A stretch of DNA of 64,000 bases, from positions 22,785-86,784 of the IMG/VR virus record IMGVR_UViG_3300028394_000059. One strand, given 5' to 3'. This document shows positions 1-64,000 of the stretch, piece by piece (the stretch's first letter is position 1; each line of letters opens with the position of its first letter). The position numbers were made by a program, and so were the translations under genes. The DNA is from a virus. The notes below the pieces were generated by a model. The model saw only the letters and a list, made by a program, of their open reading frames with translations, was not told where the DNA came from and searched no databases.

Positions 1-677
1 TGCCAAGTGAAAAAACCTATCTCGGTAAAATAGTTGATATACAAGATCCACTTTACCAAGGGAGAGCAAAAATTAATGTTTACGGTATATTTGATGATGT
101 TCCGGTCGAGGACCTCCCTTGGGCCGAGCAGATTGCTGGTATGTCATTCGGTGGAAATTTTGGTGGCGGTAATATATCCATACCTAGATTGGGTTCTGTT
201 GTGGCCGTTAATTTCGAGGAGAATAATTACTATAAGCTACGGTACCATTATATAAAGGAAATGTCTAGGGACCTTAATGAGGAGCTAAAGACAGAGAATT
301 CCTATGAGGGAACGCATGCAATAGTATATGACGGAGAAGCTCTGCCAGGGGTGCTTAAAATGATATATACGAAAAGTAAGGGTCTCGTGCTGTCGCTTGG
401 AAATGCATCTGTTCAGCTGGACACACAAAACGGTGGGGAATTAAGGGTTGTGGTTAAGATGGGAAATGACGAAATACGAATGGAGCAAAGTAAAGTAATA
501 GTTAAGTGTCAAAACATAGAGCTTGGTGAGGGTGCTATAGAAAAATTAGTTAAAGGTAGCACATTCCTCACATATTTCAATTCGCATACGCATCCGACAG
601 GGGTAGGTCCATCCGGGACACCAATAGTGCCAATGGTTGATGCAACCCACCTAAGTCAGGTATCAAAAACTAAATAA
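1..677 (+). CDS. Baseplate hub/central spike protein (gp5/gpV-like); the start codon is probably cut by the window edge
   Basis: The frame is open from base 3 (PSEKTYLGKIVDIQDPLYQGRAKINVYGIFDDVPVEDLPWA, the gp5 OB-fold DP..GR..V.G...LPWA motif), and the window starts with 'tg' of a likely ATG. The C-terminal HTHPTGVGPSGTP is a spike-apex HxH motif. Confidence 0.85.
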   Translation, partial: PSEKTYLGKIVDIQDPLYQGRAKINVYGIFDDVPVEDLPWAEQIAGMSFGGNFGGGNISIPRLGSVVAVNFEENNYYKLRYHYIKEMSRDLNEELKTENSYEGTHAIVYDGEALPGVLKMIYTKSKGLVLSLGNASVQLDTQNGGELRVVVKMGNDEIRMEQSKVIVKCQNIELGEGAIEKLVKGSTFLTYFNSHTHPTGVGPSGTPIVPMVDATHLSQVSKTK

Positions 678-679
678 AA

Positions 680-2485
680 ATGGCAGCAGACTGGAAAACT
701 TTTATAAGTAAAGTTAGCGATAAACTGACTTCACAGTCGATCCAATCATACGAGGAAATGGCAGACTTCCTTAGAAATGAATACATTTCTGCGACCGTTG
801 GTAAAGCAGCATCACCATATGGACAAACCCACGTAAAGGGGCAGGATGCCATTATGTTTGATGCATTTAAAAAGGGATTTAAACTACTTTATGAGGGTGG
901 GGATCTAACATTTGAGGAGAAAAAAACTAATCCTGCATACGCTGATTTGGTTGTGGAACCACCTACTATTGATGTATCTGGTGCTGCCGACCAGGTTGAC
1001 ATAGATTTTAGAGAATGGACAGAAGAGAACGAATCAACAATACCGGATTTTACATATTCCCAGTTTTTTTCCCAGTACCCTAATTTTCCAGCAAATAGAA
1101 CCCAAGCAGTTCTTGAAATAGCTAGAAAAATACTACACCAATTCGATGGGACAAGCTCATATTTGCAATGGATGTATACATTAAGAACTGGTGCATACAG
1201 TGATTGGGGAAACCTAATAATGGACCAAGTGGTAAAATTTATCAAATCAGAGGTTGATGCACCTTTGAAAGTTGGTGATGTTGTTAGAGGATATGCAAAA
1301 TACAGGAACACTGATAGTGTATATTTCATTACCTCCCGGAATGGTGATATTAATGCAAATTCATATACCACAACTGAACCTACCAACTATTGGCAGGGAT
1401 CTAATAACTTTACCACTAAGGGGTTGGCTGAAGCATTTAATATAATTAAGGGTGACTTTAATATTGATAGCAGGGATCTTACTAGTTCTGCAATTCAACT
1501 AAGCAAGGAAAATCCACCTTTTGAAAAAAGTGATATTGTGGACGGTAGAATAGTATCAACTTCTTCCGGAAAAATAAGGGTCTCATATTTTAGTAAACGC
1601 TATAACAGAAACTTTATTAAGGAGTTAATTCCTGGAACGGCAAGCAAAAAATTAGATGTGAAGGAAATTGCTGCAAATTTACCTTCCGTTTTATTAAGCG
1701 ATAAAGTGTTACAAGAACAGGATCTTATGAATCCTGATAAAATACCAGATTATTTGACTGCTAGATTTATAACTACATTCACATACTCCCCTAGATATGA
1801 TACCAAATATCTGAGAGCTGTGTTAAATACAAGAGCAAATGATCTTGGTCAGCAAGTAATAAAATCAATAGAAGATGAATTTGACGATTCCTACCAGTAT
1901 GCTGATGAGATAGTTGGTCTATTTTCTGGTAATTCGAAAAGAAGCGGATTTTTTAGGAGAAATATAGGTTATTTTACTGGAACAGGAGGTTTTGATTTCA
2001 ATAGGATAAGATCCCGTAGAGACCAGAATAAAGAAATTGAATATAAGGCGGAGGAGAATAGGTTCAGGGAACTTAAGATCCGTTGGATAAATGAATTAGC
2101 TGATGCTGCTAAAAAAAATGAGGATCCCGATAAACCCGAAGATGGCTATTTTGTGATGGCTAAGGGTGTTATTGATTATTGGAAATCCTGCAGTGTGCAA
2201 CCACTAAGTAATGCACCTGCTGCACCACCCGCAATAATTCCTACCCCTGGTATATACATTAAGATATATTTAGGCAGTCAATCAATGTTGGGAAGCAATA
2301 TCAAAAGAGCATTCAATACGGGAAAAAGAATACCAGAAAAACAGATTGCAGCCAAGATGGTTGCGTCCGCATTGGCATATTCTTTTTCAATGCATCTATT
2401 GGAACTTAAGTTTATTTACTCGGGTGCTATACCTGCTTCACCTGGAACTGCACCTATGATAGGATTCATTCCCCTGGTCTATTAA
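680..2485 (+). CDS. Hypothetical virion/baseplate-associated protein (601 aa)
   Basis: Long ORF starting 2 nt after the spike gene; function inferred from context only. Confidence 0.55.
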   Translation: MAADWKTFISKVSDKLTSQSIQSYEEMADFLRNEYISATVGKAASPYGQTHVKGQDAIMFDAFKKGFKLLYEGGDLTFEEKKTNPAYADLVVEPPTIDVSGAADQVDIDFREWTEENESTIPDFTYSQFFSQYPNFPANRTQAVLEIARKILHQFDGTSSYLQWMYTLRTGAYSDWGNLIMDQVVKFIKSEVDAPLKVGDVVRGYAKYRNTDSVYFITSRNGDINANSYTTTEPTNYWQGSNNFTTKGLAEAFNIIKGDFNIDSRDLTSSAIQLSKENPPFEKSDIVDGRIVSTSSGKIRVSYFSKRYNRNFIKELIPGTASKKLDVKEIAANLPSVLLSDKVLQEQDLMNPDKIPDYLTARFITTFTYSPRYDTKYLRAVLNTRANDLGQQVIKSIEDEFDDSYQYADEIVGLFSGNSKRSGFFRRNIGYFTGTGGFDFNRIRSRRDQNKEIEYKAEENRFRELKIRWINELADAAKKNEDPDKPEDGYFVMAKGVIDYWKSCSVQPLSNAPAAPPAIIPTPGIYIKIYLGSQSMLGSNIKRAFNTGKRIPEKQIAAKMVASALAYSFSMHLLELKFIYSGAIPASPGTAPMIGFIPLVY

Positions 2486-2505
2486 CAAAAAACCGGAGTA
2501 ACAAA

Positions 2506-2534
2506 GGAACTTACGTTGTGATATATAGTACAAT
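2506..2534 (+). promoter_or_regulatory. Putative G(G/A)AAC-N18-TAYAA promoter overlapping a GATATATA late element (2520-2527)
   Basis: GGAAC at 2506-2510, 18 nt spacer, TACAAT at 2529-2534. The same spacing recurs at 15401, 55453 and 59317. Confidence 0.55.
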
Positions 2535-2569
2535 AAATAATACTTTTAAACACCTTTAAACAAAAAAAT

Positions 2570-3730
2570 ATGGATTTTAATACTGATGAAAATTTCGACT
2601 GGGACGTTACTAATGGATTGGTTGTTAACTCTAAAATAAAAGCCCCTGGGGGTTCAAAGATCTACTCACATGAGTCATATGCTCAAGAATTAGCAGATCT
2701 TTATTTTAAAAGTTATACTGATCTTGATAACGGATCTAAGGATCTTGTTGATGGAGCGGTTTACCCTTGCACAATAATAACACTAAAAGAGGATGAAGCT
2801 TTAGCACAAACAACATCAGGACAAACAATTTATATTGATCTTAAGAGAGAAAGAAGAGATGCTGAAAAACTAAGTTTACAAGGATTAACATTTAACCCTG
2901 GAGAAGAAGTCAACGCTAGAGTTAGAAAAGTTAACGGAAGCTATAATGGATCTGTTATTGACTATTATATACATAGCTTAAGAGCTGAGTTATTCGAGCA
3001 GATCAAGAAGGAAAGTAGCGCATATAGAATCAAAATTCTTAGCGTCAATAAAGGAGGCTATATTGCTGAACTATCAGGAATCAAATGTTTCCTACCTGGA
3101 TCACTTGCTGCTGCGAACAAAATTACTGATTTTGAATCATACATCGGCAAAGAAATGCACGTAATGATAGACGGATATGTTGAAGCGAAAGACATATTCA
3201 TCGTATCGTATAAGAAATACTTAAATAAGATCATGGATTCCAAAATTCAAGAACTTGATCTTACTAAGAAATATAAGGGTTATGTTACTGGAACTAGCGG
3301 ATTTGGTGTTTTTGTTGAATGGGACAGTGTTTATACTGGACTTATCCATAAAACTGAATTCTCTGATGACAACTCATTATCACTACTTAGCTCAGGATCC
3401 GAAATTGAATTCTATGTTAAGGAGATAAAAGATAATAATAGACTTACACTTACTTTAGATAAACCGTTGGAGAGAAACGTTATTATACAAGATTTAGAAA
3501 ATCACGTAAAAGACGGAACAGGTGAGCCATTAGAAGCTAAGGTTAAGCATAGAAGAAAAAATGGAGCTCTTGTTGAGATCGTACAATACGGACTTATGGC
3601 TTTAATACCTCAGGACAGATTGGGTAAGAAAGGTGCTAATATTAAAACTGGAGATGACGTAACCGTTACTCCCTACGAGGTTGATACGATCACCGGAAAA
3701 ATATATGTCGAACTAATAAATGTCGGATAG
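2570..3730 (+). CDS. rpsA: Ribosomal protein S1-like protein (multiple S1/OB repeats)
   Basis: S1 repeat signatures NKGGYIAELSGIKCFLPGSL, GYVTGTSGFGVFVE..GLIHKTE and GALVEIVQYGLMALIP. Confidence 0.85.
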   Translation: MDFNTDENFDWDVTNGLVVNSKIKAPGGSKIYSHESYAQELADLYFKSYTDLDNGSKDLVDGAVYPCTIITLKEDEALAQTTSGQTIYIDLKRERRDAEKLSLQGLTFNPGEEVNARVRKVNGSYNGSVIDYYIHSLRAELFEQIKKESSAYRIKILSVNKGGYIAELSGIKCFLPGSLAAANKITDFESYIGKEMHVMIDGYVEAKDIFIVSYKKYLNKIMDSKIQELDLTKKYKGYVTGTSGFGVFVEWDSVYTGLIHKTEFSDDNSLSLLSSGSEIEFYVKEIKDNNRLTLTLDKPLERNVIIQDLENHVKDGTGEPLEAKVKHRRKNGALVEIVQYGLMALIPQDRLGKKGANIKTGDDVTVTPYEVDTITGKIYVELINVG

Positions 3731-5126
3731 CAGAACACATTTTGATAAGATACATGCACTTGATTCATCTGTAATAGGATTCGAATTCGAATTCTATACG
3801 AATCTTTTGAAGGGGCAAGCTGCTGATTCATTATCCAAGCTTATCAAGAAAAAAGTTGTGGTTTCTGAAAAGTATCATTCATTAATACCGGTAGACGCAG
3901 ATAATTTTAAGCTTGAACCTGATTACTCGGGAGGTAGTAAAATGATGGAACTTATTACTGGGCCACTTCCCTATAATGAGGCAATGCCAATACTTATAAA
4001 AATATTAAATTGGATTAACGAGAATGGCTGGACCTCAGACAGATGCGCTTTCCAATTTTCTGTGAGCTACGCTAAAAATAGAAGAGACATAAAGGATAAG
4101 ATTGAAAATCTCGATAAGCTTAAGTTTACATTAGGTCTGGATGAGGGATTTATATATTCCAGATTTGGGAGCAGGGAAAAAAACGTCTATGCGAAATCTA
4201 TAAAGAAAGTAATTCCTAGAAATAGATTTTCAATTCTTGAAAATATACAAAGTATAGATCCTAAAATGTACAGAGTACCTGAGGACAAATACTATGGGGT
4301 TAACTTCACAAAGATGCCTAAGGGATATATCGAATTTAGATATTTGGGTAATAGAGATTATCAGAAGAAAACTAAGGAAATCAGAGAGGTAATAGATTAT
4401 ATAATTCTATACCTTTACGATTTACTAAGCCATAGAATAATGGGCTATAGCAAAGATGATTTAGCCACTCTTCAGGGAATGATGAATAAATACTCTAAGG
4501 TTGTTAGATCATTCAGCAATCCTGATTTTTTCTTTAGAAATTATCCGGATTTCCACGTCTTTGTCGACCTTAAAGGGTGGGACGAGAATATTAAAACATA
4601 TTTCCCGATGATAAGAGATAAAATATTTGATCTTATTATAGAGGGAAATATAACTGCATGCTATTTTAATTATGATACCACTACTGGAAGATCACAAGTA
4701 AAGGAGGCAAGATGCAGAAATGCATTTGAAATTGTTGATATGGATCTTATATTTTGCGATATTAAAAATGCTAGTATAAAAAACTGTAACATCTATAATT
4801 GCGACATAAAGAAATCTGCAGTAGAGGATTCTTATATTTTTGCAGGCACAAAGGTTTCATTTTCTAAAATTAAGGCTACAATTGTTGATTATAGTAATGA
4901 TCTTAATGATTGCTTTATAGATTGTGAAGGAAAAAACATAAATTGTAAAATTACTGGTGGTGTTTTAAGAGCTGGACTTATTGGTGAAAATGCTGAGATT
5001 AGCAAAGAAACAATGCAGATAAAGAGTCGAGACGACCAAAGAATGCTTAGATTCGTTACAGATAAGAGACTAAAAGATCTTAATGATAGATTGAATAGTC
5101 CTAAATTTGGTAATATGAATTACTAA
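3720..5126 (+). CDS. Putative amidoligase (COOH-NH2 ligase type 2) with a C-terminal beta-helix-like repeat region
   Basis: GFEFEF...EPDYS...ELITGPL...KYYGVNF...IEFR pattern of amidoligase_2 proteins; I.N/D-C-rich repeats at the C-terminus. Overlaps the S1 gene by 11 nt. Confidence 0.7.
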   Translation: MSDSRTHFDKIHALDSSVIGFEFEFYTNLLKGQAADSLSKLIKKKVVVSEKYHSLIPVDADNFKLEPDYSGGSKMMELITGPLPYNEAMPILIKILNWINENGWTSDRCAFQFSVSYAKNRRDIKDKIENLDKLKFTLGLDEGFIYSRFGSREKNVYAKSIKKVIPRNRFSILENIQSIDPKMYRVPEDKYYGVNFTKMPKGYIEFRYLGNRDYQKKTKEIREVIDYIILYLYDLLSHRIMGYSKDDLATLQGMMNKYSKVVRSFSNPDFFFRNYPDFHVFVDLKGWDENIKTYFPMIRDKIFDLIIEGNITACYFNYDTTTGRSQVKEARCRNAFEIVDMDLIFCDIKNASIKNCNIYNCDIKKSAVEDSYIFAGTKVSFSKIKATIVDYSNDLNDCFIDCEGKNINCKITGGVLRAGLIGENAEISKETMQIKSRDDQRMLRFVTDKRLKDLNDRLNSPKFGNMNY

Positions 5127-5140
5127 AAAAATAAGAAGCA

Positions 5141-5923
5141 ATGACACAAGACGAATTAGTACAGGAAATAGCAGACGCACTTTCTTTTAGCTGTGCGTTA
5201 CCTTATAATCTTAATGCAGCAGAAACTGAAAGAATCATAAAAAGAGCTAAAGCATGGTTTTATGATAACTATCAGTATGCAGTGGAAGAGAGAGTTTTCG
5301 TTCTTGCGAATGATATTTTTCAGCATAAGGAGTTTAAAAGAACACGTCAAATAAAATTACCAGATTCCATAATAGGTGTTTTTGATGTAAGAGAACTTGG
5401 CGGGTATGGTATATCGGGTAATCCTGATAGGGACTTTGGTGATTCTAAACTTCTTGGATCTGAGCTTCTTCTCTCACCTTTTGTGGGTGATAACTTGGTT
5501 TATAGAACCGTTATGTACTCATATTTTGATTTGGCAAAAGCATATTTATTAAACACATTTGCATTCAAGTATAATAAGAATACGAAATTTTTAACAATAC
5601 TCGGAAGAGATCCTAATAGATCAGGTAAAGGACAGGGACAACTAGCTCAAGGTTTTGGTGTTGGCGGTACTGATGTATCTGTTAGATGCCACGTAGCAAT
5701 ACTTGATGAATATCTATATGACGATGAACTTTTCGTTAGATATTGCATTGCTAAATGTAAAATTGCGCTAGCTAACATGCTTAGTGTATTCACGTATAAT
5801 CTTCCTGGCGGCGTTCAGATAAACTCTTCAGACATAAGATCTACTGGTGAAGCTGAACTTCAGGAGGTGATGGATATGATCAATGGTGAGAACACGCCTT
5901 CCTATTTCCTCCAGTGGAATTAA
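5141..5923 (+). CDS. Neck/head-tail adaptor protein (T4 gp13-like)
   Basis: C-terminal NLPGGVQINSSDIRSTGEAEL resembles the gp13 LPGGV..NG..I...A..E motif. Confidence 0.75.
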   Translation: MTQDELVQEIADALSFSCALPYNLNAAETERIIKRAKAWFYDNYQYAVEERVFVLANDIFQHKEFKRTRQIKLPDSIIGVFDVRELGGYGISGNPDRDFGDSKLLGSELLLSPFVGDNLVYRTVMYSYFDLAKAYLLNTFAFKYNKNTKFLTILGRDPNRSGKGQGQLAQGFGVGGTDVSVRCHVAILDEYLYDDELFVRYCIAKCKIALANMLSVFTYNLPGGVQINSSDIRSTGEAELQEVMDMINGENTPSYFLQWN

Positions 5924-5942
5924 AAAATTAATAGATCTATTT

Positions 5943-5950
5943 GATATATA
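5943..5950 (+). promoter_or_regulatory. GATATATA putative late promoter
   Basis: Recurrent intergenic octamer, 29 nt before the ATG. Confidence 0.65.
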
Positions 5951-5971
5951 CATAAACAATTACTATATTTT

Positions 5972-7171
5972 ATGTGCATATTAGAAAAAATAAAATCATG
6001 GAGAGATAAAAAGGGCCAAGCATTTGGCTCCTATTTACACCAGATATCAAAAACCCAGGACGAACTGGACCAGTTAGAATCTCTAACACAATTTCTTTCA
6101 AATTTCTATGATAATATACCTTTCCAGCAGAGGTTTTATCATGTGTGGTTTAATTTCTATGATATGGAAAAATGCCCATATTGTAACACCCCGAGAAAAT
6201 TTTCAAAGGTTCCCAAATTTTCCATAGATCGTTACGGCGAGTCTGTAACAAATTCTGTTAATTATTATGGCACCTGTATGGCTATTGAATGTCAGAAAAG
6301 ATTTAATTTAGATAGAACACAAAGTGTTCTATTAGAAAAATATGGGACAAAAAATATTATGAAAATCCCAGGTGTTCTGAATAAAATAAAAGAAACTAAT
6401 AATGCTAAGTACGGTTCTGATTTTTTCATGGGAACTGAGGATTTTAAGAATCAGGTAAAAATAACATTTGATTCAAAATATAATGGGCATCCAACAAAAC
6501 TAAAAGAAACACAGGATAAGAAGAAAAAAACAAATCTGGAAAAATATGGTCACGAGCATTCGTTGGATAATGCTGATGTAAAGGAGAAGTCTAGAATTAC
6601 TAATAATTTAAAGTACGGTGGAAATTCCTCTATGTGCTCCGAGGAGACAAAGAAAAAATCCATCGAAACTAATAAAAGAAAGAGAGGCACTGACTGGTAC
6701 GTTCAAAGCGATGATTTTAAGAAAAAATTTAAAGAGACCATGCTTTTAAGATATGGTGTTGAACAGGTTATGCATTATACCCCATCCTTTGAAAAGTCTA
6801 TGGACACCTCATATAGAAAGAAAATATACGCATTCCCGTCGGGCAGGATTGAAAAAATACAGGGATATGAGGGATTTGCAATTAACAATCTTTTGGATTC
6901 GGGTTATCCGGAGGATGATATTATAATATCAAATAGAGAGATAGAAAAATATACTAAAGTTATATATTATAACGATACAACAGGAAAGAGAAGAAAATAT
7001 TATCCTGATGTTTATCTGAGGTCCAAAAACGTAATTATTGAGATCAAATCTAAATATACATATGAAACTAATATCGTTTTGAATAAATTAAAAAAACAGG
7101 CTTGTCTAGATTTGGACCTCGATTTTGAATTTTGGATTTATGATAAAAAAGGTAATAAAATAATAAAATAA
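5972..7171 (+). mobile_element. Free-standing putative homing endonuclease (TN..KYG repeats plus a C-terminal PD-(D/E)xK nuclease)
   Basis: CPYC...C..C zinc motif; about 7 repeats of ~26 aa (LLEKYG, TNNAKYG, TNLEKYG, TNNLKYG, TMLLRYG); YYPDVY...IIEIKS nuclease core. Inserted between neck and baseplate genes. Confidence 0.7.
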
Positions 7172-7209
7172 CATATAACATATCCCTTTTATCCCTCTCT
7201 ACACTTATG

Positions 7210-7217
7210 GATATATA
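7210..7217 (+). promoter_or_regulatory. GATATATA putative late promoter
   Basis: Octamer 25 nt before the gp25-like ATG. Confidence 0.65.
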
Positions 7218-7234
7218 AAAGGAATTAATTCCCC

Positions 7235-7606
7235 ATGAGAGAGATTTATAACAGAGACCCGGAGGATCCAAATTACAATCCTTATCAAATAGAGACCACA
7301 GATCCTACTGAGATCTGCGTGGGCCAACTTAAAATGATACTTCTTACCAATAAGGGTGAAGTTTTAGGTGATCCTAAATTTGGTTTAAATCTGGAGGATT
7401 TAATATTTAATCTTGAACTATCGGAATCCAGTATAAGAAAGGAGCTAGATCTTTTTCTGAAGATTTATTGTCCGCTATTTTCTACGCTCAATGGCACGTA
7501 TGATCTTAAATTTTATGTTGGTACACTAAGAGATATTGCTACATTGGATTTTAAAATACCGGAGGATGGAAAATTAAGTCCATTAGTATCATTAAGATTA
7601 ACATAA
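7235..7606 (+). CDS. Baseplate wedge subunit (gp25-like)
   Basis: ILLTNKGEVLGDPKFGLNL matches the gp25 L.T..GER...P.FG motif; size 123 aa. Confidence 0.8.
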   Translation: MREIYNRDPEDPNYNPYQIETTDPTEICVGQLKMILLTNKGEVLGDPKFGLNLEDLIFNLELSESSIRKELDLFLKIYCPLFSTLNGTYDLKFYVGTLRDIATLDFKIPEDGKLSPLVSLRLT

Positions 7607-7615
7607 GAAATTGAA

Positions 7616-9340
7616 ATGAATATATTTAAGAAGAATAACATCCTGATCAACGGATTGCTAAATGACACTTTTAACTTTTTGCAATCAACTTACAGTCAGA
7701 CAGCAAACGTTTTTACCGTTGCATCTGCTTGGGGACAAATACTATTTGTGCTCCAGAATTTATCGCAACTTATCCTGTATTTTATCGAGGATTCCATCAC
7801 CGAATTGAATATGCAGGAAGCCACTAGGGATTATTCAGTGCGAAGCTTAGCCAGAATCGCTGGATATGATCCTGGACGTGCGAGTGCAGCTCAGGGAGAA
7901 ATAACACTATCCTGGAATACAATACAGGGGGATGTTGGAGGTGGATCTGTTATTATAAAAAATAATTCACAAATTAGATGCCTTCAGAACGGTAAGATTT
8001 ATTCATTGAGATTTGGAAGTCCAGAAGTTACGATTCCGTTAGTAAGAGGTAATGAACTAAGAGCAAAGCTAGCTCAGGGAACCTTTGAAAATGCCGTGGT
8101 AACAGGTACCGGACAAGCTTTACAAAGTTTCAATCTTCCCTCCAGTGCTGGTGCATTCCAGGATCAATTTTATATTGATGTTTATGTTAATGAGGAAAAA
8201 TGGAAAAGATACGACTCAATATATGACATACCTCTAAATGGCAAGGGCTACCTTGTTAAAACCGGTATACAGGAAGGACTAGATGTTTATTTTGGTAATT
8301 CAAATTTCGGAAGGGTGCCTCAAAGGGGTGCAAGAATAAGAATCGAATATTTACAGACTAGTGGAATAAGTGGTAATGCAAATTCAACCAAGGACACTCC
8401 GTTAACATATAAATTTTCTAGTACAGGTACTGATTTATTTGGGGGTGAGATCGATCTTAATCTTTACATTGATATCAAGAATGAGATAGATCCATCATTT
8501 GGAACAAATCCGGAAACGACAAATCTGATAAGACTAGTCGCTCCAAAAACCAGTAGATCTTTTGTTTTTGCTAATGCCCAAAATTATGAGATATTCTTAG
8601 ATAAGCTTGGTATATTTTCACAGATACATGCGTTCTCAACATTTGATGATGACTATTTGGATGACGATAATGTGGTTTACCTATATTTAGTTCCTGATAT
8701 AACTCTGAACCTTTCCTCGAATGAGGATTATTTTAATGTTGCTACACAAAGTTTCCTTCTTACTGTGGATCAAAAAGCTAAAGTTATTAATCTAATAGAA
8801 GGAACAGGATCTATGATCGCAACTACGGTTATAAAGATTGTTCAACCAGTAATAACTAAATATGTTGCAAATGTTATACTTGGAATATTTGAAGGATCCG
8901 ATCCTGCAACAATCAAACAAGCAATCAGAAAGAACATCTCTGATTATATGATAGGCCTTAAAAGAAGAGACAAGATACCAAAGTCAGATTTTATTGCTAT
9001 TATAGAAGGTGTATCTGGTGTTGATACTGTATCGTTTTTCTTTGTCGGCCAAAAGAACGAGGAAAATCAGACAGCTATTAAGGGATTAACTAATGTTTCA
9101 CAACAACAACTGGATGAGGTTATAGGTATGGATCAATTCGGTGATATTATAATCGGAAGAAATGAATTGGTGTTGCTAAGGGGTGGATGGCAAGATAGAA
9201 ATGGCACACAGTACACAGAATCTATCATTGACGGTAAACCAGGACCACTTAATATAACTGTTGCTTCAATAGTTCCTAGAAATTACAGAAGTGATATGAG
9301 TGCGGGTCTTAAAGCACAAATTATAAGTCAGGGATCTTAA
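7616..9340 (+). CDS. Baseplate wedge protein (gp6/J-like)
   Basis: SVRSLARIAGY and YFGNSNFGRVP..GARIRIEYLQTSGISGN are gp6 motifs; follows gp25. Confidence 0.85.
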   Translation: MNIFKKNNILINGLLNDTFNFLQSTYSQTANVFTVASAWGQILFVLQNLSQLILYFIEDSITELNMQEATRDYSVRSLARIAGYDPGRASAAQGEITLSWNTIQGDVGGGSVIIKNNSQIRCLQNGKIYSLRFGSPEVTIPLVRGNELRAKLAQGTFENAVVTGTGQALQSFNLPSSAGAFQDQFYIDVYVNEEKWKRYDSIYDIPLNGKGYLVKTGIQEGLDVYFGNSNFGRVPQRGARIRIEYLQTSGISGNANSTKDTPLTYKFSSTGTDLFGGEIDLNLYIDIKNEIDPSFGTNPETTNLIRLVAPKTSRSFVFANAQNYEIFLDKLGIFSQIHAFSTFDDDYLDDDNVVYLYLVPDITLNLSSNEDYFNVATQSFLLTVDQKAKVINLIEGTGSMIATTVIKIVQPVITKYVANVILGIFEGSDPATIKQAIRKNISDYMIGLKRRDKIPKSDFIAIIEGVSGVDTVSFFFVGQKNEENQTAIKGLTNVSQQQLDEVIGMDQFGDIIIGRNELVLLRGGWQDRNGTQYTESIIDGKPGPLNITVASIVPRNYRSDMSAGLKAQIISQGS

Positions 9341-9357
9341 ACCTAATATAAAAAGAC

Positions 9358-9888
9358 ATGCAAAATTATTCACCATTTTTTGGTAACGAAGACGGATCAA
9401 TAAGTTATACTGTTAGTGGGATAAAACCAAAGACTACTAACACGACTTTCTATGATAGTAAGGACGTTTATCCGAATGCTGATTTAGCTTTATCCCGTGC
9501 TTATAATATTGGATGTTCTGGCTATAGAGCGGTAATTACTAATGCAAATGGACAATATAGCTTTTCCCCTTGTACAAATTCTGCTGATTATAAAAAAATA
9601 ATGAAAGAAATGTCGAAAGTATCAGTAGAAAGAAGATACTATGAATTCGATCCTAATCAGAACATATACGACATAAGGGATAATATAAATAATAATCTCT
9701 ATGAGGGATTTGATTATCAACATCAAATCATGAAGAGATCGCTATCCAATGTTATTTTTAGAGATCCAGTAAAAGAAGGAATTCTTAGTTATTTTGAGAG
9801 AGTAGTTTATGGATTAATAGAAACTACAAAGCAGATAAAGAATTTCTTTAACTATACGGTTAAGAAGAATAACAGAAGGGTTTTTTAA
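9358..9888 (+). CDS. Hypothetical baseplate-region protein with an A..RA..IGC.G....PC mini-domain
   Basis: ORF in the baseplate operon; LALSRAYNIGCSGYR...FSPC recalls DUF3721-type Cys motifs (from memory). Confidence 0.5.
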   Translation: MQNYSPFFGNEDGSISYTVSGIKPKTTNTTFYDSKDVYPNADLALSRAYNIGCSGYRAVITNANGQYSFSPCTNSADYKKIMKEMSKVSVERRYYEFDPNQNIYDIRDNINNNLYEGFDYQHQIMKRSLSNVIFRDPVKEGILSYFERVVYGLIETTKQIKNFFNYTVKKNNRRVF

Positions 9889-9894
9889 TTTAAG

Positions 9895-12800
9895 ATGGCA
9901 AACGTAAGACTTAATTTTTTTAACAAGGAGGGTAATCCATTAAACTTCGATTATATCGGACCTACCGGACCAACTCCATTGGATTCTAGATTCACATACA
10001 TCACATCAGTATCAGGCTCTGCCAATGCTGGTGATATACATATTGATGATCCAGTATCGCCATCAACCCAATATTCGATAGAGTTGAATATCAATGATCT
10101 TAATGGATTTGATCTAACTGCATGGGCTAACGAAGCGACGGATTTCATATTAAAAGGTGCTGATGTGTATTTAAGCGGAGAGGTAGCAGGAGGGCAAAAT
10201 TTTAGATGGAAGATATTCTCTACATCTATAAGTAGCGGATCAGTTTATGTTGCTGTCGATGAGGATGATTACGAGGGGCAAAGAATAATAAGTCCAGGGA
10301 ATCAGATATACTTTACAACAGCCTATGATAAAAGACCAGGCGGGCATTTTAAAGGAAATATATATTTTGAACCGGTTTCTTCTGGACTGTATGAGAATGA
10401 GCAGATATTCATAGTACAAGAATTTGATACACCATCAGGTAAGCAATATGGCGTGCCTCAGATAGGAGCAACAGGAGCAACAGGATCTCCTAAATGGAGA
10501 ACAAGATGGGCCAATGATAATTATGGGGAGACTGATGTAAGCGAAATTATATTTACGTATGCAATACAGGATGAGTTACCTGGTGGTGATGGACAGCCTT
10601 TGATAGTCAGCTATCCTAATCTTGTCATCCCTGTCATTAAAGATCCCAACTCATATTATACTAATGGGTATATCTACACAACCATCAATTCATCAGAAGC
10701 AATTGCAATAAACGTTGCTACTAATGCACCGGATGAGGCAGGGAATATCTACGAGAGAAAACTTATAGTTGAAGATATTACAACCGGTACCCCCGAAAAG
10801 GTACTGGAAGTGGATTACTATGCTGAGATTGTTGGTGAGGATGAAAGATTCAGCGTGCTTCTTGAAAATCTTGGTCGTGCATTCTACAAGAGCGACTCCG
10901 TGATACTTAGGGATCATGATCCAGCAGAGCCCAATGCAAACTTTTTAGAGATTAACGAGAAAAGAAAGGAGCTATTAGTTACAGGTGAGGATATATTTCC
11001 GTATATAGGAAGTTATAAGGGTCTTATTAATGCTCTTAAGTTTTTTGGTTATCAGGATTTAAGAATAAAGGAATATTGGCTAAATCTAAACTATAAGAGT
11101 TTAAAATTAGAATCACCATTACAACAGAATCAGACTTTTCTTAATGCAATAAAATCGGAGCAATCAAAGGGGTATAGTCAGAGCTATCAGGTTGGCGACG
11201 TTTTGAATAATGAGAATTCTGGTAAATATAAACTAACACAAACATATGGACCTGATAATAAAGGAAATTATGTTCTTAGTGTTACTTCGGAGGATTCATT
11301 GGTACCTAGCCGGACATATAAGAAAACATCACTATTTGGTCTCTATTACGATCTAAATAAACCTACCGATGGCATAGATGAGTTTGGTTATCCTGTTGTC
11401 GTAGATGCCTTTAAATTCACACAAGAGGAGGTTCTAATAAAGATATTTGCTTTAAAGGAAAGGCTTAAAAGGGATTATCTTCCGCTAAATGCAAGAATAA
11501 TTGATATAACTGGTGAGGGTGTATATTTTAGTATTTATAATACACGTTCTTGGACCGATGTCATGGAAAGATTTGATGTCGAATCGGGATTTTATTTTGA
11601 TTTCTATCCCAATCCGGACATGGGGTTTATAGAGGATCTTAGAAATTTTTCAACAAGGAAGCTATCAACAGGTATACAGACACCAAGCTCGTATAATAAT
11701 TCATATAAGACAGGTGTTGATTTTGTTGGTGGTACTGGTAGCGCTATTTCTTTCTCCAACACATTACCATATGGTGTTACTGGATATAATCCAACAATAA
11801 CATTAACAGCAGGGAATGCATACGAATTTGATGTTATTGATAGTGGTGGATATGGTTATGATTTTATAATAACTACTGACCCATCATTAACTCAAGTTGA
11901 TCCTCTTGGTATATCGAATAACGGTGCAACCGGCGGGTATTCTGTTTCTTGGTATATTGAACCCGAACAAACAACTCCGGTTTATTATTACTCATCCAAC
12001 AACCCGCTATTATTAAAGGGTGTTATTAATGTGCTTACCCCGACAATATCTGATCTCGGGAATATAGTGGATCCGCTGGATGTGCAGCAAAATTATAATT
12101 CTGCTCAGAATACATCCCTTTTAGAGGCTATTAAAAATTTCTATGATCTTAAACAGAATGGTGATATCATAGAACTAGGAGACGATAGATTCGATCCTGT
12201 GGCTTATATTGATCCTAATACGGGTCAACCATATCAGCTTCCAATAGGCATGCCTGTTATACTGGAATTGATATTGGATAAATGGCAATGGAACGAGCTT
12301 AATATCGATTGGAATGCTTTAATAATACCAACATTTAAGGTTGGAGATAGAGTCCAATTTAAGAATCCGGAAGCATTCTATAATGGGCTTTTTGGTACGG
12401 TTGATGCGGTAAGCTATTCAACAGGAACATATTCTGTTATGATCGATCCACCTTATGGCTTTTCCATACCTGTAGGAGAGGCAGAATTATATTCATCTAT
12501 TCAGATTTATAATCTGCTTACTTGGGACGTTATAGATTTTTCCAATATGATGGAGATCGAGTGGATCCTGAATAAATCAGCTACTCAAAACGGAACACCA
12601 TATCACTTTGAATTTAGAGGCCCAATAACGGACTTTTATAAGCTGGCACACTTCTTACCTTACACTGGGAATTATCAGGTCATATGCAACATCTATGATG
12701 CTTTTAATGCTAAGACAACAATAATTAAGAATGGTGTAATTACGGTACAACCAAAGACTGTTGATATTGATTCATGGACAAGATTTAGGGAGGTTGAGAA

Positions 12801-14685
12801 TTATCTATGGGATAACGTTGATAGAGGATGGGGAGATTATGATTCAATTTGGGAATATCCCGCAGAAGGTGAAAGTATAGAAATACTAGAGAAATCAATA
12901 CCCCGAGAAATACTCGATTTCGCAACATATGGTAATAAATCGGAGGAGGGTCAAAGCCTTTATGTTAAAGTCAATACCTCACCAATTGGTGCTACCGGGT
13001 CTATCACATTTACACAGACGGTAACCAATATATCGGAGATATATTCTCTTCAGATAGGGGGTACGGGTTCTTCCATATATGGATATGCCACTATATCCAG
13101 TGCTACCCCACATGGATTGGTTGATGGTGACGAGGTAAATATATCCGGCACTGTATCTCAGCTTAATGGGAGATGGTTAGCTATACTCGATGGGGCAACA
13201 AATACATTTAGAATACCAATAGCTCTAAGCTCATCATTTAATGGGATATTATTGGAGACATCACCTGTTAATAGATATGTTACGGATCCCTTGGTGTATA
13301 CTAATCAGAAATTTGGTGGAGCGGGTAGCATAACTATTTACGCTGGTGGAAGATTAATAGGAAAATCAGAAACTGGTGATATCCTATATAATACTGCCAA
13401 TGAAATAACATCCGCAATAAACTCATTCAGAACATACCCTGATTATTTTGCTTCTTGTTTAAATCCTGCTGCTGATCCTGTTACTGTTACTATATCAGCA
13501 CCAAATGAACTTGGAGCCGATCAGAATGGAGTGTTACTGGGATCAACATTAACGGGTTCGCTAGTAACGGTTTCTGCAGATAGCATATTGTCTAACGGTG
13601 TAAGTCCAGCTGATACCTATGTTTACTGGTCGGAGAATGATCCAGATCAACCCAATGCAAATCTTAAGTATTGGGGAACTAAAAGATTAAACTGGGAGGT
13701 ATTTAATAGTACCACATGGGAAAATGGGTATGCACATAGTTGGTATGATTTTGAGTTTAATAATGATTGGCTGGGCGGATACGAGTTGCATACTCTTGTA
13801 CCAGGAGATCATGTTAAGATCAGCACAGGAAACAGCACATATCCGTATCCTGTTGGTGTTACATTTACGAATGGTTTATCAGGTCTAACGATACAAGAAG
13901 CAGCAGACCAGCTTAATAATTCGGATGAACCCCACATAACAAATTTCTATTATAGACCAATGCCAAGCGATGTTGGAGGTTTAAGTACCACAGCGGGAGC
14001 AGTAAATGTCACTTCTGGTAATCACCTTTTATTTAATGGTTTATTTCAACCACCACCATCATTAATTGGAGGTAGCCAGCTATTGATCCCTGGATTTGGT
14101 TATACTGGAGGTGTACAAATAACAACGTCGACGACAACAACGACAACATCAACATCAACAACATCAACAACGACGACGACAACAATAGCACCAACAACAA
14201 CAACAACATCGACGACATCGACGACAACAATATCACCAACAACAACAACAACAACAACGGCTGCCCCTATTTGTACATTAGCAGGAACTGCTACAATGGT
14301 ATACCCAGCGACAACAACGTCTACGACTACGACTACAACAATAAATCCTGCACTAAGTACAGTAACGATTTATTGGAGAAGAATATCGCTTGTTCTAGGC
14401 GGTGAGTACTTTGGCGTGGAGGTAGATGATGGAACTGGTAATATAATCGCTGTATTTAGTGATGATGCATTTGGTAGTACGACTCTTGTTATGCCAGTTG
14501 GTGGTATTATGGTTGCTTATATTGTTACGGGGCCAGGCTCAGTTGGCAGTTCTATAGTTATATACGACAATTATCCAACAAATAATAGTCAAGTAGCATA
14601 TGCCTCTGGTAGTAGCCCTATAACAGACCCTATTACTTTAGTAGCTGGTAAAACATATTACATAGGAGCAGCTGTAGATGTGTAG
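9895..14685 (+). CDS. Large baseplate wedge protein (gp7/P2 gpI-like) with a mucin-like Thr-rich C-terminal extension
   Basis: YIGSYKGLINALKFFGY (gpI/gp7-like motif), position after gp6, and Thr tracts near the C-terminus. Confidence 0.65.
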   Translation: MANVRLNFFNKEGNPLNFDYIGPTGPTPLDSRFTYITSVSGSANAGDIHIDDPVSPSTQYSIELNINDLNGFDLTAWANEATDFILKGADVYLSGEVAGGQNFRWKIFSTSISSGSVYVAVDEDDYEGQRIISPGNQIYFTTAYDKRPGGHFKGNIYFEPVSSGLYENEQIFIVQEFDTPSGKQYGVPQIGATGATGSPKWRTRWANDNYGETDVSEIIFTYAIQDELPGGDGQPLIVSYPNLVIPVIKDPNSYYTNGYIYTTINSSEAIAINVATNAPDEAGNIYERKLIVEDITTGTPEKVLEVDYYAEIVGEDERFSVLLENLGRAFYKSDSVILRDHDPAEPNANFLEINEKRKELLVTGEDIFPYIGSYKGLINALKFFGYQDLRIKEYWLNLNYKSLKLESPLQQNQTFLNAIKSEQSKGYSQSYQVGDVLNNENSGKYKLTQTYGPDNKGNYVLSVTSEDSLVPSRTYKKTSLFGLYYDLNKPTDGIDEFGYPVVVDAFKFTQEEVLIKIFALKERLKRDYLPLNARIIDITGEGVYFSIYNTRSWTDVMERFDVESGFYFDFYPNPDMGFIEDLRNFSTRKLSTGIQTPSSYNNSYKTGVDFVGGTGSAISFSNTLPYGVTGYNPTITLTAGNAYEFDVIDSGGYGYDFIITTDPSLTQVDPLGISNNGATGGYSVSWYIEPEQTTPVYYYSSNNPLLLKGVINVLTPTISDLGNIVDPLDVQQNYNSAQNTSLLEAIKNFYDLKQNGDIIELGDDRFDPVAYIDPNTGQPYQLPIGMPVILELILDKWQWNELNIDWNALIIPTFKVGDRVQFKNPEAFYNGLFGTVDAVSYSTGTYSVMIDPPYGFSIPVGEAELYSSIQIYNLLTWDVIDFSNMMEIEWILNKSATQNGTPYHFEFRGPITDFYKLAHFLPYTGNYQVICNIYDAFNAKTTIIKNGVITVQPKTVDIDSWTRFREVENYLWDNVDRGWGDYDSIWEYPAEGESIEILEKSIPREILDFATYGNKSEEGQSLYVKVNTSPIGATGSITFTQTVTNISEIYSLQIGGTGSSIYGYATISSATPHGLVDGDEVNISGTVSQLNGRWLAILDGATNTFRIPIALSSSFNGILLETSPVNRYVTDPLVYTNQKFGGAGSITIYAGGRLIGKSETGDILYNTANEITSAINSFRTYPDYFASCLNPAADPVTVTISAPNELGADQNGVLLGSTLTGSLVTVSADSILSNGVSPADTYVYWSENDPDQPNANLKYWGTKRLNWEVFNSTTWENGYAHSWYDFEFNNDWLGGYELHTLVPGDHVKISTGNSTYPYPVGVTFTNGLSGLTIQEAADQLNNSDEPHITNFYYRPMPSDVGGLSTTAGAVNVTSGNHLLFNGLFQPPPSLIGGSQLLIPGFGYTGGVQITTSTTTTTTSTSTTSTTTTTTIAPTTTTTSTTSTTTISPTTTTTTTAAPICTLAGTATMVYPATTTSTTTTTTINPALSTVTIYWRRISLVLGGEYFGVEVDDGTGNIIAVFSDDAFGSTTLVMPVGGIMVAYIVTGPGSVGSSIVIYDNYPTNNSQVAYASGSSPITDPITLVAGKTYYIGAAVDV
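14122..14340 (+). repeat. ACA/ACG-rich trinucleotide tracts encoding poly-Thr/Ser linkers
   Basis: 14122-14259 encodes TTSTTTTTTSTSTTSTTTTTTIAPTTTTTSTTSTTTISPTTTTTTT; 14311-14340 encodes TTTSTTTTTT. Confidence 0.95.
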
Positions 14686-14686
14686 G

Positions 14687-14704
14687 ACCTTAAGAACCTT
14701 AAGA
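14687..14704. repeat. 9-bp tandem duplication ACCTTAAGA x2
   Basis: Seen directly, just after the stop codon at 14685. Confidence 0.85.
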
Positions 14705-14731
14705 TTTAAAATGCAATTTAATTAATAAAAA

Positions 14732-15388
14732 ATGGAAACAGCACTAATAACATTAACAACAGCGGGAGCGGACACGGGTTCTTTTAGTTTATCCTCGAAT
14801 ACAACCGGATTTGCAACCACCTTTGAAAGTGGAATATCTAGAGCATCACTGCTAGCTGGATACACATCCAATTTGGTTCCTCCCGGAACAACAACAATCA
14901 GGGTTAAATCAAATTCGGTTGGTTGCAGTAATTTCGTGGATATAGTTGTTGGTGGAATAACGACCACATCCACAACAACAACAACAACATTACCACCATC
15001 CAATTCATTTCTTACTAATTATTCCATAAACGACATTACCATCAGTTTTCAATTATATGCTAAGGCTGGTAGCTCCTCTTATACCCTCTTTTATGCAACA
15101 CCAGCAGCAGTAACTATCTCGAAGGGAGGAACCTATGGATTTAGTACGTCATATCCCGCAGGTTTAGGAAGCGGGACACGTTCTTTTAAGCTTGTGATAT
15201 CTGCGGGAAGCACAGGAATAGTAGCGAATGTATCAGCGTTCTATCTTAATTCAGATTTGGCCTCAACATCAGTGGTGAAATTTTCTGGTAACACTCCGGC
15301 GGCTGGGGCTTTTCAAGCTGTTAGTGTTGTAGAGGCAGGGGATAGCGTATCATTCATAGATGCATATATCACAACTACATTTGTATAA
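14732..15388 (+). CDS. Putative virion decoration/adhesin protein: two beta domains joined by a poly-Thr linker
   Basis: N-terminal LITLTTAGADTG...TTTIRVKS..C.N domain, TTTSTTTTTT at 14960-14989, and an S/T/G-rich C-terminal domain. Confidence 0.6.
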   Translation: METALITLTTAGADTGSFSLSSNTTGFATTFESGISRASLLAGYTSNLVPPGTTTIRVKSNSVGCSNFVDIVVGGITTTSTTTTTTLPPSNSFLTNYSINDITISFQLYAKAGSSSYTLFYATPAAVTISKGGTYGFSTSYPAGLGSGTRSFKLVISAGSTGIVANVSAFYLNSDLASTSVVKFSGNTPAAGAFQAVSVVEAGDSVSFIDAYITTTFV

Positions 15389-15400
15389 TTTTCATAAAGT

Positions 15401-15429
15401 GGAACAGAACGTATTAATTTCCATATAAT
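15401..15429 (+). promoter_or_regulatory. Putative GGAAC-N18-TATAAT promoter
   Basis: GGAAC at 15401-15405 and TATAAT at 15424-15429, 20 nt before the ATG. Confidence 0.55.
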
Positions 15430-15449
15430 AATCATAAATAAAATTAGAT

Positions 15450-16415
15450 ATGATTAATAAAAAGATGACATTTATATGTGCTCAGCCGGATGTTCCATAT
15501 TTTCACTGGCAGGTTGAGGTGTTCATTCATAGTGCAATGAAATCTGGGATTAATCCAAACTGGATAGAAATCCTATTTGCGTATGACGAAACACCATCTG
15601 ACGAGGGCTTAAAATTAGCTCAGAAATATCCATTTATTAGATTTTTCTTTTACCAGAAAACTGTGAGCGAAAATTATGGATATATTCCTATATTAAGACC
15701 GGACGTTCTGGAACAACACTTCTTTAAATATCCAGAATTGTCTAACGAGATAATATTCTATCATGACTCCGATATAATATTTAGAGAGCTACCCGATTTT
15801 AATTTGCTAAATGATGATGATTTTTGGTATCTCAGCGATACTATTTCTTATATTGGATCCGATTACATAAAAAGTAAATCTGATAAGTTACTCACCGACA
15901 TGTGTAATATAGCTGGTGTTTCTAGAGAACTTGTTGAGGAAAATAATGCAAACTCTGGTGGTGCCCAATATCTTATGAAAGGCATAGATCATCTTTTCTG
16001 GAGAGATGTTAAATTCGTTTCTCTGGATCTTTATAAATATATGCTTGATGCAGAGATGGCAGAGAGACCAACATTAACAGGGGAGGAGCTAAATACATAT
16101 AATCCCATTCAAAAATGGTGTGCTGATATGTGGGCAGTGTTATGGTGTGGACTAAAGACTGGGCATCAGGTCAGGTTATCGCCTGAACTTGGATTCAGCT
16201 GGGGATCTTCATGGGGATGTCATGAATGGAATCTTCATAAAATAATGCATAATGCTGGAGTAACCGACAACATGGGTGGAAGATGTTTCTATAAGGGAGA
16301 TTATATAAACCAACTCCCTTGGGATGTGGATTTTTCTGGGATTGATCCGCAAAGTAACACATACAACTACGTACAGGCAATTCTTTATGCCAAGGTGATG
16401 CGAACACAACTATAA
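15450..16415 (+). CDS. GT-A glycosyltransferase resembling peptidyl-Ser galactosyltransferase/Hyp O-arabinosyltransferase (SGT1/HPAT-like)
   Basis: YFHWQVEVFIHS, YIPILRP, the DxD motif HDSDIIFR and KWCADMWA parallel the recalled SGT1/HPAT motifs YFDWQ...HS, YP..N.P, DAD..R and W..EMY. Confidence 0.7.
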   Translation: MINKKMTFICAQPDVPYFHWQVEVFIHSAMKSGINPNWIEILFAYDETPSDEGLKLAQKYPFIRFFFYQKTVSENYGYIPILRPDVLEQHFFKYPELSNEIIFYHDSDIIFRELPDFNLLNDDDFWYLSDTISYIGSDYIKSKSDKLLTDMCNIAGVSRELVEENNANSGGAQYLMKGIDHLFWRDVKFVSLDLYKYMLDAEMAERPTLTGEELNTYNPIQKWCADMWAVLWCGLKTGHQVRLSPELGFSWGSSWGCHEWNLHKIMHNAGVTDNMGGRCFYKGDYINQLPWDVDFSGIDPQSNTYNYVQAILYAKVMRTQL

Positions 16416-16436
16416 TTTTAAGACCTTCTGATCTGT

Positions 16437-16444
16437 GATATATA
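16437..16444 (+). promoter_or_regulatory. GATATATA putative late promoter
   Basis: Octamer 31 nt before the ATG at 16468. Confidence 0.65.
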
Positions 16445-16467
16445 AGGAAGCAATCAATCATTAAAAA

Positions 16468-18321
16468 ATGGCAGATATTCAGATAGGTGTAAATCAAGGA
16501 GACACAGTTTATTATTTTGATCAAAGTATAGGAAACATAGTCTCCAGGGATTGGCTTTTTATTGGTGGAACACCAACAGGTGGGACATCCTACGGACCTG
16601 CAATAAAGTACAATAGTACGAATGCATTGGGATATAATACCTCACTACTTGTTACCGATGCAGCGGGTGTTACTGGTGCAGCCAATAAAACCAATATAAT
16701 TGTGGTTTATCCTGAGGTTATGACAGCACAAATTACTGCTACACCAAATTCTACCTCGATGGATGTCAACGTTATTTATCAGAGTATTGGGTTAACTGGT
16801 AGTGGATATGCTTCATATAATTGGTCAATACCTGGATTAGGAGCAACATCGGGTTCTTCACTGGACTCCGTTACTGGTCCCTACCCCGATTGGTATACTC
16901 TGACAGGATTATACACTGGACTTCCTGGCTCAACATATATAGGAACTGCAACATTATCGGTAACAAGCAACGTTGGTAATAACGCTAATACAGCAACCAA
17001 TGTTACATTTTATAAATATGGACCCTACGAGGATATAAATTATAATGACAATCCATATTATCCTATAACCGGTCCTTATTACACCTGTAGTGTTTTGAGT
17101 GCCAACTCGACAGCCATAGGTTTAGGTGGTAGTAATGTTGTTCTTAAGATAGATCAGAATGGCAGCCATTCTGGACAGATGTGGGATAACTTATATTTTC
17201 ATTCAACAAATGAGTATTGCAACTATTACCCAAACAATGATGATATACTCCAAAGCCAATACGCAGGGCAAACATTTGGGATTATTTCAACCAAGATTAT
17301 ATTTTCGGGAGCTTCATTAACACTTGCTGGTGCTTCATATACACCTGATTCAAAAATAGATCTTGGAAATTATATTACCACTGGATTTATAAACACAAAC
17401 CTGAACGATACATTTTATATAACGGATTATCCGCAGGGAGGACTATTGACTGGCGCTAAAACGGGAAATAGAGAATGGTCTAATGGTGCTATAAATGAAT
17501 ATATGTCAAATAAATATTATTTAACAACTTCCTCAAAATACATAGAGAACGGTGGATTTACATCAGGAAAAATTCCGAGAGTAAATCTAGCCTCCGTGGA
17601 GGCATCAGTTAATCTTGATGCGGGCTCATATAAGTTTGATGGTGGATATGGAGCGGGAGGAACAGCACACGGACCATGTGTACCTAGCTCTAAATTTTTT
17701 GATGATAAATTTGGTGTTAGTGATATAACCGTGGATGTAACAATACAAATTGCAACTGAAAATGCGGTAGCGTACAGCTTTAATGTTACGCTCTCCGATT
17801 CTGATAGTGCTGGTAATACGCCGGATGTTTGGCTTATTACCGCACAGGATACCGCTTATGGAACTGGTACAGGATTGGTTTCTATATTTAACACGGCTTT
17901 AGGATTAATAGGTAGTACTAATAAATTATCCGATTTTATTGGATTTGAACAGTCCCCGTATTTTGCTGCCTACGAAAACGGTGGTGCTTCAAATAATGCA
18001 GCAAAACAATATGACGCTGCAAATTTTCCGGGCATCAGGTTTTATGTTAAAGACCCTGCAGTTGAAAATACAGGAACAGTTTTAGATTCAGAGAATATAG
18101 CATCTGTTAGTATTAGTTGGGGACCCGGCTGGGCGGCTGGTGTTGAGGGACAAGGTTACTTTACTAGTGACAGAAAATTAACATCAGTATTAGGATCTTT
18201 TAAGAGTGATATTGCTTCCTGGATTTCCTGGCTCGGATTCAAGTCAAATTGTGGACTTCCTTCTTCTTTTGTAACGAAGGCTAATTATTTAAGAGGGTGG
18301 AGAATAGGCGGATCCGTATAA
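16468..18321 (+). CDS. PKD-domain virion protein
   Basis: YYFDQSIGNIVSRDWLFIGGTP...P.IKY...GYNTSLLVTD is a PKD repeat pattern, followed by a second Ig-like unit. Confidence 0.65.
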   Translation: MADIQIGVNQGDTVYYFDQSIGNIVSRDWLFIGGTPTGGTSYGPAIKYNSTNALGYNTSLLVTDAAGVTGAANKTNIIVVYPEVMTAQITATPNSTSMDVNVIYQSIGLTGSGYASYNWSIPGLGATSGSSLDSVTGPYPDWYTLTGLYTGLPGSTYIGTATLSVTSNVGNNANTATNVTFYKYGPYEDINYNDNPYYPITGPYYTCSVLSANSTAIGLGGSNVVLKIDQNGSHSGQMWDNLYFHSTNEYCNYYPNNDDILQSQYAGQTFGIISTKIIFSGASLTLAGASYTPDSKIDLGNYITTGFINTNLNDTFYITDYPQGGLLTGAKTGNREWSNGAINEYMSNKYYLTTSSKYIENGGFTSGKIPRVNLASVEASVNLDAGSYKFDGGYGAGGTAHGPCVPSSKFFDDKFGVSDITVDVTIQIATENAVAYSFNVTLSDSDSAGNTPDVWLITAQDTAYGTGTGLVSIFNTALGLIGSTNKLSDFIGFEQSPYFAAYENGGASNNAAKQYDAANFPGIRFYVKDPAVENTGTVLDSENIASVSISWGPGWAAGVEGQGYFTSDRKLTSVLGSFKSDIASWISWLGFKSNCGLPSSFVTKANYLRGWRIGGSV

Positions 18322-18350
18322 TAAAAACAAAAAGTAAACTAAAGATATAG

Positions 18351-21300
18351 ATGGCAAGCTACTATTTAATAATGAATCAGATTGACGTGGACTCGGAATT
18401 CTATGTTTGGGGATCTGGTCAGGATTTAAGAAGATTCGATGGAAATACATGGGAATACTATAATTATACAAATTCTGCAGTTCCTAGTGGTGCACCTTAT
18501 TTCTTAGATACAAGATCAATATCAATAGATCCTGCTGATAGAGTATGGGTTGGATGTGCGGAAGGACCAACATCGGGACTTAATGAAAATGCGGTTTTCT
18601 ATATTGATAGCAATGATGTTAGTATAGGTGATAGTTGGACATTTTCTGATCTTGGTAGTTTTACTGAACCACAGGAAATCTCACATATTTATGCTTGTCC
18701 ATACGGGGATGACATTCTTGCTTTTGCTACACCACTTAATGGTATAGGTGGAACAGGAACTACCGGATACACTCAAATAAATGGCGTTACTGGCGGTAGA
18801 CTTTTCCATTATCTAATTGAAAATGAGGAGTGGAAAGAAACTGTTCCTGAGTACATCTGGCCCCATATATATGATACGATAGCTAAAGGGTATGATGGTA
18901 AGAATTACTTCTATTATGTTGCAACATCGGAGGGTCTTTTTACAATACCGCAGGGTACATTGGAGAAGGAGACTCTTTTGGGTGGATTTGAGATAATAAA
19001 ACAAGCTCAGGTTTATAACACAAAGACCAGTGGGATAATATCAGATAACGTTTATTCTATTGACCTTGACGAGGATGGAAATCTATGGATAGGAACGGAC
19101 GTTGGTCTATCATTCTTTGATGGAACCGAATTCTACAATTACCCCATAGCTACAGGTCCCGTTACCAAAGTTAAATCCAGACCGAACGGGCACGTATTTT
19201 ATTCTTCCGGGGATGGTGAGCTAAATAGCGGTACGGGTCTTTGGCATTTCAACGGAGTGAATTACACACAATACACATCAGCAACTGGTGGTATCGCCAA
19301 TGATAATGTTCTGGATATAAAACTAGTTGAATACAACATAACACAGAACAGCTCGGTTGTTTATGAGGATGGACTCTGGGTTCTTTGTTACAATTATCTT
19401 TCTGATTTTGACTATGACATTCCTCATGTTTATGGATCATCCAAATATGAGGGTGCAACGGGATGGAACTTTACATACTACACACCAGATCAACCAGAAA
19501 TAAATCCAGCTATTCCCAAGATCAATAAATACACATGGTCTTACCCGGAATGGAGAACATACCAGGATGGGTTTCTAAAGTATAAATTTCCAGGACTAGA
19601 TCCAAGAAACCTATTTCTAACTACGGAACTTAGTGATATTGCTGATGGTAAGGCTGGTAAACAACCATATTGGGATAATTGGCCAATTCCATCATATGAG
19701 GAGGAAGTTTTAGTGGAATCGATAGCTGATTATGATTGGGCTGATAATATAGTGATAGGAGCAATCGACTCTTATGGGGGTACTGGAAATATTGCCATAA
19801 CCTCATCAGCAAGTATAAAAACACAATTTGGTACCAAGTACTATGTTGGTGGGTACATATCAGGAAATACAAATGCAAACTTTGGTTACTATAACAACAA
19901 TGATGTAGCTTCAATATCAAATCAAAATCCAACATTAGGTGGCAGATCGGGCGTTGGCGGTTCTAACACTTCCACTGGTGCTCAATCAATGGGATTTATA
20001 ACTTGCTATAACGAAAAAGGGATAGTTGATTCAATTCTCCCTTTCAGAGGTTATTTCACAACAATTGAAGATCTGGCACCTTCCCCGGACGGATCCTCAA
20101 TTATTGCTACTGGACAATTTAAAAGATTTATAGAAAATGGTGATTATGTATGGGATTCAATCGAATTGCTAAATGATACTTTTGAGGGAGGTCCTACAGG
20201 AGCACCTATAGGGGTAACCAATCCTTATATAACTGGATTAACATCCGGATCATATTCGTGGATATATGATCCAACATCACCGGTAACTACATTTAGTGAT
20301 GACTGGTTATTTGATAATACAGTGAATACACCATCTTCCGGTAATTTTGACACGCAGACATTAAATTCTTCTGGACTATATGAGGATGTAACATACATAT
20401 CATTAAATTACACTTCCGATTCCTCTGCTAATCTCACTACGGAACTTGATGCGCTTGTAACCGGAAATACACTGAGCCTATATTCATACTCTCCCGCTTT
20501 GGCTTATTATAGAATTGATCGGATATCAGCATTCTCGGGTGGGCTAAAATTCAACGTTACATACATGTCAGGAGCTACTGGGGCCATTGGAAATTTGAGC
20601 GTCGGTACTGCATTCGCTATTAGCGGATATGATTATACGCCGGATACCTATCCGATGGTAAGGAATCTGCAATATATGACGGATACCCTAAATCAATGGG
20701 AAGCCGGTATAAAAAAAGATGTCCAATCCATAGGCCTATTTGTTACTAAAATAAATGGTGATCTTGGTGGTGTATCTTCATTGGCACCGTTAATAAATTA
20801 TGCTGACTACAATTCCGCGGCACGTAAGTATTTTAGAACCACCGGATTTAGACATTTCCCAAGAGCATCAGTTATGCGTCATTCAGATGGTGATGATGAT
20901 AAACAAATAAAACTGGATGTTACTAGGTATTCTATAAATCTAGGTATAAAAAATGATGAGAACTGGAATAGTATGGGCGGAAATCCGCTTGGAGGATTTG
21001 CAACTCTGAAAAATCTGTGGAATAGAACAAATGATGGATTTTTTACGACCGATTATATTGCACAGAGCAATAGAAATACACTCTATGCATTTAACCAGGA
21101 TACTGTATTCTCGTATGTTAGATTATCGGTTGATGATTTTTCTCTATTATCTACCATAACATCGGAGAGTCTTAACTTCACACCAGTCGGAGCTTTCAAA
21201 ATTGCTAGCGGTCAAATAGGATCTGTAAAATCTCTAAGAGGAGATAATACAACTTTAGTGACTGGATATGTTGATAGATCATTTACTATGGGGGGAATCG

Positions 21301-22466
21301 AGATATCAGCGACAGGATCGGATAGACCTTATTATATAATAATGAATAAGGACGGTGTTGGTGTAACTGGAGCTCTAATATCCGATGGGTATTCGGGTGG
21401 TGCATATAATTTACCAGCAGCTAGTAAGGATGATTCCACATATTACGTTACAACCATATTCGGCGGATCAGGAAGCTATTTTGGTAATGCCTTTGTAGCT
21501 GGATCAACAGGAACCACATATTTGCTAACCGCAAATATAACGGAGCAGGCTGTTTCCAAATCAATGTTTGCTGTCGATCTGGATTTTGAGAATACAAGTT
21601 ACATGAACCTTAATTCCAGCGGACCAATACTTGACGATCAATATTACATGATATATGGAATTTCATTGGGTGCTGCCGGTGTTACTGGAACTAATATTAT
21701 AAAGACAAATCGCAGTGGAAAAATATTAGATAGCATAAATTTTGGAGGAACTGGCGGATATAACCATACCGTTCAGCTCGATGCGTTTTCTGCTAATTGC
21801 GATGTCGATGGTAATCTATTTATAAACGCTGTAAATAGAACAGGAGTTACTGGGAGTGGTTATTATCAATCTAACCCAAAATCAGCATTCTCATTGCTAA
21901 CAGAACAATATCAACCTGAACTAGGTATCAATCTGGGTAATATTATTTCTAGAGCTGGATCGGGAACTTGGACATGGTGCGATGTGCATTCAACAGATAT
22001 GGGTATGCAGGTACCAATTTTATCGACGGTGGTATTTAATAATTACGCTTCAAACCTATACGGAAAACAAAATAATAATTGGATATTAAGTGATTCTAAA
22101 ACTGGAGATGAGTTACTAAATGTAAAGGGAAGCCCTTATTTTATATACACATTTAGCATTGCTGGTAATTACACAATATACAATAGTGTGGAGGATTCGA
22201 TGGGCAATGTCTATATGACAACTAAACCTGGTTATATTGAGGTTATTGACCACAAGATTAAAAGACCTGATGATAAGAATCCTGATGAAGTTGATTCGTT
22301 TGATTATGGGCAACCAGAACCTTTCTATGGAAGGGATTATCAAGCACAGAAACTTGATAAGGATATGTTGATTGAGCAGGAAAAAATATTCAGAGGAGAA
22401 CAGCCTCAATTTGGATCCGAAGTTGTTATACCTAATAACCCTGATGCAACATTTAGAACGGATTAA
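18351..22466 (+). CDS. Large virion protein with Reg_prop-type beta-propeller repeats and a C-terminal PKD-like unit
   Basis: GIISDNVYSIDLDEDGNLWIGTDVGLSFFDG and RSISIDPADRVWVG match the two-component-regulator propeller repeat; PYFIYTFSIAGNYTI near the C-terminus. Confidence 0.65.
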   Translation: MASYYLIMNQIDVDSEFYVWGSGQDLRRFDGNTWEYYNYTNSAVPSGAPYFLDTRSISIDPADRVWVGCAEGPTSGLNENAVFYIDSNDVSIGDSWTFSDLGSFTEPQEISHIYACPYGDDILAFATPLNGIGGTGTTGYTQINGVTGGRLFHYLIENEEWKETVPEYIWPHIYDTIAKGYDGKNYFYYVATSEGLFTIPQGTLEKETLLGGFEIIKQAQVYNTKTSGIISDNVYSIDLDEDGNLWIGTDVGLSFFDGTEFYNYPIATGPVTKVKSRPNGHVFYSSGDGELNSGTGLWHFNGVNYTQYTSATGGIANDNVLDIKLVEYNITQNSSVVYEDGLWVLCYNYLSDFDYDIPHVYGSSKYEGATGWNFTYYTPDQPEINPAIPKINKYTWSYPEWRTYQDGFLKYKFPGLDPRNLFLTTELSDIADGKAGKQPYWDNWPIPSYEEEVLVESIADYDWADNIVIGAIDSYGGTGNIAITSSASIKTQFGTKYYVGGYISGNTNANFGYYNNNDVASISNQNPTLGGRSGVGGSNTSTGAQSMGFITCYNEKGIVDSILPFRGYFTTIEDLAPSPDGSSIIATGQFKRFIENGDYVWDSIELLNDTFEGGPTGAPIGVTNPYITGLTSGSYSWIYDPTSPVTTFSDDWLFDNTVNTPSSGNFDTQTLNSSGLYEDVTYISLNYTSDSSANLTTELDALVTGNTLSLYSYSPALAYYRIDRISAFSGGLKFNVTYMSGATGAIGNLSVGTAFAISGYDYTPDTYPMVRNLQYMTDTLNQWEAGIKKDVQSIGLFVTKINGDLGGVSSLAPLINYADYNSAARKYFRTTGFRHFPRASVMRHSDGDDDKQIKLDVTRYSINLGIKNDENWNSMGGNPLGGFATLKNLWNRTNDGFFTTDYIAQSNRNTLYAFNQDTVFSYVRLSVDDFSLLSTITSESLNFTPVGAFKIASGQIGSVKSLRGDNTTLVTGYVDRSFTMGGIEISATGSDRPYYIIMNKDGVGVTGALISDGYSGGAYNLPAASKDDSTYYVTTIFGGSGSYFGNAFVAGSTGTTYLLTANITEQAVSKSMFAVDLDFENTSYMNLNSSGPILDDQYYMIYGISLGAAGVTGTNIIKTNRSGKILDSINFGGTGGYNHTVQLDAFSANCDVDGNLFINAVNRTGVTGSGYYQSNPKSAFSLLTEQYQPELGINLGNIISRAGSGTWTWCDVHSTDMGMQVPILSTVVFNNYASNLYGKQNNNWILSDSKTGDELLNVKGSPYFIYTFSIAGNYTIYNSVEDSMGNVYMTTKPGYIEVIDHKIKRPDDKNPDEVDSFDYGQPEPFYGRDYQAQKLDKDMLIEQEKIFRGEQPQFGSEVVIPNNPDATFRTD

Positions 22467-22491
22467 TTTCTTAATCCGTTCTTTTTAATTT

Positions 22492-23253
22492 TTATTTGGT
22501 TGTTTTGTAATTATCTTCCCATTCATCGAATGTTTCTTCGATTAATTTCACAATCGGATCTCTAACAATATCATTGATACTAAAGCTCATCGTTCCGATG
22601 TCTTCTTTGTTTTCGAACAGCTTAACTACCAGATCTAATGATGAGAGTTTAGTGTTCTTCATATCGATCTGCTTGGTGTCACCCGTAATGATCATTTTGG
22701 TATCTGTACCGATTCTTGTCATTGTTGATCTCATATTTTTCTGAGTTATATTCTGAGCTTCATCAACAATAATGATTGCGTTGTCTATCGATCTTCCTCT
22801 AATATAAGCTAGCGGTAAAACTTCAATAAATCCCTGATCCAGCATAATCTGAGTTAATCCCTCGCCAATAATTTTTTGAAAGTTATCTAGAAATGAAATG
22901 GTGAATGGCAACATCTTTTCTTTAAGGTCCCCTTTTAGAAATCCAACTTCTTCGCCTTCAAGAACAGTTACACTTTTAACAAGAATTATTTTTTTAAACC
23001 TGGAATCACTTTTTAAAAGTTTTAAAGCCTGAGCACATGCAAGATATGTTTTGCCTGTTCCTGCTGGACCTGCTGCTATTGTTATTTTATTGTCATTTAT
23101 TAGATTCATAAGATTTTTCTGACTTTCATTTTTATACTTATAATCTAGCCTCAATTTCTGCAGATCAAACCTTGACCCATTTTGGTGTTGATGTCCGGAT
23201 GGGAATGTTTCGTAAAACTCTTCGTCAGCGATTCTCTTCTTTCTGTTTGCCAT
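22492..23253 (-). CDS. phoH: PhoH-family ATPase
   Basis: GPAGTGKT Walker A, LAYIRGRSI, VDEAQN, TRIG, GDTKQID and IVRDPIV motifs. Confidence 0.95.
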   Translation of the reverse strand: MANRKKRIADEEFYETFPSGHQHQNGSRFDLQKLRLDYKYKNESQKNLMNLINDNKITIAAGPAGTGKTYLACAQALKLLKSDSRFKKIILVKSVTVLEGEEVGFLKGDLKEKMLPFTISFLDNFQKIIGEGLTQIMLDQGFIEVLPLAYIRGRSIDNAIIIVDEAQNITQKNMRSTMTRIGTDTKMIITGDTKQIDMKNTKLSSLDLVVKLFENKEDIGTMSFSINDIVRDPIVKLIEETFDEWEDNYKTTK

Positions 23254-23454
23254 ATTATTATTTTATTTTTGGGTGGTAATGCTCCGATTTAATACAATTC
23301 GGGTGATTATTGGATTTGTTAAAAAAATTATTGGTATTTTCTGGATTTTTATCGGAATAAATCAATGATTTTGCGCTTAAAGATATATCAATAAAGCGTT
23401 TTTTGTGAGGTTTGATTTTTTGTCCTTCCATATTTAAGTGTTGTCTGTGACGAT

Positions 23455-23462
23455 GATATATA
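23455..23462 (+). promoter_or_regulatory. GATATATA putative late promoter in the divergent phoH intergenic region
   Basis: Octamer 38 nt before the ATG at 23493. Confidence 0.6.
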
Positions 23463-23492
23463 TTTCGCTTTAAAAAACAAATAAAAAGAAAA

Positions 23493-24401
23493 ATGGCAAC
23501 TGTAAACATTAATGAAATTTTAGGATCAGATTCGATATCTGGATCTAGAGTAACCCTTAACTCAAACTTTTTGATATTACAAAACTGGATAAATGGTTAC
23601 GTAACCGGGTTTGGAATTGATACCGTAAATGGTATTATTAATCTATCTAACGCTTCCACAGGAAGGGTACAGGCAAAGATCGGTAAATTCGATTCAATCT
23701 CACTGCCATCAACTGGAGCTTCCCTAGCATCATTAAGTGCTTTAGGTGCTGCTTCCTTTACTGATGTGCAAACAACAACATTCACAGCTTCTGGAGCTCT
23801 AAATGCAAATTCCGTTGTGACATTCGGAGGTCAATCAGTATTTGTTGTTGGTGGTACAGCTTCTTTTAACGCGAGAACAACCTTTAATTCAGCTAACGTA
23901 CTTGGTGTTCAGGGACATGTAATAAGTCAGAACACAACGTATGCATCAGGAACTGCTGGTACACCATTCCCTTCAAATGCATCAGGCATTGGAGGTGGGG
24001 GAGTATTAACATCAATTAATTCACCCTATGCTATAACTGGATTGGAGGATGTGCTCTATGCAAATTGCGGACCTACTGGATTCTATATGAAGGTTGTTGA
24101 TGGAACTTCACCCGTCGGTGGAACATTACCAAATATACCACAAGGAACTAGAGTTACTATTGTTAATACTTCTGCTGCTACTGGTTATATCTATACTGGA
24201 GTTACTGGATCTACTTCATACTACACCGGATTTAATAATGCTGCATTATATGGTGGATATTCAACTAGTGGTTTAAGTGTAAGCCAGAATAAGTCATACA
24301 GATCATCTGTAACTTTACAATGGGAACCTAGAGTTGGACAGGGACAAGCAACACAGAACGGTTCTTGGATAGTACTGGCATCAACCAATATTACGGTATA
24401 A
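23493..24401 (+). CDS. Short tail-fibre/baseplate-attached beta-rich protein
   Basis: N-terminal ILGSDSISGSRVTLNSNF resembles the ...D.....N.NF attachment motif also found in the 35.9-41.2 kb fibres. Confidence 0.6.
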   Translation: MATVNINEILGSDSISGSRVTLNSNFLILQNWINGYVTGFGIDTVNGIINLSNASTGRVQAKIGKFDSISLPSTGASLASLSALGAASFTDVQTTTFTASGALNANSVVTFGGQSVFVVGGTASFNARTTFNSANVLGVQGHVISQNTTYASGTAGTPFPSNASGIGGGGVLTSINSPYAITGLEDVLYANCGPTGFYMKVVDGTSPVGGTLPNIPQGTRVTIVNTSAATGYIYTGVTGSTSYYTGFNNAALYGGYSTSGLSVSQNKSYRSSVTLQWEPRVGQGQATQNGSWIVLASTNITV

Positions 24402-24419
24402 TAAAATAAATAGAAATCG

Positions 24420-26621
24420 ATGGCAAAAACACCATTTATAAGACCTTTACAAGTTCAGGGTGGTACATTCTACACATTCACGTCTTCAGCGGAAGATCTT
24501 TCTTTCACATTCAATAATTCGGTTAATAAATTTAGATTCTCGAAGTTTGCTCTTTTGAATCTTCCTGATATAAACAACACATCAAACGGATCTGAGGATA
24601 ATTTCATAAGATTGAATGGACCTGACGGTGCATTTCTTGATTGGGCTAATGCAACAGGGAATATAATAACTGGTGACGGTAATATCGATTTCTCACAAAG
24701 TTTTCAGAGTTATTGTTTAAATCTGGAGTCAACAATAACGGCAACGGATGAATATGACTCAACACTAAAGCAAAACGTATCGGAAAGAATTTTCTTTAAA
24801 TGGCTTAGAGAGCTCGGAGCAATAAGATTTAGAGGAGCTAATTCCGATGAGGTTGTTCCTACATTGGATCAAACAACCGTTACTACTGTTAATGGTTTAC
24901 CAGTTACGCAAAAGAGATATGCTGAGGGAGATGCACCAGCTGGAACAACTGGAGCATATGGAATGACTGGTGGTTATTATAGTAGAGTAGTCCAATATGT
25001 CGGTAATCTTGATATAGTAAACTCGGTAAAAAACTCCACCAACACTTATTCTGAGGTTTATGTTTACGTTCCGACAAAAGATGGTAATACACCATATGTT
25101 CTATTTAAGAATATTGCCGATAAAAACTATTATCCGGATTATCAATGGACAAACAATCCTAATAATCCTCTGAATGATGAATATCTGGTTGGAAGAAACT
25201 ATGACGAGACAAATCCAAGCGGATTAACAAATCTAGCAATTTTCGATGATGATGTTCTTGGTGTACCTACTGCATCGTATATCGATACAGGTGTTAGTGC
25301 CTCAACAATAGCGGGTAATTGGTATTCTCCAAGAGATACTGCAAACACATATTTTACTGACTCATCTTTTGTCGATCCTTCCAATTACATTCTAACAAAG
25401 ACTGATAATTCTAATAGTTTAACGTACATCAGAAGTAAGCTTGATTCGATAGGTATTGATTTCAATCCTAATTCATACCAGGGTATAATATCTGATCCTA
25501 GTATATCTACGTTGGAGGAGTTTAACTCTACCGCAGGTTCCTCAGACTTTGCGTTTAACGCGGTATTAATCTATTATGATGTATACGACCCTGCTATTCC
25601 TACTGATGTAGCTACGAACTTATATGGTGTTTTATTCCTAGACGATGTCAATACATCTAGCGGTGACATCTTTATCCCTAGACTACCGAAGCATAGACCT
25701 AATCCGGTTACTAAATTAAATGGTAATTCATACGGATTTAAGATAAATTTAAAATTTGATACCGATATAGATCAAACTGGGGTAGAGCAAGCTATAAATG
25801 ACTACTCTCCCTTCTCTTTATCCATGTTTATGGACGCTATGAACGTGTTACAAGACGCTAGCGCAACCTTAAACAATGCCTCAGTTGATTTCATCAATCT
25901 GAGCGATAGAGTCACTAATTTGGAGAATATAACGCTTTCGTCTCAAACCTCAGCTAATTTAGATAGAAGAATAACGGGACTGGAACAAACATTGGCAGCA
26001 AATCAGGCTTTATTTAATAACACACATTCCATAATGGGTCTTATCAATCAGAATTATGATATGGTTAGAGCCATAATCAATAACAAGACGAGCGTGGAGG
26101 TGTCCTATAATTTGGATCTTTTCAAACAAGGAAGTGGAATTTCTCTAGATAGATCAACTCCTAACGAGGTTACTGTTAATAGTATAAATCAAGATTTTAC
26201 CATCGGTAACGATATGGGTAAAGGAACGCTTACACAAAATGGTAATAATGAAATAAATCTACTCAGATTCTCTAATTACTTTAAACACGTAAACAACGAA
26301 AATCCATTAACGTTAACGGGTGACTTAACCATAAGAATAAATGATAATCCAGCAAACTGGAAGAATGGACAGAGGTTTAGATTATCATTTGGTGATATAG
26401 TCTATCCTGGTGAATACTTCATTAACATATTAACAAATTCACAGGGTAAATATCCAATTTCTAATCCAAGTACTGTTAGTTATTCAACTACTATAATCAC
26501 TCTGGATGATGATATGTTTAAAACACAAGGATATAAGCCAGTTTTGGATATAGTTTGTATCGATGAAAACAATTTAGAATTCCAGGTTGATATGATAGGT
26601 AAAAGCTTAACCAACAATTAA
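24420..26621 (+). CDS. Hypothetical structural protein (733 aa, internal coiled coil)
   Basis: Long ORF in the late operon; heptad region LSDRVTNLE...LDRRITGLE. Confidence 0.55.
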   Translation: MAKTPFIRPLQVQGGTFYTFTSSAEDLSFTFNNSVNKFRFSKFALLNLPDINNTSNGSEDNFIRLNGPDGAFLDWANATGNIITGDGNIDFSQSFQSYCLNLESTITATDEYDSTLKQNVSERIFFKWLRELGAIRFRGANSDEVVPTLDQTTVTTVNGLPVTQKRYAEGDAPAGTTGAYGMTGGYYSRVVQYVGNLDIVNSVKNSTNTYSEVYVYVPTKDGNTPYVLFKNIADKNYYPDYQWTNNPNNPLNDEYLVGRNYDETNPSGLTNLAIFDDDVLGVPTASYIDTGVSASTIAGNWYSPRDTANTYFTDSSFVDPSNYILTKTDNSNSLTYIRSKLDSIGIDFNPNSYQGIISDPSISTLEEFNSTAGSSDFAFNAVLIYYDVYDPAIPTDVATNLYGVLFLDDVNTSSGDIFIPRLPKHRPNPVTKLNGNSYGFKINLKFDTDIDQTGVEQAINDYSPFSLSMFMDAMNVLQDASATLNNASVDFINLSDRVTNLENITLSSQTSANLDRRITGLEQTLAANQALFNNTHSIMGLINQNYDMVRAIINNKTSVEVSYNLDLFKQGSGISLDRSTPNEVTVNSINQDFTIGNDMGKGTLTQNGNNEINLLRFSNYFKHVNNENPLTLTGDLTIRINDNPANWKNGQRFRLSFGDIVYPGEYFINILTNSQGKYPISNPSTVSYSTTIITLDDDMFKTQGYKPVLDIVCIDENNLEFQVDMIGKSLTNN

Positions 26622-26643
26622 TAAAATTAAATAACCAAAGGAA

Positions 26644-29600
26644 ATGGCAGGAACACAAAATTCAATAAGTTCTTTAGTAGCACAGTTTTTAAGACTGCAG
26701 AAAAATTCATTAGAGATAATCAATGGATTAAACGAAGTTGCTGTTTCTACTAATAATACTGTAAGTATAGAAGTCCTGGATGAGCAGGGATTACCAAAGA
26801 ACGCAAATATACCTTCCTATGGATTTCTAAGAGGGGAGATTCAAAGATTAGACAATAATATAAAATCACTTGCTGGAATAGGGGATACCTCAGCTACTGT
26901 TAGAAATCCTGATGGCACTTATTCCCAAGTTTTTAAATATGATATACTAAGAGAACCCAGACCTCTAACCAACTTAGGTGTACCTAGCACTTTTAGTGTT
27001 AAGGATAATTGGTTTTTTGAAAGCTTTCTAAGCCCATTGCTTTATATTAATATAAATGTAACTGGACAGATAGTAGATGCTGCTGATAGAATAGTGGTTA
27101 AGAGAATAATAGCAAACACTACAACAGAAACACAAAAAGCTTATTTTGACAGAGAGCTTAAGGGAAGGAATGATTTAACCTACGATCAGTATATACAGGC
27201 TTTATCCGATAATGGTATACCTTACTTTGTTGATGAGGATATAATACAATTGCCACTAAGAACAATCCGATATATTGGTAATTTCAGTGTTCTTAGCTAT
27301 TATGATGATACCGTTTCAGTAACGGATCAGAATGGTGCTACCGTTCAGGAATTAAGAAGAAATTATAAACTGGACAAGTTAAATTATACGGATACACTTA
27401 CCGATGTTAAGGATGGAAAATCATTAAATGTTAATGATCAAGTTGCTACGCAAGACGGAAGCTTATATCAGATAACATCTATTGATAGGGATCAGGCATC
27501 ATTTCAGGCGAAAAGGATTTCAGGATATCAACCTATTCAGATAGGAGTAAACTCTTTATCCATATCATCAACAGATTTCGGACCTAGATTTGTCCAAGTA
27601 AATGTTGGTTATAATGAGAGACAAGGAGTTTTCTTTAAAACGATAGATGATAATTTTAATATAGTTAGCGCAAGTTGGTCAACGGGGGTTGTTTTCTGGA
27701 GTAATGAATTGCAGACAAAAAATTCAAGCGGTGAATTAGTAACCCTGGAGAAATATTATCTAACTGAGGTTGCAGATTTGGGTAAAGTTTTTCTTGGTGC
27801 TGCCAAGGAGAATAAGATCCCAGCAATACAGGGACTCGAACCAGATGCTCCCCTTCTTACTGATAGTAGTTTTAAGGTCGTACAGATAAACAAACAGGTA
27901 ACTCAATCAACATCGATTAAAGTTGTTTCTGATAAGCTTAACATTAAAACTACACTAAAAAGTGAGATTGATGCACTCGATGAATCAATAAATGACGCTA
28001 GATTACAATTAAATACAGGCTTATCAAGATCTGATACCTATTCAGCACCTTCGAGATTTACCGGGAGAGGGGATGATGACTTTAGCGGAAGAGGATTTTT
28101 TGGAACGAGAAGATTAGCTTATCTTGTTGAAAGTCCATTAACATCACCTAGAGGTATTAATGTAGCTTCCATCAGAGCTAATCTTAATAATTTAATAGAC
28201 GAAAGAACCAAAAAAGCTCAGCTTTATGCATCTTTAGTTGATGAAGTTAGTGTTTTAGTACAAGATGTACCACAAATAATTACACCAGCAAAATATAGGG
28301 TTAGGGGATTTTGGCCATTTCCTGCTCCCAAAGTTGAGCCAGGTTCAGGACCTCAACAGGTTATACAATTCTCTGTTAAATACAGATATCTAAACGATAG
28401 CGGTTCATCGCAACCATCCGAGCAGATAGAGTTTATCGATAATGATGGTGCTGCCAAAAATGCTGCATTTTCTAATTGGACGGAATATAAAACGGATATT
28501 AGAAAGAAAGTTTATGATACAACTAGAGGTGTATATGTTTGGGCTGATGAACAGACATCTGATGCTAATGTTCAGAATATAAACCAGCTTGATATCCCTA
28601 TAACAAAGGGAGAAAAAGTTGAGATTCAGATCGCATCAATATCAGAAGCTGGCTGGCCAGAAAATCCTCTGACCTCTGAATATTCTCAATCTGTTACTAT
28701 ATCCTTCCCCGATAATCTTAGTGTTGATGGTGTTTCTGATACTCTTAAACAGAACAATGAGGATGCAGCGGTAGTTAAAGTTCAAAGAACCCTTGATGCC
28801 CAAGGATTACCAGCCCATTTATCGCAACAGTTTACTTCCGGTGATAATACATATTATCACGACTCAATTGGTATAGCGAGCGGGTTTTATAATAGCGCAG
28901 GAACAGTAATAAATTTATTTGATAAATTAACGGAGCTTCAGAATCAAATAGCTAATCTTTCTGCACAAATATCTACAGCTAAGGGTGTACTTGAAGTTTA
29001 CATAGTGGATTCAAGCAGCAATAAGATTAAGGTTTCTAGAGGATCAACTGTTAAAATAGTTTCTGGTTTCTATAGCGACATATTTTCGGATCCTCTTGCA
29101 GCTGATGCTGGTAAGATTGCTTCGTTTACGTATAGCATACAACTTTATAATGGTAAGGCATCATCGGTTGAATTGGCATCAACTATGCCAGGCGGACTTT
29201 CACAGAAAGTGCCATTTGCCATAACCCCTCAGTCTTATCCAGTGGGATATGACAGCAATCTTAGATACGGGGATTGCCCTATATCAATATCGTCTCTAGT
29301 ATTAGCTGATACGTCGATTGTTGATAATACTTACTTTAGACAAGCCCCACCATTTGCATCAGTTAGCTCATATTCCCAGTTCATATACCCTAGATACAGA
29401 ACTGTTGGATATGATCAGCAGCTTTACACAGGGGAAAGCTTGGGTTCAAGTTTTTCTGCAGTATCGTCAACATCATATACATACGATGGACAGTTAAGTG
29501 TAACTAATTTTGGTATAGCTGGAACATACCCACAGAATGGTACGATAATGATCCCTTATGATCCTACTCAAACAGCAGATTACTTAACTGTTACAGGAGC

Positions 29601-30294
29601 AGCAAATTCGAGTGTATGGAACGGTACATATACAGGGACAGCTCCTAATGGGGGAGGCCTCATATCAGAATTCTGTATAGATAAGACACACCCATATCTA
29701 ATTTCAGTTGGCAACGCATCGTCTTTTGTTGATTATGCAACATTAGTTAAACCATTTGCTACTAATGGTAAGGTGTATCCACCATTTAGACACACACAGA
29801 CTTTCTGGGGTGATACCACGTTAGATTACTATTGGGTGCAACAACAATATAGAACACCAGATACATTTGCAACCGGTGCAACTGCAGCTATATTTGACAC
29901 CATGTATCCGGATAAACTTGGGTTCACTTCAAATGACGAATATCTAATTGGTAAATTCTCCTGCGGATCATATCTTTACTTAGGTCCAGCATCAGGAACA
30001 TCAACGCAAGTACAGGGAACAACATCCCTTTCGACGAGAACCCTTATGGAGGGTGATTCAAATGCTATTAATATACCTCTTGTTTTTCAATTTAGAGCGG
30101 TGGATAAAGCTGGATATATCGGTGGATTCAGAAAATCAGGGAATCTTACAAACATAACATACGCTAAGAAAATTGGTGTGGATATTCAGGTCCAGAATGA
30201 GGATACATTCTCATTTGACGTACAGATCAGCGGATCATATAAGAACGATACTCTTGTTGCACCCAACTTTGACAGTGGACTTAGTTCAGTTTAA
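26644..30294 (+). CDS. Hypothetical large structural protein (1216 aa)
   Basis: Long ORF with coiled-coil segments in a tail/baseplate context. Confidence 0.55.
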   Translation: MAGTQNSISSLVAQFLRLQKNSLEIINGLNEVAVSTNNTVSIEVLDEQGLPKNANIPSYGFLRGEIQRLDNNIKSLAGIGDTSATVRNPDGTYSQVFKYDILREPRPLTNLGVPSTFSVKDNWFFESFLSPLLYININVTGQIVDAADRIVVKRIIANTTTETQKAYFDRELKGRNDLTYDQYIQALSDNGIPYFVDEDIIQLPLRTIRYIGNFSVLSYYDDTVSVTDQNGATVQELRRNYKLDKLNYTDTLTDVKDGKSLNVNDQVATQDGSLYQITSIDRDQASFQAKRISGYQPIQIGVNSLSISSTDFGPRFVQVNVGYNERQGVFFKTIDDNFNIVSASWSTGVVFWSNELQTKNSSGELVTLEKYYLTEVADLGKVFLGAAKENKIPAIQGLEPDAPLLTDSSFKVVQINKQVTQSTSIKVVSDKLNIKTTLKSEIDALDESINDARLQLNTGLSRSDTYSAPSRFTGRGDDDFSGRGFFGTRRLAYLVESPLTSPRGINVASIRANLNNLIDERTKKAQLYASLVDEVSVLVQDVPQIITPAKYRVRGFWPFPAPKVEPGSGPQQVIQFSVKYRYLNDSGSSQPSEQIEFIDNDGAAKNAAFSNWTEYKTDIRKKVYDTTRGVYVWADEQTSDANVQNINQLDIPITKGEKVEIQIASISEAGWPENPLTSEYSQSVTISFPDNLSVDGVSDTLKQNNEDAAVVKVQRTLDAQGLPAHLSQQFTSGDNTYYHDSIGIASGFYNSAGTVINLFDKLTELQNQIANLSAQISTAKGVLEVYIVDSSSNKIKVSRGSTVKIVSGFYSDIFSDPLAADAGKIASFTYSIQLYNGKASSVELASTMPGGLSQKVPFAITPQSYPVGYDSNLRYGDCPISISSLVLADTSIVDNTYFRQAPPFASVSSYSQFIYPRYRTVGYDQQLYTGESLGSSFSAVSSTSYTYDGQLSVTNFGIAGTYPQNGTIMIPYDPTQTADYLTVTGAANSSVWNGTYTGTAPNGGGLISEFCIDKTHPYLISVGNASSFVDYATLVKPFATNGKVYPPFRHTQTFWGDTTLDYYWVQQQYRTPDTFATGATAAIFDTMYPDKLGFTSNDEYLIGKFSCGSYLYLGPASGTSTQVQGTTSLSTRTLMEGDSNAINIPLVFQFRAVDKAGYIGGFRKSGNLTNITYAKKIGVDIQVQNEDTFSFDVQISGSYKNDTLVAPNFDSGLSSV

Positions 30295-30325
30295 TTGGTA
30301 AAATAAATTTTTATAAAAACAATAT

Positions 30326-33300
30326 ATGTCCGGAGCAAAGCTTTTTGATTATAATTCATCATTTTCAGTTATAAGAACAAATCCCAAATTAACCGGGAAT
30401 TTTAGAATAACCGTTGATTCTAATGGTGAGGTTAATTTCAATTCCATGAGTGTTAACCAAACATTAAGTGATAATAGATTTAAGGCATTTAATATTACGG
30501 GGGAGAATAGCTTTTCTCTTGACCTATTCAACTTCTTTGATAAAGGACAAACCCCTTATAATACTATCTTTCAGGTAGGTGAATTTACCAAAGGTGCAAG
30601 ACAGATAGTTAAGGAGTATTCTGAACAATATGATTTCTATTATGCAAGTGGAGCATCACCACTAGCGGATAAAAATTACGGTGAATCATTTAGCTATTTT
30701 GCACCACTGTGGATAAAAAACGAGATACCAGACTATTTTGTTATATTTAAAGTTCCTGGACCGATTGCTTATCCATATTCAAAGAATTATACCACGATAT
30801 CTCCAGGCATTAATTACAAGATAGTCAAGGATTATTATAGCGAGGAAGATTTTAAGATAATATACGGTAAGGACCCTTCAGGTAACGATATAGTTTTAGG
30901 TAGTGGTGATATATTTACCGGTAATAGCGTATATAATACATATACAATAATGAGTGGTGTTGGTAGAGTTGTTATCTACAACGAGCTAGAATATCTTGAA
31001 GAGAGTAATGATATAAACACATTGTTTACACAAAAAATATTACCAAATCTTACCATAGTTAAAACATTCGATATTAGGGAAAATACAAAGATAGGAAAAT
31101 ATATTAGATCAGTATTTAATAACCCTCAATTCTCTAAATCCCCTATAGACGTTAGCTTTGGCCCTAATGCATACACCTATTTCAATGGTGTTTCCGTTAA
31201 GGATGGTATCTATACAAGGAAGGGTGAAATATTATCCACGTATTATTCAGGAGATTCATCGGATAAAATGATGGATTTCGAATCCTATGTAACATCTGGA
31301 TTTTCTAGAAATGGTATGATTTGTCCGAATCTTCTTAATATGGAATTCCTGTTTGATGATGATGACTCCGATATGTATACCATAAATAGATACATGGGAT
31401 TCTATGTATCCAGAAATGATATGGCATCACTGAGATTGGATGGTAATGCATTTTACGAATATAGAAACATGCCGGGTAATAATGATTTACCTAAGCCATC
31501 CAGAAATTCATTTGGATATTATTATGACAATACCACATATGGTGTAACTGCTTCTAACGGGGTCAGATTATTCTATGAGGGTGCTAGCGGGTATCTTCCT
31601 GGATCTTGGGACGTTAATAATTTGGATAGCAATAAGGTATTCTATCTGACCGATAAATATGACAATTTTTACAACCTAGGTAGGGCTAAGGATCTTGCTT
31701 TATTTGATTCGGCCAACAATCCAATACCGGATGTTTCTTATGGACCATTTGATCCAGCTACCGGTGGATTTGTTATATATGGATCTTCGGGAGCAGCATC
31801 GGGTAACGTTCTTCTGCAGGACATGAATGTCGACCTACTTAATTTCACCGGGACGGATAAGAAAGTTGGAACAATACCAGGAACAAGAGCTACATCAGCG
31901 GGTAAAGCATATTGTGAAATAGAATTTACTAAGAACTATGATCTCAATACACCATTAACATTTAAGATATATTGGCCCAATGGTAAAAAGAAGGAGGGAT
32001 CAAAAAGGTATGATATTGTTACTGCTGATGATTTTTCTTCGTCACTGGTATGGGTAGCAGGTTCATATTATTCTACCGGATCTGACTATTATTTTAATGC
32101 AAAGGATGGTACATACGAGGAGATAGCTACATCATTATCCAATCTATTGGATGAAGTTAATTATTCAACATGGGAAACTGGGGTTAATTTGAATTCCACA
32201 ATCATAAGATTAAACGATTCAGGAATATACGGGAATACGGACTATTCCATTAGTGTTTTCGATGATTATGCAGCTTTTGTTTCGTTATTTAGAGGTAATT
32301 GGTCAAACTCATTGTCTTATTCTATAAACGAGATAGTTATCTATAATGGCAATTACTATCAGACAAGCTCAAATATATCAGCTCCAGCCCAGGGTAGCTT
32401 TAATAGCAATCCCGATGCTGCTGCTGGATGGACTCATTATATGACATTTTCTAATCCGGGATACCTTAAAATAAATGGTACCGATGCCTCCGCTATAGGC
32501 AGTGCGGTTTATTTTGAGGGGGGTACTAGGAGCATTAACAATAGGATAATATTCCCTGCGGAATATGATGGATTAGTGGAACCTGGATATTACATCAAAA
32601 CCACTGCGGGATATTCTATTATTACTAGTGTTACCAAATATGTTGATTTACCCAAACTGGATTCAGTAACAAGAAAAATAATAGGGTTTGATGATTTTAC
32701 ATATCTTAGGGTAGCTAATATCGGTGAATCGGTAGTAACCTCGACTAACCGTCTTAACACTCCATTTACACCTATTGTTGAGCTAGGATCGGATAATTCT
32801 TTTAATACATATAAAACCCCCGATTTAAAAATAGGAGTATTTACATTCTTTGATTCTAAGGAATTTGATTTTGACTTTTGGAGTTCTGCTTATGGATATA
32901 CACCAACAGCGGAAACGTATAAATACTTTCAACTACAGCCAGATGTAGCAAATACAATAGTAAAAAATATACCATACGTAATAAAACAGGGTCAAATAAA
33001 TTATGCAGGATCCCTATATGACCAGGGAAACATATTTTATGGTGCTACCGGATATACATCCTTTACTGATGCTAATCCTAATTTATTCAAGGATCTTATA
33101 GTTATACCAGCTCAGTATTCAGATATTGACTATGATCCTTCCGCTTTAAATTATTCACAGATAGGCTATAATGGGGATTTAGATGCTTTTAATGGATTCA
33201 TAGGTATACAGAGTTTAACACCAAATACTCTAGCTGACACAGCATCCAAATTGCAAATATTTAACAGGGGTAAATTAGACACCGAGTATGAATATTTGCA

Positions 33301-35893
33301 GGAAAATTATACCGCGGAGAGAGCCAATGTTTCCAGAATAGTTCCTTTTATAAATAAATGGGCATATACTTCAGGTACAGATTCTAGGGGTAACAATTAT
33401 AGACTTAATGTTAGCCCTGCATTCTCTCCGACAAATTTTTCACCTAGTTTGGATAAGAACGTTCCTGACTCAAGATATGTTACGCATGAGTGGTTCTTAT
33501 TGGAACAGCCGCCCGTAGGATTTCCTGTAGATCAGATGCAGAATCAAAATAGTTATCTTCCGGGAAAGATAGATTTGGATAAAGCTAGAAGTGCAGATCC
33601 TTCGGATTACCTGTACCTTAATTCATATTTTACAGTGGAACCGTCCGATTATGAATCACAATATGTTGATAATACCTCATATACAAAAGAATTATTTACA
33701 CCGTTTAAATATAATAAATCGGATGGATATTACGAGACTCTATTTAGAGGAGTAAAGGTTACTTTAAGGAAAAGATCAAATATCTCGGATGCTTATTCAA
33801 ATTCTGCAGATAAATATATTCCTAAATACAGAGGATATGAGGATTATAAATTTGCTGCTATATTAAGGCCAATAGACGAGAATGACTCCACAATACAGGA
33901 TCCTGTTCGATATGAAATAATAGAAAATCAACAGCAGAAATTCATACTATTTGTTTGTGATGTTTTGATGGGTGATTATAAATCTTTACCAATAGGATAT
34001 ACGGGTGGAACCGGTGGGACAGGTGGGACAGGTGGGACAGGTGGAACCGGTGGATCACCTGTTCTTGATTATACACTATTGTATTCATTAAGTAATAAGG
34101 AAAAATTAAGAAATCCGTTATCCGTTGGTGAAAAATATTATGAGATGGCGGACATAAAGTTAAGCTCAGCTCTAGATCTATCGCTTTCTTCAGGTAGCAT
34201 AGTAGATACATCAAGAAGCCCAGGTATAATAAATTATATACCTAGTAGTACATATGATACTGATCTTAGAGAGGAAATACACACATTTTATGCTGAGAAC
34301 TCTGTTGGTGCAGTTTCTGGACCAAGTCCAACCGGTATCGGAAGCTTCGATGTTCCGTCTATATCAGGAACATATCCTTGGCCCATAGGGGTCGGACCTA
34401 ATTATATCGAATTCGGAAAGGTTGCAACCGGTGCTGCTAACTACACATTTCAGATACCGTTTTCTGCATCCAATCCAGTGACAGTCCCTGTTGGACCAGC
34501 ATCCGTATATAGGGGCAATCCTGTTTTTCAGAAGGGTGGGGGTGAGAATTATTATGATTCTATATTAACAAGAATAACAGCTGCTGATATCTCAGCAAGA
34601 ATAAATAGAGGATCTAAATACATCTTGTATAAAACCTACGTCTGGGATGAAGTAAATTCTGTCACTGTTGAAAAATCTGATGATTTCCAGCTGCGTTTGG
34701 ATAGACCGACAAGGATAGTTAAAGGGAAGGGTACAAGGATAACCGATTTCTACGGGGGTCCACAAACAATCGGGCAATATACACCTACAGGTTACACTAT
34801 TCAATCAAATCAGGATCTTCCCTCAACACTACTTAGGTATTCTGGAGGGTATGAACCTTTATTCAGAAAAGTAATACATTTTGATGGTGATAAAAGTGAT
34901 AAAATATCGGGATATACCGCTTTAGATCTATCATTTAGAAATTGTAATTTTGCACCGAATAAATTATATTTCGGTGTATCAAGAAATCTACAGTTCGCTA
35001 AGGTTTCACCCGATAGCAATATATTATCATTAAGCGAAAATTTACCGGAGGGACCTGTATATCCATTGGTTGGACAGTCACCTATATGGAAGAAAGACTT
35101 TAATTTATTTTCTTCCTCATGGGATCCTGGTTATTACCAAAAATTTACTGGGCCCTCAGTATATACTGATGTAGCGGGTACAAGATCGATGAAAGAATAT
35201 AAAAACTTCTTTGGGTCAAAAATAATGAAGACACCGGATCCTGTTGATTTTGATAATTACATAACCCTGCAGATATCTAGAACTAATGGTAATACCGACG
35301 TTGCAGCACTGAATAATTCTATAGATTCTTACATAAAATCAGTCCAGGAAATATCGCCTACCAATTCGGGGACCGGTATAGGAAGTGTTGGACCATATCT
35401 TTCCGGTGTGGATTATGATAAAATAGATCCTAATATATTTCCTGATGCTGAAATCATTTGGCAATATTTTAAGGAGACGAATCTAATAAAGGGTACGATA
35501 AGGCTAGATAAAATGCTAAGGAGATATCTTCTTAACTCCGGAATAAAACAAGTATTTATAGATAATATGATTTCTGATTTTGGAGTAGGAAGTCCTGATT
35601 CAATAGATGATGATGTTAATACTTATATAGATCTTAATGTATCCCCTTTATATATGGGAAATATTTTTGATCTTTATGTAAATAAAAACGGAACTACTGA
35701 GGGCAAATTAATGGATCCTAACTACATGGTAAGAGGTGATATAACATCGTCGGATAGATATAAAATGGGATATATCAATGAGATCAATTATAAATTAACA
35801 AAAAATAAGGATTTAATTTATAATTTTGAGTATAATCTGGAGAGCAATTATAATTATTCACTGCTCTTTGACCTAGGAATAACTAAGATATAA
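30326..35893 (+). CDS. Hypothetical large structural protein (1855 aa) with a carbohydrate-binding-like W..Y module and a (GGT)n tract
   Basis: Long ORF; WSNSLSYSINEIVIYNGNYY resembles a CBM5/12-like motif; YTGGTGGTGGTGGTGGTGGS tract. Confidence 0.55.
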   Translation: MSGAKLFDYNSSFSVIRTNPKLTGNFRITVDSNGEVNFNSMSVNQTLSDNRFKAFNITGENSFSLDLFNFFDKGQTPYNTIFQVGEFTKGARQIVKEYSEQYDFYYASGASPLADKNYGESFSYFAPLWIKNEIPDYFVIFKVPGPIAYPYSKNYTTISPGINYKIVKDYYSEEDFKIIYGKDPSGNDIVLGSGDIFTGNSVYNTYTIMSGVGRVVIYNELEYLEESNDINTLFTQKILPNLTIVKTFDIRENTKIGKYIRSVFNNPQFSKSPIDVSFGPNAYTYFNGVSVKDGIYTRKGEILSTYYSGDSSDKMMDFESYVTSGFSRNGMICPNLLNMEFLFDDDDSDMYTINRYMGFYVSRNDMASLRLDGNAFYEYRNMPGNNDLPKPSRNSFGYYYDNTTYGVTASNGVRLFYEGASGYLPGSWDVNNLDSNKVFYLTDKYDNFYNLGRAKDLALFDSANNPIPDVSYGPFDPATGGFVIYGSSGAASGNVLLQDMNVDLLNFTGTDKKVGTIPGTRATSAGKAYCEIEFTKNYDLNTPLTFKIYWPNGKKKEGSKRYDIVTADDFSSSLVWVAGSYYSTGSDYYFNAKDGTYEEIATSLSNLLDEVNYSTWETGVNLNSTIIRLNDSGIYGNTDYSISVFDDYAAFVSLFRGNWSNSLSYSINEIVIYNGNYYQTSSNISAPAQGSFNSNPDAAAGWTHYMTFSNPGYLKINGTDASAIGSAVYFEGGTRSINNRIIFPAEYDGLVEPGYYIKTTAGYSIITSVTKYVDLPKLDSVTRKIIGFDDFTYLRVANIGESVVTSTNRLNTPFTPIVELGSDNSFNTYKTPDLKIGVFTFFDSKEFDFDFWSSAYGYTPTAETYKYFQLQPDVANTIVKNIPYVIKQGQINYAGSLYDQGNIFYGATGYTSFTDANPNLFKDLIVIPAQYSDIDYDPSALNYSQIGYNGDLDAFNGFIGIQSLTPNTLADTASKLQIFNRGKLDTEYEYLQENYTAERANVSRIVPFINKWAYTSGTDSRGNNYRLNVSPAFSPTNFSPSLDKNVPDSRYVTHEWFLLEQPPVGFPVDQMQNQNSYLPGKIDLDKARSADPSDYLYLNSYFTVEPSDYESQYVDNTSYTKELFTPFKYNKSDGYYETLFRGVKVTLRKRSNISDAYSNSADKYIPKYRGYEDYKFAAILRPIDENDSTIQDPVRYEIIENQQQKFILFVCDVLMGDYKSLPIGYTGGTGGTGGTGGTGGTGGSPVLDYTLLYSLSNKEKLRNPLSVGEKYYEMADIKLSSALDLSLSSGSIVDTSRSPGIINYIPSSTYDTDLREEIHTFYAENSVGAVSGPSPTGIGSFDVPSISGTYPWPIGVGPNYIEFGKVATGAANYTFQIPFSASNPVTVPVGPASVYRGNPVFQKGGGENYYDSILTRITAADISARINRGSKYILYKTYVWDEVNSVTVEKSDDFQLRLDRPTRIVKGKGTRITDFYGGPQTIGQYTPTGYTIQSNQDLPSTLLRYSGGYEPLFRKVIHFDGDKSDKISGYTALDLSFRNCNFAPNKLYFGVSRNLQFAKVSPDSNILSLSENLPEGPVYPLVGQSPIWKKDFNLFSSSWDPGYYQKFTGPSVYTDVAGTRSMKEYKNFFGSKIMKTPDPVDFDNYITLQISRTNGNTDVAALNNSIDSYIKSVQEISPTNSGTGIGSVGPYLSGVDYDKIDPNIFPDAEIIWQYFKETNLIKGTIRLDKMLRRYLLNSGIKQVFIDNMISDFGVGSPDSIDDDVNTYIDLNVSPLYMGNIFDLYVNKNGTTEGKLMDPNYMVRGDITSSDRYKMGYINEINYKLTKNKDLIYNFEYNLESNYNYSLLFDLGITKI
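34001..34054 (+). repeat. Six tandem 9-bp units ACNGGTGGR encoding (TGG)6
   Basis: acgggtgga accggtggg acaggtggg acaggtggg acaggtgga accggtgga. Confidence 0.95.
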
Positions 35894-35899
35894 AAGAAT

Positions 35900-37447
35900 A
35901 TGCCAAATATCAATATACAGACATTAAACTATACCGATCCTCAATCAGTAGTCATAGATAGATTGAATCATAATTTCGATGAAATCATAGAGGCAAATGG
36001 GGGATCTCAGGGTCTATTTGGACCAACTGGATTTGCTGGTCCTATAGGAGGTAGAGGACCCGTTGGTCCATCAGGATCTGCAGGAATAAGAGGATCGAGG
36101 TGGTACGTTCAGCCAACCACACCACTACAGAGTACCGTCGTAGATGGAGATTTTTGGGTTAATAGTTCATCCGGTGAAATTAATGAATTCTCTGAATCCG
36201 GATGGAATTTTACTGGATATACACTAGCAGCAGACGGAAATATTTTTTTATCCTCTCCATCAACATATACATCGGGTGCTACTGCTGGCTCTTCGATAAT
36301 GCTTGACCGAATATTGCCTGATGATTATCTTTTCGTGGTAGCTGACAAGGTTCCTGAATCCGGGGTTCTTAACGAGAATCTTTCCAAATTTATGATATCA
36401 ACGGATCCCTCCGTAAATGATTCCCCAATACTTGAATTTTCTAGAACTGATCTTGAGAACGGAACAGTTGCTGATTATTCTAAACATCCATTATTCAGAT
36501 GGAAGAATTTTGATGCGGATGATAACTCCGTGATATTTCAAATTCCTGGAGGTGCATTTATTATTGGTGCTTCAGGAGGATTTACCTCCACCTTTAGTAA
36601 TTTAAACGTAGCATCATCTTTATCAACTGACATATTATACGGAGCTACTTCTGGATCCGGAATATATTCAACGGGTGGATTTAATATAAATTCTCCAAGT
36701 GGGCAATTTAATATCATAAGTTCATTCATTAATATTACAGGTGGATCTGGATCTATTTCCGCCCCTGTAAATGCCACTGCAAATTTGGATAGTAATACAT
36801 TATCATCTTATATTTATGCGGGTGGACCAACCGGATCATCCGGTTTAACAACATCCAGAATGAGTGATACGTTTCAAACACTATCTCATTCAGTATACAA
36901 TGTTAGTTTAGAGTCATCCAGTGGGAGGGAATTTTTTATTGATACTAAAGGAAAGGTTAAAACTAATAAATACGAGACCTCAATACAATACGCATCAACT
37001 ACACCTGGTGCAACCAGCGTAATATCGGCTAGGACAGTAAACTGGTATCTCATATCAAGACCAGGAACACCTGTTACGTCATCTGTATTAGAAAATGGTA
37101 ATACCATAGTATTAAATCCATCAGTACCCACAAATACTTATATTGGTGTTGGAATATACAATGGTAACGAATACTCATGGGGAGGGTCTGGAGGACTTGA
37201 TTATGGACAATCAATAGATATAGATGTTCACTTTAGTCCAAATACGGTTCAACCTGGATTTTCTGATGGATTCAGATATATCGGAAAGGGTGCTACCGCA
37301 GGAAATGCAACCAGTGTTATAAATTTACCTTTTGCTGCGGCTACCGTGGAATTTACTGTTGCAAGGGGAGTAACCGGAGGCAATACCTCAGTTTTTTATC
37401 GAGCTTATGGACAAACAGGAGGATCCGGGGGATCTTTTGTTCTTTGA
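35900..37447 (+). CDS. Collagen-containing tail fibre protein (paralog 1)
   Basis: N-terminal ..DRLNHNF, Gly-X-Y run, RGSRW...GDFWVN. Confidence 0.7.
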   Translation: MPNINIQTLNYTDPQSVVIDRLNHNFDEIIEANGGSQGLFGPTGFAGPIGGRGPVGPSGSAGIRGSRWYVQPTTPLQSTVVDGDFWVNSSSGEINEFSESGWNFTGYTLAADGNIFLSSPSTYTSGATAGSSIMLDRILPDDYLFVVADKVPESGVLNENLSKFMISTDPSVNDSPILEFSRTDLENGTVADYSKHPLFRWKNFDADDNSVIFQIPGGAFIIGASGGFTSTFSNLNVASSLSTDILYGATSGSGIYSTGGFNINSPSGQFNIISSFINITGGSGSISAPVNATANLDSNTLSSYIYAGGPTGSSGLTTSRMSDTFQTLSHSVYNVSLESSSGREFFIDTKGKVKTNKYETSIQYASTTPGATSVISARTVNWYLISRPGTPVTSSVLENGNTIVLNPSVPTNTYIGVGIYNGNEYSWGGSGGLDYGQSIDIDVHFSPNTVQPGFSDGFRYIGKGATAGNATSVINLPFAAATVEFTVARGVTGGNTSVFYRAYGQTGGSGGSFVL

Positions 37448-37453
37448 TATATA
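37446..37453 (+). promoter_or_regulatory. GATATATA putative late promoter
   Basis: Overlaps the TGA stop; 38 nt before the ATG at 37484. Confidence 0.6.
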
Positions 37454-37483
37454 CAATAACTAATTAGATCAGTAAAGAGCAAA

Positions 37484-39151
37484 ATGGCAGATTTAAAACT
37501 ATTAAGAATTGAAGATGGCGACTCCCAGTCAAATCTAACAGATAAGGCAAATTATAATTTTGCAAGTCTGCTAACATCTGGAGGTGGACCATATGGAAGA
37601 ATCGGACCCATCGGACCTGATGGTGCTAAAGGCCCAACTGGACCTATTGGATCATATGGTTATTTTGGAGGGAGAGGTACAATATGGACTGTTGGTCCAT
37701 GTCAACCAACCGTGACCTCATCTGTTTCTGGTGATTTTTGGATAAACTCGGAAAACTCAAACTCAGTATATCAATTTGGTAACGGTGCATGGTCATTGTA
37801 TGGATTCAATCTTAAATCTCAGGATCTTTTTTCCATAAAAGGACCGATAACAACATCGGCGGGGTTGTCATCTAGATACGGATATTTTCTGTCATCAAAT
37901 ACCCCAATAAACTATACGGTAGTTATTAGTGATAATAAATCGATGAACAGCGGTACTGTGAGTTCGCCAAATGCTTTTGCAAATCCTCAATACTCCAAAT
38001 TCGTAATAGCAACTAATGGTGCTACTGCGGGTAGAAATATACTTGAATTTAGTAAATTCTCATATTCTGCAAGCCCCGCATTTTCCTCATCAACCCCTAG
38101 ATTTAAATGGCTAGCAACTGGAGCTACTGGAGATGATTACGGACTTGGCTTTAATAGTGCGGGTTCATTAAATATTACCATACCGTCTTCAGATTTGGAA
38201 CTTAGATCCACATCAGAATTTGTATATTTTAACTCCATTGGATTTAATTTCTATATGAATAGCTCGCAGGTATTTACAACAAATTCTACAGGGAATACGG
38301 TCTTTGATTTTGGGAGTGGTGTTGCTAGATTTAGCACAAAAAATATATCATATTCTTCGGGTCAATTTAACATTCCAACATCATTTAATACATATACGCA
38401 AAATACAGATTATGATCCTCCACTATCATTATTAACGTACTCATCTTTGGCAGGAAATCTGAGATATTTGTATAACGCAAAATCAAATGCTGATGCTATT
38501 TTATTCAGAAGCGCACAATCAGGAACAACACTATTTTCTGTTTCTGGTAACGGATATGTTTATATGAATAAAAAAGTTAACTCTATACAACAAGAACAGA
38601 CATTAACACAAACCGTACAATCGATACCACTATCAGCTGGGGTAACCGTAAATTGGACAACAATAACACCATCAATATCAGCAACAACCTCAGCAACAAA
38701 CCTTTTTTATGTAAACAACGGCTCTAATTACGTGATAAAAAAATCACCATCAGCAGCAGCCGGCCAGAGAGGAATTTGCTTATGGACTCCTGCAACGGGA
38801 GGATCTTTTGGTAACAATGGGGGTTGGCTGAATCTTGTAGAGAATGGCGAAGCCATCTCATTCAAGGTTCATAGTGATAATCCGGGATCAACTGGCAGTC
38901 ATTTTAAGTACTTGGGTCTGAACACAACTAACAATCCTTTAGGTTCGCCTAATTCATATGGAGGGTATAATTCAGAAATAAGTGAATTACCAAGTGGTGC
39001 TTCTTCCGTTGAATTTACAATAGTTAATATAACAGGAACAGGTGGAACAAGTGGTACTAAAAGATGGTATAAAGTATATTATTCAGCCTGGGGCGGTGGT
39101 TTAACCGGACATTCCTGTGGAGTACTAACAACATACCCATCAACATCTTAA
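37484..39151 (+). CDS. Collagen-containing tail fibre protein (paralog 2)
   Basis: GDSQSNLTDKANYNF, Gly-X-Y run, RGTIW...GDFWIN. Confidence 0.7.
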   Translation: MADLKLLRIEDGDSQSNLTDKANYNFASLLTSGGGPYGRIGPIGPDGAKGPTGPIGSYGYFGGRGTIWTVGPCQPTVTSSVSGDFWINSENSNSVYQFGNGAWSLYGFNLKSQDLFSIKGPITTSAGLSSRYGYFLSSNTPINYTVVISDNKSMNSGTVSSPNAFANPQYSKFVIATNGATAGRNILEFSKFSYSASPAFSSSTPRFKWLATGATGDDYGLGFNSAGSLNITIPSSDLELRSTSEFVYFNSIGFNFYMNSSQVFTTNSTGNTVFDFGSGVARFSTKNISYSSGQFNIPTSFNTYTQNTDYDPPLSLLTYSSLAGNLRYLYNAKSNADAILFRSAQSGTTLFSVSGNGYVYMNKKVNSIQQEQTLTQTVQSIPLSAGVTVNWTTITPSISATTSATNLFYVNNGSNYVIKKSPSAAAGQRGICLWTPATGGSFGNNGGWLNLVENGEAISFKVHSDNPGSTGSHFKYLGLNTTNNPLGSPNSYGGYNSEISELPSGASSVEFTIVNITGTGGTSGTKRWYKVYYSAWGGGLTGHSCGVLTTYPSTS

Positions 39152-39154
39152 CAT

Positions 39155-41206
39155 ATGCACTTTAACACTAAATATATTTTCCAGGGGGATTCTCAAAAAG
39201 AGATAGGCAGAAAGATCAACTATAATTTTGATCAGATATTATCTTTTGGGGTTGGTCCGAATGGACACATGGGACCTAGAGGTGCTACTGGATTATACGG
39301 ACCTGCTGGATATAGAGGCACCAAGGGTGCAACTGGTATTCGAGCAAATCAGTGGTTTAAACAACCAGCCCAGCCGCTAAGTAGTCAAACAATACCTTAT
39401 GACGTATGGGTTGATAACTCCTCAGGTGATGGTGATATATACACATTTGGTACTACTGGCTCTTGGAATTATAGCGGATATTCATTCTTTAACTCAACCT
39501 ATTTCAAATCGTACTCTGGGATATTAGGTCCTGGTGGATCTACCGAAAAATATGTTATTGGTATTAACGATGCCGGAGGTTCTGATTTGATAAATTTGGT
39601 TATAAATGATGGCGTACTAAATGCTTCTAATTCTAATCCAAATGCATCAAAGGTCGTAGTATCAACAACGGATCAGATAACCAGGCCCATAATGAGTTTC
39701 GGAAAATCGGGAGCGATATCATCGGGTGTACCCTCATTTTTATGGGACAGCATAGGTTCTTCAACCGGTTTAATCTATAGATCAACGGGATCACTAAATA
39801 TAACATCATACCTTGGTCTATCAATAGACTCCGGACTAGCCAGAACGATATTATTCGGTAATAATTCAAATATATCGGCATCTTCATTTTCCATTAGGGG
39901 CAATGGCGATTTTGATTTATATGCAAATACCACAATCGGAAGCGGATCTATATTTAAACTAACATCCAGGAATCTTGTTACAAGTGCAGCATCTTTCACT
40001 CATCAGGGTCCTATGAAAATATCAACCTATCAATCGGGTACATATTCTCTAAATATTTCGCCAACGACTGCATTATTATCAGCTGGTATATTGAACGATG
40101 TTAATGGCTCTGTTACTAATACATTTTCTTTTAATGATCTTACTGGAAACCCAATTTTATCTGGTAAGCCATATGGCCCGATCGGTACTTCCAAGCACGC
40201 TGAAACCATATTTGGATCCACCGGGGGATTAACTGGGGGTACTGCTGGACCATATTCGTATCATGTTAAGAGAGCAGCAATTGTAGCAAAAGTAACCGAG
40301 ACTGTTCAAAATGTTATCCCGTATCCGGCAAAAACTGGAGGTGTCCAAATTTTTAATGTATTTGATTTAACTGCAACCAGCAATTATAATTCAAATGTTA
40401 TAGTAATTAGACCAACATTATATACAGCACCCTCCTCTATTCTCTATGGGGTCTATATTAGAGTTCCGGCATCGGTATCTCAAAATCTACAACCGGTTTA
40501 TGGCACAGATAAAACAAATATTTATAGGATAATGCTTGATGATAGTGATTATTTTATGCAGAAAATTATAGGTGGTATAATCTTTACATTCACAGACTAT
40601 GGTTCGGGAGGTCTAACGTCAACATCATTCCTTACTTCCGTTACACTACCTACACACGGTGGACCAGGTACTGGATGTAAATATATTGATTTGCATTGGA
40701 TAGCATATGCGAATCCTAACAACTCTAACCCTAGACTTTTCTATCGAACTTGCACAGGAATAGGCGGATATGTAGATCTAACCAATTTGGCAACTGTCGG
40801 TGCTGCGACTAGCTCAGTTACTACCGGAGTTTCCTCAGGGTCTTCAACTGGCTCCTCCTTTTTTGGTAAAATCATATGCAATTTATTATATCGCCAAGGA
40901 TACTTACCTAAAGAAATTTGGGAAGCCGATGAGAAATTTGGTAGATTAATGTTTAAAACAAATAAGAAAGGATTGTTTGGTTATTCAACTTGGGCAAAAC
41001 CTGTGGTTAATTTCTTAACTAAAAACCCACAATATTCGAAATATTTCTACTTAATAGTAAAACCTTGGTCTGAACACATGGCTTATAAGATGGGAGTATT
41101 ACCTAAGGATAATAAACTTGGAAAAGTGATACATTATTTTGGTAATAAATTCTCACTTATGGTTTATAAATTAATAGCATACAAAAAAATAAGAAAGAAA
41201 AAATAA
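39155..41206 (+). CDS. Collagen-containing tail fibre protein (paralog 3) with a C-terminal KIIC domain
   Basis: GDSQKEIGRKINYNF, Gly-X-Y run, RANQW...DVWVD; an S/G linker is followed by GKIICNLLYRQG...WEAD..FG...GY..WA.PVV. Confidence 0.7.
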   Translation: MHFNTKYIFQGDSQKEIGRKINYNFDQILSFGVGPNGHMGPRGATGLYGPAGYRGTKGATGIRANQWFKQPAQPLSSQTIPYDVWVDNSSGDGDIYTFGTTGSWNYSGYSFFNSTYFKSYSGILGPGGSTEKYVIGINDAGGSDLINLVINDGVLNASNSNPNASKVVVSTTDQITRPIMSFGKSGAISSGVPSFLWDSIGSSTGLIYRSTGSLNITSYLGLSIDSGLARTILFGNNSNISASSFSIRGNGDFDLYANTTIGSGSIFKLTSRNLVTSAASFTHQGPMKISTYQSGTYSLNISPTTALLSAGILNDVNGSVTNTFSFNDLTGNPILSGKPYGPIGTSKHAETIFGSTGGLTGGTAGPYSYHVKRAAIVAKVTETVQNVIPYPAKTGGVQIFNVFDLTATSNYNSNVIVIRPTLYTAPSSILYGVYIRVPASVSQNLQPVYGTDKTNIYRIMLDDSDYFMQKIIGGIIFTFTDYGSGGLTSTSFLTSVTLPTHGGPGTGCKYIDLHWIAYANPNNSNPRLFYRTCTGIGGYVDLTNLATVGAATSSVTTGVSSGSSTGSSFFGKIICNLLYRQGYLPKEIWEADEKFGRLMFKTNKKGLFGYSTWAKPVVNFLTKNPQYSKYFYLIVKPWSEHMAYKMGVLPKDNKLGKVIHYFGNKFSLMVYKLIAYKKIRKKK

Positions 41207-41268
41207 TTTCGTCGGGATTTTGGAAGCAACAATTAAATAAAATCAGCAAATAAAAAATAAAGATAAAT

Positions 41269-41532
41269 ATGATACAATTATCAGCAGAAGAAAGAGAACA
41301 GATATTAAAATTCTCTAGGGAATTTGTTAATATCCACCAATCGATATTATCGGTTGAAGAAAATATAGCCAAGCTAGAAATAGAGTCATCGAGTCTGATA
41401 TCTCAATTGGAGAAATGCAGGGAAGTTGAAAATGAATTTGTAGAACAGCTGGAAAATAAATACGGTGAGGGAAAGTTAGATCCTATTAATCTAACATGGA
41501 AAAAAGAAATTTTAAATGAAATACATCAATAA
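41269..41532 (+). CDS. Small coiled-coil protein (possible fibre chaperone)
   Basis: 87 aa helical protein ending LENKYGEGKLD; lies after the fibre genes. Confidence 0.55.
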   Translation: MIQLSAEEREQILKFSREFVNIHQSILSVEENIAKLEIESSSLISQLEKCREVENEFVEQLENKYGEGKLDPINLTWKKEILNEIHQ

Positions 41533-42382
41533 AGAAAATCTAGGAAAAGCAAAGCAAATTTTAGGCAAAGCATCGGATCTATTCAGTAATAGATTTTTCC
41601 TATTAAGTGTAATTGTAGTTATGGTTATGCTTACATTAAAACAGTGCGGTGAGGCAGACCATGCTAAAGCGGAGGCTTTAAGGGAGCATAATAATTATCT
41701 TGCATCACTTGATAGTGTGAGAACTATAAAAAACGAGCTGGGACACATCATACAGGAGAAAGCCACGTATGAACTTAAAGCATCGGAACTTTCCGAGGAG
41801 CAAAAATATTTGATCGCACAATTGGATCTTAAATCTAATGGAAGAGGAAATACACCAAATTCTGTTATTAATATGGTAACGGAGATTAGGGACAGCGTTA
41901 ATGTAGCATCCACAATAGTTAAAGACCCTAATGGTGACGAGTCAATAAACTTTGTACATAATCCACAGATGACGGGAAATAATAAATTGAAAATAACCGG
42001 GAAAACCCCATATGTTATAAATTTGCAGGTCGATCCAGCGGATCCTACTAAATATGCAGCTTCCATTGTTCCTGGGTTAACATCCCTTTTAATGGAACAG
42101 AATATTGACATAACGACGGGAATTTATAGAGATCCCAAAACGAAAAGAATGATGACTAGGGTAAGTACAACCTATCCGGGACTAATTTTTAATGATATAA
42201 ATTCTTTCGATATAACGGATAGCCCGGATACTAGAAAAGCTTTAAAAGCTGCTAGGAAGGAATTCGGTCTGGGAATACAGATTGGCTATGGTCTTTCTGG
42301 GACAAACGCAGGAATAACTCCTGGATTTTATATAGGTGCTGGTATACACTACTCACCAAAATTTTTGCAATTCGGAAAATAA
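41516..42382 (+). CDS. Putative spanin-like lysis protein (N-terminal TM, coiled coil, C-terminal beta hairpin)
   Basis: TM segment FFLLSVIVVMVMLTLKQC; C-terminal FGLGIQIGYGL...FYIGAGIHYS amphipathic beta strands. Confidence 0.55.
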   Translation: MKYINKENLGKAKQILGKASDLFSNRFFLLSVIVVMVMLTLKQCGEADHAKAEALREHNNYLASLDSVRTIKNELGHIIQEKATYELKASELSEEQKYLIAQLDLKSNGRGNTPNSVINMVTEIRDSVNVASTIVKDPNGDESINFVHNPQMTGNNKLKITGKTPYVINLQVDPADPTKYAASIVPGLTSLLMEQNIDITTGIYRDPKTKRMMTRVSTTYPGLIFNDINSFDITDSPDTRKALKAARKEFGLGIQIGYGLSGTNAGITPGFYIGAGIHYSPKFLQFGK

Positions 42383-42390
42383 GATAAAAA

Positions 42391-44718
42391 ATGGCATTTA
42401 CTACATCATCCAAATACGTTCAAATCACTCCATATCTTTTAATGGAGTACATGTATGCTGATCAACCAACACCAGAGACGCATTTTGTTAATACTGGAAG
42501 CGATGTGGTTGGATACGATAAACTGATAAATGGATACAGAAGTAATGCTGTTCAGGTTTTTAATAAATCAGCAAATTATTCAATAACTCATAATACGACA
42601 GAAAATAATGTTGTTAGAATAAATGAAAGCTCGTTCGTTACATTGGATTCGAACCTAATTATACCTTTCAATGATTATTCAGAGGAGCTAACTAATACGA
42701 TTGATTTACCAATAGTATTTCCTTCTAACCTGCTGGTTATGTATGATACTGTTAGATACCATATTAGAGCAGGATATAATCTTGGTAATATAGATGGATT
42801 AATAATGTCGGTTGAGTACCAGGATCAGAATCTTGAATTTGTTACTGCATCACAGATCCTTATTAAAAAAGGGACAGAGCAAGATTATTATCTCAATCCA
42901 AATCCAGTAACAATAGGATCAAATATTTATGACAAATATTTTGAGATAAAGTTGCCAAATCTGAAGGATATGAATGATAAGTATCTTGCAGCTTCTGCAT
43001 TTTTTAAACCAGAAACATTGGCTTCGCTAATTAGTTCAAGTGGTACTGGATTTATATACAGTGCTCCACTTAGAATCACAGCATGGCAAGTACAGGATAC
43101 TGTTGATTATGCTGGATATTTGAGATATAACTGTGCTAGAATAGCTGTTCTTTCGCTAGAGCAGGAGGATCAATTCGCTAATATAGGTGCAACAATCACG
43201 GAGTCGGAGAAAGGTCAATTTTTTGAATATTATGCCACTGATAACGAGGGATTTGTTGAGGATTTTATATTATTTCAGAACTCCCTAGGTAACTCATATT
43301 ATATAAGTCATCAGATAGAGGTTCTTGAGCAGATTGGTGCAGCACTAATACAGACATCTGGTTTTCAATCTATACAAACAACAGCATACGATATGCCAAA
43401 TTACTATAGACCTATAGTTAGAAATGCTGCTGTTTCATCTAGTTTTACACTTAGATACACGATGTCTTTAATAAATAACGCAGATCAGAGTAGAACAATC
43501 AGAATATCTAGTTACACTTCTATTAACCCTGGACAGTGGGGAACGTCAATAACACCTATTAAATTAAGCACATTCCCTCAGGTACAGAAGATTTACAATA
43601 GGGTATACTCTCAGCCAACAATAACAGTTTCAGGAAACACAACAGCATCTCCAAGGGAGATTATTAAATATACCAATGTATTTATAGATCAAAATTACGT
43701 TACATCATCAGTAAACAATCTGAATTTTACTAATAATACTTTAAAAATAGATACCGGGGCTGAACAGATTACCGCACACGGAACTGGTAAGATGACCATA
43801 TCTATATCCCCTTTTGATAATTATTACAAGTTCAGATTTGTTAAAAGTGGACCATCATCGGATCCTATTCCTATTGACTTAAGCAGCTCCGGACAATTTA
43901 ATATATCTTTCGTTGACCCAATCGGTAATAAGATACAAGTACCCGCATTGGACGATAAGAATATAGCAAATCCTGCATCGGGTGAGCTTGCTTTTAAAAT
44001 AGACGAATCAATAGCAACTAAAGTATTACAAATTAATGACAGAAGATTCTTTATTACAAACGGTACATCAATAAATGTAGCAACAAGCACAGCAACTACA
44101 AAGGATGTTGTTTCGGTTAATCCCGGTGTGTCATCGAATGTGCTGGAGAAAAGATTGGAAGCGGTTGTTTCAAAAAGAAGAGCTGAATCAGCTGCTGTTA
44201 AAGGGTCTAATAATTACGTGAGTATACCTGCCAATAATATACTTCTGCCTTCAAATAATTCTAATTCAGTTATGTATTGGGGCTATTGGAAAAAACAAGG
44301 GGAAGCAGATATGGTTACTGGATCAACTGGTGCAACCGCAGCTTCCCTTGTATTATCAAGCAGCAATGTGGGTATTGGAGTAATCGAAGCACCATCATCT
44401 ATAATTAAAAGCTTGGAGCCATTAAGCTCCACATCGGGAATAGGACCAATAGGAGCTGCTGGCGGTCAATCAACACCTTCGCTTGTTGGATCCGCATTAA
44501 TAGCTGCTTTAAGTGCTGAAATGGCTGGATATAAAGCTACTAAATGGGCGGATCAAACTATAATAAACTATTTCTTGATCCCAGGAAAACCCGGTTATCT
44601 AAAATATCCACGATTAACTAAGGATGAGTTTATAAAGGCTGCGAGTGGGATTTTAGCTCCAGCAAGTTTACTTAAAATTAGATTTAGATCCCGCGGATTC
44701 GGAAGAAATCGGAGGTAA
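42391..44718 (+). CDS. Hypothetical structural protein (775 aa)
   Basis: Long ORF in the tail module with an Arg-rich C-terminus. Confidence 0.5.
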   Translation: MAFTTSSKYVQITPYLLMEYMYADQPTPETHFVNTGSDVVGYDKLINGYRSNAVQVFNKSANYSITHNTTENNVVRINESSFVTLDSNLIIPFNDYSEELTNTIDLPIVFPSNLLVMYDTVRYHIRAGYNLGNIDGLIMSVEYQDQNLEFVTASQILIKKGTEQDYYLNPNPVTIGSNIYDKYFEIKLPNLKDMNDKYLAASAFFKPETLASLISSSGTGFIYSAPLRITAWQVQDTVDYAGYLRYNCARIAVLSLEQEDQFANIGATITESEKGQFFEYYATDNEGFVEDFILFQNSLGNSYYISHQIEVLEQIGAALIQTSGFQSIQTTAYDMPNYYRPIVRNAAVSSSFTLRYTMSLINNADQSRTIRISSYTSINPGQWGTSITPIKLSTFPQVQKIYNRVYSQPTITVSGNTTASPREIIKYTNVFIDQNYVTSSVNNLNFTNNTLKIDTGAEQITAHGTGKMTISISPFDNYYKFRFVKSGPSSDPIPIDLSSSGQFNISFVDPIGNKIQVPALDDKNIANPASGELAFKIDESIATKVLQINDRRFFITNGTSINVATSTATTKDVVSVNPGVSSNVLEKRLEAVVSKRRAESAAVKGSNNYVSIPANNILLPSNNSNSVMYWGYWKKQGEADMVTGSTGATAASLVLSSSNVGIGVIEAPSSIIKSLEPLSSTSGIGPIGAAGGQSTPSLVGSALIAALSAEMAGYKATKWADQTIINYFLIPGKPGYLKYPRLTKDEFIKAASGILAPASLLKIRFRSRGFGRNRR

Positions 44719-44799
44719 GCGTGAATTATTCTCTAATCTTTAATATAATTCAATAAGCTTAATTTAGTAGAGTAATAAAATAAATTCAATAATAGTATA

Positions 44800-45348
44800 A
44801 TGTTATTAAACCCAAAATCTAATAGTTTTTATTTCGTATTTCCGAGGGGATTTTTTCCGGATACCGTTGTTAATAAATATATGCCATATCTAAAGAAGCA
44901 GCCTATACCTTTTGATACCGTTGCGCAATATATAAATAGCACGATAAGATCCATAGGATTTCCTGGTATGTCTATGGATAGCGTTGAGCAAGTAAGAAAC
45001 TTGGGTAAAAAGATAAATTATAAAAGTTCTACCCCTGTCCAGGAATTGTTCTCTAAGGAATTTACAATACAGTTTAAATCTGTTGATGGATTTATAAATT
45101 ATTTTATAATGCTTGATACAATACTACATTTTTTAAACTTCGAGAACCCACAAGTATTTATACAGGATTTACCGGTTAGAATCATGGACAACGAGGGAAA
45201 TATAGTTACATCGTTAACATTCCAGGAGGTTATATTAACTTCATTCTCGGAATTAGAATTATCATACACTTCTAATGCACCACAACCAACATCATTTACA
45301 GTTGGCTTTAAAGCAAACTATATAGATATAGTTTTAGAAGCTAAATAA
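44800..45348 (+). CDS. Tail tube terminator/tail completion protein (gp3/gp19 fold)
   Basis: IGFPG..., FTIQF...INY, IMDNEGN...F....TSFSELELSY...FTVGF resembles T4 gp3; 182 aa. Confidence 0.65.
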   Translation: MLLNPKSNSFYFVFPRGFFPDTVVNKYMPYLKKQPIPFDTVAQYINSTIRSIGFPGMSMDSVEQVRNLGKKINYKSSTPVQELFSKEFTIQFKSVDGFINYFIMLDTILHFLNFENPQVFIQDLPVRIMDNEGNIVTSLTFQEVILTSFSELELSYTSNAPQPTSFTVGFKANYIDIVLEAK

Positions 45349-45356
45349 GATATATA
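45349..45356 (+). promoter_or_regulatory. GATATATA putative late promoter
   Basis: Octamer 27 nt before the ATG at 45376. Confidence 0.65.
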
Positions 45357-45375
45357 CATTAAACAAAACAACAAT

Positions 45376-45612
45376 ATGAAAACATTTACAAACTTAAAAG
45401 AATTGAATGAAATGAAATATGGTCAGGCTTTATTTAGCGAGAAAGATCATATGAAAAACTTATTGGTTGCTGCTTCTGGTAATGATCAAAGAGTTTTGAA
45501 TGACATTGTAAACTGTTTATCTGACGATCAGATGAAAAAATGTTACGATAAACTTTCTAAGGTTTATGGTTACACAGGAAGTACAGGACAGAAGGTAAGC
45601 GCGAGTATTTAA
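45376..45612 (+). CDS. Small putative internal head protein
   Basis: N-terminus MKTFTNLKELNE resembles the T4 internal-protein capsid-targeting sequence. Confidence 0.55.
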   Translation: MKTFTNLKELNEMKYGQALFSEKDHMKNLLVAASGNDQRVLNDIVNCLSDDQMKKCYDKLSKVYGYTGSTGQKVSASI

Positions 45613-45629
45613 TCACTAAATAAACATTT

Positions 45630-46346
45630 ATGAATTTAGTCGGAATAGACTTTTCATTAAATTCCCCTGCTTTTTGTTGTTTTAAGAATGGTAATTACAT
45701 ATGGGGATCTTTAACAAGATCTGACAGAAAACCGGAATCTCTTATGAAAAATGCTAAGAAGCCTTTTTCAATACTCGATTCTGAAGAGGATTTTAAATTA
45801 TACTTTATTGATAAAAAGGATCTACCCGAGGATTATACTGGTAGAGAAAGAATAAAGATAGTTTATTTCCAGGAAATAGTTGATACCTTATGGGATAATA
45901 TATTAGAGATCATGGGCGACGATGATTTCTATGTTGCTATGGAGGGATTAAGCTTCTCATCTAATGGTAATGCACTAATAGACATATCTATGGCAACAGC
46001 ACTACTCAGGAAGAGAATAATAGATAGAATAGGTGTTGAGAAATTCCACGTGTTTTCACCAACATCGATAAAGAAGTTCGCAATTAAGGGAAATGCTAAG
46101 AAGGACGAATTATATAATGTTCTCTGTAATTTCAGAGAAGATGAAACAAATTTGATAAACTTCAGTAATATATTAGAAATCAACAAGACCGAGTGGATAA
46201 CACCTTCTAAGGTAGTTAACAAACCAATTGATGATATTGTGGACGCAACTTGGATAACATTGTATTTAAAGAAGGAATTAAAAGAATTAAAAGAAAATTA
46301 TGGAATTAAAGGAAATCTTAAACCAGCACTTACAGGAAGCCTCTAA
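45630..46346 (+). CDS. RuvC-like Holliday junction resolvase
   Basis: VGIDFSLNSPA, AMEG, PTSIKKFA.KGNAKKDE and DDIVDA catalytic motifs. Confidence 0.8.
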   Translation: MNLVGIDFSLNSPAFCCFKNGNYIWGSLTRSDRKPESLMKNAKKPFSILDSEEDFKLYFIDKKDLPEDYTGRERIKIVYFQEIVDTLWDNILEIMGDDDFYVAMEGLSFSSNGNALIDISMATALLRKRIIDRIGVEKFHVFSPTSIKKFAIKGNAKKDELYNVLCNFREDETNLINFSNILEINKTEWITPSKVVNKPIDDIVDATWITLYLKKELKELKENYGIKGNLKPALTGSL

Positions 46347-46899
46347 TATATTAAGGGATTTTTCTACAAACACCGATTACCTAAACTCGGTAGTAGAGGC
46401 AGCCGAAATAATTATTACATCTTTAGAATCAGGAAACAAGATCATCTCTGCAGGGAATGGCGGATCCATGTGTGATGCTATGCACTTTGCAGAGGAGCTT
46501 AGTGGAAGATATAGAAATGATAGGAAAGGCCTAGCAGCAGTTTCTATATCGGATCCATCCCATATTACCTGTGTTGGTAACGATTATGGATTCAAACACA
46601 TTTTTTCAAGATACATCGAAGCTCTAGGAAATCCGGGAGACGTTTTCTTTGGTATTACCACATCAGGTAACTCAGAGAACATCATTCGTGCATGTATGGA
46701 AGCAAAGAATAAAGATATGAAGGTGGTTATTCTTACATCCGACACTGAGGGCTATTTACAAGTTGACTACGATGACTTAGTGGATGCTTTCATAAAAACC
46801 CCTGCTAATAGATATGCGGACCGTATACAAGAACTACATATAAAAATAATACATTCCTTGATCAACATGGTGGAGGAAAAATTAATAAAACAAAAATAA
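46300..46899 (+). CDS. gmhA: Phosphoheptose (sedoheptulose-7-phosphate) isomerase
   Basis: GNGGSMCDAMHFAEEL, TCVGNDYGF..IFSR, TSGNSENI and DRIQELH are GmhA SIS motifs. Confidence 0.92.
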   Translation: MELKEILNQHLQEASNILRDFSTNTDYLNSVVEAAEIIITSLESGNKIISAGNGGSMCDAMHFAEELSGRYRNDRKGLAAVSISDPSHITCVGNDYGFKHIFSRYIEALGNPGDVFFGITTSGNSENIIRACMEAKNKDMKVVILTSDTEGYLQVDYDDLVDAFIKTPANRYADRIQELHIKIIHSLINMVEEKLIKQK

Positions 46900-46959
46900 A
46901 ACAAAAATCAAGAGAAACAAAAAACAAACAAAAAGTAAAAATTAAAATTAAAAACAATT

Positions 46960-47934
46960 ATGAGTAATTTAGACATCTTCAATTTGGACGCAGAAGCGTT
47001 CGTAACGAAAACCGCTCAACAAGGTGGTGGAAAAGACCTTGAATTTTACAAACCTTATCCGGAAGACGGAAAGGACGGAGTTTACAAATCTTTAATTAGA
47101 TTCGTACCAAACCCAGCTGATCCAGCAAAATCTAAAGTTCACAAATATTATGTGTACTTGAACGATCCTGTATCGGGTGATGGTTTCTCTGTAGATTGTC
47201 CTTCAACAGTTGGTAAAAAATCAATTCTAAAGGATCTTTTTTGGAAACTTAAGAATTCGCATTCTGCTGCTGATCAGGAATTATCTAAGAAATTTGCTAG
47301 AAAAGAGGATTTCTATTCTCTTATTCAAATTGTTCAGGATAAAAACAAACCTGAATTGGAAGGTAAAGTCATGATCTTTAAATTCGGTAAGAAATTAAAT
47401 GATATGATCGAGGCACAATTACAGCCAGAATATGGTGATGCATGTAACCCATTTGATCTTTTCGAAGGCCGTGAATTTGCAGTAAGTGTTAGAAAAGTTG
47501 GAGAATGGAACAACTACGATCTTTGCTCTTTTGTTGGTGAGAAAACAGCAATTAAAGTTAGCGGTGCTTCAATGAAGAAAACCAAAGAGGATATGGATAC
47601 AGTATTATCTTACTTAAACGAGGGTCCTAAAAATCTAGCAAGCTTTGATTATAAAGATTGGGATGACGATGTAACTGAAAAAGTTATAACTGTTATAAAG
47701 AATACAATTCCTGAACAAAGACTTATTAATGAGATTGTTGGTGGTGTTGCTAGTTCTAGTACTAAATCAGCTCCTGTACAGCAATCAGCTCCTGTAGCTA
47801 AGCAAAATTCAGAATCTGAATTATATGCTGAAGTAAATCAAACTAAAGTTGCTGGTCACGTGGAGAGAGAAGAATCATCCCCGTCATCAAGCAACAGCTC
47901 ATCCTCTTTAGAGGATCTATATAACGACCTTTAA
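46960..47934 (+). CDS. Single-stranded DNA-binding protein (T4 gp32-like)
   Basis: LIRFVP, DCPSTVG, PELEGKVMIFKFGKK, NPFDLFEG.EF, NNYD and an acidic C-terminal tail LEDLYNDL. Confidence 0.88.
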   Translation: MSNLDIFNLDAEAFVTKTAQQGGGKDLEFYKPYPEDGKDGVYKSLIRFVPNPADPAKSKVHKYYVYLNDPVSGDGFSVDCPSTVGKKSILKDLFWKLKNSHSAADQELSKKFARKEDFYSLIQIVQDKNKPELEGKVMIFKFGKKLNDMIEAQLQPEYGDACNPFDLFEGREFAVSVRKVGEWNNYDLCSFVGEKTAIKVSGASMKKTKEDMDTVLSYLNEGPKNLASFDYKDWDDDVTEKVITVIKNTIPEQRLINEIVGGVASSSTKSAPVQQSAPVAKQNSESELYAEVNQTKVAGHVEREESSPSSSNSSSSLEDLYNDL

Positions 47935-47949
47935 TAGATAAATTATAAT

Positions 47950-47981
47950 GGGGTAGTTCCTTAGAAGAACTGCCCCTTTTT
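47950..47981 (+). terminator. Rho-independent terminator
   Basis: GGGGTAGTTC-cttagaa-GAACTGCCCC followed by TTTTT. Confidence 0.75.
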
Positions 47982-47987
47982 ATTCCT

Positions 47988-49052
47988 ATGCAACCAGAAA
48001 AAGTAGAAGATATAATAAGATTAGCGCTAGCTAAGGAATTTTCAGGTAATCCAGCCAAACAGATAATCTATAAGGCAGGAACCAGATTAAATTTCTCTTG
48101 CCCTTATTGTGGTGATTCCCATGATGCAAGGAAAAAAAGAGGAAATTTTTATCTTGATACCTTAGCATATAAATGCTATAATGGTGGATGTGGTATATTT
48201 AAGGATTTTATTTCATTTTTCAAGGACTTCTCATTATACAATAAATTTAGTGGAGACGAAAGGGAGGAAATAAGAAGCATACTAGAAGATAACAAGGGAA
48301 AGAGAAGGAATGTTTACGGAAAGGTTGATATAAGCTATTTCTTTGATAATGACATAAGCGATATACTTATAGATAGATCAAAGTTTATGAGTCAGCTAAA
48401 TCTGGAAGAAGTCTGGGGATCTAAAATACAAAGATACGTCACCAGGAGAAGCCAAAAAACAGATAAGAAACTTGCATGGGATAATAAGAGAGAACGCTTG
48501 TTTCTGTTCAATCTTACGCCCGATGATAAGATAATAGGGCTCCAGGTTAGAAATATGAATGCCGTCAAAGGTTCGCCCAAATACTTTACATATAAACTAA
48601 GCGGTATATACGAGAAGCTTCTAAAGGTAACTGATGCTGAATTTTTGGAAAGGGCCAGATCAGTTGATCCAATATCTCATGTTTTTGGAATAGGTATTCT
48701 TGACTTCTCTTATTCAATAACAATATTCGAGGGTCCTATGGATTCTTGGTTTTGGAACAATTCTGTTGGTTTATGCTCATTAGAGAATAAATTCCCCTTT
48801 GAAGTTGATAATGTACAATATTGGTATGATTGGGATAAGGCTGGCATAGATAAAACTATGGATTTACTAAGTAAGGGTCAAACCGTTTTTAACTGGGGTA
48901 AATTTTTAGAAGAGAATAATATAAGCAAGAATAGAAAATGGGATCTAAATGATCTCGTGGTACATTTAAGAACAACTGGGAAAAAAATTAGAAGATTAGA
49001 TAACTACTTTACAAATGATGTACTCGACCTTAGATATTTTATCAATGAATAA
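47988..49052 (+). CDS. DNA primase (T4 gp61-like)
   Basis: NFSCPYCGDS...KRG...YKCYNGGC zinc finger; IFEGPMDS, YDWDKAG and WDLND TOPRIM motifs. Confidence 0.85.
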   Translation: MQPEKVEDIIRLALAKEFSGNPAKQIIYKAGTRLNFSCPYCGDSHDARKKRGNFYLDTLAYKCYNGGCGIFKDFISFFKDFSLYNKFSGDEREEIRSILEDNKGKRRNVYGKVDISYFFDNDISDILIDRSKFMSQLNLEEVWGSKIQRYVTRRSQKTDKKLAWDNKRERLFLFNLTPDDKIIGLQVRNMNAVKGSPKYFTYKLSGIYEKLLKVTDAEFLERARSVDPISHVFGIGILDFSYSITIFEGPMDSWFWNNSVGLCSLENKFPFEVDNVQYWYDWDKAGIDKTMDLLSKGQTVFNWGKFLEENNISKNRKWDLNDLVVHLRTTGKKIRRLDNYFTNDVLDLRYFINE

Positions 49053-49302
49053 CAAGAAGACAGTTTCGGATCTGACTGATGCATGGGAGCTTGAACTAAA
49101 AAAGGACGAGATCCCCAAATTAAAATTTCCTATAAAGGTCATAGAGACTGGACTTGATAAGATAGATTTAAACTTCAGTGATCCCATGGTGGATGAACCA
49201 AAGGCTAAAAAAGAAATTAATAAAAATCAAACAGCCAAAACCGTTGAACTTCCTAAGAAAAGAAGCGGAAATAATAAAAAAGACAAATCAAAATTATTCT
49301 AA
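49045..49302 (+). CDS. Hypothetical basic protein
   Basis: The track starts it at 49015, but the ATG at 49045 overlapping the primase stop is more likely. Confidence 0.5.
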   Translation: MNNKKTVSDLTDAWELELKKDEIPKLKFPIKVIETGLDKIDLNFSDPMVDEPKAKKEINKNQTAKTVELPKKRSGNNKKDKSKLF

Positions 49303-49745
49303 TGTCGGCAGAAAAAACAGATTTTAATAAGATATTTGAGAATGAAAGAGCAGAGTGGAAAGAGAAAGTCCAGGTTCTAGCTATACAAATGAAAGATATA
49401 AAAACTCTAGCGAAAGCTCAGGTTGATATGTTTAGTAGCAGACAGGTATTATTGGAATATAGCTATAAGCTAGCATCCATTATATCCAAGCTCTCTTCAA
49501 GATACAGATCAGATAAGGCTAACAAGTTGAGACATTATTCTGAAAACAATGATGTTAGATATGGCTCTACTGAAAAAACGGTTCTTATAGAAGGCGACCT
49601 TACAGAGATTACTGAGAAGATAGAACTGGTGGAAGGCCACAGAAAATTCATAGACCAAACCATACAGACGATTGACCATATGCTTTATGGCGTAAAAAGT
49701 CGAATATCACTGGAGGATTACCTAAGAGGATCCACAGTAAAATAA
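49302..49745 (+). CDS. uvsY: Recombination mediator (UvsY-like)
   Basis: 147 aa helical protein directly before uvsW; ...LIEGDL....EKIE....FI...I..I...Y.VK.I pattern. Confidence 0.7.
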   Translation: MSAEKTDFNKIFENERAEWKEKVQVLAIQMKDIKTLAKAQVDMFSSRQVLLEYSYKLASIISKLSSRYRSDKANKLRHYSENNDVRYGSTEKTVLIEGDLTEITEKIELVEGHRKFIDQTIQTIDHMLYGVKSRISLEDYLRGSTVK

Positions 49746-49760
49746 AAATAGATAACTGAC

Positions 49761-51317
49761 ATGTTAAAATTTCAAGTTTCAGAAGATCAACAATGGATAA
49801 TTCTAGTCGATTCTCCAGACGAAGTTGAAAAGAAACAAATAGACATCTCGCTAACCAAAAAGATTCACAATTTCTATTTCCATCCTTTGGTGAAGAAGAA
49901 AATATGGGACGGCAACATATGCTTTATTGAGAAAAAAGGAGGATTTTGGAAAATACCAATCGGACTCTGGAGAGAACTTTTGCAGATAGGTGATGAATAT
50001 AGCATAAAAATGGAAATTAATGGTCTGGATCAGATAGTATTAAAAGATCCAACATTGGCTGAATTTACCGAATGGGTTGATGAATTTTTTAAAGATGGTA
50101 TAGGTGGAGATCCCGATAAAAAACCAAGAGACTATCAAATAGAGACCGCATGGAAACTTATCAAATATAGATATTCTGTTTCTGAAGTTGCAACTTCATC
50201 GGGCAAGACGCTTATAGCTTTTATGATATTTGCATACCTTAAATCAAAGGGTCTAATTAAAAAGTTTCTAATGATCGTTCCTAGCACAAATCTTGTTTTC
50301 CAGGGGAGCGATGATTTCGAAGATTATGGTATAGGAAGGATTGGCGTTAAAATACAACAAATAGGCGGGGGAAGCAAAATAAGAGAGGGGTGTGATCTAA
50401 TAATGGGAACATTCCAATCACTGGTTAAACAGGATCCTGAGTTTTTTGATGACGTTGATGTTGTTTTTGTTGACGAGGCTCACCATACAAACAGCATGTC
50501 GATAAAGAAGATTGTTGCAAACTGCATGCATTCAGGATGGAGATTTGGATTAACAGGTACGTTAACAAAAAGAGGAACTGCTGATTATCTTACGATCCAG
50601 CAATTTTTGGGACCTCTAGTTGTTGAGATACCACCTAGCTTTCTTTTTGATAATGACTATGCTACACCTGTTTCGATTAAGGTTGTTATAATGGATTGGC
50701 TAGAGCAGGAGTATAAGGATAAGCTATCTGGGATAAAACTAAACAATAGTAATAAAAACGGAGATAATAAGATAGAAGGCAACGAATTCTATAATATAGA
50801 AAGAAAGCTAGTTATAGAAAGTAAAAAGCGTTTAAATTATGTCGTAGATTTTATTAATAAAACTTCTAAGAACTCGTTAGTTCTTTTTCAATCTGTTAAG
50901 GACGAATACGGTAAACAAATATGGAATCAGCTCCGTGAGAAGAATGCTGAGAAGGAAGTTTTCTATGTTGACGGTGATACGGACGAAAGTTTAAGAGAGG
51001 AATATAAATCCAGAATGTCATCGGGAGGTAATAAAATATTGGTAGCAACTTATGGTACATTTTCTACTGGTATATCAATAAATAATCTTCATAATATATT
51101 TTTGGTTGAGTCATACAAGAGCGAGGTTCTTATAAAGCAGAGTCTTGGTAGAGGTATGCGTAAGATGGAGGGTAAAGATAAGGTCAATGTTATTGACTTT
51201 GTTGATGACTTTAGCACAAACCACTATCAAAATTACTTAATGAAGCACGGGGAGGTGAGAATGCAGATCTATAAGAAGGAGTGCTTCGATTATAAGATAT
51301 TCAGGGTTAAACTTTAA
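49761..51317 (+). CDS. uvsW: SF2 DNA helicase UvsW
   Basis: WDGNI, PRDYQ, ATSSGKT, DEAH, GLTGT, ATYGTFSTGISI and QSLGRGMR motifs. Confidence 0.93.
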   Translation: MLKFQVSEDQQWIILVDSPDEVEKKQIDISLTKKIHNFYFHPLVKKKIWDGNICFIEKKGGFWKIPIGLWRELLQIGDEYSIKMEINGLDQIVLKDPTLAEFTEWVDEFFKDGIGGDPDKKPRDYQIETAWKLIKYRYSVSEVATSSGKTLIAFMIFAYLKSKGLIKKFLMIVPSTNLVFQGSDDFEDYGIGRIGVKIQQIGGGSKIREGCDLIMGTFQSLVKQDPEFFDDVDVVFVDEAHHTNSMSIKKIVANCMHSGWRFGLTGTLTKRGTADYLTIQQFLGPLVVEIPPSFLFDNDYATPVSIKVVIMDWLEQEYKDKLSGIKLNNSNKNGDNKIEGNEFYNIERKLVIESKKRLNYVVDFINKTSKNSLVLFQSVKDEYGKQIWNQLREKNAEKEVFYVDGDTDESLREEYKSRMSSGGNKILVATYGTFSTGISINNLHNIFLVESYKSEVLIKQSLGRGMRKMEGKDKVNVIDFVDDFSTNHYQNYLMKHGEVRMQIYKKECFDYKIFRVKL

Positions 51318-51327
51318 TTTTCTTTAG

Positions 51328-51335
51328 GATATATA
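51328..51335 (+). promoter_or_regulatory. GATATATA putative late promoter
   Basis: Octamer 26 nt before the ATG at 51354. Confidence 0.65.
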
Positions 51336-51353
51336 GAAAAATATGTTTTTATT

Positions 51354-51899
51354 ATGAGTATAAAATCCTTTAATGAATTTACCGAAGAAATTGTTAACGA
51401 AAGTGATGTTTATGGTGCTACCGGTAAAACTAAATTTAGTAGATGGTTAAGAAACGTAAATTCCAGAATTAAGCAAGAAATGGGTGATAGCTATTATTCT
51501 AAATATTATGATGATCATAATGACCCATTCAGGACTGCTAAAATGGCAACCAATCTTATACCAAACACTGTTAGATTAATAGCAGGTGCAGGTGCAGCTA
51601 TAGCGGATTTCTTTTCAAAGGGTGATAACAGGGACAGCTTCTCTAAATTGTCCCAATCGGAGCTTAGTGGAAAGAAAAAAGAGGTTATTGACAAATGGGA
51701 GACTGATAACATTGCCAATAAGAAAGTTACTGAAGCTGATGCAGAGAAATTCTATAAATCGGGAGTTCTCAAAGGTAAAAAATATTTTGGTAAAGAATAT
51801 GATCCTGCAAATCCTAAGAATAAAGACGAGGAGATGTACACTGATTACGTTAATGATGTAATGGAGCGTTACCATAAAAAAATGGGAAAGAATGCCTAA
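51354..51899 (+). CDS. Putative internal head protein
   Basis: MSIKSFNEFTEEIVNE capsid-targeting-like N-terminus; central amphipathic segment LIAGAGAAIADFF. Confidence 0.55.
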   Translation: MSIKSFNEFTEEIVNESDVYGATGKTKFSRWLRNVNSRIKQEMGDSYYSKYYDDHNDPFRTAKMATNLIPNTVRLIAGAGAAIADFFSKGDNRDSFSKLSQSELSGKKKEVIDKWETDNIANKKVTEADAEKFYKSGVLKGKKYFGKEYDPANPKNKDEEMYTDYVNDVMERYHKKMGKNA

Positions 51900-52827
51900 T
51901 AAGGTACTAGATTTTAATAGATTTGTTATGCTTTTCGAAGGTGGAGCAGCTATTAAAAGTGCAAGAAGAATTCGTGAGGATGAATTTCCAAAGACACTTG
52001 AAAGCATAAAATCTATATTGTTTCCTATATTGGGAATAGATCAAACAAAAGCTAACGATCAGTACATCATAATAGGAAGCATAGGTAAAAAGAAAAATCC
52101 TGATGACACATCCGGAGATCTTGATCTTGGTATTGATAGTTCATGGTTTGCTAGAGAACATCAGATAACTGTTAAGGATGTTGCATCTCATATTAAGGGC
52201 TTATTGGATGGTGAGAAGCTGTCTGATGCACTTGGATTTGTCCCGGAGATAAATTATCTTAGAGGTTTAAATATAGTTAGTATAGGATGGCCAGTTCAGG
52301 GAGATCCTAATAAAGGTATGGTTCAGCTCGATCTAATACCGATTTCCAGCATGGAATGGGCAGAATTTATATACTACTCACCCAACTATAAGATAGATGA
52401 AAGTAAATATAAGTCAGCACATCGTAATTGGCTTCTAGCAGCAATATTATCTGAAAGAAGACAGATATTAGATAGTGACGAGAATGGTGACGTTATGGAC
52501 TATGATACGCCGGTTTTAATACTAAGTGACGGTCTATTCTGGCACACGAAGTCATATAAAGGGAAGTTGAAAGCAAGATTAAAGAATGCAAAGAAAATCG
52601 AAGGTAGTGAAAGATTTGTAACCAGAAATCCGCATGAGTTTGTAAAATTTGCACTCGGTAGGGAATATGATATAAATGACGTTAAAACTTTTGAGGATCT
52701 TTTAAGAATCATAGAATCGGATGATTTTGATTTACATGGCAGACTATCTGCCATAATCGAAAAATTCAAAGAATATTTAACTAGAGCAAATTTAGAGATA
52801 CCATCCGAAATAAATCAGTTATCTTAA
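51892..52827 (+). CDS. Pol-beta-superfamily nucleotidyltransferase with a capsid-targeting-like leader
   Basis: hGS...DxD motif IIGSIGKK...SGDLDL and third Asp in VQLDL; N-terminus VLDFNRFVMLFE/GG. Confidence 0.75.
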   Translation: MPNKVLDFNRFVMLFEGGAAIKSARRIREDEFPKTLESIKSILFPILGIDQTKANDQYIIIGSIGKKKNPDDTSGDLDLGIDSSWFAREHQITVKDVASHIKGLLDGEKLSDALGFVPEINYLRGLNIVSIGWPVQGDPNKGMVQLDLIPISSMEWAEFIYYSPNYKIDESKYKSAHRNWLLAAILSERRQILDSDENGDVMDYDTPVLILSDGLFWHTKSYKGKLKARLKNAKKIEGSERFVTRNPHEFVKFALGREYDINDVKTFEDLLRIIESDDFDLHGRLSAIIEKFKEYLTRANLEIPSEINQLS

Positions 52828-52828
52828 G

Positions 52829-52836
52829 TATAAATA
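52829..52836 (+). promoter_or_regulatory. TATAAATA (canonical T4 late promoter consensus)
   Basis: Exact octamer in a 24-nt intergenic gap, 23 nt before the ATG at 52852. Confidence 0.5.
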
Positions 52837-52851
52837 GTAAATAAAACAGAT

Positions 52852-54903
52852 ATGTCAGGAATAAGTCATTTATATGATATCTATAATAAGAAGGGGAAGG
52901 AATTCATAGACAACCTATTTAATTCTTATGTGACCGTTAATGAAAAGATGGACGGATCTGCATTTGTGTTTGATAGAGACTTAGAAACTGGAAGATTTAA
53001 TTTTTATAAGAGGGATCAAAGAAACCCAATAACATTAGTGGACAGAACACTGATGAAGTATTATGAAAAGCCGATACAATACATCGAATCTTTACCTCCA
53101 CATATTCTGAAAGAAATTCCTAGAGGATGGAAATTTGGATTGGAGTATTTTTCTAATACACAGCCAGTTGAAATAGCATATGATAGACTTCCTAAAAACA
53201 ATCTTATTCTTTCCTATATACATACAAAAAGTGATGATGGTAAACCATCAAGCACGATACAGAACAAAGAGAAGCTTGATACTTGGGCGGATCTTATCGG
53301 AGTAGAAAGACCACCAATCATTTTCCAGGGTTTATTATCCGAAGAGCAAAAAGAAAGCATATCGGATTTTCTTAGAACACCTTTCGAGGATCTAGTTAAT
53401 GAATACAGGACAAGAAGCTTTGTTAGATATATTATTGGGGTGCTTAATCCTGAAGCTAAGGAGAGCGCTTTAAATGCGGACCTGGATAAGCCTATTGAAG
53501 GTATTGTATTTAGATTTGGCGAGGAAGATTCCGATTCCGAGCCTATATTATCTAAGATGGTTGATCCTGTTTTTACAGAGATGGCTAAGGAGAAAGCTAA
53601 AAAAAGATTCACGGAAAAACCTAGTGATTTTCTGGGTATAACTGTACTTGATGTAATGAACTTCATATTGGAAAGAGGAGTTGATAGCTTTAATGTTGTT
53701 GGTGATACTGAAGATCAAAGATACATCTCATTCATATCCGATGTTTTTGCTAAATTCCTAGACGAGAACGGATACAAATATAAAGGTGCTGATTTCCAGG
53801 AGCCTGATTATTTAAAGAAAGATGAGTTTAGATTGAATAAACCTCTAATAAAGGATAGGAGGGTTTTAAGTTATCTTGAGTCTGATGATTCTTATGAGTC
53901 GTTATTTAAGCTTATCCTAAATTCATTCAGAAAAATAAAGAAAAGAGCTGGTGGTATAATAACTGCTGGTATAATAGACCAATTCAATTTATTGGTCGCT
54001 GATATAGAAAGAGCAGTTTCGGCAAAGAAAACTGCAAAGATACAGGAGTCTAGCATGCCATCATTTATGGATTTCAAAAGAAACAATCTTAGCTCCAAAA
54101 AAGTTGAATACACAACATCCGAAAGTGAGGACATGGCTAAGGTGGATGAAGAATATGATCCTTTCTATTCTTACAATGAGTTTATATCAAAACTAGAAAC
54201 TATAGACACCAAGGATAAACCAAACGTTGAAATAACGGAGGATGAAAAACCAGAGGGGAAAGAGGAAATAAAATTGGAGGACGTTAATCTTGTAATAGGT
54301 AGATTTCAGCCATTTCATAACGGACATCTAAAGATGGTTAAGAAAATGATGGAAAAGAACAATCTGCCTAGCATAATTGCAGTGGTTCATCCGGGACACA
54401 ATAAATCTGGTAAATCTCCATTCAACAAAGATCTTGTATCAAAATACATGGAAAATGTTGTTAAGGAAAGCTCAGGCAAGATACAGGGATTTTTTATGAT
54501 AGACAGAGGATTGCTTGGTGTTATTTATGGCAAGTCTAAAGAGCTTGGTTATCTACCTAAAGCAATAGCTGCTGGTGATGATAAGATAGAGGACTACAAA
54601 AAACAATCAGATTACCTTAAAAAAGCCGGCGGTGATTTTCCCGATGATGTGGAAATAATACAGACCTCCAGATCTGGCAGCGGTACCGAGGTAAGGGAAA
54701 AATTAGCTGAAGAAGACTTTCTTGGTTTTAAAAAATTAGTTCCTCCCGGTGTTTCTGCATTCTATAATCAACTACTATCATCCCAGAGAGGCAAAGATAT
54801 AAAGGAATCTATTGTTATTAATTATCTAAATGAATATGGCGACGAGAAAACTGTAGAGGAAGTTAATAATGAAATAGAAGAAATTAAAAATAACGAACAA
54901 TAA
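52852..54903 (+). CDS. Fusion of an ATP-dependent (RNA) ligase-like domain and an HxGH cytidylyltransferase/NMNAT-like domain
   Basis: Motif I EKMDGS, motif IV EGIVFR and motif V SKMVD in the N-terminal half; GRFQPFHNGH and SGTEVRE in the C-terminal half. Confidence 0.75.
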   Translation: MSGISHLYDIYNKKGKEFIDNLFNSYVTVNEKMDGSAFVFDRDLETGRFNFYKRDQRNPITLVDRTLMKYYEKPIQYIESLPPHILKEIPRGWKFGLEYFSNTQPVEIAYDRLPKNNLILSYIHTKSDDGKPSSTIQNKEKLDTWADLIGVERPPIIFQGLLSEEQKESISDFLRTPFEDLVNEYRTRSFVRYIIGVLNPEAKESALNADLDKPIEGIVFRFGEEDSDSEPILSKMVDPVFTEMAKEKAKKRFTEKPSDFLGITVLDVMNFILERGVDSFNVVGDTEDQRYISFISDVFAKFLDENGYKYKGADFQEPDYLKKDEFRLNKPLIKDRRVLSYLESDDSYESLFKLILNSFRKIKKRAGGIITAGIIDQFNLLVADIERAVSAKKTAKIQESSMPSFMDFKRNNLSSKKVEYTTSESEDMAKVDEEYDPFYSYNEFISKLETIDTKDKPNVEITEDEKPEGKEEIKLEDVNLVIGRFQPFHNGHLKMVKKMMEKNNLPSIIAVVHPGHNKSGKSPFNKDLVSKYMENVVKESSGKIQGFFMIDRGLLGVIYGKSKELGYLPKAIAAGDDKIEDYKKQSDYLKKAGGDFPDDVEIIQTSRSGSGTEVREKLAEEDFLGFKKLVPPGVSAFYNQLLSSQRGKDIKESIVINYLNEYGDEKTVEEVNNEIEEIKNNEQ

Positions 54904-54904
54904 A

Positions 54905-55450
54905 ATGACAAAAATTGTAGAATCATTCGATCAATTTATTGGTAGAATGAACGAATCTGACGGATTTGGTACATCCCCCTTTCTATTAGAAAAAATCGGT
55001 GATGTATACCACTATTTCTTTAATATAGATAAAGAGAAAAGTGACAATCAGAGTGGATTTCATCTAATTGTAGGTAAATATTCGGATCATGAGGTAATAG
55101 AAGGTCCAAAGAATTCCTACTGTGTATTAACAATAAATCAAATGTCACCGGAGCTTATAGATGATATCGCTGTTGACAAGAAGGAAATACCCCAAACTAA
55201 TTCTGATAAGTTTAAGATGGAAGGCAACGAGATATCTAGACTTATGGAAACTGTATTTAAGTGCGTTAATAGCTATTTGGAAGCAAATCCAAAGATTAGT
55301 AGAATGTATGATGAAATGCAAGATAATCTTGAATTTTCTGGTAAGGGCGAGTATATGGAGTATATGAAGTCCATAGCAATATCACAATTAGGAAGTAATT
55401 GGTCAATTCAGAGTGGTTCTAGTAAAAAATCAATTCTTATAAGCAGATAA
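54905..55450 (+). CDS. Putative internal head protein
   Basis: N-terminus MTKIVESFDQFIGRMNE. Confidence 0.55.
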   Translation: MTKIVESFDQFIGRMNESDGFGTSPFLLEKIGDVYHYFFNIDKEKSDNQSGFHLIVGKYSDHEVIEGPKNSYCVLTINQMSPELIDDIAVDKKEIPQTNSDKFKMEGNEISRLMETVFKCVNSYLEANPKISRMYDEMQDNLEFSGKGEYMEYMKSIAISQLGSNWSIQSGSSKKSILISR

Positions 55451-55452
55451 TC

Positions 55453-55483
55453 GGAACAATTAAGTAAAACCAATATATAAATA
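55453..55483 (+). promoter_or_regulatory. Putative GGAAC-N18-TATAAA promoter (also contains TATAAATA at 55476-55483)
   Basis: GGAAC at 55453-55457 and TATAAA at 55476-55481. Confidence 0.55.
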
Positions 55484-55503
55484 TAAATTAAAAACAATTT
55501 AAC

Positions 55504-55683
55504 ATGGAAAAATTCGAACAAATTAAAGCTCTTATCGAGCAAACGCAAGGTGACGCTGAAAAATTCTTCAGTAAAGGAAATGGAACAGCTGGTACTAGGG
55601 TTAGACAAGCTATGCAGGAATTAAAAAAACTTGCTCAGGAAGTTAGAACTGAAGTACAAGAAGCTAAGAATAAAAAAGATTAA
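55504..55683 (+). CDS. Histone H1-like protein (Hc1 family, Bacteroidota type); absent from the ORF track (59 aa)
   Basis: Translated by hand: MEKFEQIKALIEQTQGDAEKFFSKGNGTAGTRVRQAMQELKKLAQEVRTEVQEAKNKKD; KGN.AAGTR.R..MQ.LK..AQ..R signature. Confidence 0.85.
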   Translation: MEKFEQIKALIEQTQGDAEKFFSKGNGTAGTRVRQAMQELKKLAQEVRTEVQEAKNKKD

Positions 55684-55709
55684 TTTATAACCTCTAAAAA
55701 ACAATCTGC

Positions 55710-55943
55710 ATGAGCTATTATTTAGTAAAGGTTAATTTTGAATCTGGTGAAGTTAATAAAGCTGGAGACCCAATTTACAAGAAATCAGAATTTCTTGTTT
55801 CAGGAGACTCAGTAATCGAATGCGAAAAGAAAGTTGCCGAGTATATGGACGGCACTGTCGGAGGATTCGAAACTTTTCAGATCTCTAAAACAAAAATAGA
55901 ATCTGTCATCTATGACAAAGAAAAGTACGAAGATATCATCTAA
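55710..55943 (+). CDS. DUF4494-like small protein
   Basis: YYLVKV.F...G..K...FLV.G.SV.E.E.KV....ISKTKI pattern recalled for DUF4494. Confidence 0.6.
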   Translation: MSYYLVKVNFESGEVNKAGDPIYKKSEFLVSGDSVIECEKKVAEYMDGTVGGFETFQISKTKIESVIYDKEKYEDII

Positions 55944-56172
55944 TCCTGCAGACACAAGCTCTTATGTCCCGCCGCAGTCACCCATAGCTATACAGCCAGG
56001 GGATACAGGATTTACTACTGTCGGCAAAGCCTACAATAGATTTATTTGGACATTCGGAGATTGGAACAAACAGAAAAAGAAGATAATAAATCCCGATACC
56101 AATTGGGACTTAAATTCGAAACCCATGACTGATAAGGAATGGGAAACTAAGAAAAAGGACTTATATTTATAA
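55912..56172 (+). CDS. Hypothetical protein
   Basis: ORF overlapping the previous gene and ending inside the terminator hairpin. Confidence 0.5.
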   Translation: MTKKSTKISSNPADTSSYVPPQSPIAIQPGDTGFTTVGKAYNRFIWTFGDWNKQKKKIINPDTNWDLNSKPMTDKEWETKKKDLYL

Positions 56173-56184
56173 GTCCTTTTTCTT
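56149..56184. terminator. Perfect 17-bp inverted repeat (bidirectional terminator-like)
   Basis: AAGAAAAAGGACTTATA-tt-TATAAGTCCTTTTTCTT. Confidence 0.75.
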
Positions 56185-56186
56185 GT

Positions 56187-56194
56187 GATATATA
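56187..56194 (+). promoter_or_regulatory. GATATATA putative late promoter
   Basis: Octamer 27 nt before the ATG at 56214. Confidence 0.65.
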
Positions 56195-56213
56195 GATGAA
56201 AATATAATTACAG

Positions 56214-56981
56214 ATGTCCAATATTTTATCATTTAATCAATATATATTCGAGGGTAAGGGAGATGCATTTGATCCTTTAATTAATGGTTTTTACAATTCT
56301 ATTAAATCAACGCAGGTTGAGGAATCACCAAGGGGATCCAATAGAGGTCCTAATATTGAACCACTTCAGAAAGGGGTTGGTGTAAGTCCTGGTGATCCTT
56401 GGTGTGCAGCATTTATATATGATGTTTTAATCAAATCCGGATTTTCACAGAATATAAAAAATCAAATACCCAAGGATGCAGCGGTTAGGTTTCACTGGGC
56501 AAATTCAGGAGGTAAAAAGATTGAATATAAGCCTAATATGGATATTAATTCTATCCTTCCCGGGATGGCATTTTTTTATTTAAGTAAAGACGGAAAGACT
56601 GGTGGATATCCTGGTAGCGGTCATACCGGAATAATCCTATCTGTAAATAATGTAGATAAAACATGGACTTCAGTAGAAGGTAATGCTAACCCATTAGATG
56701 GAAGCAGGGAAGGATATGGTACATTCATAGTAACAAGAAAACTCTCGGATCCAAGCATATCGAAAGATCGTAAGGATCACCCGCCGAAGTTGCTAGGTTT
56801 TATAGATTACTTTGCTCCATATAGAAATACCGCGGGATTCACGAAAGCGCTTACATCGAAACTGAAATCTTTAACTAATGAACTATTACCAAAAACCAAT
56901 AATGAAATAGCTTATCTCAAAGCAAAACCTAATGTTCTGAAAGATTACGAACAAAATTATAAAAATAGAAATAAATTATAA
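56214..56981 (+). CDS. CHAP-domain peptidoglycan hydrolase with a capsid-targeting-like leader
   Basis: GSNRGP...PWCAAF...GHTGI...SVEGN; N-terminus ILSFNQYIFE. Confidence 0.8.
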   Translation: MSNILSFNQYIFEGKGDAFDPLINGFYNSIKSTQVEESPRGSNRGPNIEPLQKGVGVSPGDPWCAAFIYDVLIKSGFSQNIKNQIPKDAAVRFHWANSGGKKIEYKPNMDINSILPGMAFFYLSKDGKTGGYPGSGHTGIILSVNNVDKTWTSVEGNANPLDGSREGYGTFIVTRKLSDPSISKDRKDHPPKLLGFIDYFAPYRNTAGFTKALTSKLKSLTNELLPKTNNEIAYLKAKPNVLKDYEQNYKNRNKL

Positions 56982-56985
56982 AAAT

Positions 56986-57351
56986 ATGCCATCGGTAAGT
57001 ACAGCACAGCAAGCACTAATGGGTCAAGCCTATGCAATCAAAATAGGCAAAATGAAACCTGCAGATCTTGATCCGAAATACAGAAAAAGAATACTAGCTA
57101 TTGCAGATAGTATGACTAAGAAGGAACTAGATGCTTTTGCATCAACCAAACACAAGAATCTCCCGCATCACGTTGACGAGGAACTTTCAGTAAGTTTAGA
57201 ACCGGTTACATCCGGTGATATGCCAAAATTCCAACCTAGCGGACCGGGTAAAATAATACCTTTTCTGGACACCGATGCTAAACAAAAAGCAAAGGGTAAA
57301 AAGAATCTTCAGAATCTTAAGGATTACAGAGACTGGATATCTGGAAAATAG
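56986..57351 (+). CDS. DUF3008-like protein
   Basis: MPSVSTAQQ..MG.A...SMT.KEL..FASTKHKNLP. Confidence 0.7.
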   Translation: MPSVSTAQQALMGQAYAIKIGKMKPADLDPKYRKRILAIADSMTKKELDAFASTKHKNLPHHVDEELSVSLEPVTSGDMPKFQPSGPGKIIPFLDTDAKQKAKGKKNLQNLKDYRDWISGK

Positions 57352-57365
57352 GATTTAATTAATAG

Positions 57366-58037
57366 ATGGCAAAGTTTCCAGTATCACCTCGTATCGGGCA
57401 AGCATTCCTTGATAGTAATACCCTCTATGTTTGGAGCGGAAGCCAGTGGATTTATATTAATGATTTTAAAATTAGGGGGGATCTTACGGTAGGTGTGGGT
57501 TCAGGCCCCACTGGAGGAAATATAAATCTGTCTCAGGGCACATCAGGTGGCCTTAGCGGATCCAATGTTAACATTGGTGTCTACTCAAGCAAGATAAGAA
57601 TATTCGAGGATGGTGGTGATTACCGGGGTGTTAATATAGACATCAGCAAGGCACCAGCAGGATCTGGCGGCGAGATCTCGTGGAAAGCTAGCGGAATAAC
57701 AAGCTCTGGATATATAATTTCACTCGGTGATATAGGGGTTCAGCTAAGTACGAGTGGAAATAGAAGTTTCCAGATTAGCACTACTGGGTCTAGTATAACA
57801 TCAATGTCTTCCGGATGGACAGTATATGCAGGTACGTCCACCACACAATACTCAGGACAAAGCACCACTATAACCGGCACAATGACGTATATAAAATCAA
57901 CATTTAATTTCGCAGCTGCTGGTGATACGGTGGTTCATCATATAGTGGACTCGACAAACAGTAGACTTTTCCGAATAACTGGTATTATTGGGGCTTCTTT
58001 TAGTAACAACTATATATGCATCGAGAGACTACACTAG
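57366..58037 (+). CDS. Small fibre/decoration-like virion protein
   Basis: N-terminal FPVSPRIGQ...YVWSGSQW motif common to phage fibres; S/G/T-rich beta body. Confidence 0.55.
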   Translation: MAKFPVSPRIGQAFLDSNTLYVWSGSQWIYINDFKIRGDLTVGVGSGPTGGNINLSQGTSGGLSGSNVNIGVYSSKIRIFEDGGDYRGVNIDISKAPAGSGGEISWKASGITSSGYIISLGDIGVQLSTSGNRSFQISTTGSSITSMSSGWTVYAGTSTTQYSGQSTTITGTMTYIKSTFNFAAAGDTVVHHIVDSTNSRLFRITGIIGASFSNNYICIERLH

Positions 58038-58048
58038 GAAACATTATT

Positions 58049-58056
58049 GATATATA
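58049..58056 (+). promoter_or_regulatory. GATATATA putative late promoter
   Basis: Octamer 12 nt before the ATG at 58061, which would give a near-leaderless mRNA. Confidence 0.55.
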
Positions 58057-58060
58057 GGGA

Positions 58061-58474
58061 ATGAAGAATCTCAAGAAATTTAATGATTATAATCCTGATG
58101 AGGAGTACAAGACAGAGTCTAGAAGATCACTGAATCTTGATTCAATTAGATCCAAAAAGGAATACAAGAGAATAATAGATCTTGGATTCGAAGAGGAGAC
58201 GTCACATCAGCAGGAGATTAATAACACAATGAAATTCATCAGAACTAAGAACAAACAGAAGGAGAAGAATCACGATGATGTTTTTTATACCATCCATCCA
58301 ACCGGAACAGTTCGCAGATATAACCCTATAAAGTCGGAGGAGATTCCACAAGGTAGCGGTAATGATATCAAAAAGTTTATAGAACCTTTTGAAAAACCAA
58401 AGGACTATATCAGAGGACTAAACTATCTTTGGCAATATCTCAAAAGAAAAGAAGCTAACAAAGATTTTAGATAA
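58061..58474 (+). CDS. Putative internal head protein
   Basis: N-terminus MKNLKKFNDY. Confidence 0.55.
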   Translation: MKNLKKFNDYNPDEEYKTESRRSLNLDSIRSKKEYKRIIDLGFEEETSHQQEINNTMKFIRTKNKQKEKNHDDVFYTIHPTGTVRRYNPIKSEEIPQGSGNDIKKFIEPFEKPKDYIRGLNYLWQYLKRKEANKDFR

Positions 58475-58475
58475 T

Positions 58476-58709
58476 ATGAGCGATTGCGGTTGTGGAAATC
58501 CAGACATTTCAGATTATAGGGAAAGAAGCCATTCCAAGGAGGTGAGTCAAATCCTTAATAAATGGGTTTTAGATAATCTTGGAAGAAGACTACTCATACA
58601 GGATCCAATTTATGATATATACAACGATATCATAGGATACATAACAAAAAATTCGGATGGGAATATAGTTAGAATATTTTCTAAGAACATAAAAGAAATA
58701 ATAGATTAA
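58476..58709 (+). CDS. Hypothetical protein
   Basis: ORF tightly packed between its neighbours. Confidence 0.5.
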   Translation: MSDCGCGNPDISDYRERSHSKEVSQILNKWVLDNLGRRLLIQDPIYDIYNDIIGYITKNSDGNIVRIFSKNIKEIID

Positions 58710-58710
58710 T

Positions 58711-59172
58711 ATGTTTTACCCAACACTGAAGAATAGATGCTTAGTTTGCATGAATGACGAGGAGGATGAGATCACTGAAGCAATCAAAGATTGTGACCCT
58801 GATGATGTGGTTGAGATGCTTACTGAATGGCTTAATGAAAAGGGCTATTGTGTAGAAACTAGACAGTTAGATCAATTCCTTGCAGACAAGGGAGTGGTTA
58901 GAAAAATATCAGAGGATGATATGGGAGGTGGAGCACCTGCTGCTGGACTAACTACTCTGGGGAATGTGGGTGGTATGGGTAATCCAACCCCGCCAACAAA
59001 TGACGGTACCAATGCGGGTTTTTATGATGATACCAAATCTGGATCAGGTGATAAGTTCAGTTCACTTACTGTTGGCACACAAGCAGCGGGTTCAAAGAAT
59101 AAGAAAAAGAAGGGGTATAAAAGCCTTATCTCTTATTTGGATTTTGTTGCTAAGAAAGCACCTAAAAAGTAA
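58711..59172 (+). CDS. Hypothetical protein, possibly head-associated
   Basis: ITE/LNE/ISE sites, a G-rich LGNVGGMGN..P...GSGD segment and C-terminal LISYLDF. Confidence 0.5.
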   Translation: MFYPTLKNRCLVCMNDEEDEITEAIKDCDPDDVVEMLTEWLNEKGYCVETRQLDQFLADKGVVRKISEDDMGGGAPAAGLTTLGNVGGMGNPTPPTNDGTNAGFYDDTKSGSGDKFSSLTVGTQAAGSKNKKKKGYKSLISYLDFVAKKAPKK

Positions 59173-59193
59173 TTTAAAAGTTTATATGATGTC

Positions 59194-59219
59194 AAGCCTG
59201 CTTATGCAGGCTTTTTTTT
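59194..59219 (+). terminator. Rho-independent terminator
   Basis: AAGCCTGC-ttat-GCAGGCTT followed by a T run. Confidence 0.85.
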
Positions 59220-59289
59220 GACATTTTGACAAATTAATCCCACGTTTATAGACATTTTGTCATTTATTTTTCTCCGGAATAGATTTTGA
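59219..59289 (+). promoter_or_regulatory. Putative operator/enhancer pair plus a sigma54-like site upstream of dnaK
   Basis: TGACATTTTGACA (59219-59231) and AGACATTTTGTCA (59250-59262), 31 bp apart; GG-N10-GA with TTTG at 59276-59289. Confidence 0.4.
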
Positions 59290-59316
59290 CTTATCCGATT
59301 ATGGAATAATACCAGT

Positions 59317-59345
59317 GAAACCTTCTATAAAGAAGGAAATATAAA
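59317..59345 (+). promoter_or_regulatory. Putative GAAAC-N18-TATAAA promoter
   Basis: GAAAC at 59317-59321 and TATAAA at 59340-59345. Confidence 0.5.
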
Positions 59346-59361
59346 AATAAAAATAAAAAGT

Positions 59362-61248
59362 ATGTCAAAAGTAATTGGAATCGATTTAGGAACAACAAAC
59401 TCATGTGTGTCCGTTATTGAGGGCGGATCACCGGTTGTTATCGTTAATCAAGAAGGAAAGAGAACAACACCAAGTGTGGTTTCTTTTAAAGAAGGTGAGA
59501 TCAAAATTGGGGATCCCGCAAAAAGACAGGCAGTAACAAACCCAACTAACACTGTCTATTCAGCAAAGAGATTTATAGGATCTAACTTTGATGAGATTAA
59601 AAAGGAGGCCAAAAAGATGGCCTATAAAGTTGGTGTGGATAAGGATGGTAAAAAAGTTGTTATCCATGCAAATAATAAGGACTATGTACCTCAAGAGATA
59701 TCTGCAATGATTTTACAGAATCTAAGAAAAACAGCTGAAGATTATCTTGGTGAAGATGTTAAGCAAGCGGTAATTACAGTTCCCGCTTATTTTAATGACA
59801 GCCAAAGACAAGCAACAAAAGAAGCTGGTGAGATTGCTGGATTGGAAGTTTTAAGGATCATTAACGAACCTACAGCTGCTGCCCTAGCGTATGGTCTGGA
59901 CAAAGGAGATAGGGACTTAAAAGTGATTGTATATGACTTAGGTGGTGGTACATTCGACGTATCGGTACTTGAAATTGGATCTGGTGTATTCGAGGTTCTT
60001 TCAACAAATGGGGATACACACTTAGGAGGGGACAATTTTGACGAGGCAATTATAGATTGGATTGTGGAGGAATTTAAAAGCGAATCTGGTATCGATGCTT
60101 CCAAAGATCCTATGGCTTACCAAAGAATCAGAGAGTGCGCGGAAAAGGCTAAGGTTGAACTATCAGCATCATTGGAGACTGAAATTAATATGCCTTATTT
60201 AAGTGCAAATGCTGAGGGAGCTAAACACTTCGTTAAAAAGCTTTCAAGATCCCAATTTGAATCAATGACCAACGATTTAGTTAATAGAACGCTAGGTCCA
60301 TGTAAGAAAGCGTTAAAAGATGCGGGATTAAAGGCATCTGATATCGATGAGGTCATCTTGGTTGGAGGATCAACAAGAATACCTAAGGTACAGGAAGAGG
60401 TTGAAAAGCTTTTTGGCAGAAAACCATCTAAGGGTGTAAATCCGGATGAGGTAGTTGCTATTGGAGCTGCTATACAAGGTGGTGTACTTTCAGGCGAAGT
60501 TAATGATGTACTTCTACTTGATATCACACCATTATCATTGGGTATCGAAACAATGGGAGGTGTATTCACCAAACTCATCGAAGCAAACTCAACAATCCCA
60601 GTAAGAAAAAGTCAGGTCTTCTCGACTGCATCAGATAATCAACCAGCAGTTGATATTCATGTACTACAAGGGGAAAGAGTAATGGCAGCGGACAACAGAA
60701 CTCTTGGGAGATTTCAGTTAACCGATATTCCACCATCACAAAGAGGTGTACCCCAAATTGAAGTTACGTTCGATATTGATGCAAATGGTATCATCAGCGT
60801 ATCTGCTCAGGATAAAGGAACAGGTAAACAACAAAATATCAGAATTGAATCAGGATCTAAGTTGACCGACGAGGAAATTGAGAAAATGAGAAATGAAGCT
60901 AAACTTAACGAGGAAGCTGATAAAGAGAGATTAAAGAAAACGCAAGTTCTTAATGATTCGGATTCGATGGTATTCCAGATTGAGAAAGCGCTTACGGATC
61001 TGGGAGAGAAGGTTAGTGATTCCGGCAAAGAAACACTTAACTCGCTAATTACAGAAATTAAATCTTTGAGAGAAAGCGAAGATATTGAAACACTTGAATC
61101 AAAAATGAAGGAGCTTGGTGACAAGATGAATGAGATAACTGCAGCAATATATGCAGCTGATCAGCAATCACAATCAGAACAACCTGATTCAGAAAATACT
61201 CAGGAATCTGAAGATTTCCAGGAGGTTGAATTCGAGGAGGTTAAGTAA
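59362..61248 (+). CDS. dnaK: Hsp70 chaperone DnaK
   Basis: [45 protein letters not shown] and [12 protein letters not shown] motifs. Confidence 0.98.
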
Positions 61249-61270
61249 CACCAAAATAATTAATGATTAT

Positions 61271-61298
61271 AAAACCGGGGTAACACCCGGTTTTTTTT
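61271..61298 (+). terminator. Rho-independent terminator
   Basis: AAAACCGGG-gtaaca-CCCGGTTTT followed by a T run. Confidence 0.85.
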
Positions 61299-61311
61299 AT
61301 ACTAAATTCTA

Positions 61312-61319
61312 GATATATA
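61312..61319 (+). promoter_or_regulatory. GATATATA putative late promoter
   Basis: Octamer 29 nt before the ATG at 61341. Confidence 0.65.
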
Positions 61320-61340
61320 ATATAATATAAAAATAATATT

Positions 61341-62318
61341 ATGAAACATTTAATACATCTAAGTCTTTTTGAAAGCCAAAATTCAGAACCCGTTTGCGAT
61401 TACTATGATGATAAAAAACCAGATAGTGGATATTTTGATTTTTGGAGTGAATTCAAGAATCTCAATCCTGAGCAAAAAAAAGCTAAACTTGAGAAAATAA
61501 AACAGGAGATATCTGAATTATTTACACAGAACAAAAAAGAATATATTGACTGGTACTCACACCCGGATACTGTCAGTAAATTCACTAATGCCGAGCAATC
61601 GGTTAGAAAAAATTTGATTTCTTCACTCATACCTAATTTTAAAATTAAGCTAAATACATCTGCGGATCCGAAGGCATCTGAAATGGGAAAAAAATCCTGG
61701 GGATATTGCTCACCCGAAAAAGATCCATTTACCTCATACCTCAATCTTTATAATTTTTATAACGGAAAAGCACAGGGTAATAAAAGCATAAAAGACACAA
61801 TCAAACATGAGATGGCGCATTTAATTGATGGATTTCTTAAGAAAAATAAAGTGTCAACATATATCCCAACACACAGAAGTAATCTTTCTCAGGAGGAATA
61901 TAGCAGAATTTATCTTATAAACGATCGGGACACTTTCTCCCGTTTGAACATTCTTCGTGGTGTAATTAATGCTGGACCTGTGGATACGGGGAAACAGTTA
62001 TTGGACAAGTTTATTAGCGCTTATAAAAGCGGAAAAATAGGATCGGAAAGCTTTACTTTTAATGGGGCAGTGGACAGGGAAAGAAATATTCATATCTTGG
62101 TCATGAAACCTAAATACGCTGAAAAGGGATCCTCATTAGAAACCGTAAAATCAGTTTATAACTTAATGACTGCTAAAAAAGCAATTATGGTTGGGGGCAA
62201 GGAAAACTATAATATAGAGCAATTATTTTCTAATTTTGCAATCCTTAAAAATGGTAATATTTATGTTAATATGAGTGAAATTGCACAGGTTAATTCAACA
62301 AGTAAGAGTATGACTTAG
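61341..62318 (+). CDS. Putative zincin metallopeptidase with a capsid-targeting-like leader
   Basis: TIKHEMAHLID HExxH motif; N-terminus MKHLIHLSLFE. Confidence 0.6.
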   Translation: MKHLIHLSLFESQNSEPVCDYYDDKKPDSGYFDFWSEFKNLNPEQKKAKLEKIKQEISELFTQNKKEYIDWYSHPDTVSKFTNAEQSVRKNLISSLIPNFKIKLNTSADPKASEMGKKSWGYCSPEKDPFTSYLNLYNFYNGKAQGNKSIKDTIKHEMAHLIDGFLKKNKVSTYIPTHRSNLSQEEYSRIYLINDRDTFSRLNILRGVINAGPVDTGKQLLDKFISAYKSGKIGSESFTFNGAVDRERNIHILVMKPKYAEKGSSLETVKSVYNLMTAKKAIMVGGKENYNIEQLFSNFAILKNGNIYVNMSEIAQVNSTSKSMT

Positions 62319-62324
62319 ATAGTA

Positions 62325-62332
62325 GATATATA
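62325..62332 (+). promoter_or_regulatory. GATATATA putative late promoter
   Basis: Octamer 31 nt before the ATG at 62356. Confidence 0.65.
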
Positions 62333-62355
62333 AGGAACAAAATAATCATTAAATA

Positions 62356-62928
62356 ATGAGAACATTTAAACACTTCAAAGACAAAACCAACGAGGGTATT
62401 GAGATTGAAAGCATAGAAATAGGATCAGCTCCTGAAATAGTAAATCCTAAGACATTATCATCCGATATAGTTGAAGTGTTTGAAAAAAGACTAGCTGACG
62501 AGTACACTGCACATTACACATATAGAAATGCAGCTAACTGGTGTAGAAACGCAAACTACAAAAAAGCAGCAGCTTATTTCGAAGGTGAAGCAGCGGAGGA
62601 ATTGGAACATGCTAAGGGCTTACAAGATTACCTAACTCAATGGAACATATTACCACAAATACCATCAGTGAGTGTACCAAATGATTTTGATTCACTAGTT
62701 GGTATTATTGACGAGGCTTATGATATTGAATACAAATTATTATTGGAATACTCAGCTATGCAACATGCGCTTTGTGATGTTCATCCTGCAACATTTAACT
62801 TCATTCAGAAATATGTTGATATTCAAAATGAGTCAGTTGGAGGTTATTCGGATCTTTTGAATGCACTCCAGCTTATTAATATAAATAGCAAGCTGGATCT
62901 TTTGTTTTTCGAGGAAAGATATTTCTAA
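62356..62928 (+). CDS. Ferritin with an N-terminal extension
   Basis: DEYTAHYTY...YFEGEAAEELEHA..L.DYL...AYDIE...IQNE ferroxidase pattern; extra N-terminal MRTFKHFKDKTNE... Confidence 0.85.
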   Translation: MRTFKHFKDKTNEGIEIESIEIGSAPEIVNPKTLSSDIVEVFEKRLADEYTAHYTYRNAANWCRNANYKKAAAYFEGEAAEELEHAKGLQDYLTQWNILPQIPSVSVPNDFDSLVGIIDEAYDIEYKLLLEYSAMQHALCDVHPATFNFIQKYVDIQNESVGGYSDLLNALQLININSKLDLLFFEERYF

Positions 62929-62948
62929 ACAACAATTAAATTATTTAG

Positions 62949-62983
62949 TAAAGCCGGGCCACAAAGCTCGGCTTTATTTTTTT
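62949..62983 (+). terminator. Rho-independent terminator
   Basis: TAAAGCCGGGC-cacaaa-GCTCGGCTTTA followed by a T run. Confidence 0.8.
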
Positions 62984-63000
62984 ATGCCGGGTATCTTTTT

Positions 63001-63008
63001 TATATTTG
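63001..63008 (+). promoter_or_regulatory. Bacteroidota primary-sigma -7 element TAnnTTTG
   Basis: TATATTTG 13 nt before the ATG at 63022; no clear -33 TTTG. Confidence 0.55.
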
Positions 63009-63021
63009 CTAAAAAATAAAA

Positions 63022-63834
63022 ATGCCAGAAGGACCAGAAGTAAGAAGAATGGCTGAGGGATTAGCCAAAAGAATAGTTGGTAAAGATCTAACTGAGGCTG
63101 AAATACTCGGGGGGAAATGGTTAAAGAAAGAGCCTACTGGAATTCAGACTATTAGAAAGCACCTAGCACCAGGACCGCTCCGTGTGGAATGGGTTAGAGT
63201 TAAAGGCAAGTTTATCTACGCCAAAATAGGTGATCTATTTATGTGGAATACACTAGGCATGAGCGGAGGCTGGAGGGATCTTAGAGGTAAGCATTCACAT
63301 TTTGTTCTTAGATTTTCTGATTCAAGTGAAGTCTTCTTCGAGGATGTAAGAAGATTTGGTAACATTTCTTTCCATTCGGATCATGGGGAGATACAGAAAA
63401 AATTAAATGATGTGGGTCCAGATATGCTAAACGTCGAAGTTCCTTTTTCTGAGTTCTATGCTAGATTAGCAAAATCACCGAATAAGAATATTTGTAAAGC
63501 CATTATGGATCAAAAAGTTATCTCAGGGGTAGGTAACTACATAAAATCCGAGGCACTATATAGAGCTGGCATTTCACCCCACTTAAAGATCTCAGATATC
63601 CCACATGATAGAATGGAGAAGCTATGCGAATGGATAAAGATCATAATTAAAACCTCTTATGAACAGGGAGGAGCAACACTAGCCACTTATACCGACATGG
63701 ACAATAACCACGGTGACTTTGTATTTTCTTTCCATGTTTACCGTAAGGATAAAGATCCATTGGGTAACAATATACTTCATGAAGTTACTGAGGATGGTAG
63801 AATGACACATTGGGTTCCAGAAATGCAAAGCTAA
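63022..63834 (+). CDS. Fpg/Nei-family DNA glycosylase/AP lyase (zincless-finger type)
   Basis: MPEGPEV catalytic N-terminus, KGKF, LGMSG, DVRRFG and the H2TH motif DQKVISGVGNYIKSEALY; the C-terminal DGRMTHWVP lacks zinc-finger cysteines. Confidence 0.92.
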   Translation: MPEGPEVRRMAEGLAKRIVGKDLTEAEILGGKWLKKEPTGIQTIRKHLAPGPLRVEWVRVKGKFIYAKIGDLFMWNTLGMSGGWRDLRGKHSHFVLRFSDSSEVFFEDVRRFGNISFHSDHGEIQKKLNDVGPDMLNVEVPFSEFYARLAKSPNKNICKAIMDQKVISGVGNYIKSEALYRAGISPHLKISDIPHDRMEKLCEWIKIIIKTSYEQGGATLATYTDMDNNHGDFVFSFHVYRKDKDPLGNNILHEVTEDGRMTHWVPEMQS

Positions 63835-64000
63835 TGGTGGAAAGAGAGATACTAATACAGGAGGATTATCTGAAAGAGCCATGGAAAATGATGGTTTGTT
63901 GTATTCTATTAAATCAAACAAATAATAAGCAAGTAAGACCGATTTTAAGCTCCGTATTTGAACTTATCCCGACGCCCATATCTACTATTGGGTGTGATCC
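63834..64000 (+). CDS. MBD4-like HhH-GPD DNA glycosylase (3' truncated by the window; absent from the ORF track)
   Basis: Translated by hand: MVEREILIQEDYLKEPWKMMVCCILLNQTNNKQVRPILSSVFELIPTP; LIQE....PW..LV.CILLN.T signature. The ATG overlaps the fpg stop. Confidence 0.8.
   Translation, partial: MVEREILIQEDYLKEPWKMMVCCILLNQTNNKQVRPILSSVFELIPTPISTIGCD

What the first reader, a model, noticed from the sequence alone, without database searches (positions are those of the whole stretch)
9895..44718. G-x-T-G tetrapeptide scattered through nearly all tail/baseplate proteins: a possible modification sequon
Seen: isolated GATG/GPTG/GVTG/GYTG/GGTG/GSTG/GLTG motifs (and GATS/GATA variants) recur outside collagen runs in unrelated folds. 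Examples: IGATGATGS, YGVTGY and NGATGG (9895); AGVTGA and IGLTGS (16468); GGTGTTGY, EGATGW, SGATGA and AGSTGT (18351); CGPTGF (23493); AGTTGA and YGMTGG (24420); YGATGY and (GGT)n (30326); ATGATGD (37484); FGSTGGLTGG (39155); TGSTGAT (42391). By eye they are rare in the replication enzymes and DnaK. Knowledge: Thr in GPT repeats of Bacillus BclA is O-glycosylated. Inference: convergent accumulation of one short motif in non-homologous exterior proteins suggests a recognition code for a phage-encoded modifying enzyme, giving a virion-wide glycan coat.
Basis: partly seen in the sequence, partly recalled or inferred. Interest (0 to 1): 0.8.

Follow-up and report, generated by a model that had tools for sequence, protein, structure and literature searches.

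The report
Gly-x-Thr-Gly tag on phage virion
The outer tail, baseplate, sheath and capsid proteins of this uncultured giant phage and its relatives carry the four-residue pattern Gly-x-Thr-Gly about five times more often than chance, most likely as an attachment tag for a phage-made sugar-adding enzyme, although no sugar has been measured.

Summary
Observation confirmed. In the 14 ORFs of 9895-44718, G-x-T-G occurs 49 times against 9 expected (0 of 300 shuffles; still 49 vs 12.6 with 12-residue local shuffles). It is the top-scoring gapped tetrapeptide, is Thr-specific (G.SG 15 vs 10) and order-specific, and its codons vary, so it acts at protein level. 29 copies lie outside any G-x-y run (7.3 expected).

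It is clade-wide (1658 vs 292 in 61 related loci). It is confined to virion proteins in five complete relatives and absent from T4, PTm1, PAU, MaF61 and an uncultured 462-kb relative. 22 alignment columns are conserved with x free, and young copies are about twice as frequent as in controls, mostly arising by substitution. In an AlphaFold model, 11 of 12 motif Thr lie in coil.

The neighbouring GT-A gene (15450-16415) is not the writer: it is optional and tracks poly-Ser/Thr tails instead. A GT2+TPR enzyme is present in 9 of 9 near-complete clade genomes and absent from five non-enriched relatives. It resembles GmaR and SunS and has the architecture of C. difficile SgtA, which O-GlcNAcylates Thr in G-P-T repeats. 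In cultured phage Tunturi_5 its homologue lies 3.7 kb from a (G-x-T)n fibre.

Sequon reading: about 0.5, no modification shown. Other windows of this scan noted analogous but different motifs on other phage DNA.

The parts
9895..14685 (+). gp7-like large baseplate protein (1596 aa), 9 GxTG (7 isolated)
   Evidence: 9 vs 1.4 expected, 0 of 500 shuffles. It follows a gp6-like wedge gene (phrog_219). In 34 orthologues motif 22 is kept in 34/34, 612 in 32/34 and 677 in 28/34. Motif Thr conservation is 0.71 vs 0.43 for other Thr.
14732..15388 (+). 218-aa Thr-rich ORF, 1 GxTG
   Evidence: 1 vs 0.33 expected; not conserved in 5 orthologues.
15450..16415 (+).
   Evidence: phrog_4417; no Pfam hit even at E 10. 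AlphaFold pLDDT 94. Foldseek best hits are UGGT catalytic domain, WbbM, XXYLT1, Skp1 AgtA and LgtC. Present in 22 of 40 loci with at least 8 kb downstream. It co-occurs with long [ST] runs in the gp7-like protein (mean longest run 31 vs 5), while GxTG is equally enriched with it (124 vs 21.3) and without it (116 vs 13.7). Absent from complete genome G009.
16468..18321 (+). 617-aa structural ORF, 2 GxTG
   Evidence: 2 vs 0.8 expected. Motif 108 is kept in 11/25 orthologues; at motif 67 the Thr is kept in 13/25.
18351..22466 (+). 1371-aa beta-propeller-containing tail/baseplate protein, 12 GxTG
   Evidence: 12 vs 1.3 expected. Reg_prop repeat and BT4663-like propeller. Motifs 145 and 368 kept in 37/37, 614 in 34/37, 1004 in 33/37, 133 in 32/37, with position x variable. 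In the AlphaFold model of residues 1-1200 (pLDDT 81.4), motif residues are 87% coil vs 49% overall.
23493..24401 (+). 302-aa structural ORF, 2 conserved GxTG
   Evidence: Kept in 35/41 and 38/41 orthologues.
24420..26621 (+). 733-aa structural ORF, GTTGAYGMTG (2 GxTG)
   Evidence: Kept in 40/43 and 37/43 orthologues.
26644..30294 (+). 1216-aa conserved structural protein with no GxTG (the exception); used as clade marker
   Evidence: 0 vs 0.5 expected; phrog_29329; homologues in PTm1, PAU, pT24, MaF61 and Lak-type records.
30326..35893 (+). 1855-aa fibre-like protein, 7 GxTG including a (GGT)n expansion at residues 1224-1244
   Evidence: 7 vs 0.9 expected. Motif 906 is kept in 30/45 orthologues (Ser in 12). 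The (GGT)n run is an insertion absent in 42-43 of 45 orthologues, which keep a single GxTG there in 41/45.
35900..41206 (+). three paralogous fibre proteins (35900-37447, 37484-39151, 39155-41206) with an N-terminal collagen-like run and 4, 4 and 5 GxTG
   Evidence: Paralogy. G-x-y runs of 10-11 triplets at residues ~34-67. Tail-fibre PHROGs for 35900. Pfam Collagen below cut-off for 39155 (17.3 vs 27.2 bits). 7 of the 13 copies are isolated.
42391..44718 (+). 775-aa structural ORF upstream of the tail-tube gene, 1 GxTG
   Evidence: 1 vs 0.23 expected; the next gene, 44800-45348, hits tail tube phrog_45.

Best explanation
G-x-T-G is a short motif under selection in loops of the outward-facing virion proteins of one clade of giant, probably Bacteroidota-infecting, myoviruses. 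Most likely it is the minimal acceptor site (sequon) for cytoplasmic O-glycosylation of the Thr. The proposed writer is a phage-encoded GT2+TPR protein glycosyltransferase of the SgtA/GmaR/SunS kind. That enzyme type glycosylates Thr in collagen-like G-x-T repeats of fibres (as in C. difficile BclA3). In this clade the single-unit form of that repeat has been sown by point mutation over many unrelated virion surfaces, giving a virion-wide glycan coat.

Shown: the enrichment; its Thr and order specificity; its restriction to virion proteins; its conservation and turnover; its loop location; and the presence and family resemblance of the enzyme in relatives.

Inferred: that the enzyme acts on this motif, that any sugar is attached, and what the coat does.
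For: Motif statistics:
- 49 vs 9 expected, robust to local shuffling; Thr- and order-specific.
- Synonymous codons vary. The ACT bias is a general Thr-Gly context effect (motif vs other T-G, p 0.11).

Clade and distribution:
- 61 related loci: 1658 vs 292 expected, against G.SG 506 vs 380.
- Five complete relatives: ORFs homologous to the window's late block have 279 vs 64.8. The remaining ORFs, after dropping 21 collagen-like ORFs, have 92, within the 83-99 range of permuted controls.
- Tail sheath 5-6 copies and capsid 3 copies, against about 0.6 expected each. They lie in the variable parts, not in the conserved cores.
- Not a general fibre property: T4 6 vs 4.7; PTm1 11 vs 14.3; PAU 11 vs 10.4; MaF61 21 vs 12.3; LR756500 (200 kb of it) 22 vs 15.6.

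Evolution:
- 22 alignment columns hold the motif in at least 50% of orthologues, against 0-2 for the five permuted controls. There are 122 young columns against a control mean of 55.
- 92 of the 122 young copies arose in alignable columns, so by substitution rather than slippage.
- The outgroup L050 keeps the folds but has the motif at only 2 of 9 conserved columns.
- 11 of 12 motif Thr are in coil, against 48% of other Thr.

Candidate enzyme:
- A 414-434-aa protein with a GT2 domain (36.7 bits, cut-off 23.3) and TPR-like helices.
- Present in 9 of 9 clade records that are at least 66% complete. Absent from PTm1, PAU, pT24, MaF61 and LR756500.
- Its profile hits GmaR (E 1.3e-8), SunS (1e-6) and TPR proteins in the PDB, with DTGS and DxD aligned.
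- SgtA has the same GT-A+TPR layout and adds O-GlcNAc to Thr of GPT repeats (PMC7157674, passages). GmaR is GT+TPR and adds GlcNAc to flagellin (PMC9638930, passages).
- Graded pattern: records with the enzyme at 61% identity or more show 5-7x enrichment (e.g. G024, 44 vs 6.5). A sister clade with it at 39-50% shows 2.4x (114 vs 46.5).
- In cultured phage Tunturi_5 the homologue gp35 (37% identity) lies 3.7 kb from fibre gp29. That fibre has 110 collagen triplets with Thr at Y in 66. The other 31 structural CDS have fewer GxTG (8) than any permuted control (13-27).
Against: - No glycan or mass shift has been observed for any of these proteins.
- The enzyme-motif link is a correlation across related genomes that are not phylogenetically independent; many other genes are also clade-specific.
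- The GT2+TPR gene is not in the window's own record (29% complete). In relatives it sits in the non-structural part of the genome, not beside its supposed substrates.
- G003, a non-enriched fragment, has four other GT2 genes, and LR756500 has two, so GT2 genes alone do not predict the motif.
- G001 (locus L050) has a 30%-identical homologue and no enrichment.
- The non-virion proteome does not avoid the motif overall (92 vs 83-99). The one striking case (G008, 0 vs 8.6) was not replicated.
- In the sister clade GT.G and TG.G are also about 2x, so its signal is partly unspecific.
- SgtA accepts Ser as well as Thr (PMC7157674), whereas here G.SG is barely enriched.
- Only GT families PF00535, PF00534 and the A1 family were surveyed.
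Confidence: 0.5

Rival explanations
1. Purely structural motif. G-x-T-G would be a favoured loop, turn or strand-entry element, or a one-unit remnant of collagen-like or polyproline-II structure. It would stabilise this clade's fibre and baseplate folds with no enzyme reading it.
For: - 87% of motif residues are coil, and 5 of 12 copies directly precede a beta-strand.
- The -1 position favours hydrophobic residues.
- 22 columns are conserved.
- G.TG..G and G.TG.T extensions are enriched (14 each vs about 1), and three carriers have true collagen-like runs.
- Relatives have (G-x-T)n fibres.
Against: - It does not explain restriction to virion proteins while about 300 non-virion ORFs per genome sit at expectation.
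- It does not explain absence from homologous modules of T4, PTm1, PAU and MaF61.
- It does not explain loss at 7 of 9 conserved columns in L050, where the proteins are retained.
- It does not explain strict Thr over Ser, or the roughly twofold excess of young copies gained by substitution in unrelated folds, including capsid and sheath.
- In the window's own collagen-like runs Thr is not the preferred Y residue (my count, 4 of 29 triplets, read from the runs printed).
Confidence: 0.25
2. The motif is read by something other than a glycosyltransferase. Candidates are another Thr modification (phosphorylation or similar), a docking site for a decoration or chaperone protein, or a ligand- or host-surface-binding loop.
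For: TPR proteins bind peptides generally.
Against: No candidate kinase or decoration protein was sought or found. The only documented biochemistry on G-x-T-G Thr that I read is O-glycosylation (PMC7157674). The co-distributed enzyme is a glycosyltransferase.
Confidence: 0.13
3. The glycosyltransferase-like gene inside the region (15450-16415) is the enzyme that writes on GxTG.
For: It has a GT-A fold with a DxD motif, sits in the tail module, and its best fold matches include protein- and glycoprotein-modifying enzymes.
Against: - Absent from complete genome G009 and from 18 of 40 loci that reach far enough downstream.
- GxTG in the gp7-like protein is as enriched without it (116 vs 13.7) as with it (124 vs 21.3).
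- It tracks long Ser/Thr runs instead.
Confidence: 0.05
4. Chance, amino-acid composition, local low complexity or a DNA-level repeat.
For: The carrier proteins are Gly- and Thr-rich. One (GGT)n microsatellite contributes 6 copies.
Against: - 0 of 300 local shuffles reach 49.
- Permuted patterns of the same composition are at expectation.
- Isolated copies are 29 vs 7.3.
- Codons vary.
- The result is replicated in 57 of 61 related loci; the four exceptions are L050 and L060-L062.
Confidence: 0.02

Closest known systems
C. difficile BclA3 / SgtA (and, from recall, Bacillus BclA): O-glycosylation of Thr in collagen-like G-P-T repeats
   Same: The acceptor Thr sits in G-x-T-G. The enzyme is a GT-A domain followed by TPRs (PMC7157674, passages). 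The clade's core enzyme has that layout. In Tunturi_5 the homologue lies near a (G-x-T)n fibre gene, as sgtA lies next to bclA3.
   Different: Here most copies are single units in loops of non-collagen folds (29 isolated). The enzyme gene is far from the substrates. Ser is not favoured, whereas SgtA accepts Ser. No direct sequence comparison with SgtA was possible because I had no SgtA sequence from a tool. No glycan has been shown.
Listeria GmaR (flagellin O-GlcNAc transferase) and SunS/ThuS-type glycocin glycosyltransferases
   Same: These are the best sequence-profile matches in the PDB to the clade's GT2+TPR protein (E 1.3e-8 and 1e-6), with the DTGS and DxD regions aligned. They are protein or peptide glycosyltransferases with helical or TPR substrate-binding parts (GmaR: PMC9638930, passages; SunS function from recall and search listing).
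   Different: Low identity. Their substrates are flagellin or bacteriocin peptides, not virion proteins. GmaR carries an extra antirepressor domain.
Virion glycosylation of mycobacteriophages by phage-encoded glycosyltransferases (Freeman et al. 2023; seen only as summarised and cited in PMC12619734)
   Same: Phage-encoded glycosyltransferases decorate capsid and tail proteins in the cytoplasm.
   Different: There the glycans are at C-terminal ends of capsid and tail-tube subunits. No short dispersed sequon and no GT2+TPR enzyme appear in what I read. The poly-Ser/Thr tail plus the optional GT-A gene at 14116-16415 of this window resembles that system more than GxTG does.
Analogous tetrapeptide enrichments noted by this scan in other uncultured phages ([S/T]-G-x-T, T-x-S-G, TSGS)
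   Same: Short Ser/Thr-Gly motifs, 5-20x enriched, confined to outer virion proteins, with positions that shift between relatives.
   Different: The motif differs: in this window [ST][GA].T is only 1.6x, T.SG 0.7x, and TSGS 3 vs 1. Those notes are unchecked AI notes on other DNA.

Membership tests
BclA3/SgtA-type O-glycosylation of G-x-T repeats | Acceptor Thr in a G-x-T-G context | tested here: met
   49 copies in the window, Thr-specific.
BclA3/SgtA-type O-glycosylation of G-x-T repeats | Substrate is a collagen-like repeat region | tested here: not met
   29 of 49 copies have no neighbouring G-x-y triplet; only three paralogues have runs of 10-11 triplets. Relatives and Tunturi_5 do have (G-x-T)n fibres.
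BclA3/SgtA-type O-glycosylation of G-x-T repeats | GT-A glycosyltransferase domain followed by TPRs | tested here: met
   Met in relatives only. GT2 36.7 bits; TPR/ANAPC3 hits below cut-off (24.8 vs 27.2); PDB profile hits to designed TPRs at E 2.4e-5. Not found in the window's own 86.8-kb record.
BclA3/SgtA-type O-glycosylation of G-x-T repeats | Enzyme gene adjacent to substrate gene | tested here: not met
   In G008, G009, G011, G013 and G014 the gene lies in a conserved non-structural neighbourhood. It is met in Tunturi_5 (gp35 vs gp29).
BclA3/SgtA-type O-glycosylation of G-x-T repeats | Glycan demonstrated on the Thr | not testable with these tools
   Needs mass spectrometry or an enzyme assay.
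Glycosyltransferase family 2 (Pfam PF00535), candidate writer | Score above the curated cut-off; DxD present | tested here: met
   36.7 vs 23.3 bits. IIDADD is invariant in 21 sequences. It aligns to the GmaR and SunS DxD.
Collagen triple-helix repeat (Pfam PF01391) | Score above the gathering threshold | tested here: not met
   Only 39155 hits, at 17.3 vs 27.2 bits; none of the other ORFs scanned in the region (15 of the 16 scanned) gave a hit.
Mycobacteriophage-type virion glycosylation | Phage-encoded glycosyltransferase plus Ser/Thr-rich C-terminal acceptor on a virion protein | tested here: inconclusive
   This applies to the side finding (GT-A gene 15450-16415 and the poly-Ser/Thr end of the gp7-like protein co-occur), not to GxTG.
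GT-A fold glycosyltransferases (ORF 15450-16415) | GT-A fold and DxD | tested here: met
   pLDDT 94. Foldseek E 1.5e-7 to UGGT catalytic domain, TM 0.43-0.51. DSD at residues 106-108, with D106 and D108 invariant. No Pfam family assigned. The HPAT lead from the atlas (10% of one cluster) is unconfirmed.

The most novel reading that the evidence does not exclude
A whole clade of giant freshwater phages writes a minimal BclA-type sequon, G-x-T-G, into loops of capsid, sheath, baseplate and fibre proteins. A core SgtA/GmaR-like GT2+TPR enzyme then glycosylates it. The sugar coat would therefore be encoded in the primary sequence and evolve by gain and loss of four-residue sites, much like the glycan shields of animal viruses.
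Probability: 0.42. Interest if true: 0.8.

Novelty: new variant of a known kind. Interest (0 to 1): 0.62.

Why it matters
Virion glycosylation is documented for only a few phages, and no short dispersed acceptor motif has been described for them in what I could search. 'GxTG' with 'phage' returned 0 papers, and two further searches found nothing on such a motif.

If the reading holds, three things follow:
- Virion glycosylation could be predicted from sequence alone.
- A defined enzyme-sequon pair would exist that can be tested with peptides.
- It would explain how huge phages tune surface properties such as adsorption, stickiness, and protection from proteases or grazers.

A cultured phage, Tunturi_5, offers a direct test of the enzyme-substrate pairing.

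If the motif is instead purely structural, it is still an unusually sharp, clade-specific signature of exterior virion proteins and would be useful for annotation.

Tried and rejected
- DNA-level cause: rejected. All four Gly and Thr codons occur at the motif. The ACT excess is shared by other Thr-Gly dipeptides.
- Slippage origin: rejected for most copies. 92 of 122 young copies lie in alignable columns. The window's (GGT)n run is a private expansion.
- Shared hidden domain: flanks from -10 to +13 carry little information beyond the core, and BLAST finds only the three paralogues plus one weak hit.
- General property of T4-type fibres or of the PTm1/PAU group: rejected.
- Avoidance in non-virion proteins: G008 showed 0 vs 8.6, but pooled over five genomes the count is 92 against 83-99 for controls, including about 21 from tail sheaths. 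Not supported as a general feature.
- Neighbouring GT-A gene as writer: rejected.
- Sequence searches for ORF 15450 against Pfam and the PDB gave nothing useful.
- The phage collection has no match to p18351.
- Foldseek on the p18351 model gave only beta-propeller matches and no insight into the motif.
- PF04984 did not find the Tunturi_5 sheath.
- Burial of the motif could not be computed because models come without coordinates.
- The 'moraphage' paper (PMC12619734) describes a similar freshwater Bacteroidota lineage with four core glycosyltransferase groups. I could not establish whether it is the same clade; its genomes reach 307 kb, these reach 434 kb.

Method limits:
- ORFs in relatives are my own calls: ATG start, at least 60 aa, greedy non-overlap.
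- Expectations outside the window are composition products, not shuffles.
- Related loci and genomes are not independent samples.

Full report
WHAT THE WINDOW IS. The window is the last 64 kb of an 86.8-kb IMG/VR virus record estimated at 29% complete. Upstream ORFs hit T4-type baseplate families: gp5-like hub, gp25-like and gp6-like wedge. The finding's region therefore holds the large peripheral baseplate and fibre proteins, ending before a tail-tube gene. Most of these proteins have no Pfam or PHROG function. Relatives found with the conserved 1216-aa protein (26644-30294) are IMG/VR contigs of up to 434 kb. More distant homologues occur in Tenacibaculum phages PTm1/PTm5/pT24, Flavobacterium phage MaF61, Chryseobacterium phages, Sphingomonas phage PAU, Prevotella (Lak-type) records and several uncultured huge phages. 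This is a clade of giant myoviruses, probably of Bacteroidota.

Every example string is present. In the 14 ORFs of the region G.TG occurs 49 times against 9.0 expected. No shuffle of 300 reaches 49, even when residues are shuffled only within 12-residue blocks (expectation 12.6).
- It is the highest-scoring of all a.bc patterns (z 13.8).
- It is specific for Thr: G.SG is 15 vs 10.3.
- It is specific for residue order: the five permutations of G, G, T range from 5 to 15 against about 9.
- Both glycines are needed: G.T[^G] is 80 vs 81.5.
- Position x prefers A, G, V, P and S; G[APVS]TG is 29 vs 2.4.
- About 20 copies lie in or beside G-x-y triplet runs or one (GGT)n run. The 29 isolated copies still exceed their expectation of 7.3 (0 of 500 shuffles).
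- Codons vary synonymously. The ACT excess is a general Thr-Gly context effect. The signal is therefore at protein level.
- Three carriers (35900, 37484, 39155) are paralogues; the others are not detectably related.

IT IS A CLADE PROPERTY OF VIRION PROTEINS.
- In 61 related loci the + strand ORFs of at least 150 aa hold 1658 G.TG against 292 expected (G.SG 506 vs 380; GT.G 479). The most distant loci, L050 and L060-L062, are not enriched.
- In complete genome G009 (348,582 bp; 414 ORFs called) the tail module has 52 vs 8.7, while bins 60-240 kb have 11 vs 13.3.
- In G008 the structural third has 58 vs 11.5 and the 287 ORFs of 20-200 kb have 0 vs 8.6.
- I split five complete genomes by homology to the window's record. 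The 'late' ORFs have 279 vs 64.8. After dropping 21 collagen-like ORFs, the rest have 92 against 83-99 for permuted controls.
- The non-virion proteome is therefore at expectation. The apparent avoidance in G008 is not general.
- Tail sheath (PHROG tail sheath) carries 5-6 copies and the capsid protein 3, each against about 0.6. They lie in the variable parts, not in the conserved cores.
- Controls: T4 outer baseplate and fibres 6 vs 4.7; whole genomes of PTm1 11 vs 14.3, PAU 11 vs 10.4 and MaF61 21 vs 12.3; 200 kb of LR756500 22 vs 15.6.

SELECTION AND TURNOVER.
- In orthologue alignments several sites are invariant while x varies. Examples: p18351 sites 145 and 368, 37/37; 614, 34/37; p9895 site 22, 34/34; both sites of p23493 and of p24420.
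- Motif Thr are more conserved than other Thr: 0.71 vs 0.43 in the gp7-like protein and 0.60 vs 0.41 in p18351.
- Over seven families, G.TG occupies 22 columns in at least 50% of sequences (permuted controls 0-2), 36 columns at 10-50% (controls 4-23), and 122 columns below 10% (controls 43-82, mean 55).
- Of the 122 young columns, 92 are alignable in the other sequences, so these copies arose by substitution.
- The outgroup L050 keeps the proteins but has the motif at only 2 of 9 conserved columns. The folds therefore do not need it.

STRUCTURE.
- AlphaFold2 of residues 1-1200 of p18351 with 49 homologues gave pLDDT 81.4 and pTM 0.83.
- It has an N-terminal propeller resembling Bacteroides hybrid two-component sensors.
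- Motif residues are 87% coil against 49% overall and 65% for other Gly. 11 of 12 motif Thr are coil against 48% of other Thr. 5 of 12 copies directly precede a strand.
- The 10-residue blocks holding motifs have lower pLDDT than the average: my hand average of the block values printed is about 72, against 81.4 overall.
- Coordinates are not returned, so burial could not be measured.

WHICH ENZYME? The gene at 15450-16415 is a GT-A-fold protein.
- Model pLDDT is 94. Foldseek hits UGGT catalytic domain, WbbM, XXYLT1, Skp1 AgtA and LgtC. A DSD motif is present.
- It has no Pfam family.
- It is present in only 22 of 40 loci that reach far enough, and is absent from complete G009.
- Its presence goes with long Ser/Thr runs in the gp7-like protein (mean longest run 31 vs 5). 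GxTG enrichment is the same with it (124 vs 21.3) and without it (116 vs 13.7).
- It is therefore a separate, optional system. This agrees with the earlier first-reader note on the poly-Thr tract.

Surveying GT2 (PF00535) showed one member present in every near-complete clade genome.
- It is a 414-434-aa protein with an N-terminal GT2 domain (36.7 bits) and TPR-like helices.
- It is 65-99% identical across the 120 clusters listed of 6488 hits.
- It is absent from PTm1, PAU, pT24, MaF61 and LR756500. PF00535 found no GT2 gene at all in the four cultured ones.
- Its profile finds GmaR (E 1.3e-8), SunS (1e-6), a third GT2-like glycosyltransferase (PDB 7msk) and designed TPR proteins in the PDB. 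The DTGS and DxD segments are aligned.
- GmaR is a GT+TPR flagellin GlcNAc transferase (PMC9638930, passages).
- C. difficile SgtA is a GT-A domain plus four TPRs. It is encoded next to bclA3 and adds O-GlcNAc to Thr of G-P-T repeat peptides (PMC7157674, passages).
- G-x-T-G is thus the minimal unit of a documented acceptor of this enzyme architecture.

TWO FURTHER CHECKS.
- First, records whose GT2+TPR protein is only 39-50% identical form a sister clade (p26644 about 46% identical). Their enrichment is weaker and less specific: 114 vs 46.5, with GT.G and TG.G also about 2x. G024, with the enzyme at 61% identity, has 44 vs 6.5.
- Second, the only cultured phage with a clear homologue is Tunturiibacter phage Tunturi_5 (37% identity over 81%). 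Its gene gp35 lies 3.7 kb from tail-fibre gene gp29. That fibre has eight collagen-like runs (110 triplets, Thr at Y in 66) and holds 66 of the 74 GxTG found in the 32 structural CDS examined. The other 31 have 8, fewer than any permuted control (13-27; expectation 19.3).
- This repeats the sgtA-bclA3 arrangement in an unrelated phage. It also suggests the motif is kept off other virion proteins there.

VERDICT.
- The sequon interpretation is the best available explanation (about 0.5), with a concrete candidate writer, but it rests on correlation and analogy.
- A purely structural role (about 0.25) explains the loop location and conserved sites. It does not explain the virion restriction, the clade restriction, the Thr specificity or the continuing gains.
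- Other first readers of this scan independently flagged GT2-TPR genes as possible writers in other genomes, and analogous but different motifs in other phages. These are unchecked notes; I reached the enzyme before seeing them.

Noticed in passing
window 14116-16415: The optional GT-A gene (15450-16415) co-occurs across relatives with long Ser/Thr runs at the end of the gp7-like protein (mean longest run 31 vs 5 residues). This is a likely enzyme-substrate cassette separate from GxTG.
   Followed up: partly
window 33995-34057 (residues 1224-1244 of the ORF at 30326): A (GGT)n-type run, GYTGGTGGTGGTGGTGGTGGS, is a private expansion. 42-43 of 45 orthologues have gaps there and keep a single GxTG.
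   Followed up: partly
window 18351-19400 (N-terminal third of the 1371-aa protein): Beta-propeller with Reg_prop repeats resembling the periplasmic glycan-sensor domains of Bacteroides hybrid two-component systems (BT4663). It may be a glycan-binding receptor module.
   Followed up: no
window 22492-23509, minus strand: A PhoH-like ATPase gene (E 3e-63) and an 83-aa ORF sit on the opposite strand in the middle of the tail module.
   Followed up: no
window 5972-7171: This ORF combines homing-endonuclease PHROG hits (residues 28-278) with a weak head-closure hit at its C-terminus (residues 329-370). It may be an endonuclease inserted into or fused with a structural gene.
   Followed up: no
G008:C1:20000-200000 (L194-L202): 287 non-structural ORFs contain no G.TG at all (8.6 expected; permuted controls 6-11). 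This was not replicated in G009, G011, G013 or G014.
   Followed up: yes
L355:28905-38126 (Tunturiibacter phage Tunturi_5, PP885688): Tail fibre gp29 with BclA-like (G-x-T)n runs lies near GT2+TPR homologue gp35. Four paralogous ~280-aa ORFs (gp30-33) lie between them. This is a cultured system for testing fibre glycosylation.
   Followed up: partly
G011 'rest' ORFs and G014 'late' ORFs (L209-L226, L242-L255): Very high GT.G counts (275 and 82) point to proteins made of G-T-x triplet repeats, another collagen-like register in this clade.
   Followed up: no
L068:7811-10180 and L070:3077-3913 (G009): Fibre proteins share an N-terminal 'MxYRIxxRRD' domain (hyaluronidase/tail-fibre PHROGs). It is followed in one by a (G-[ST]-S)n collagen-like region and in the other by a (G-x-T)n region.
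   Followed up: no
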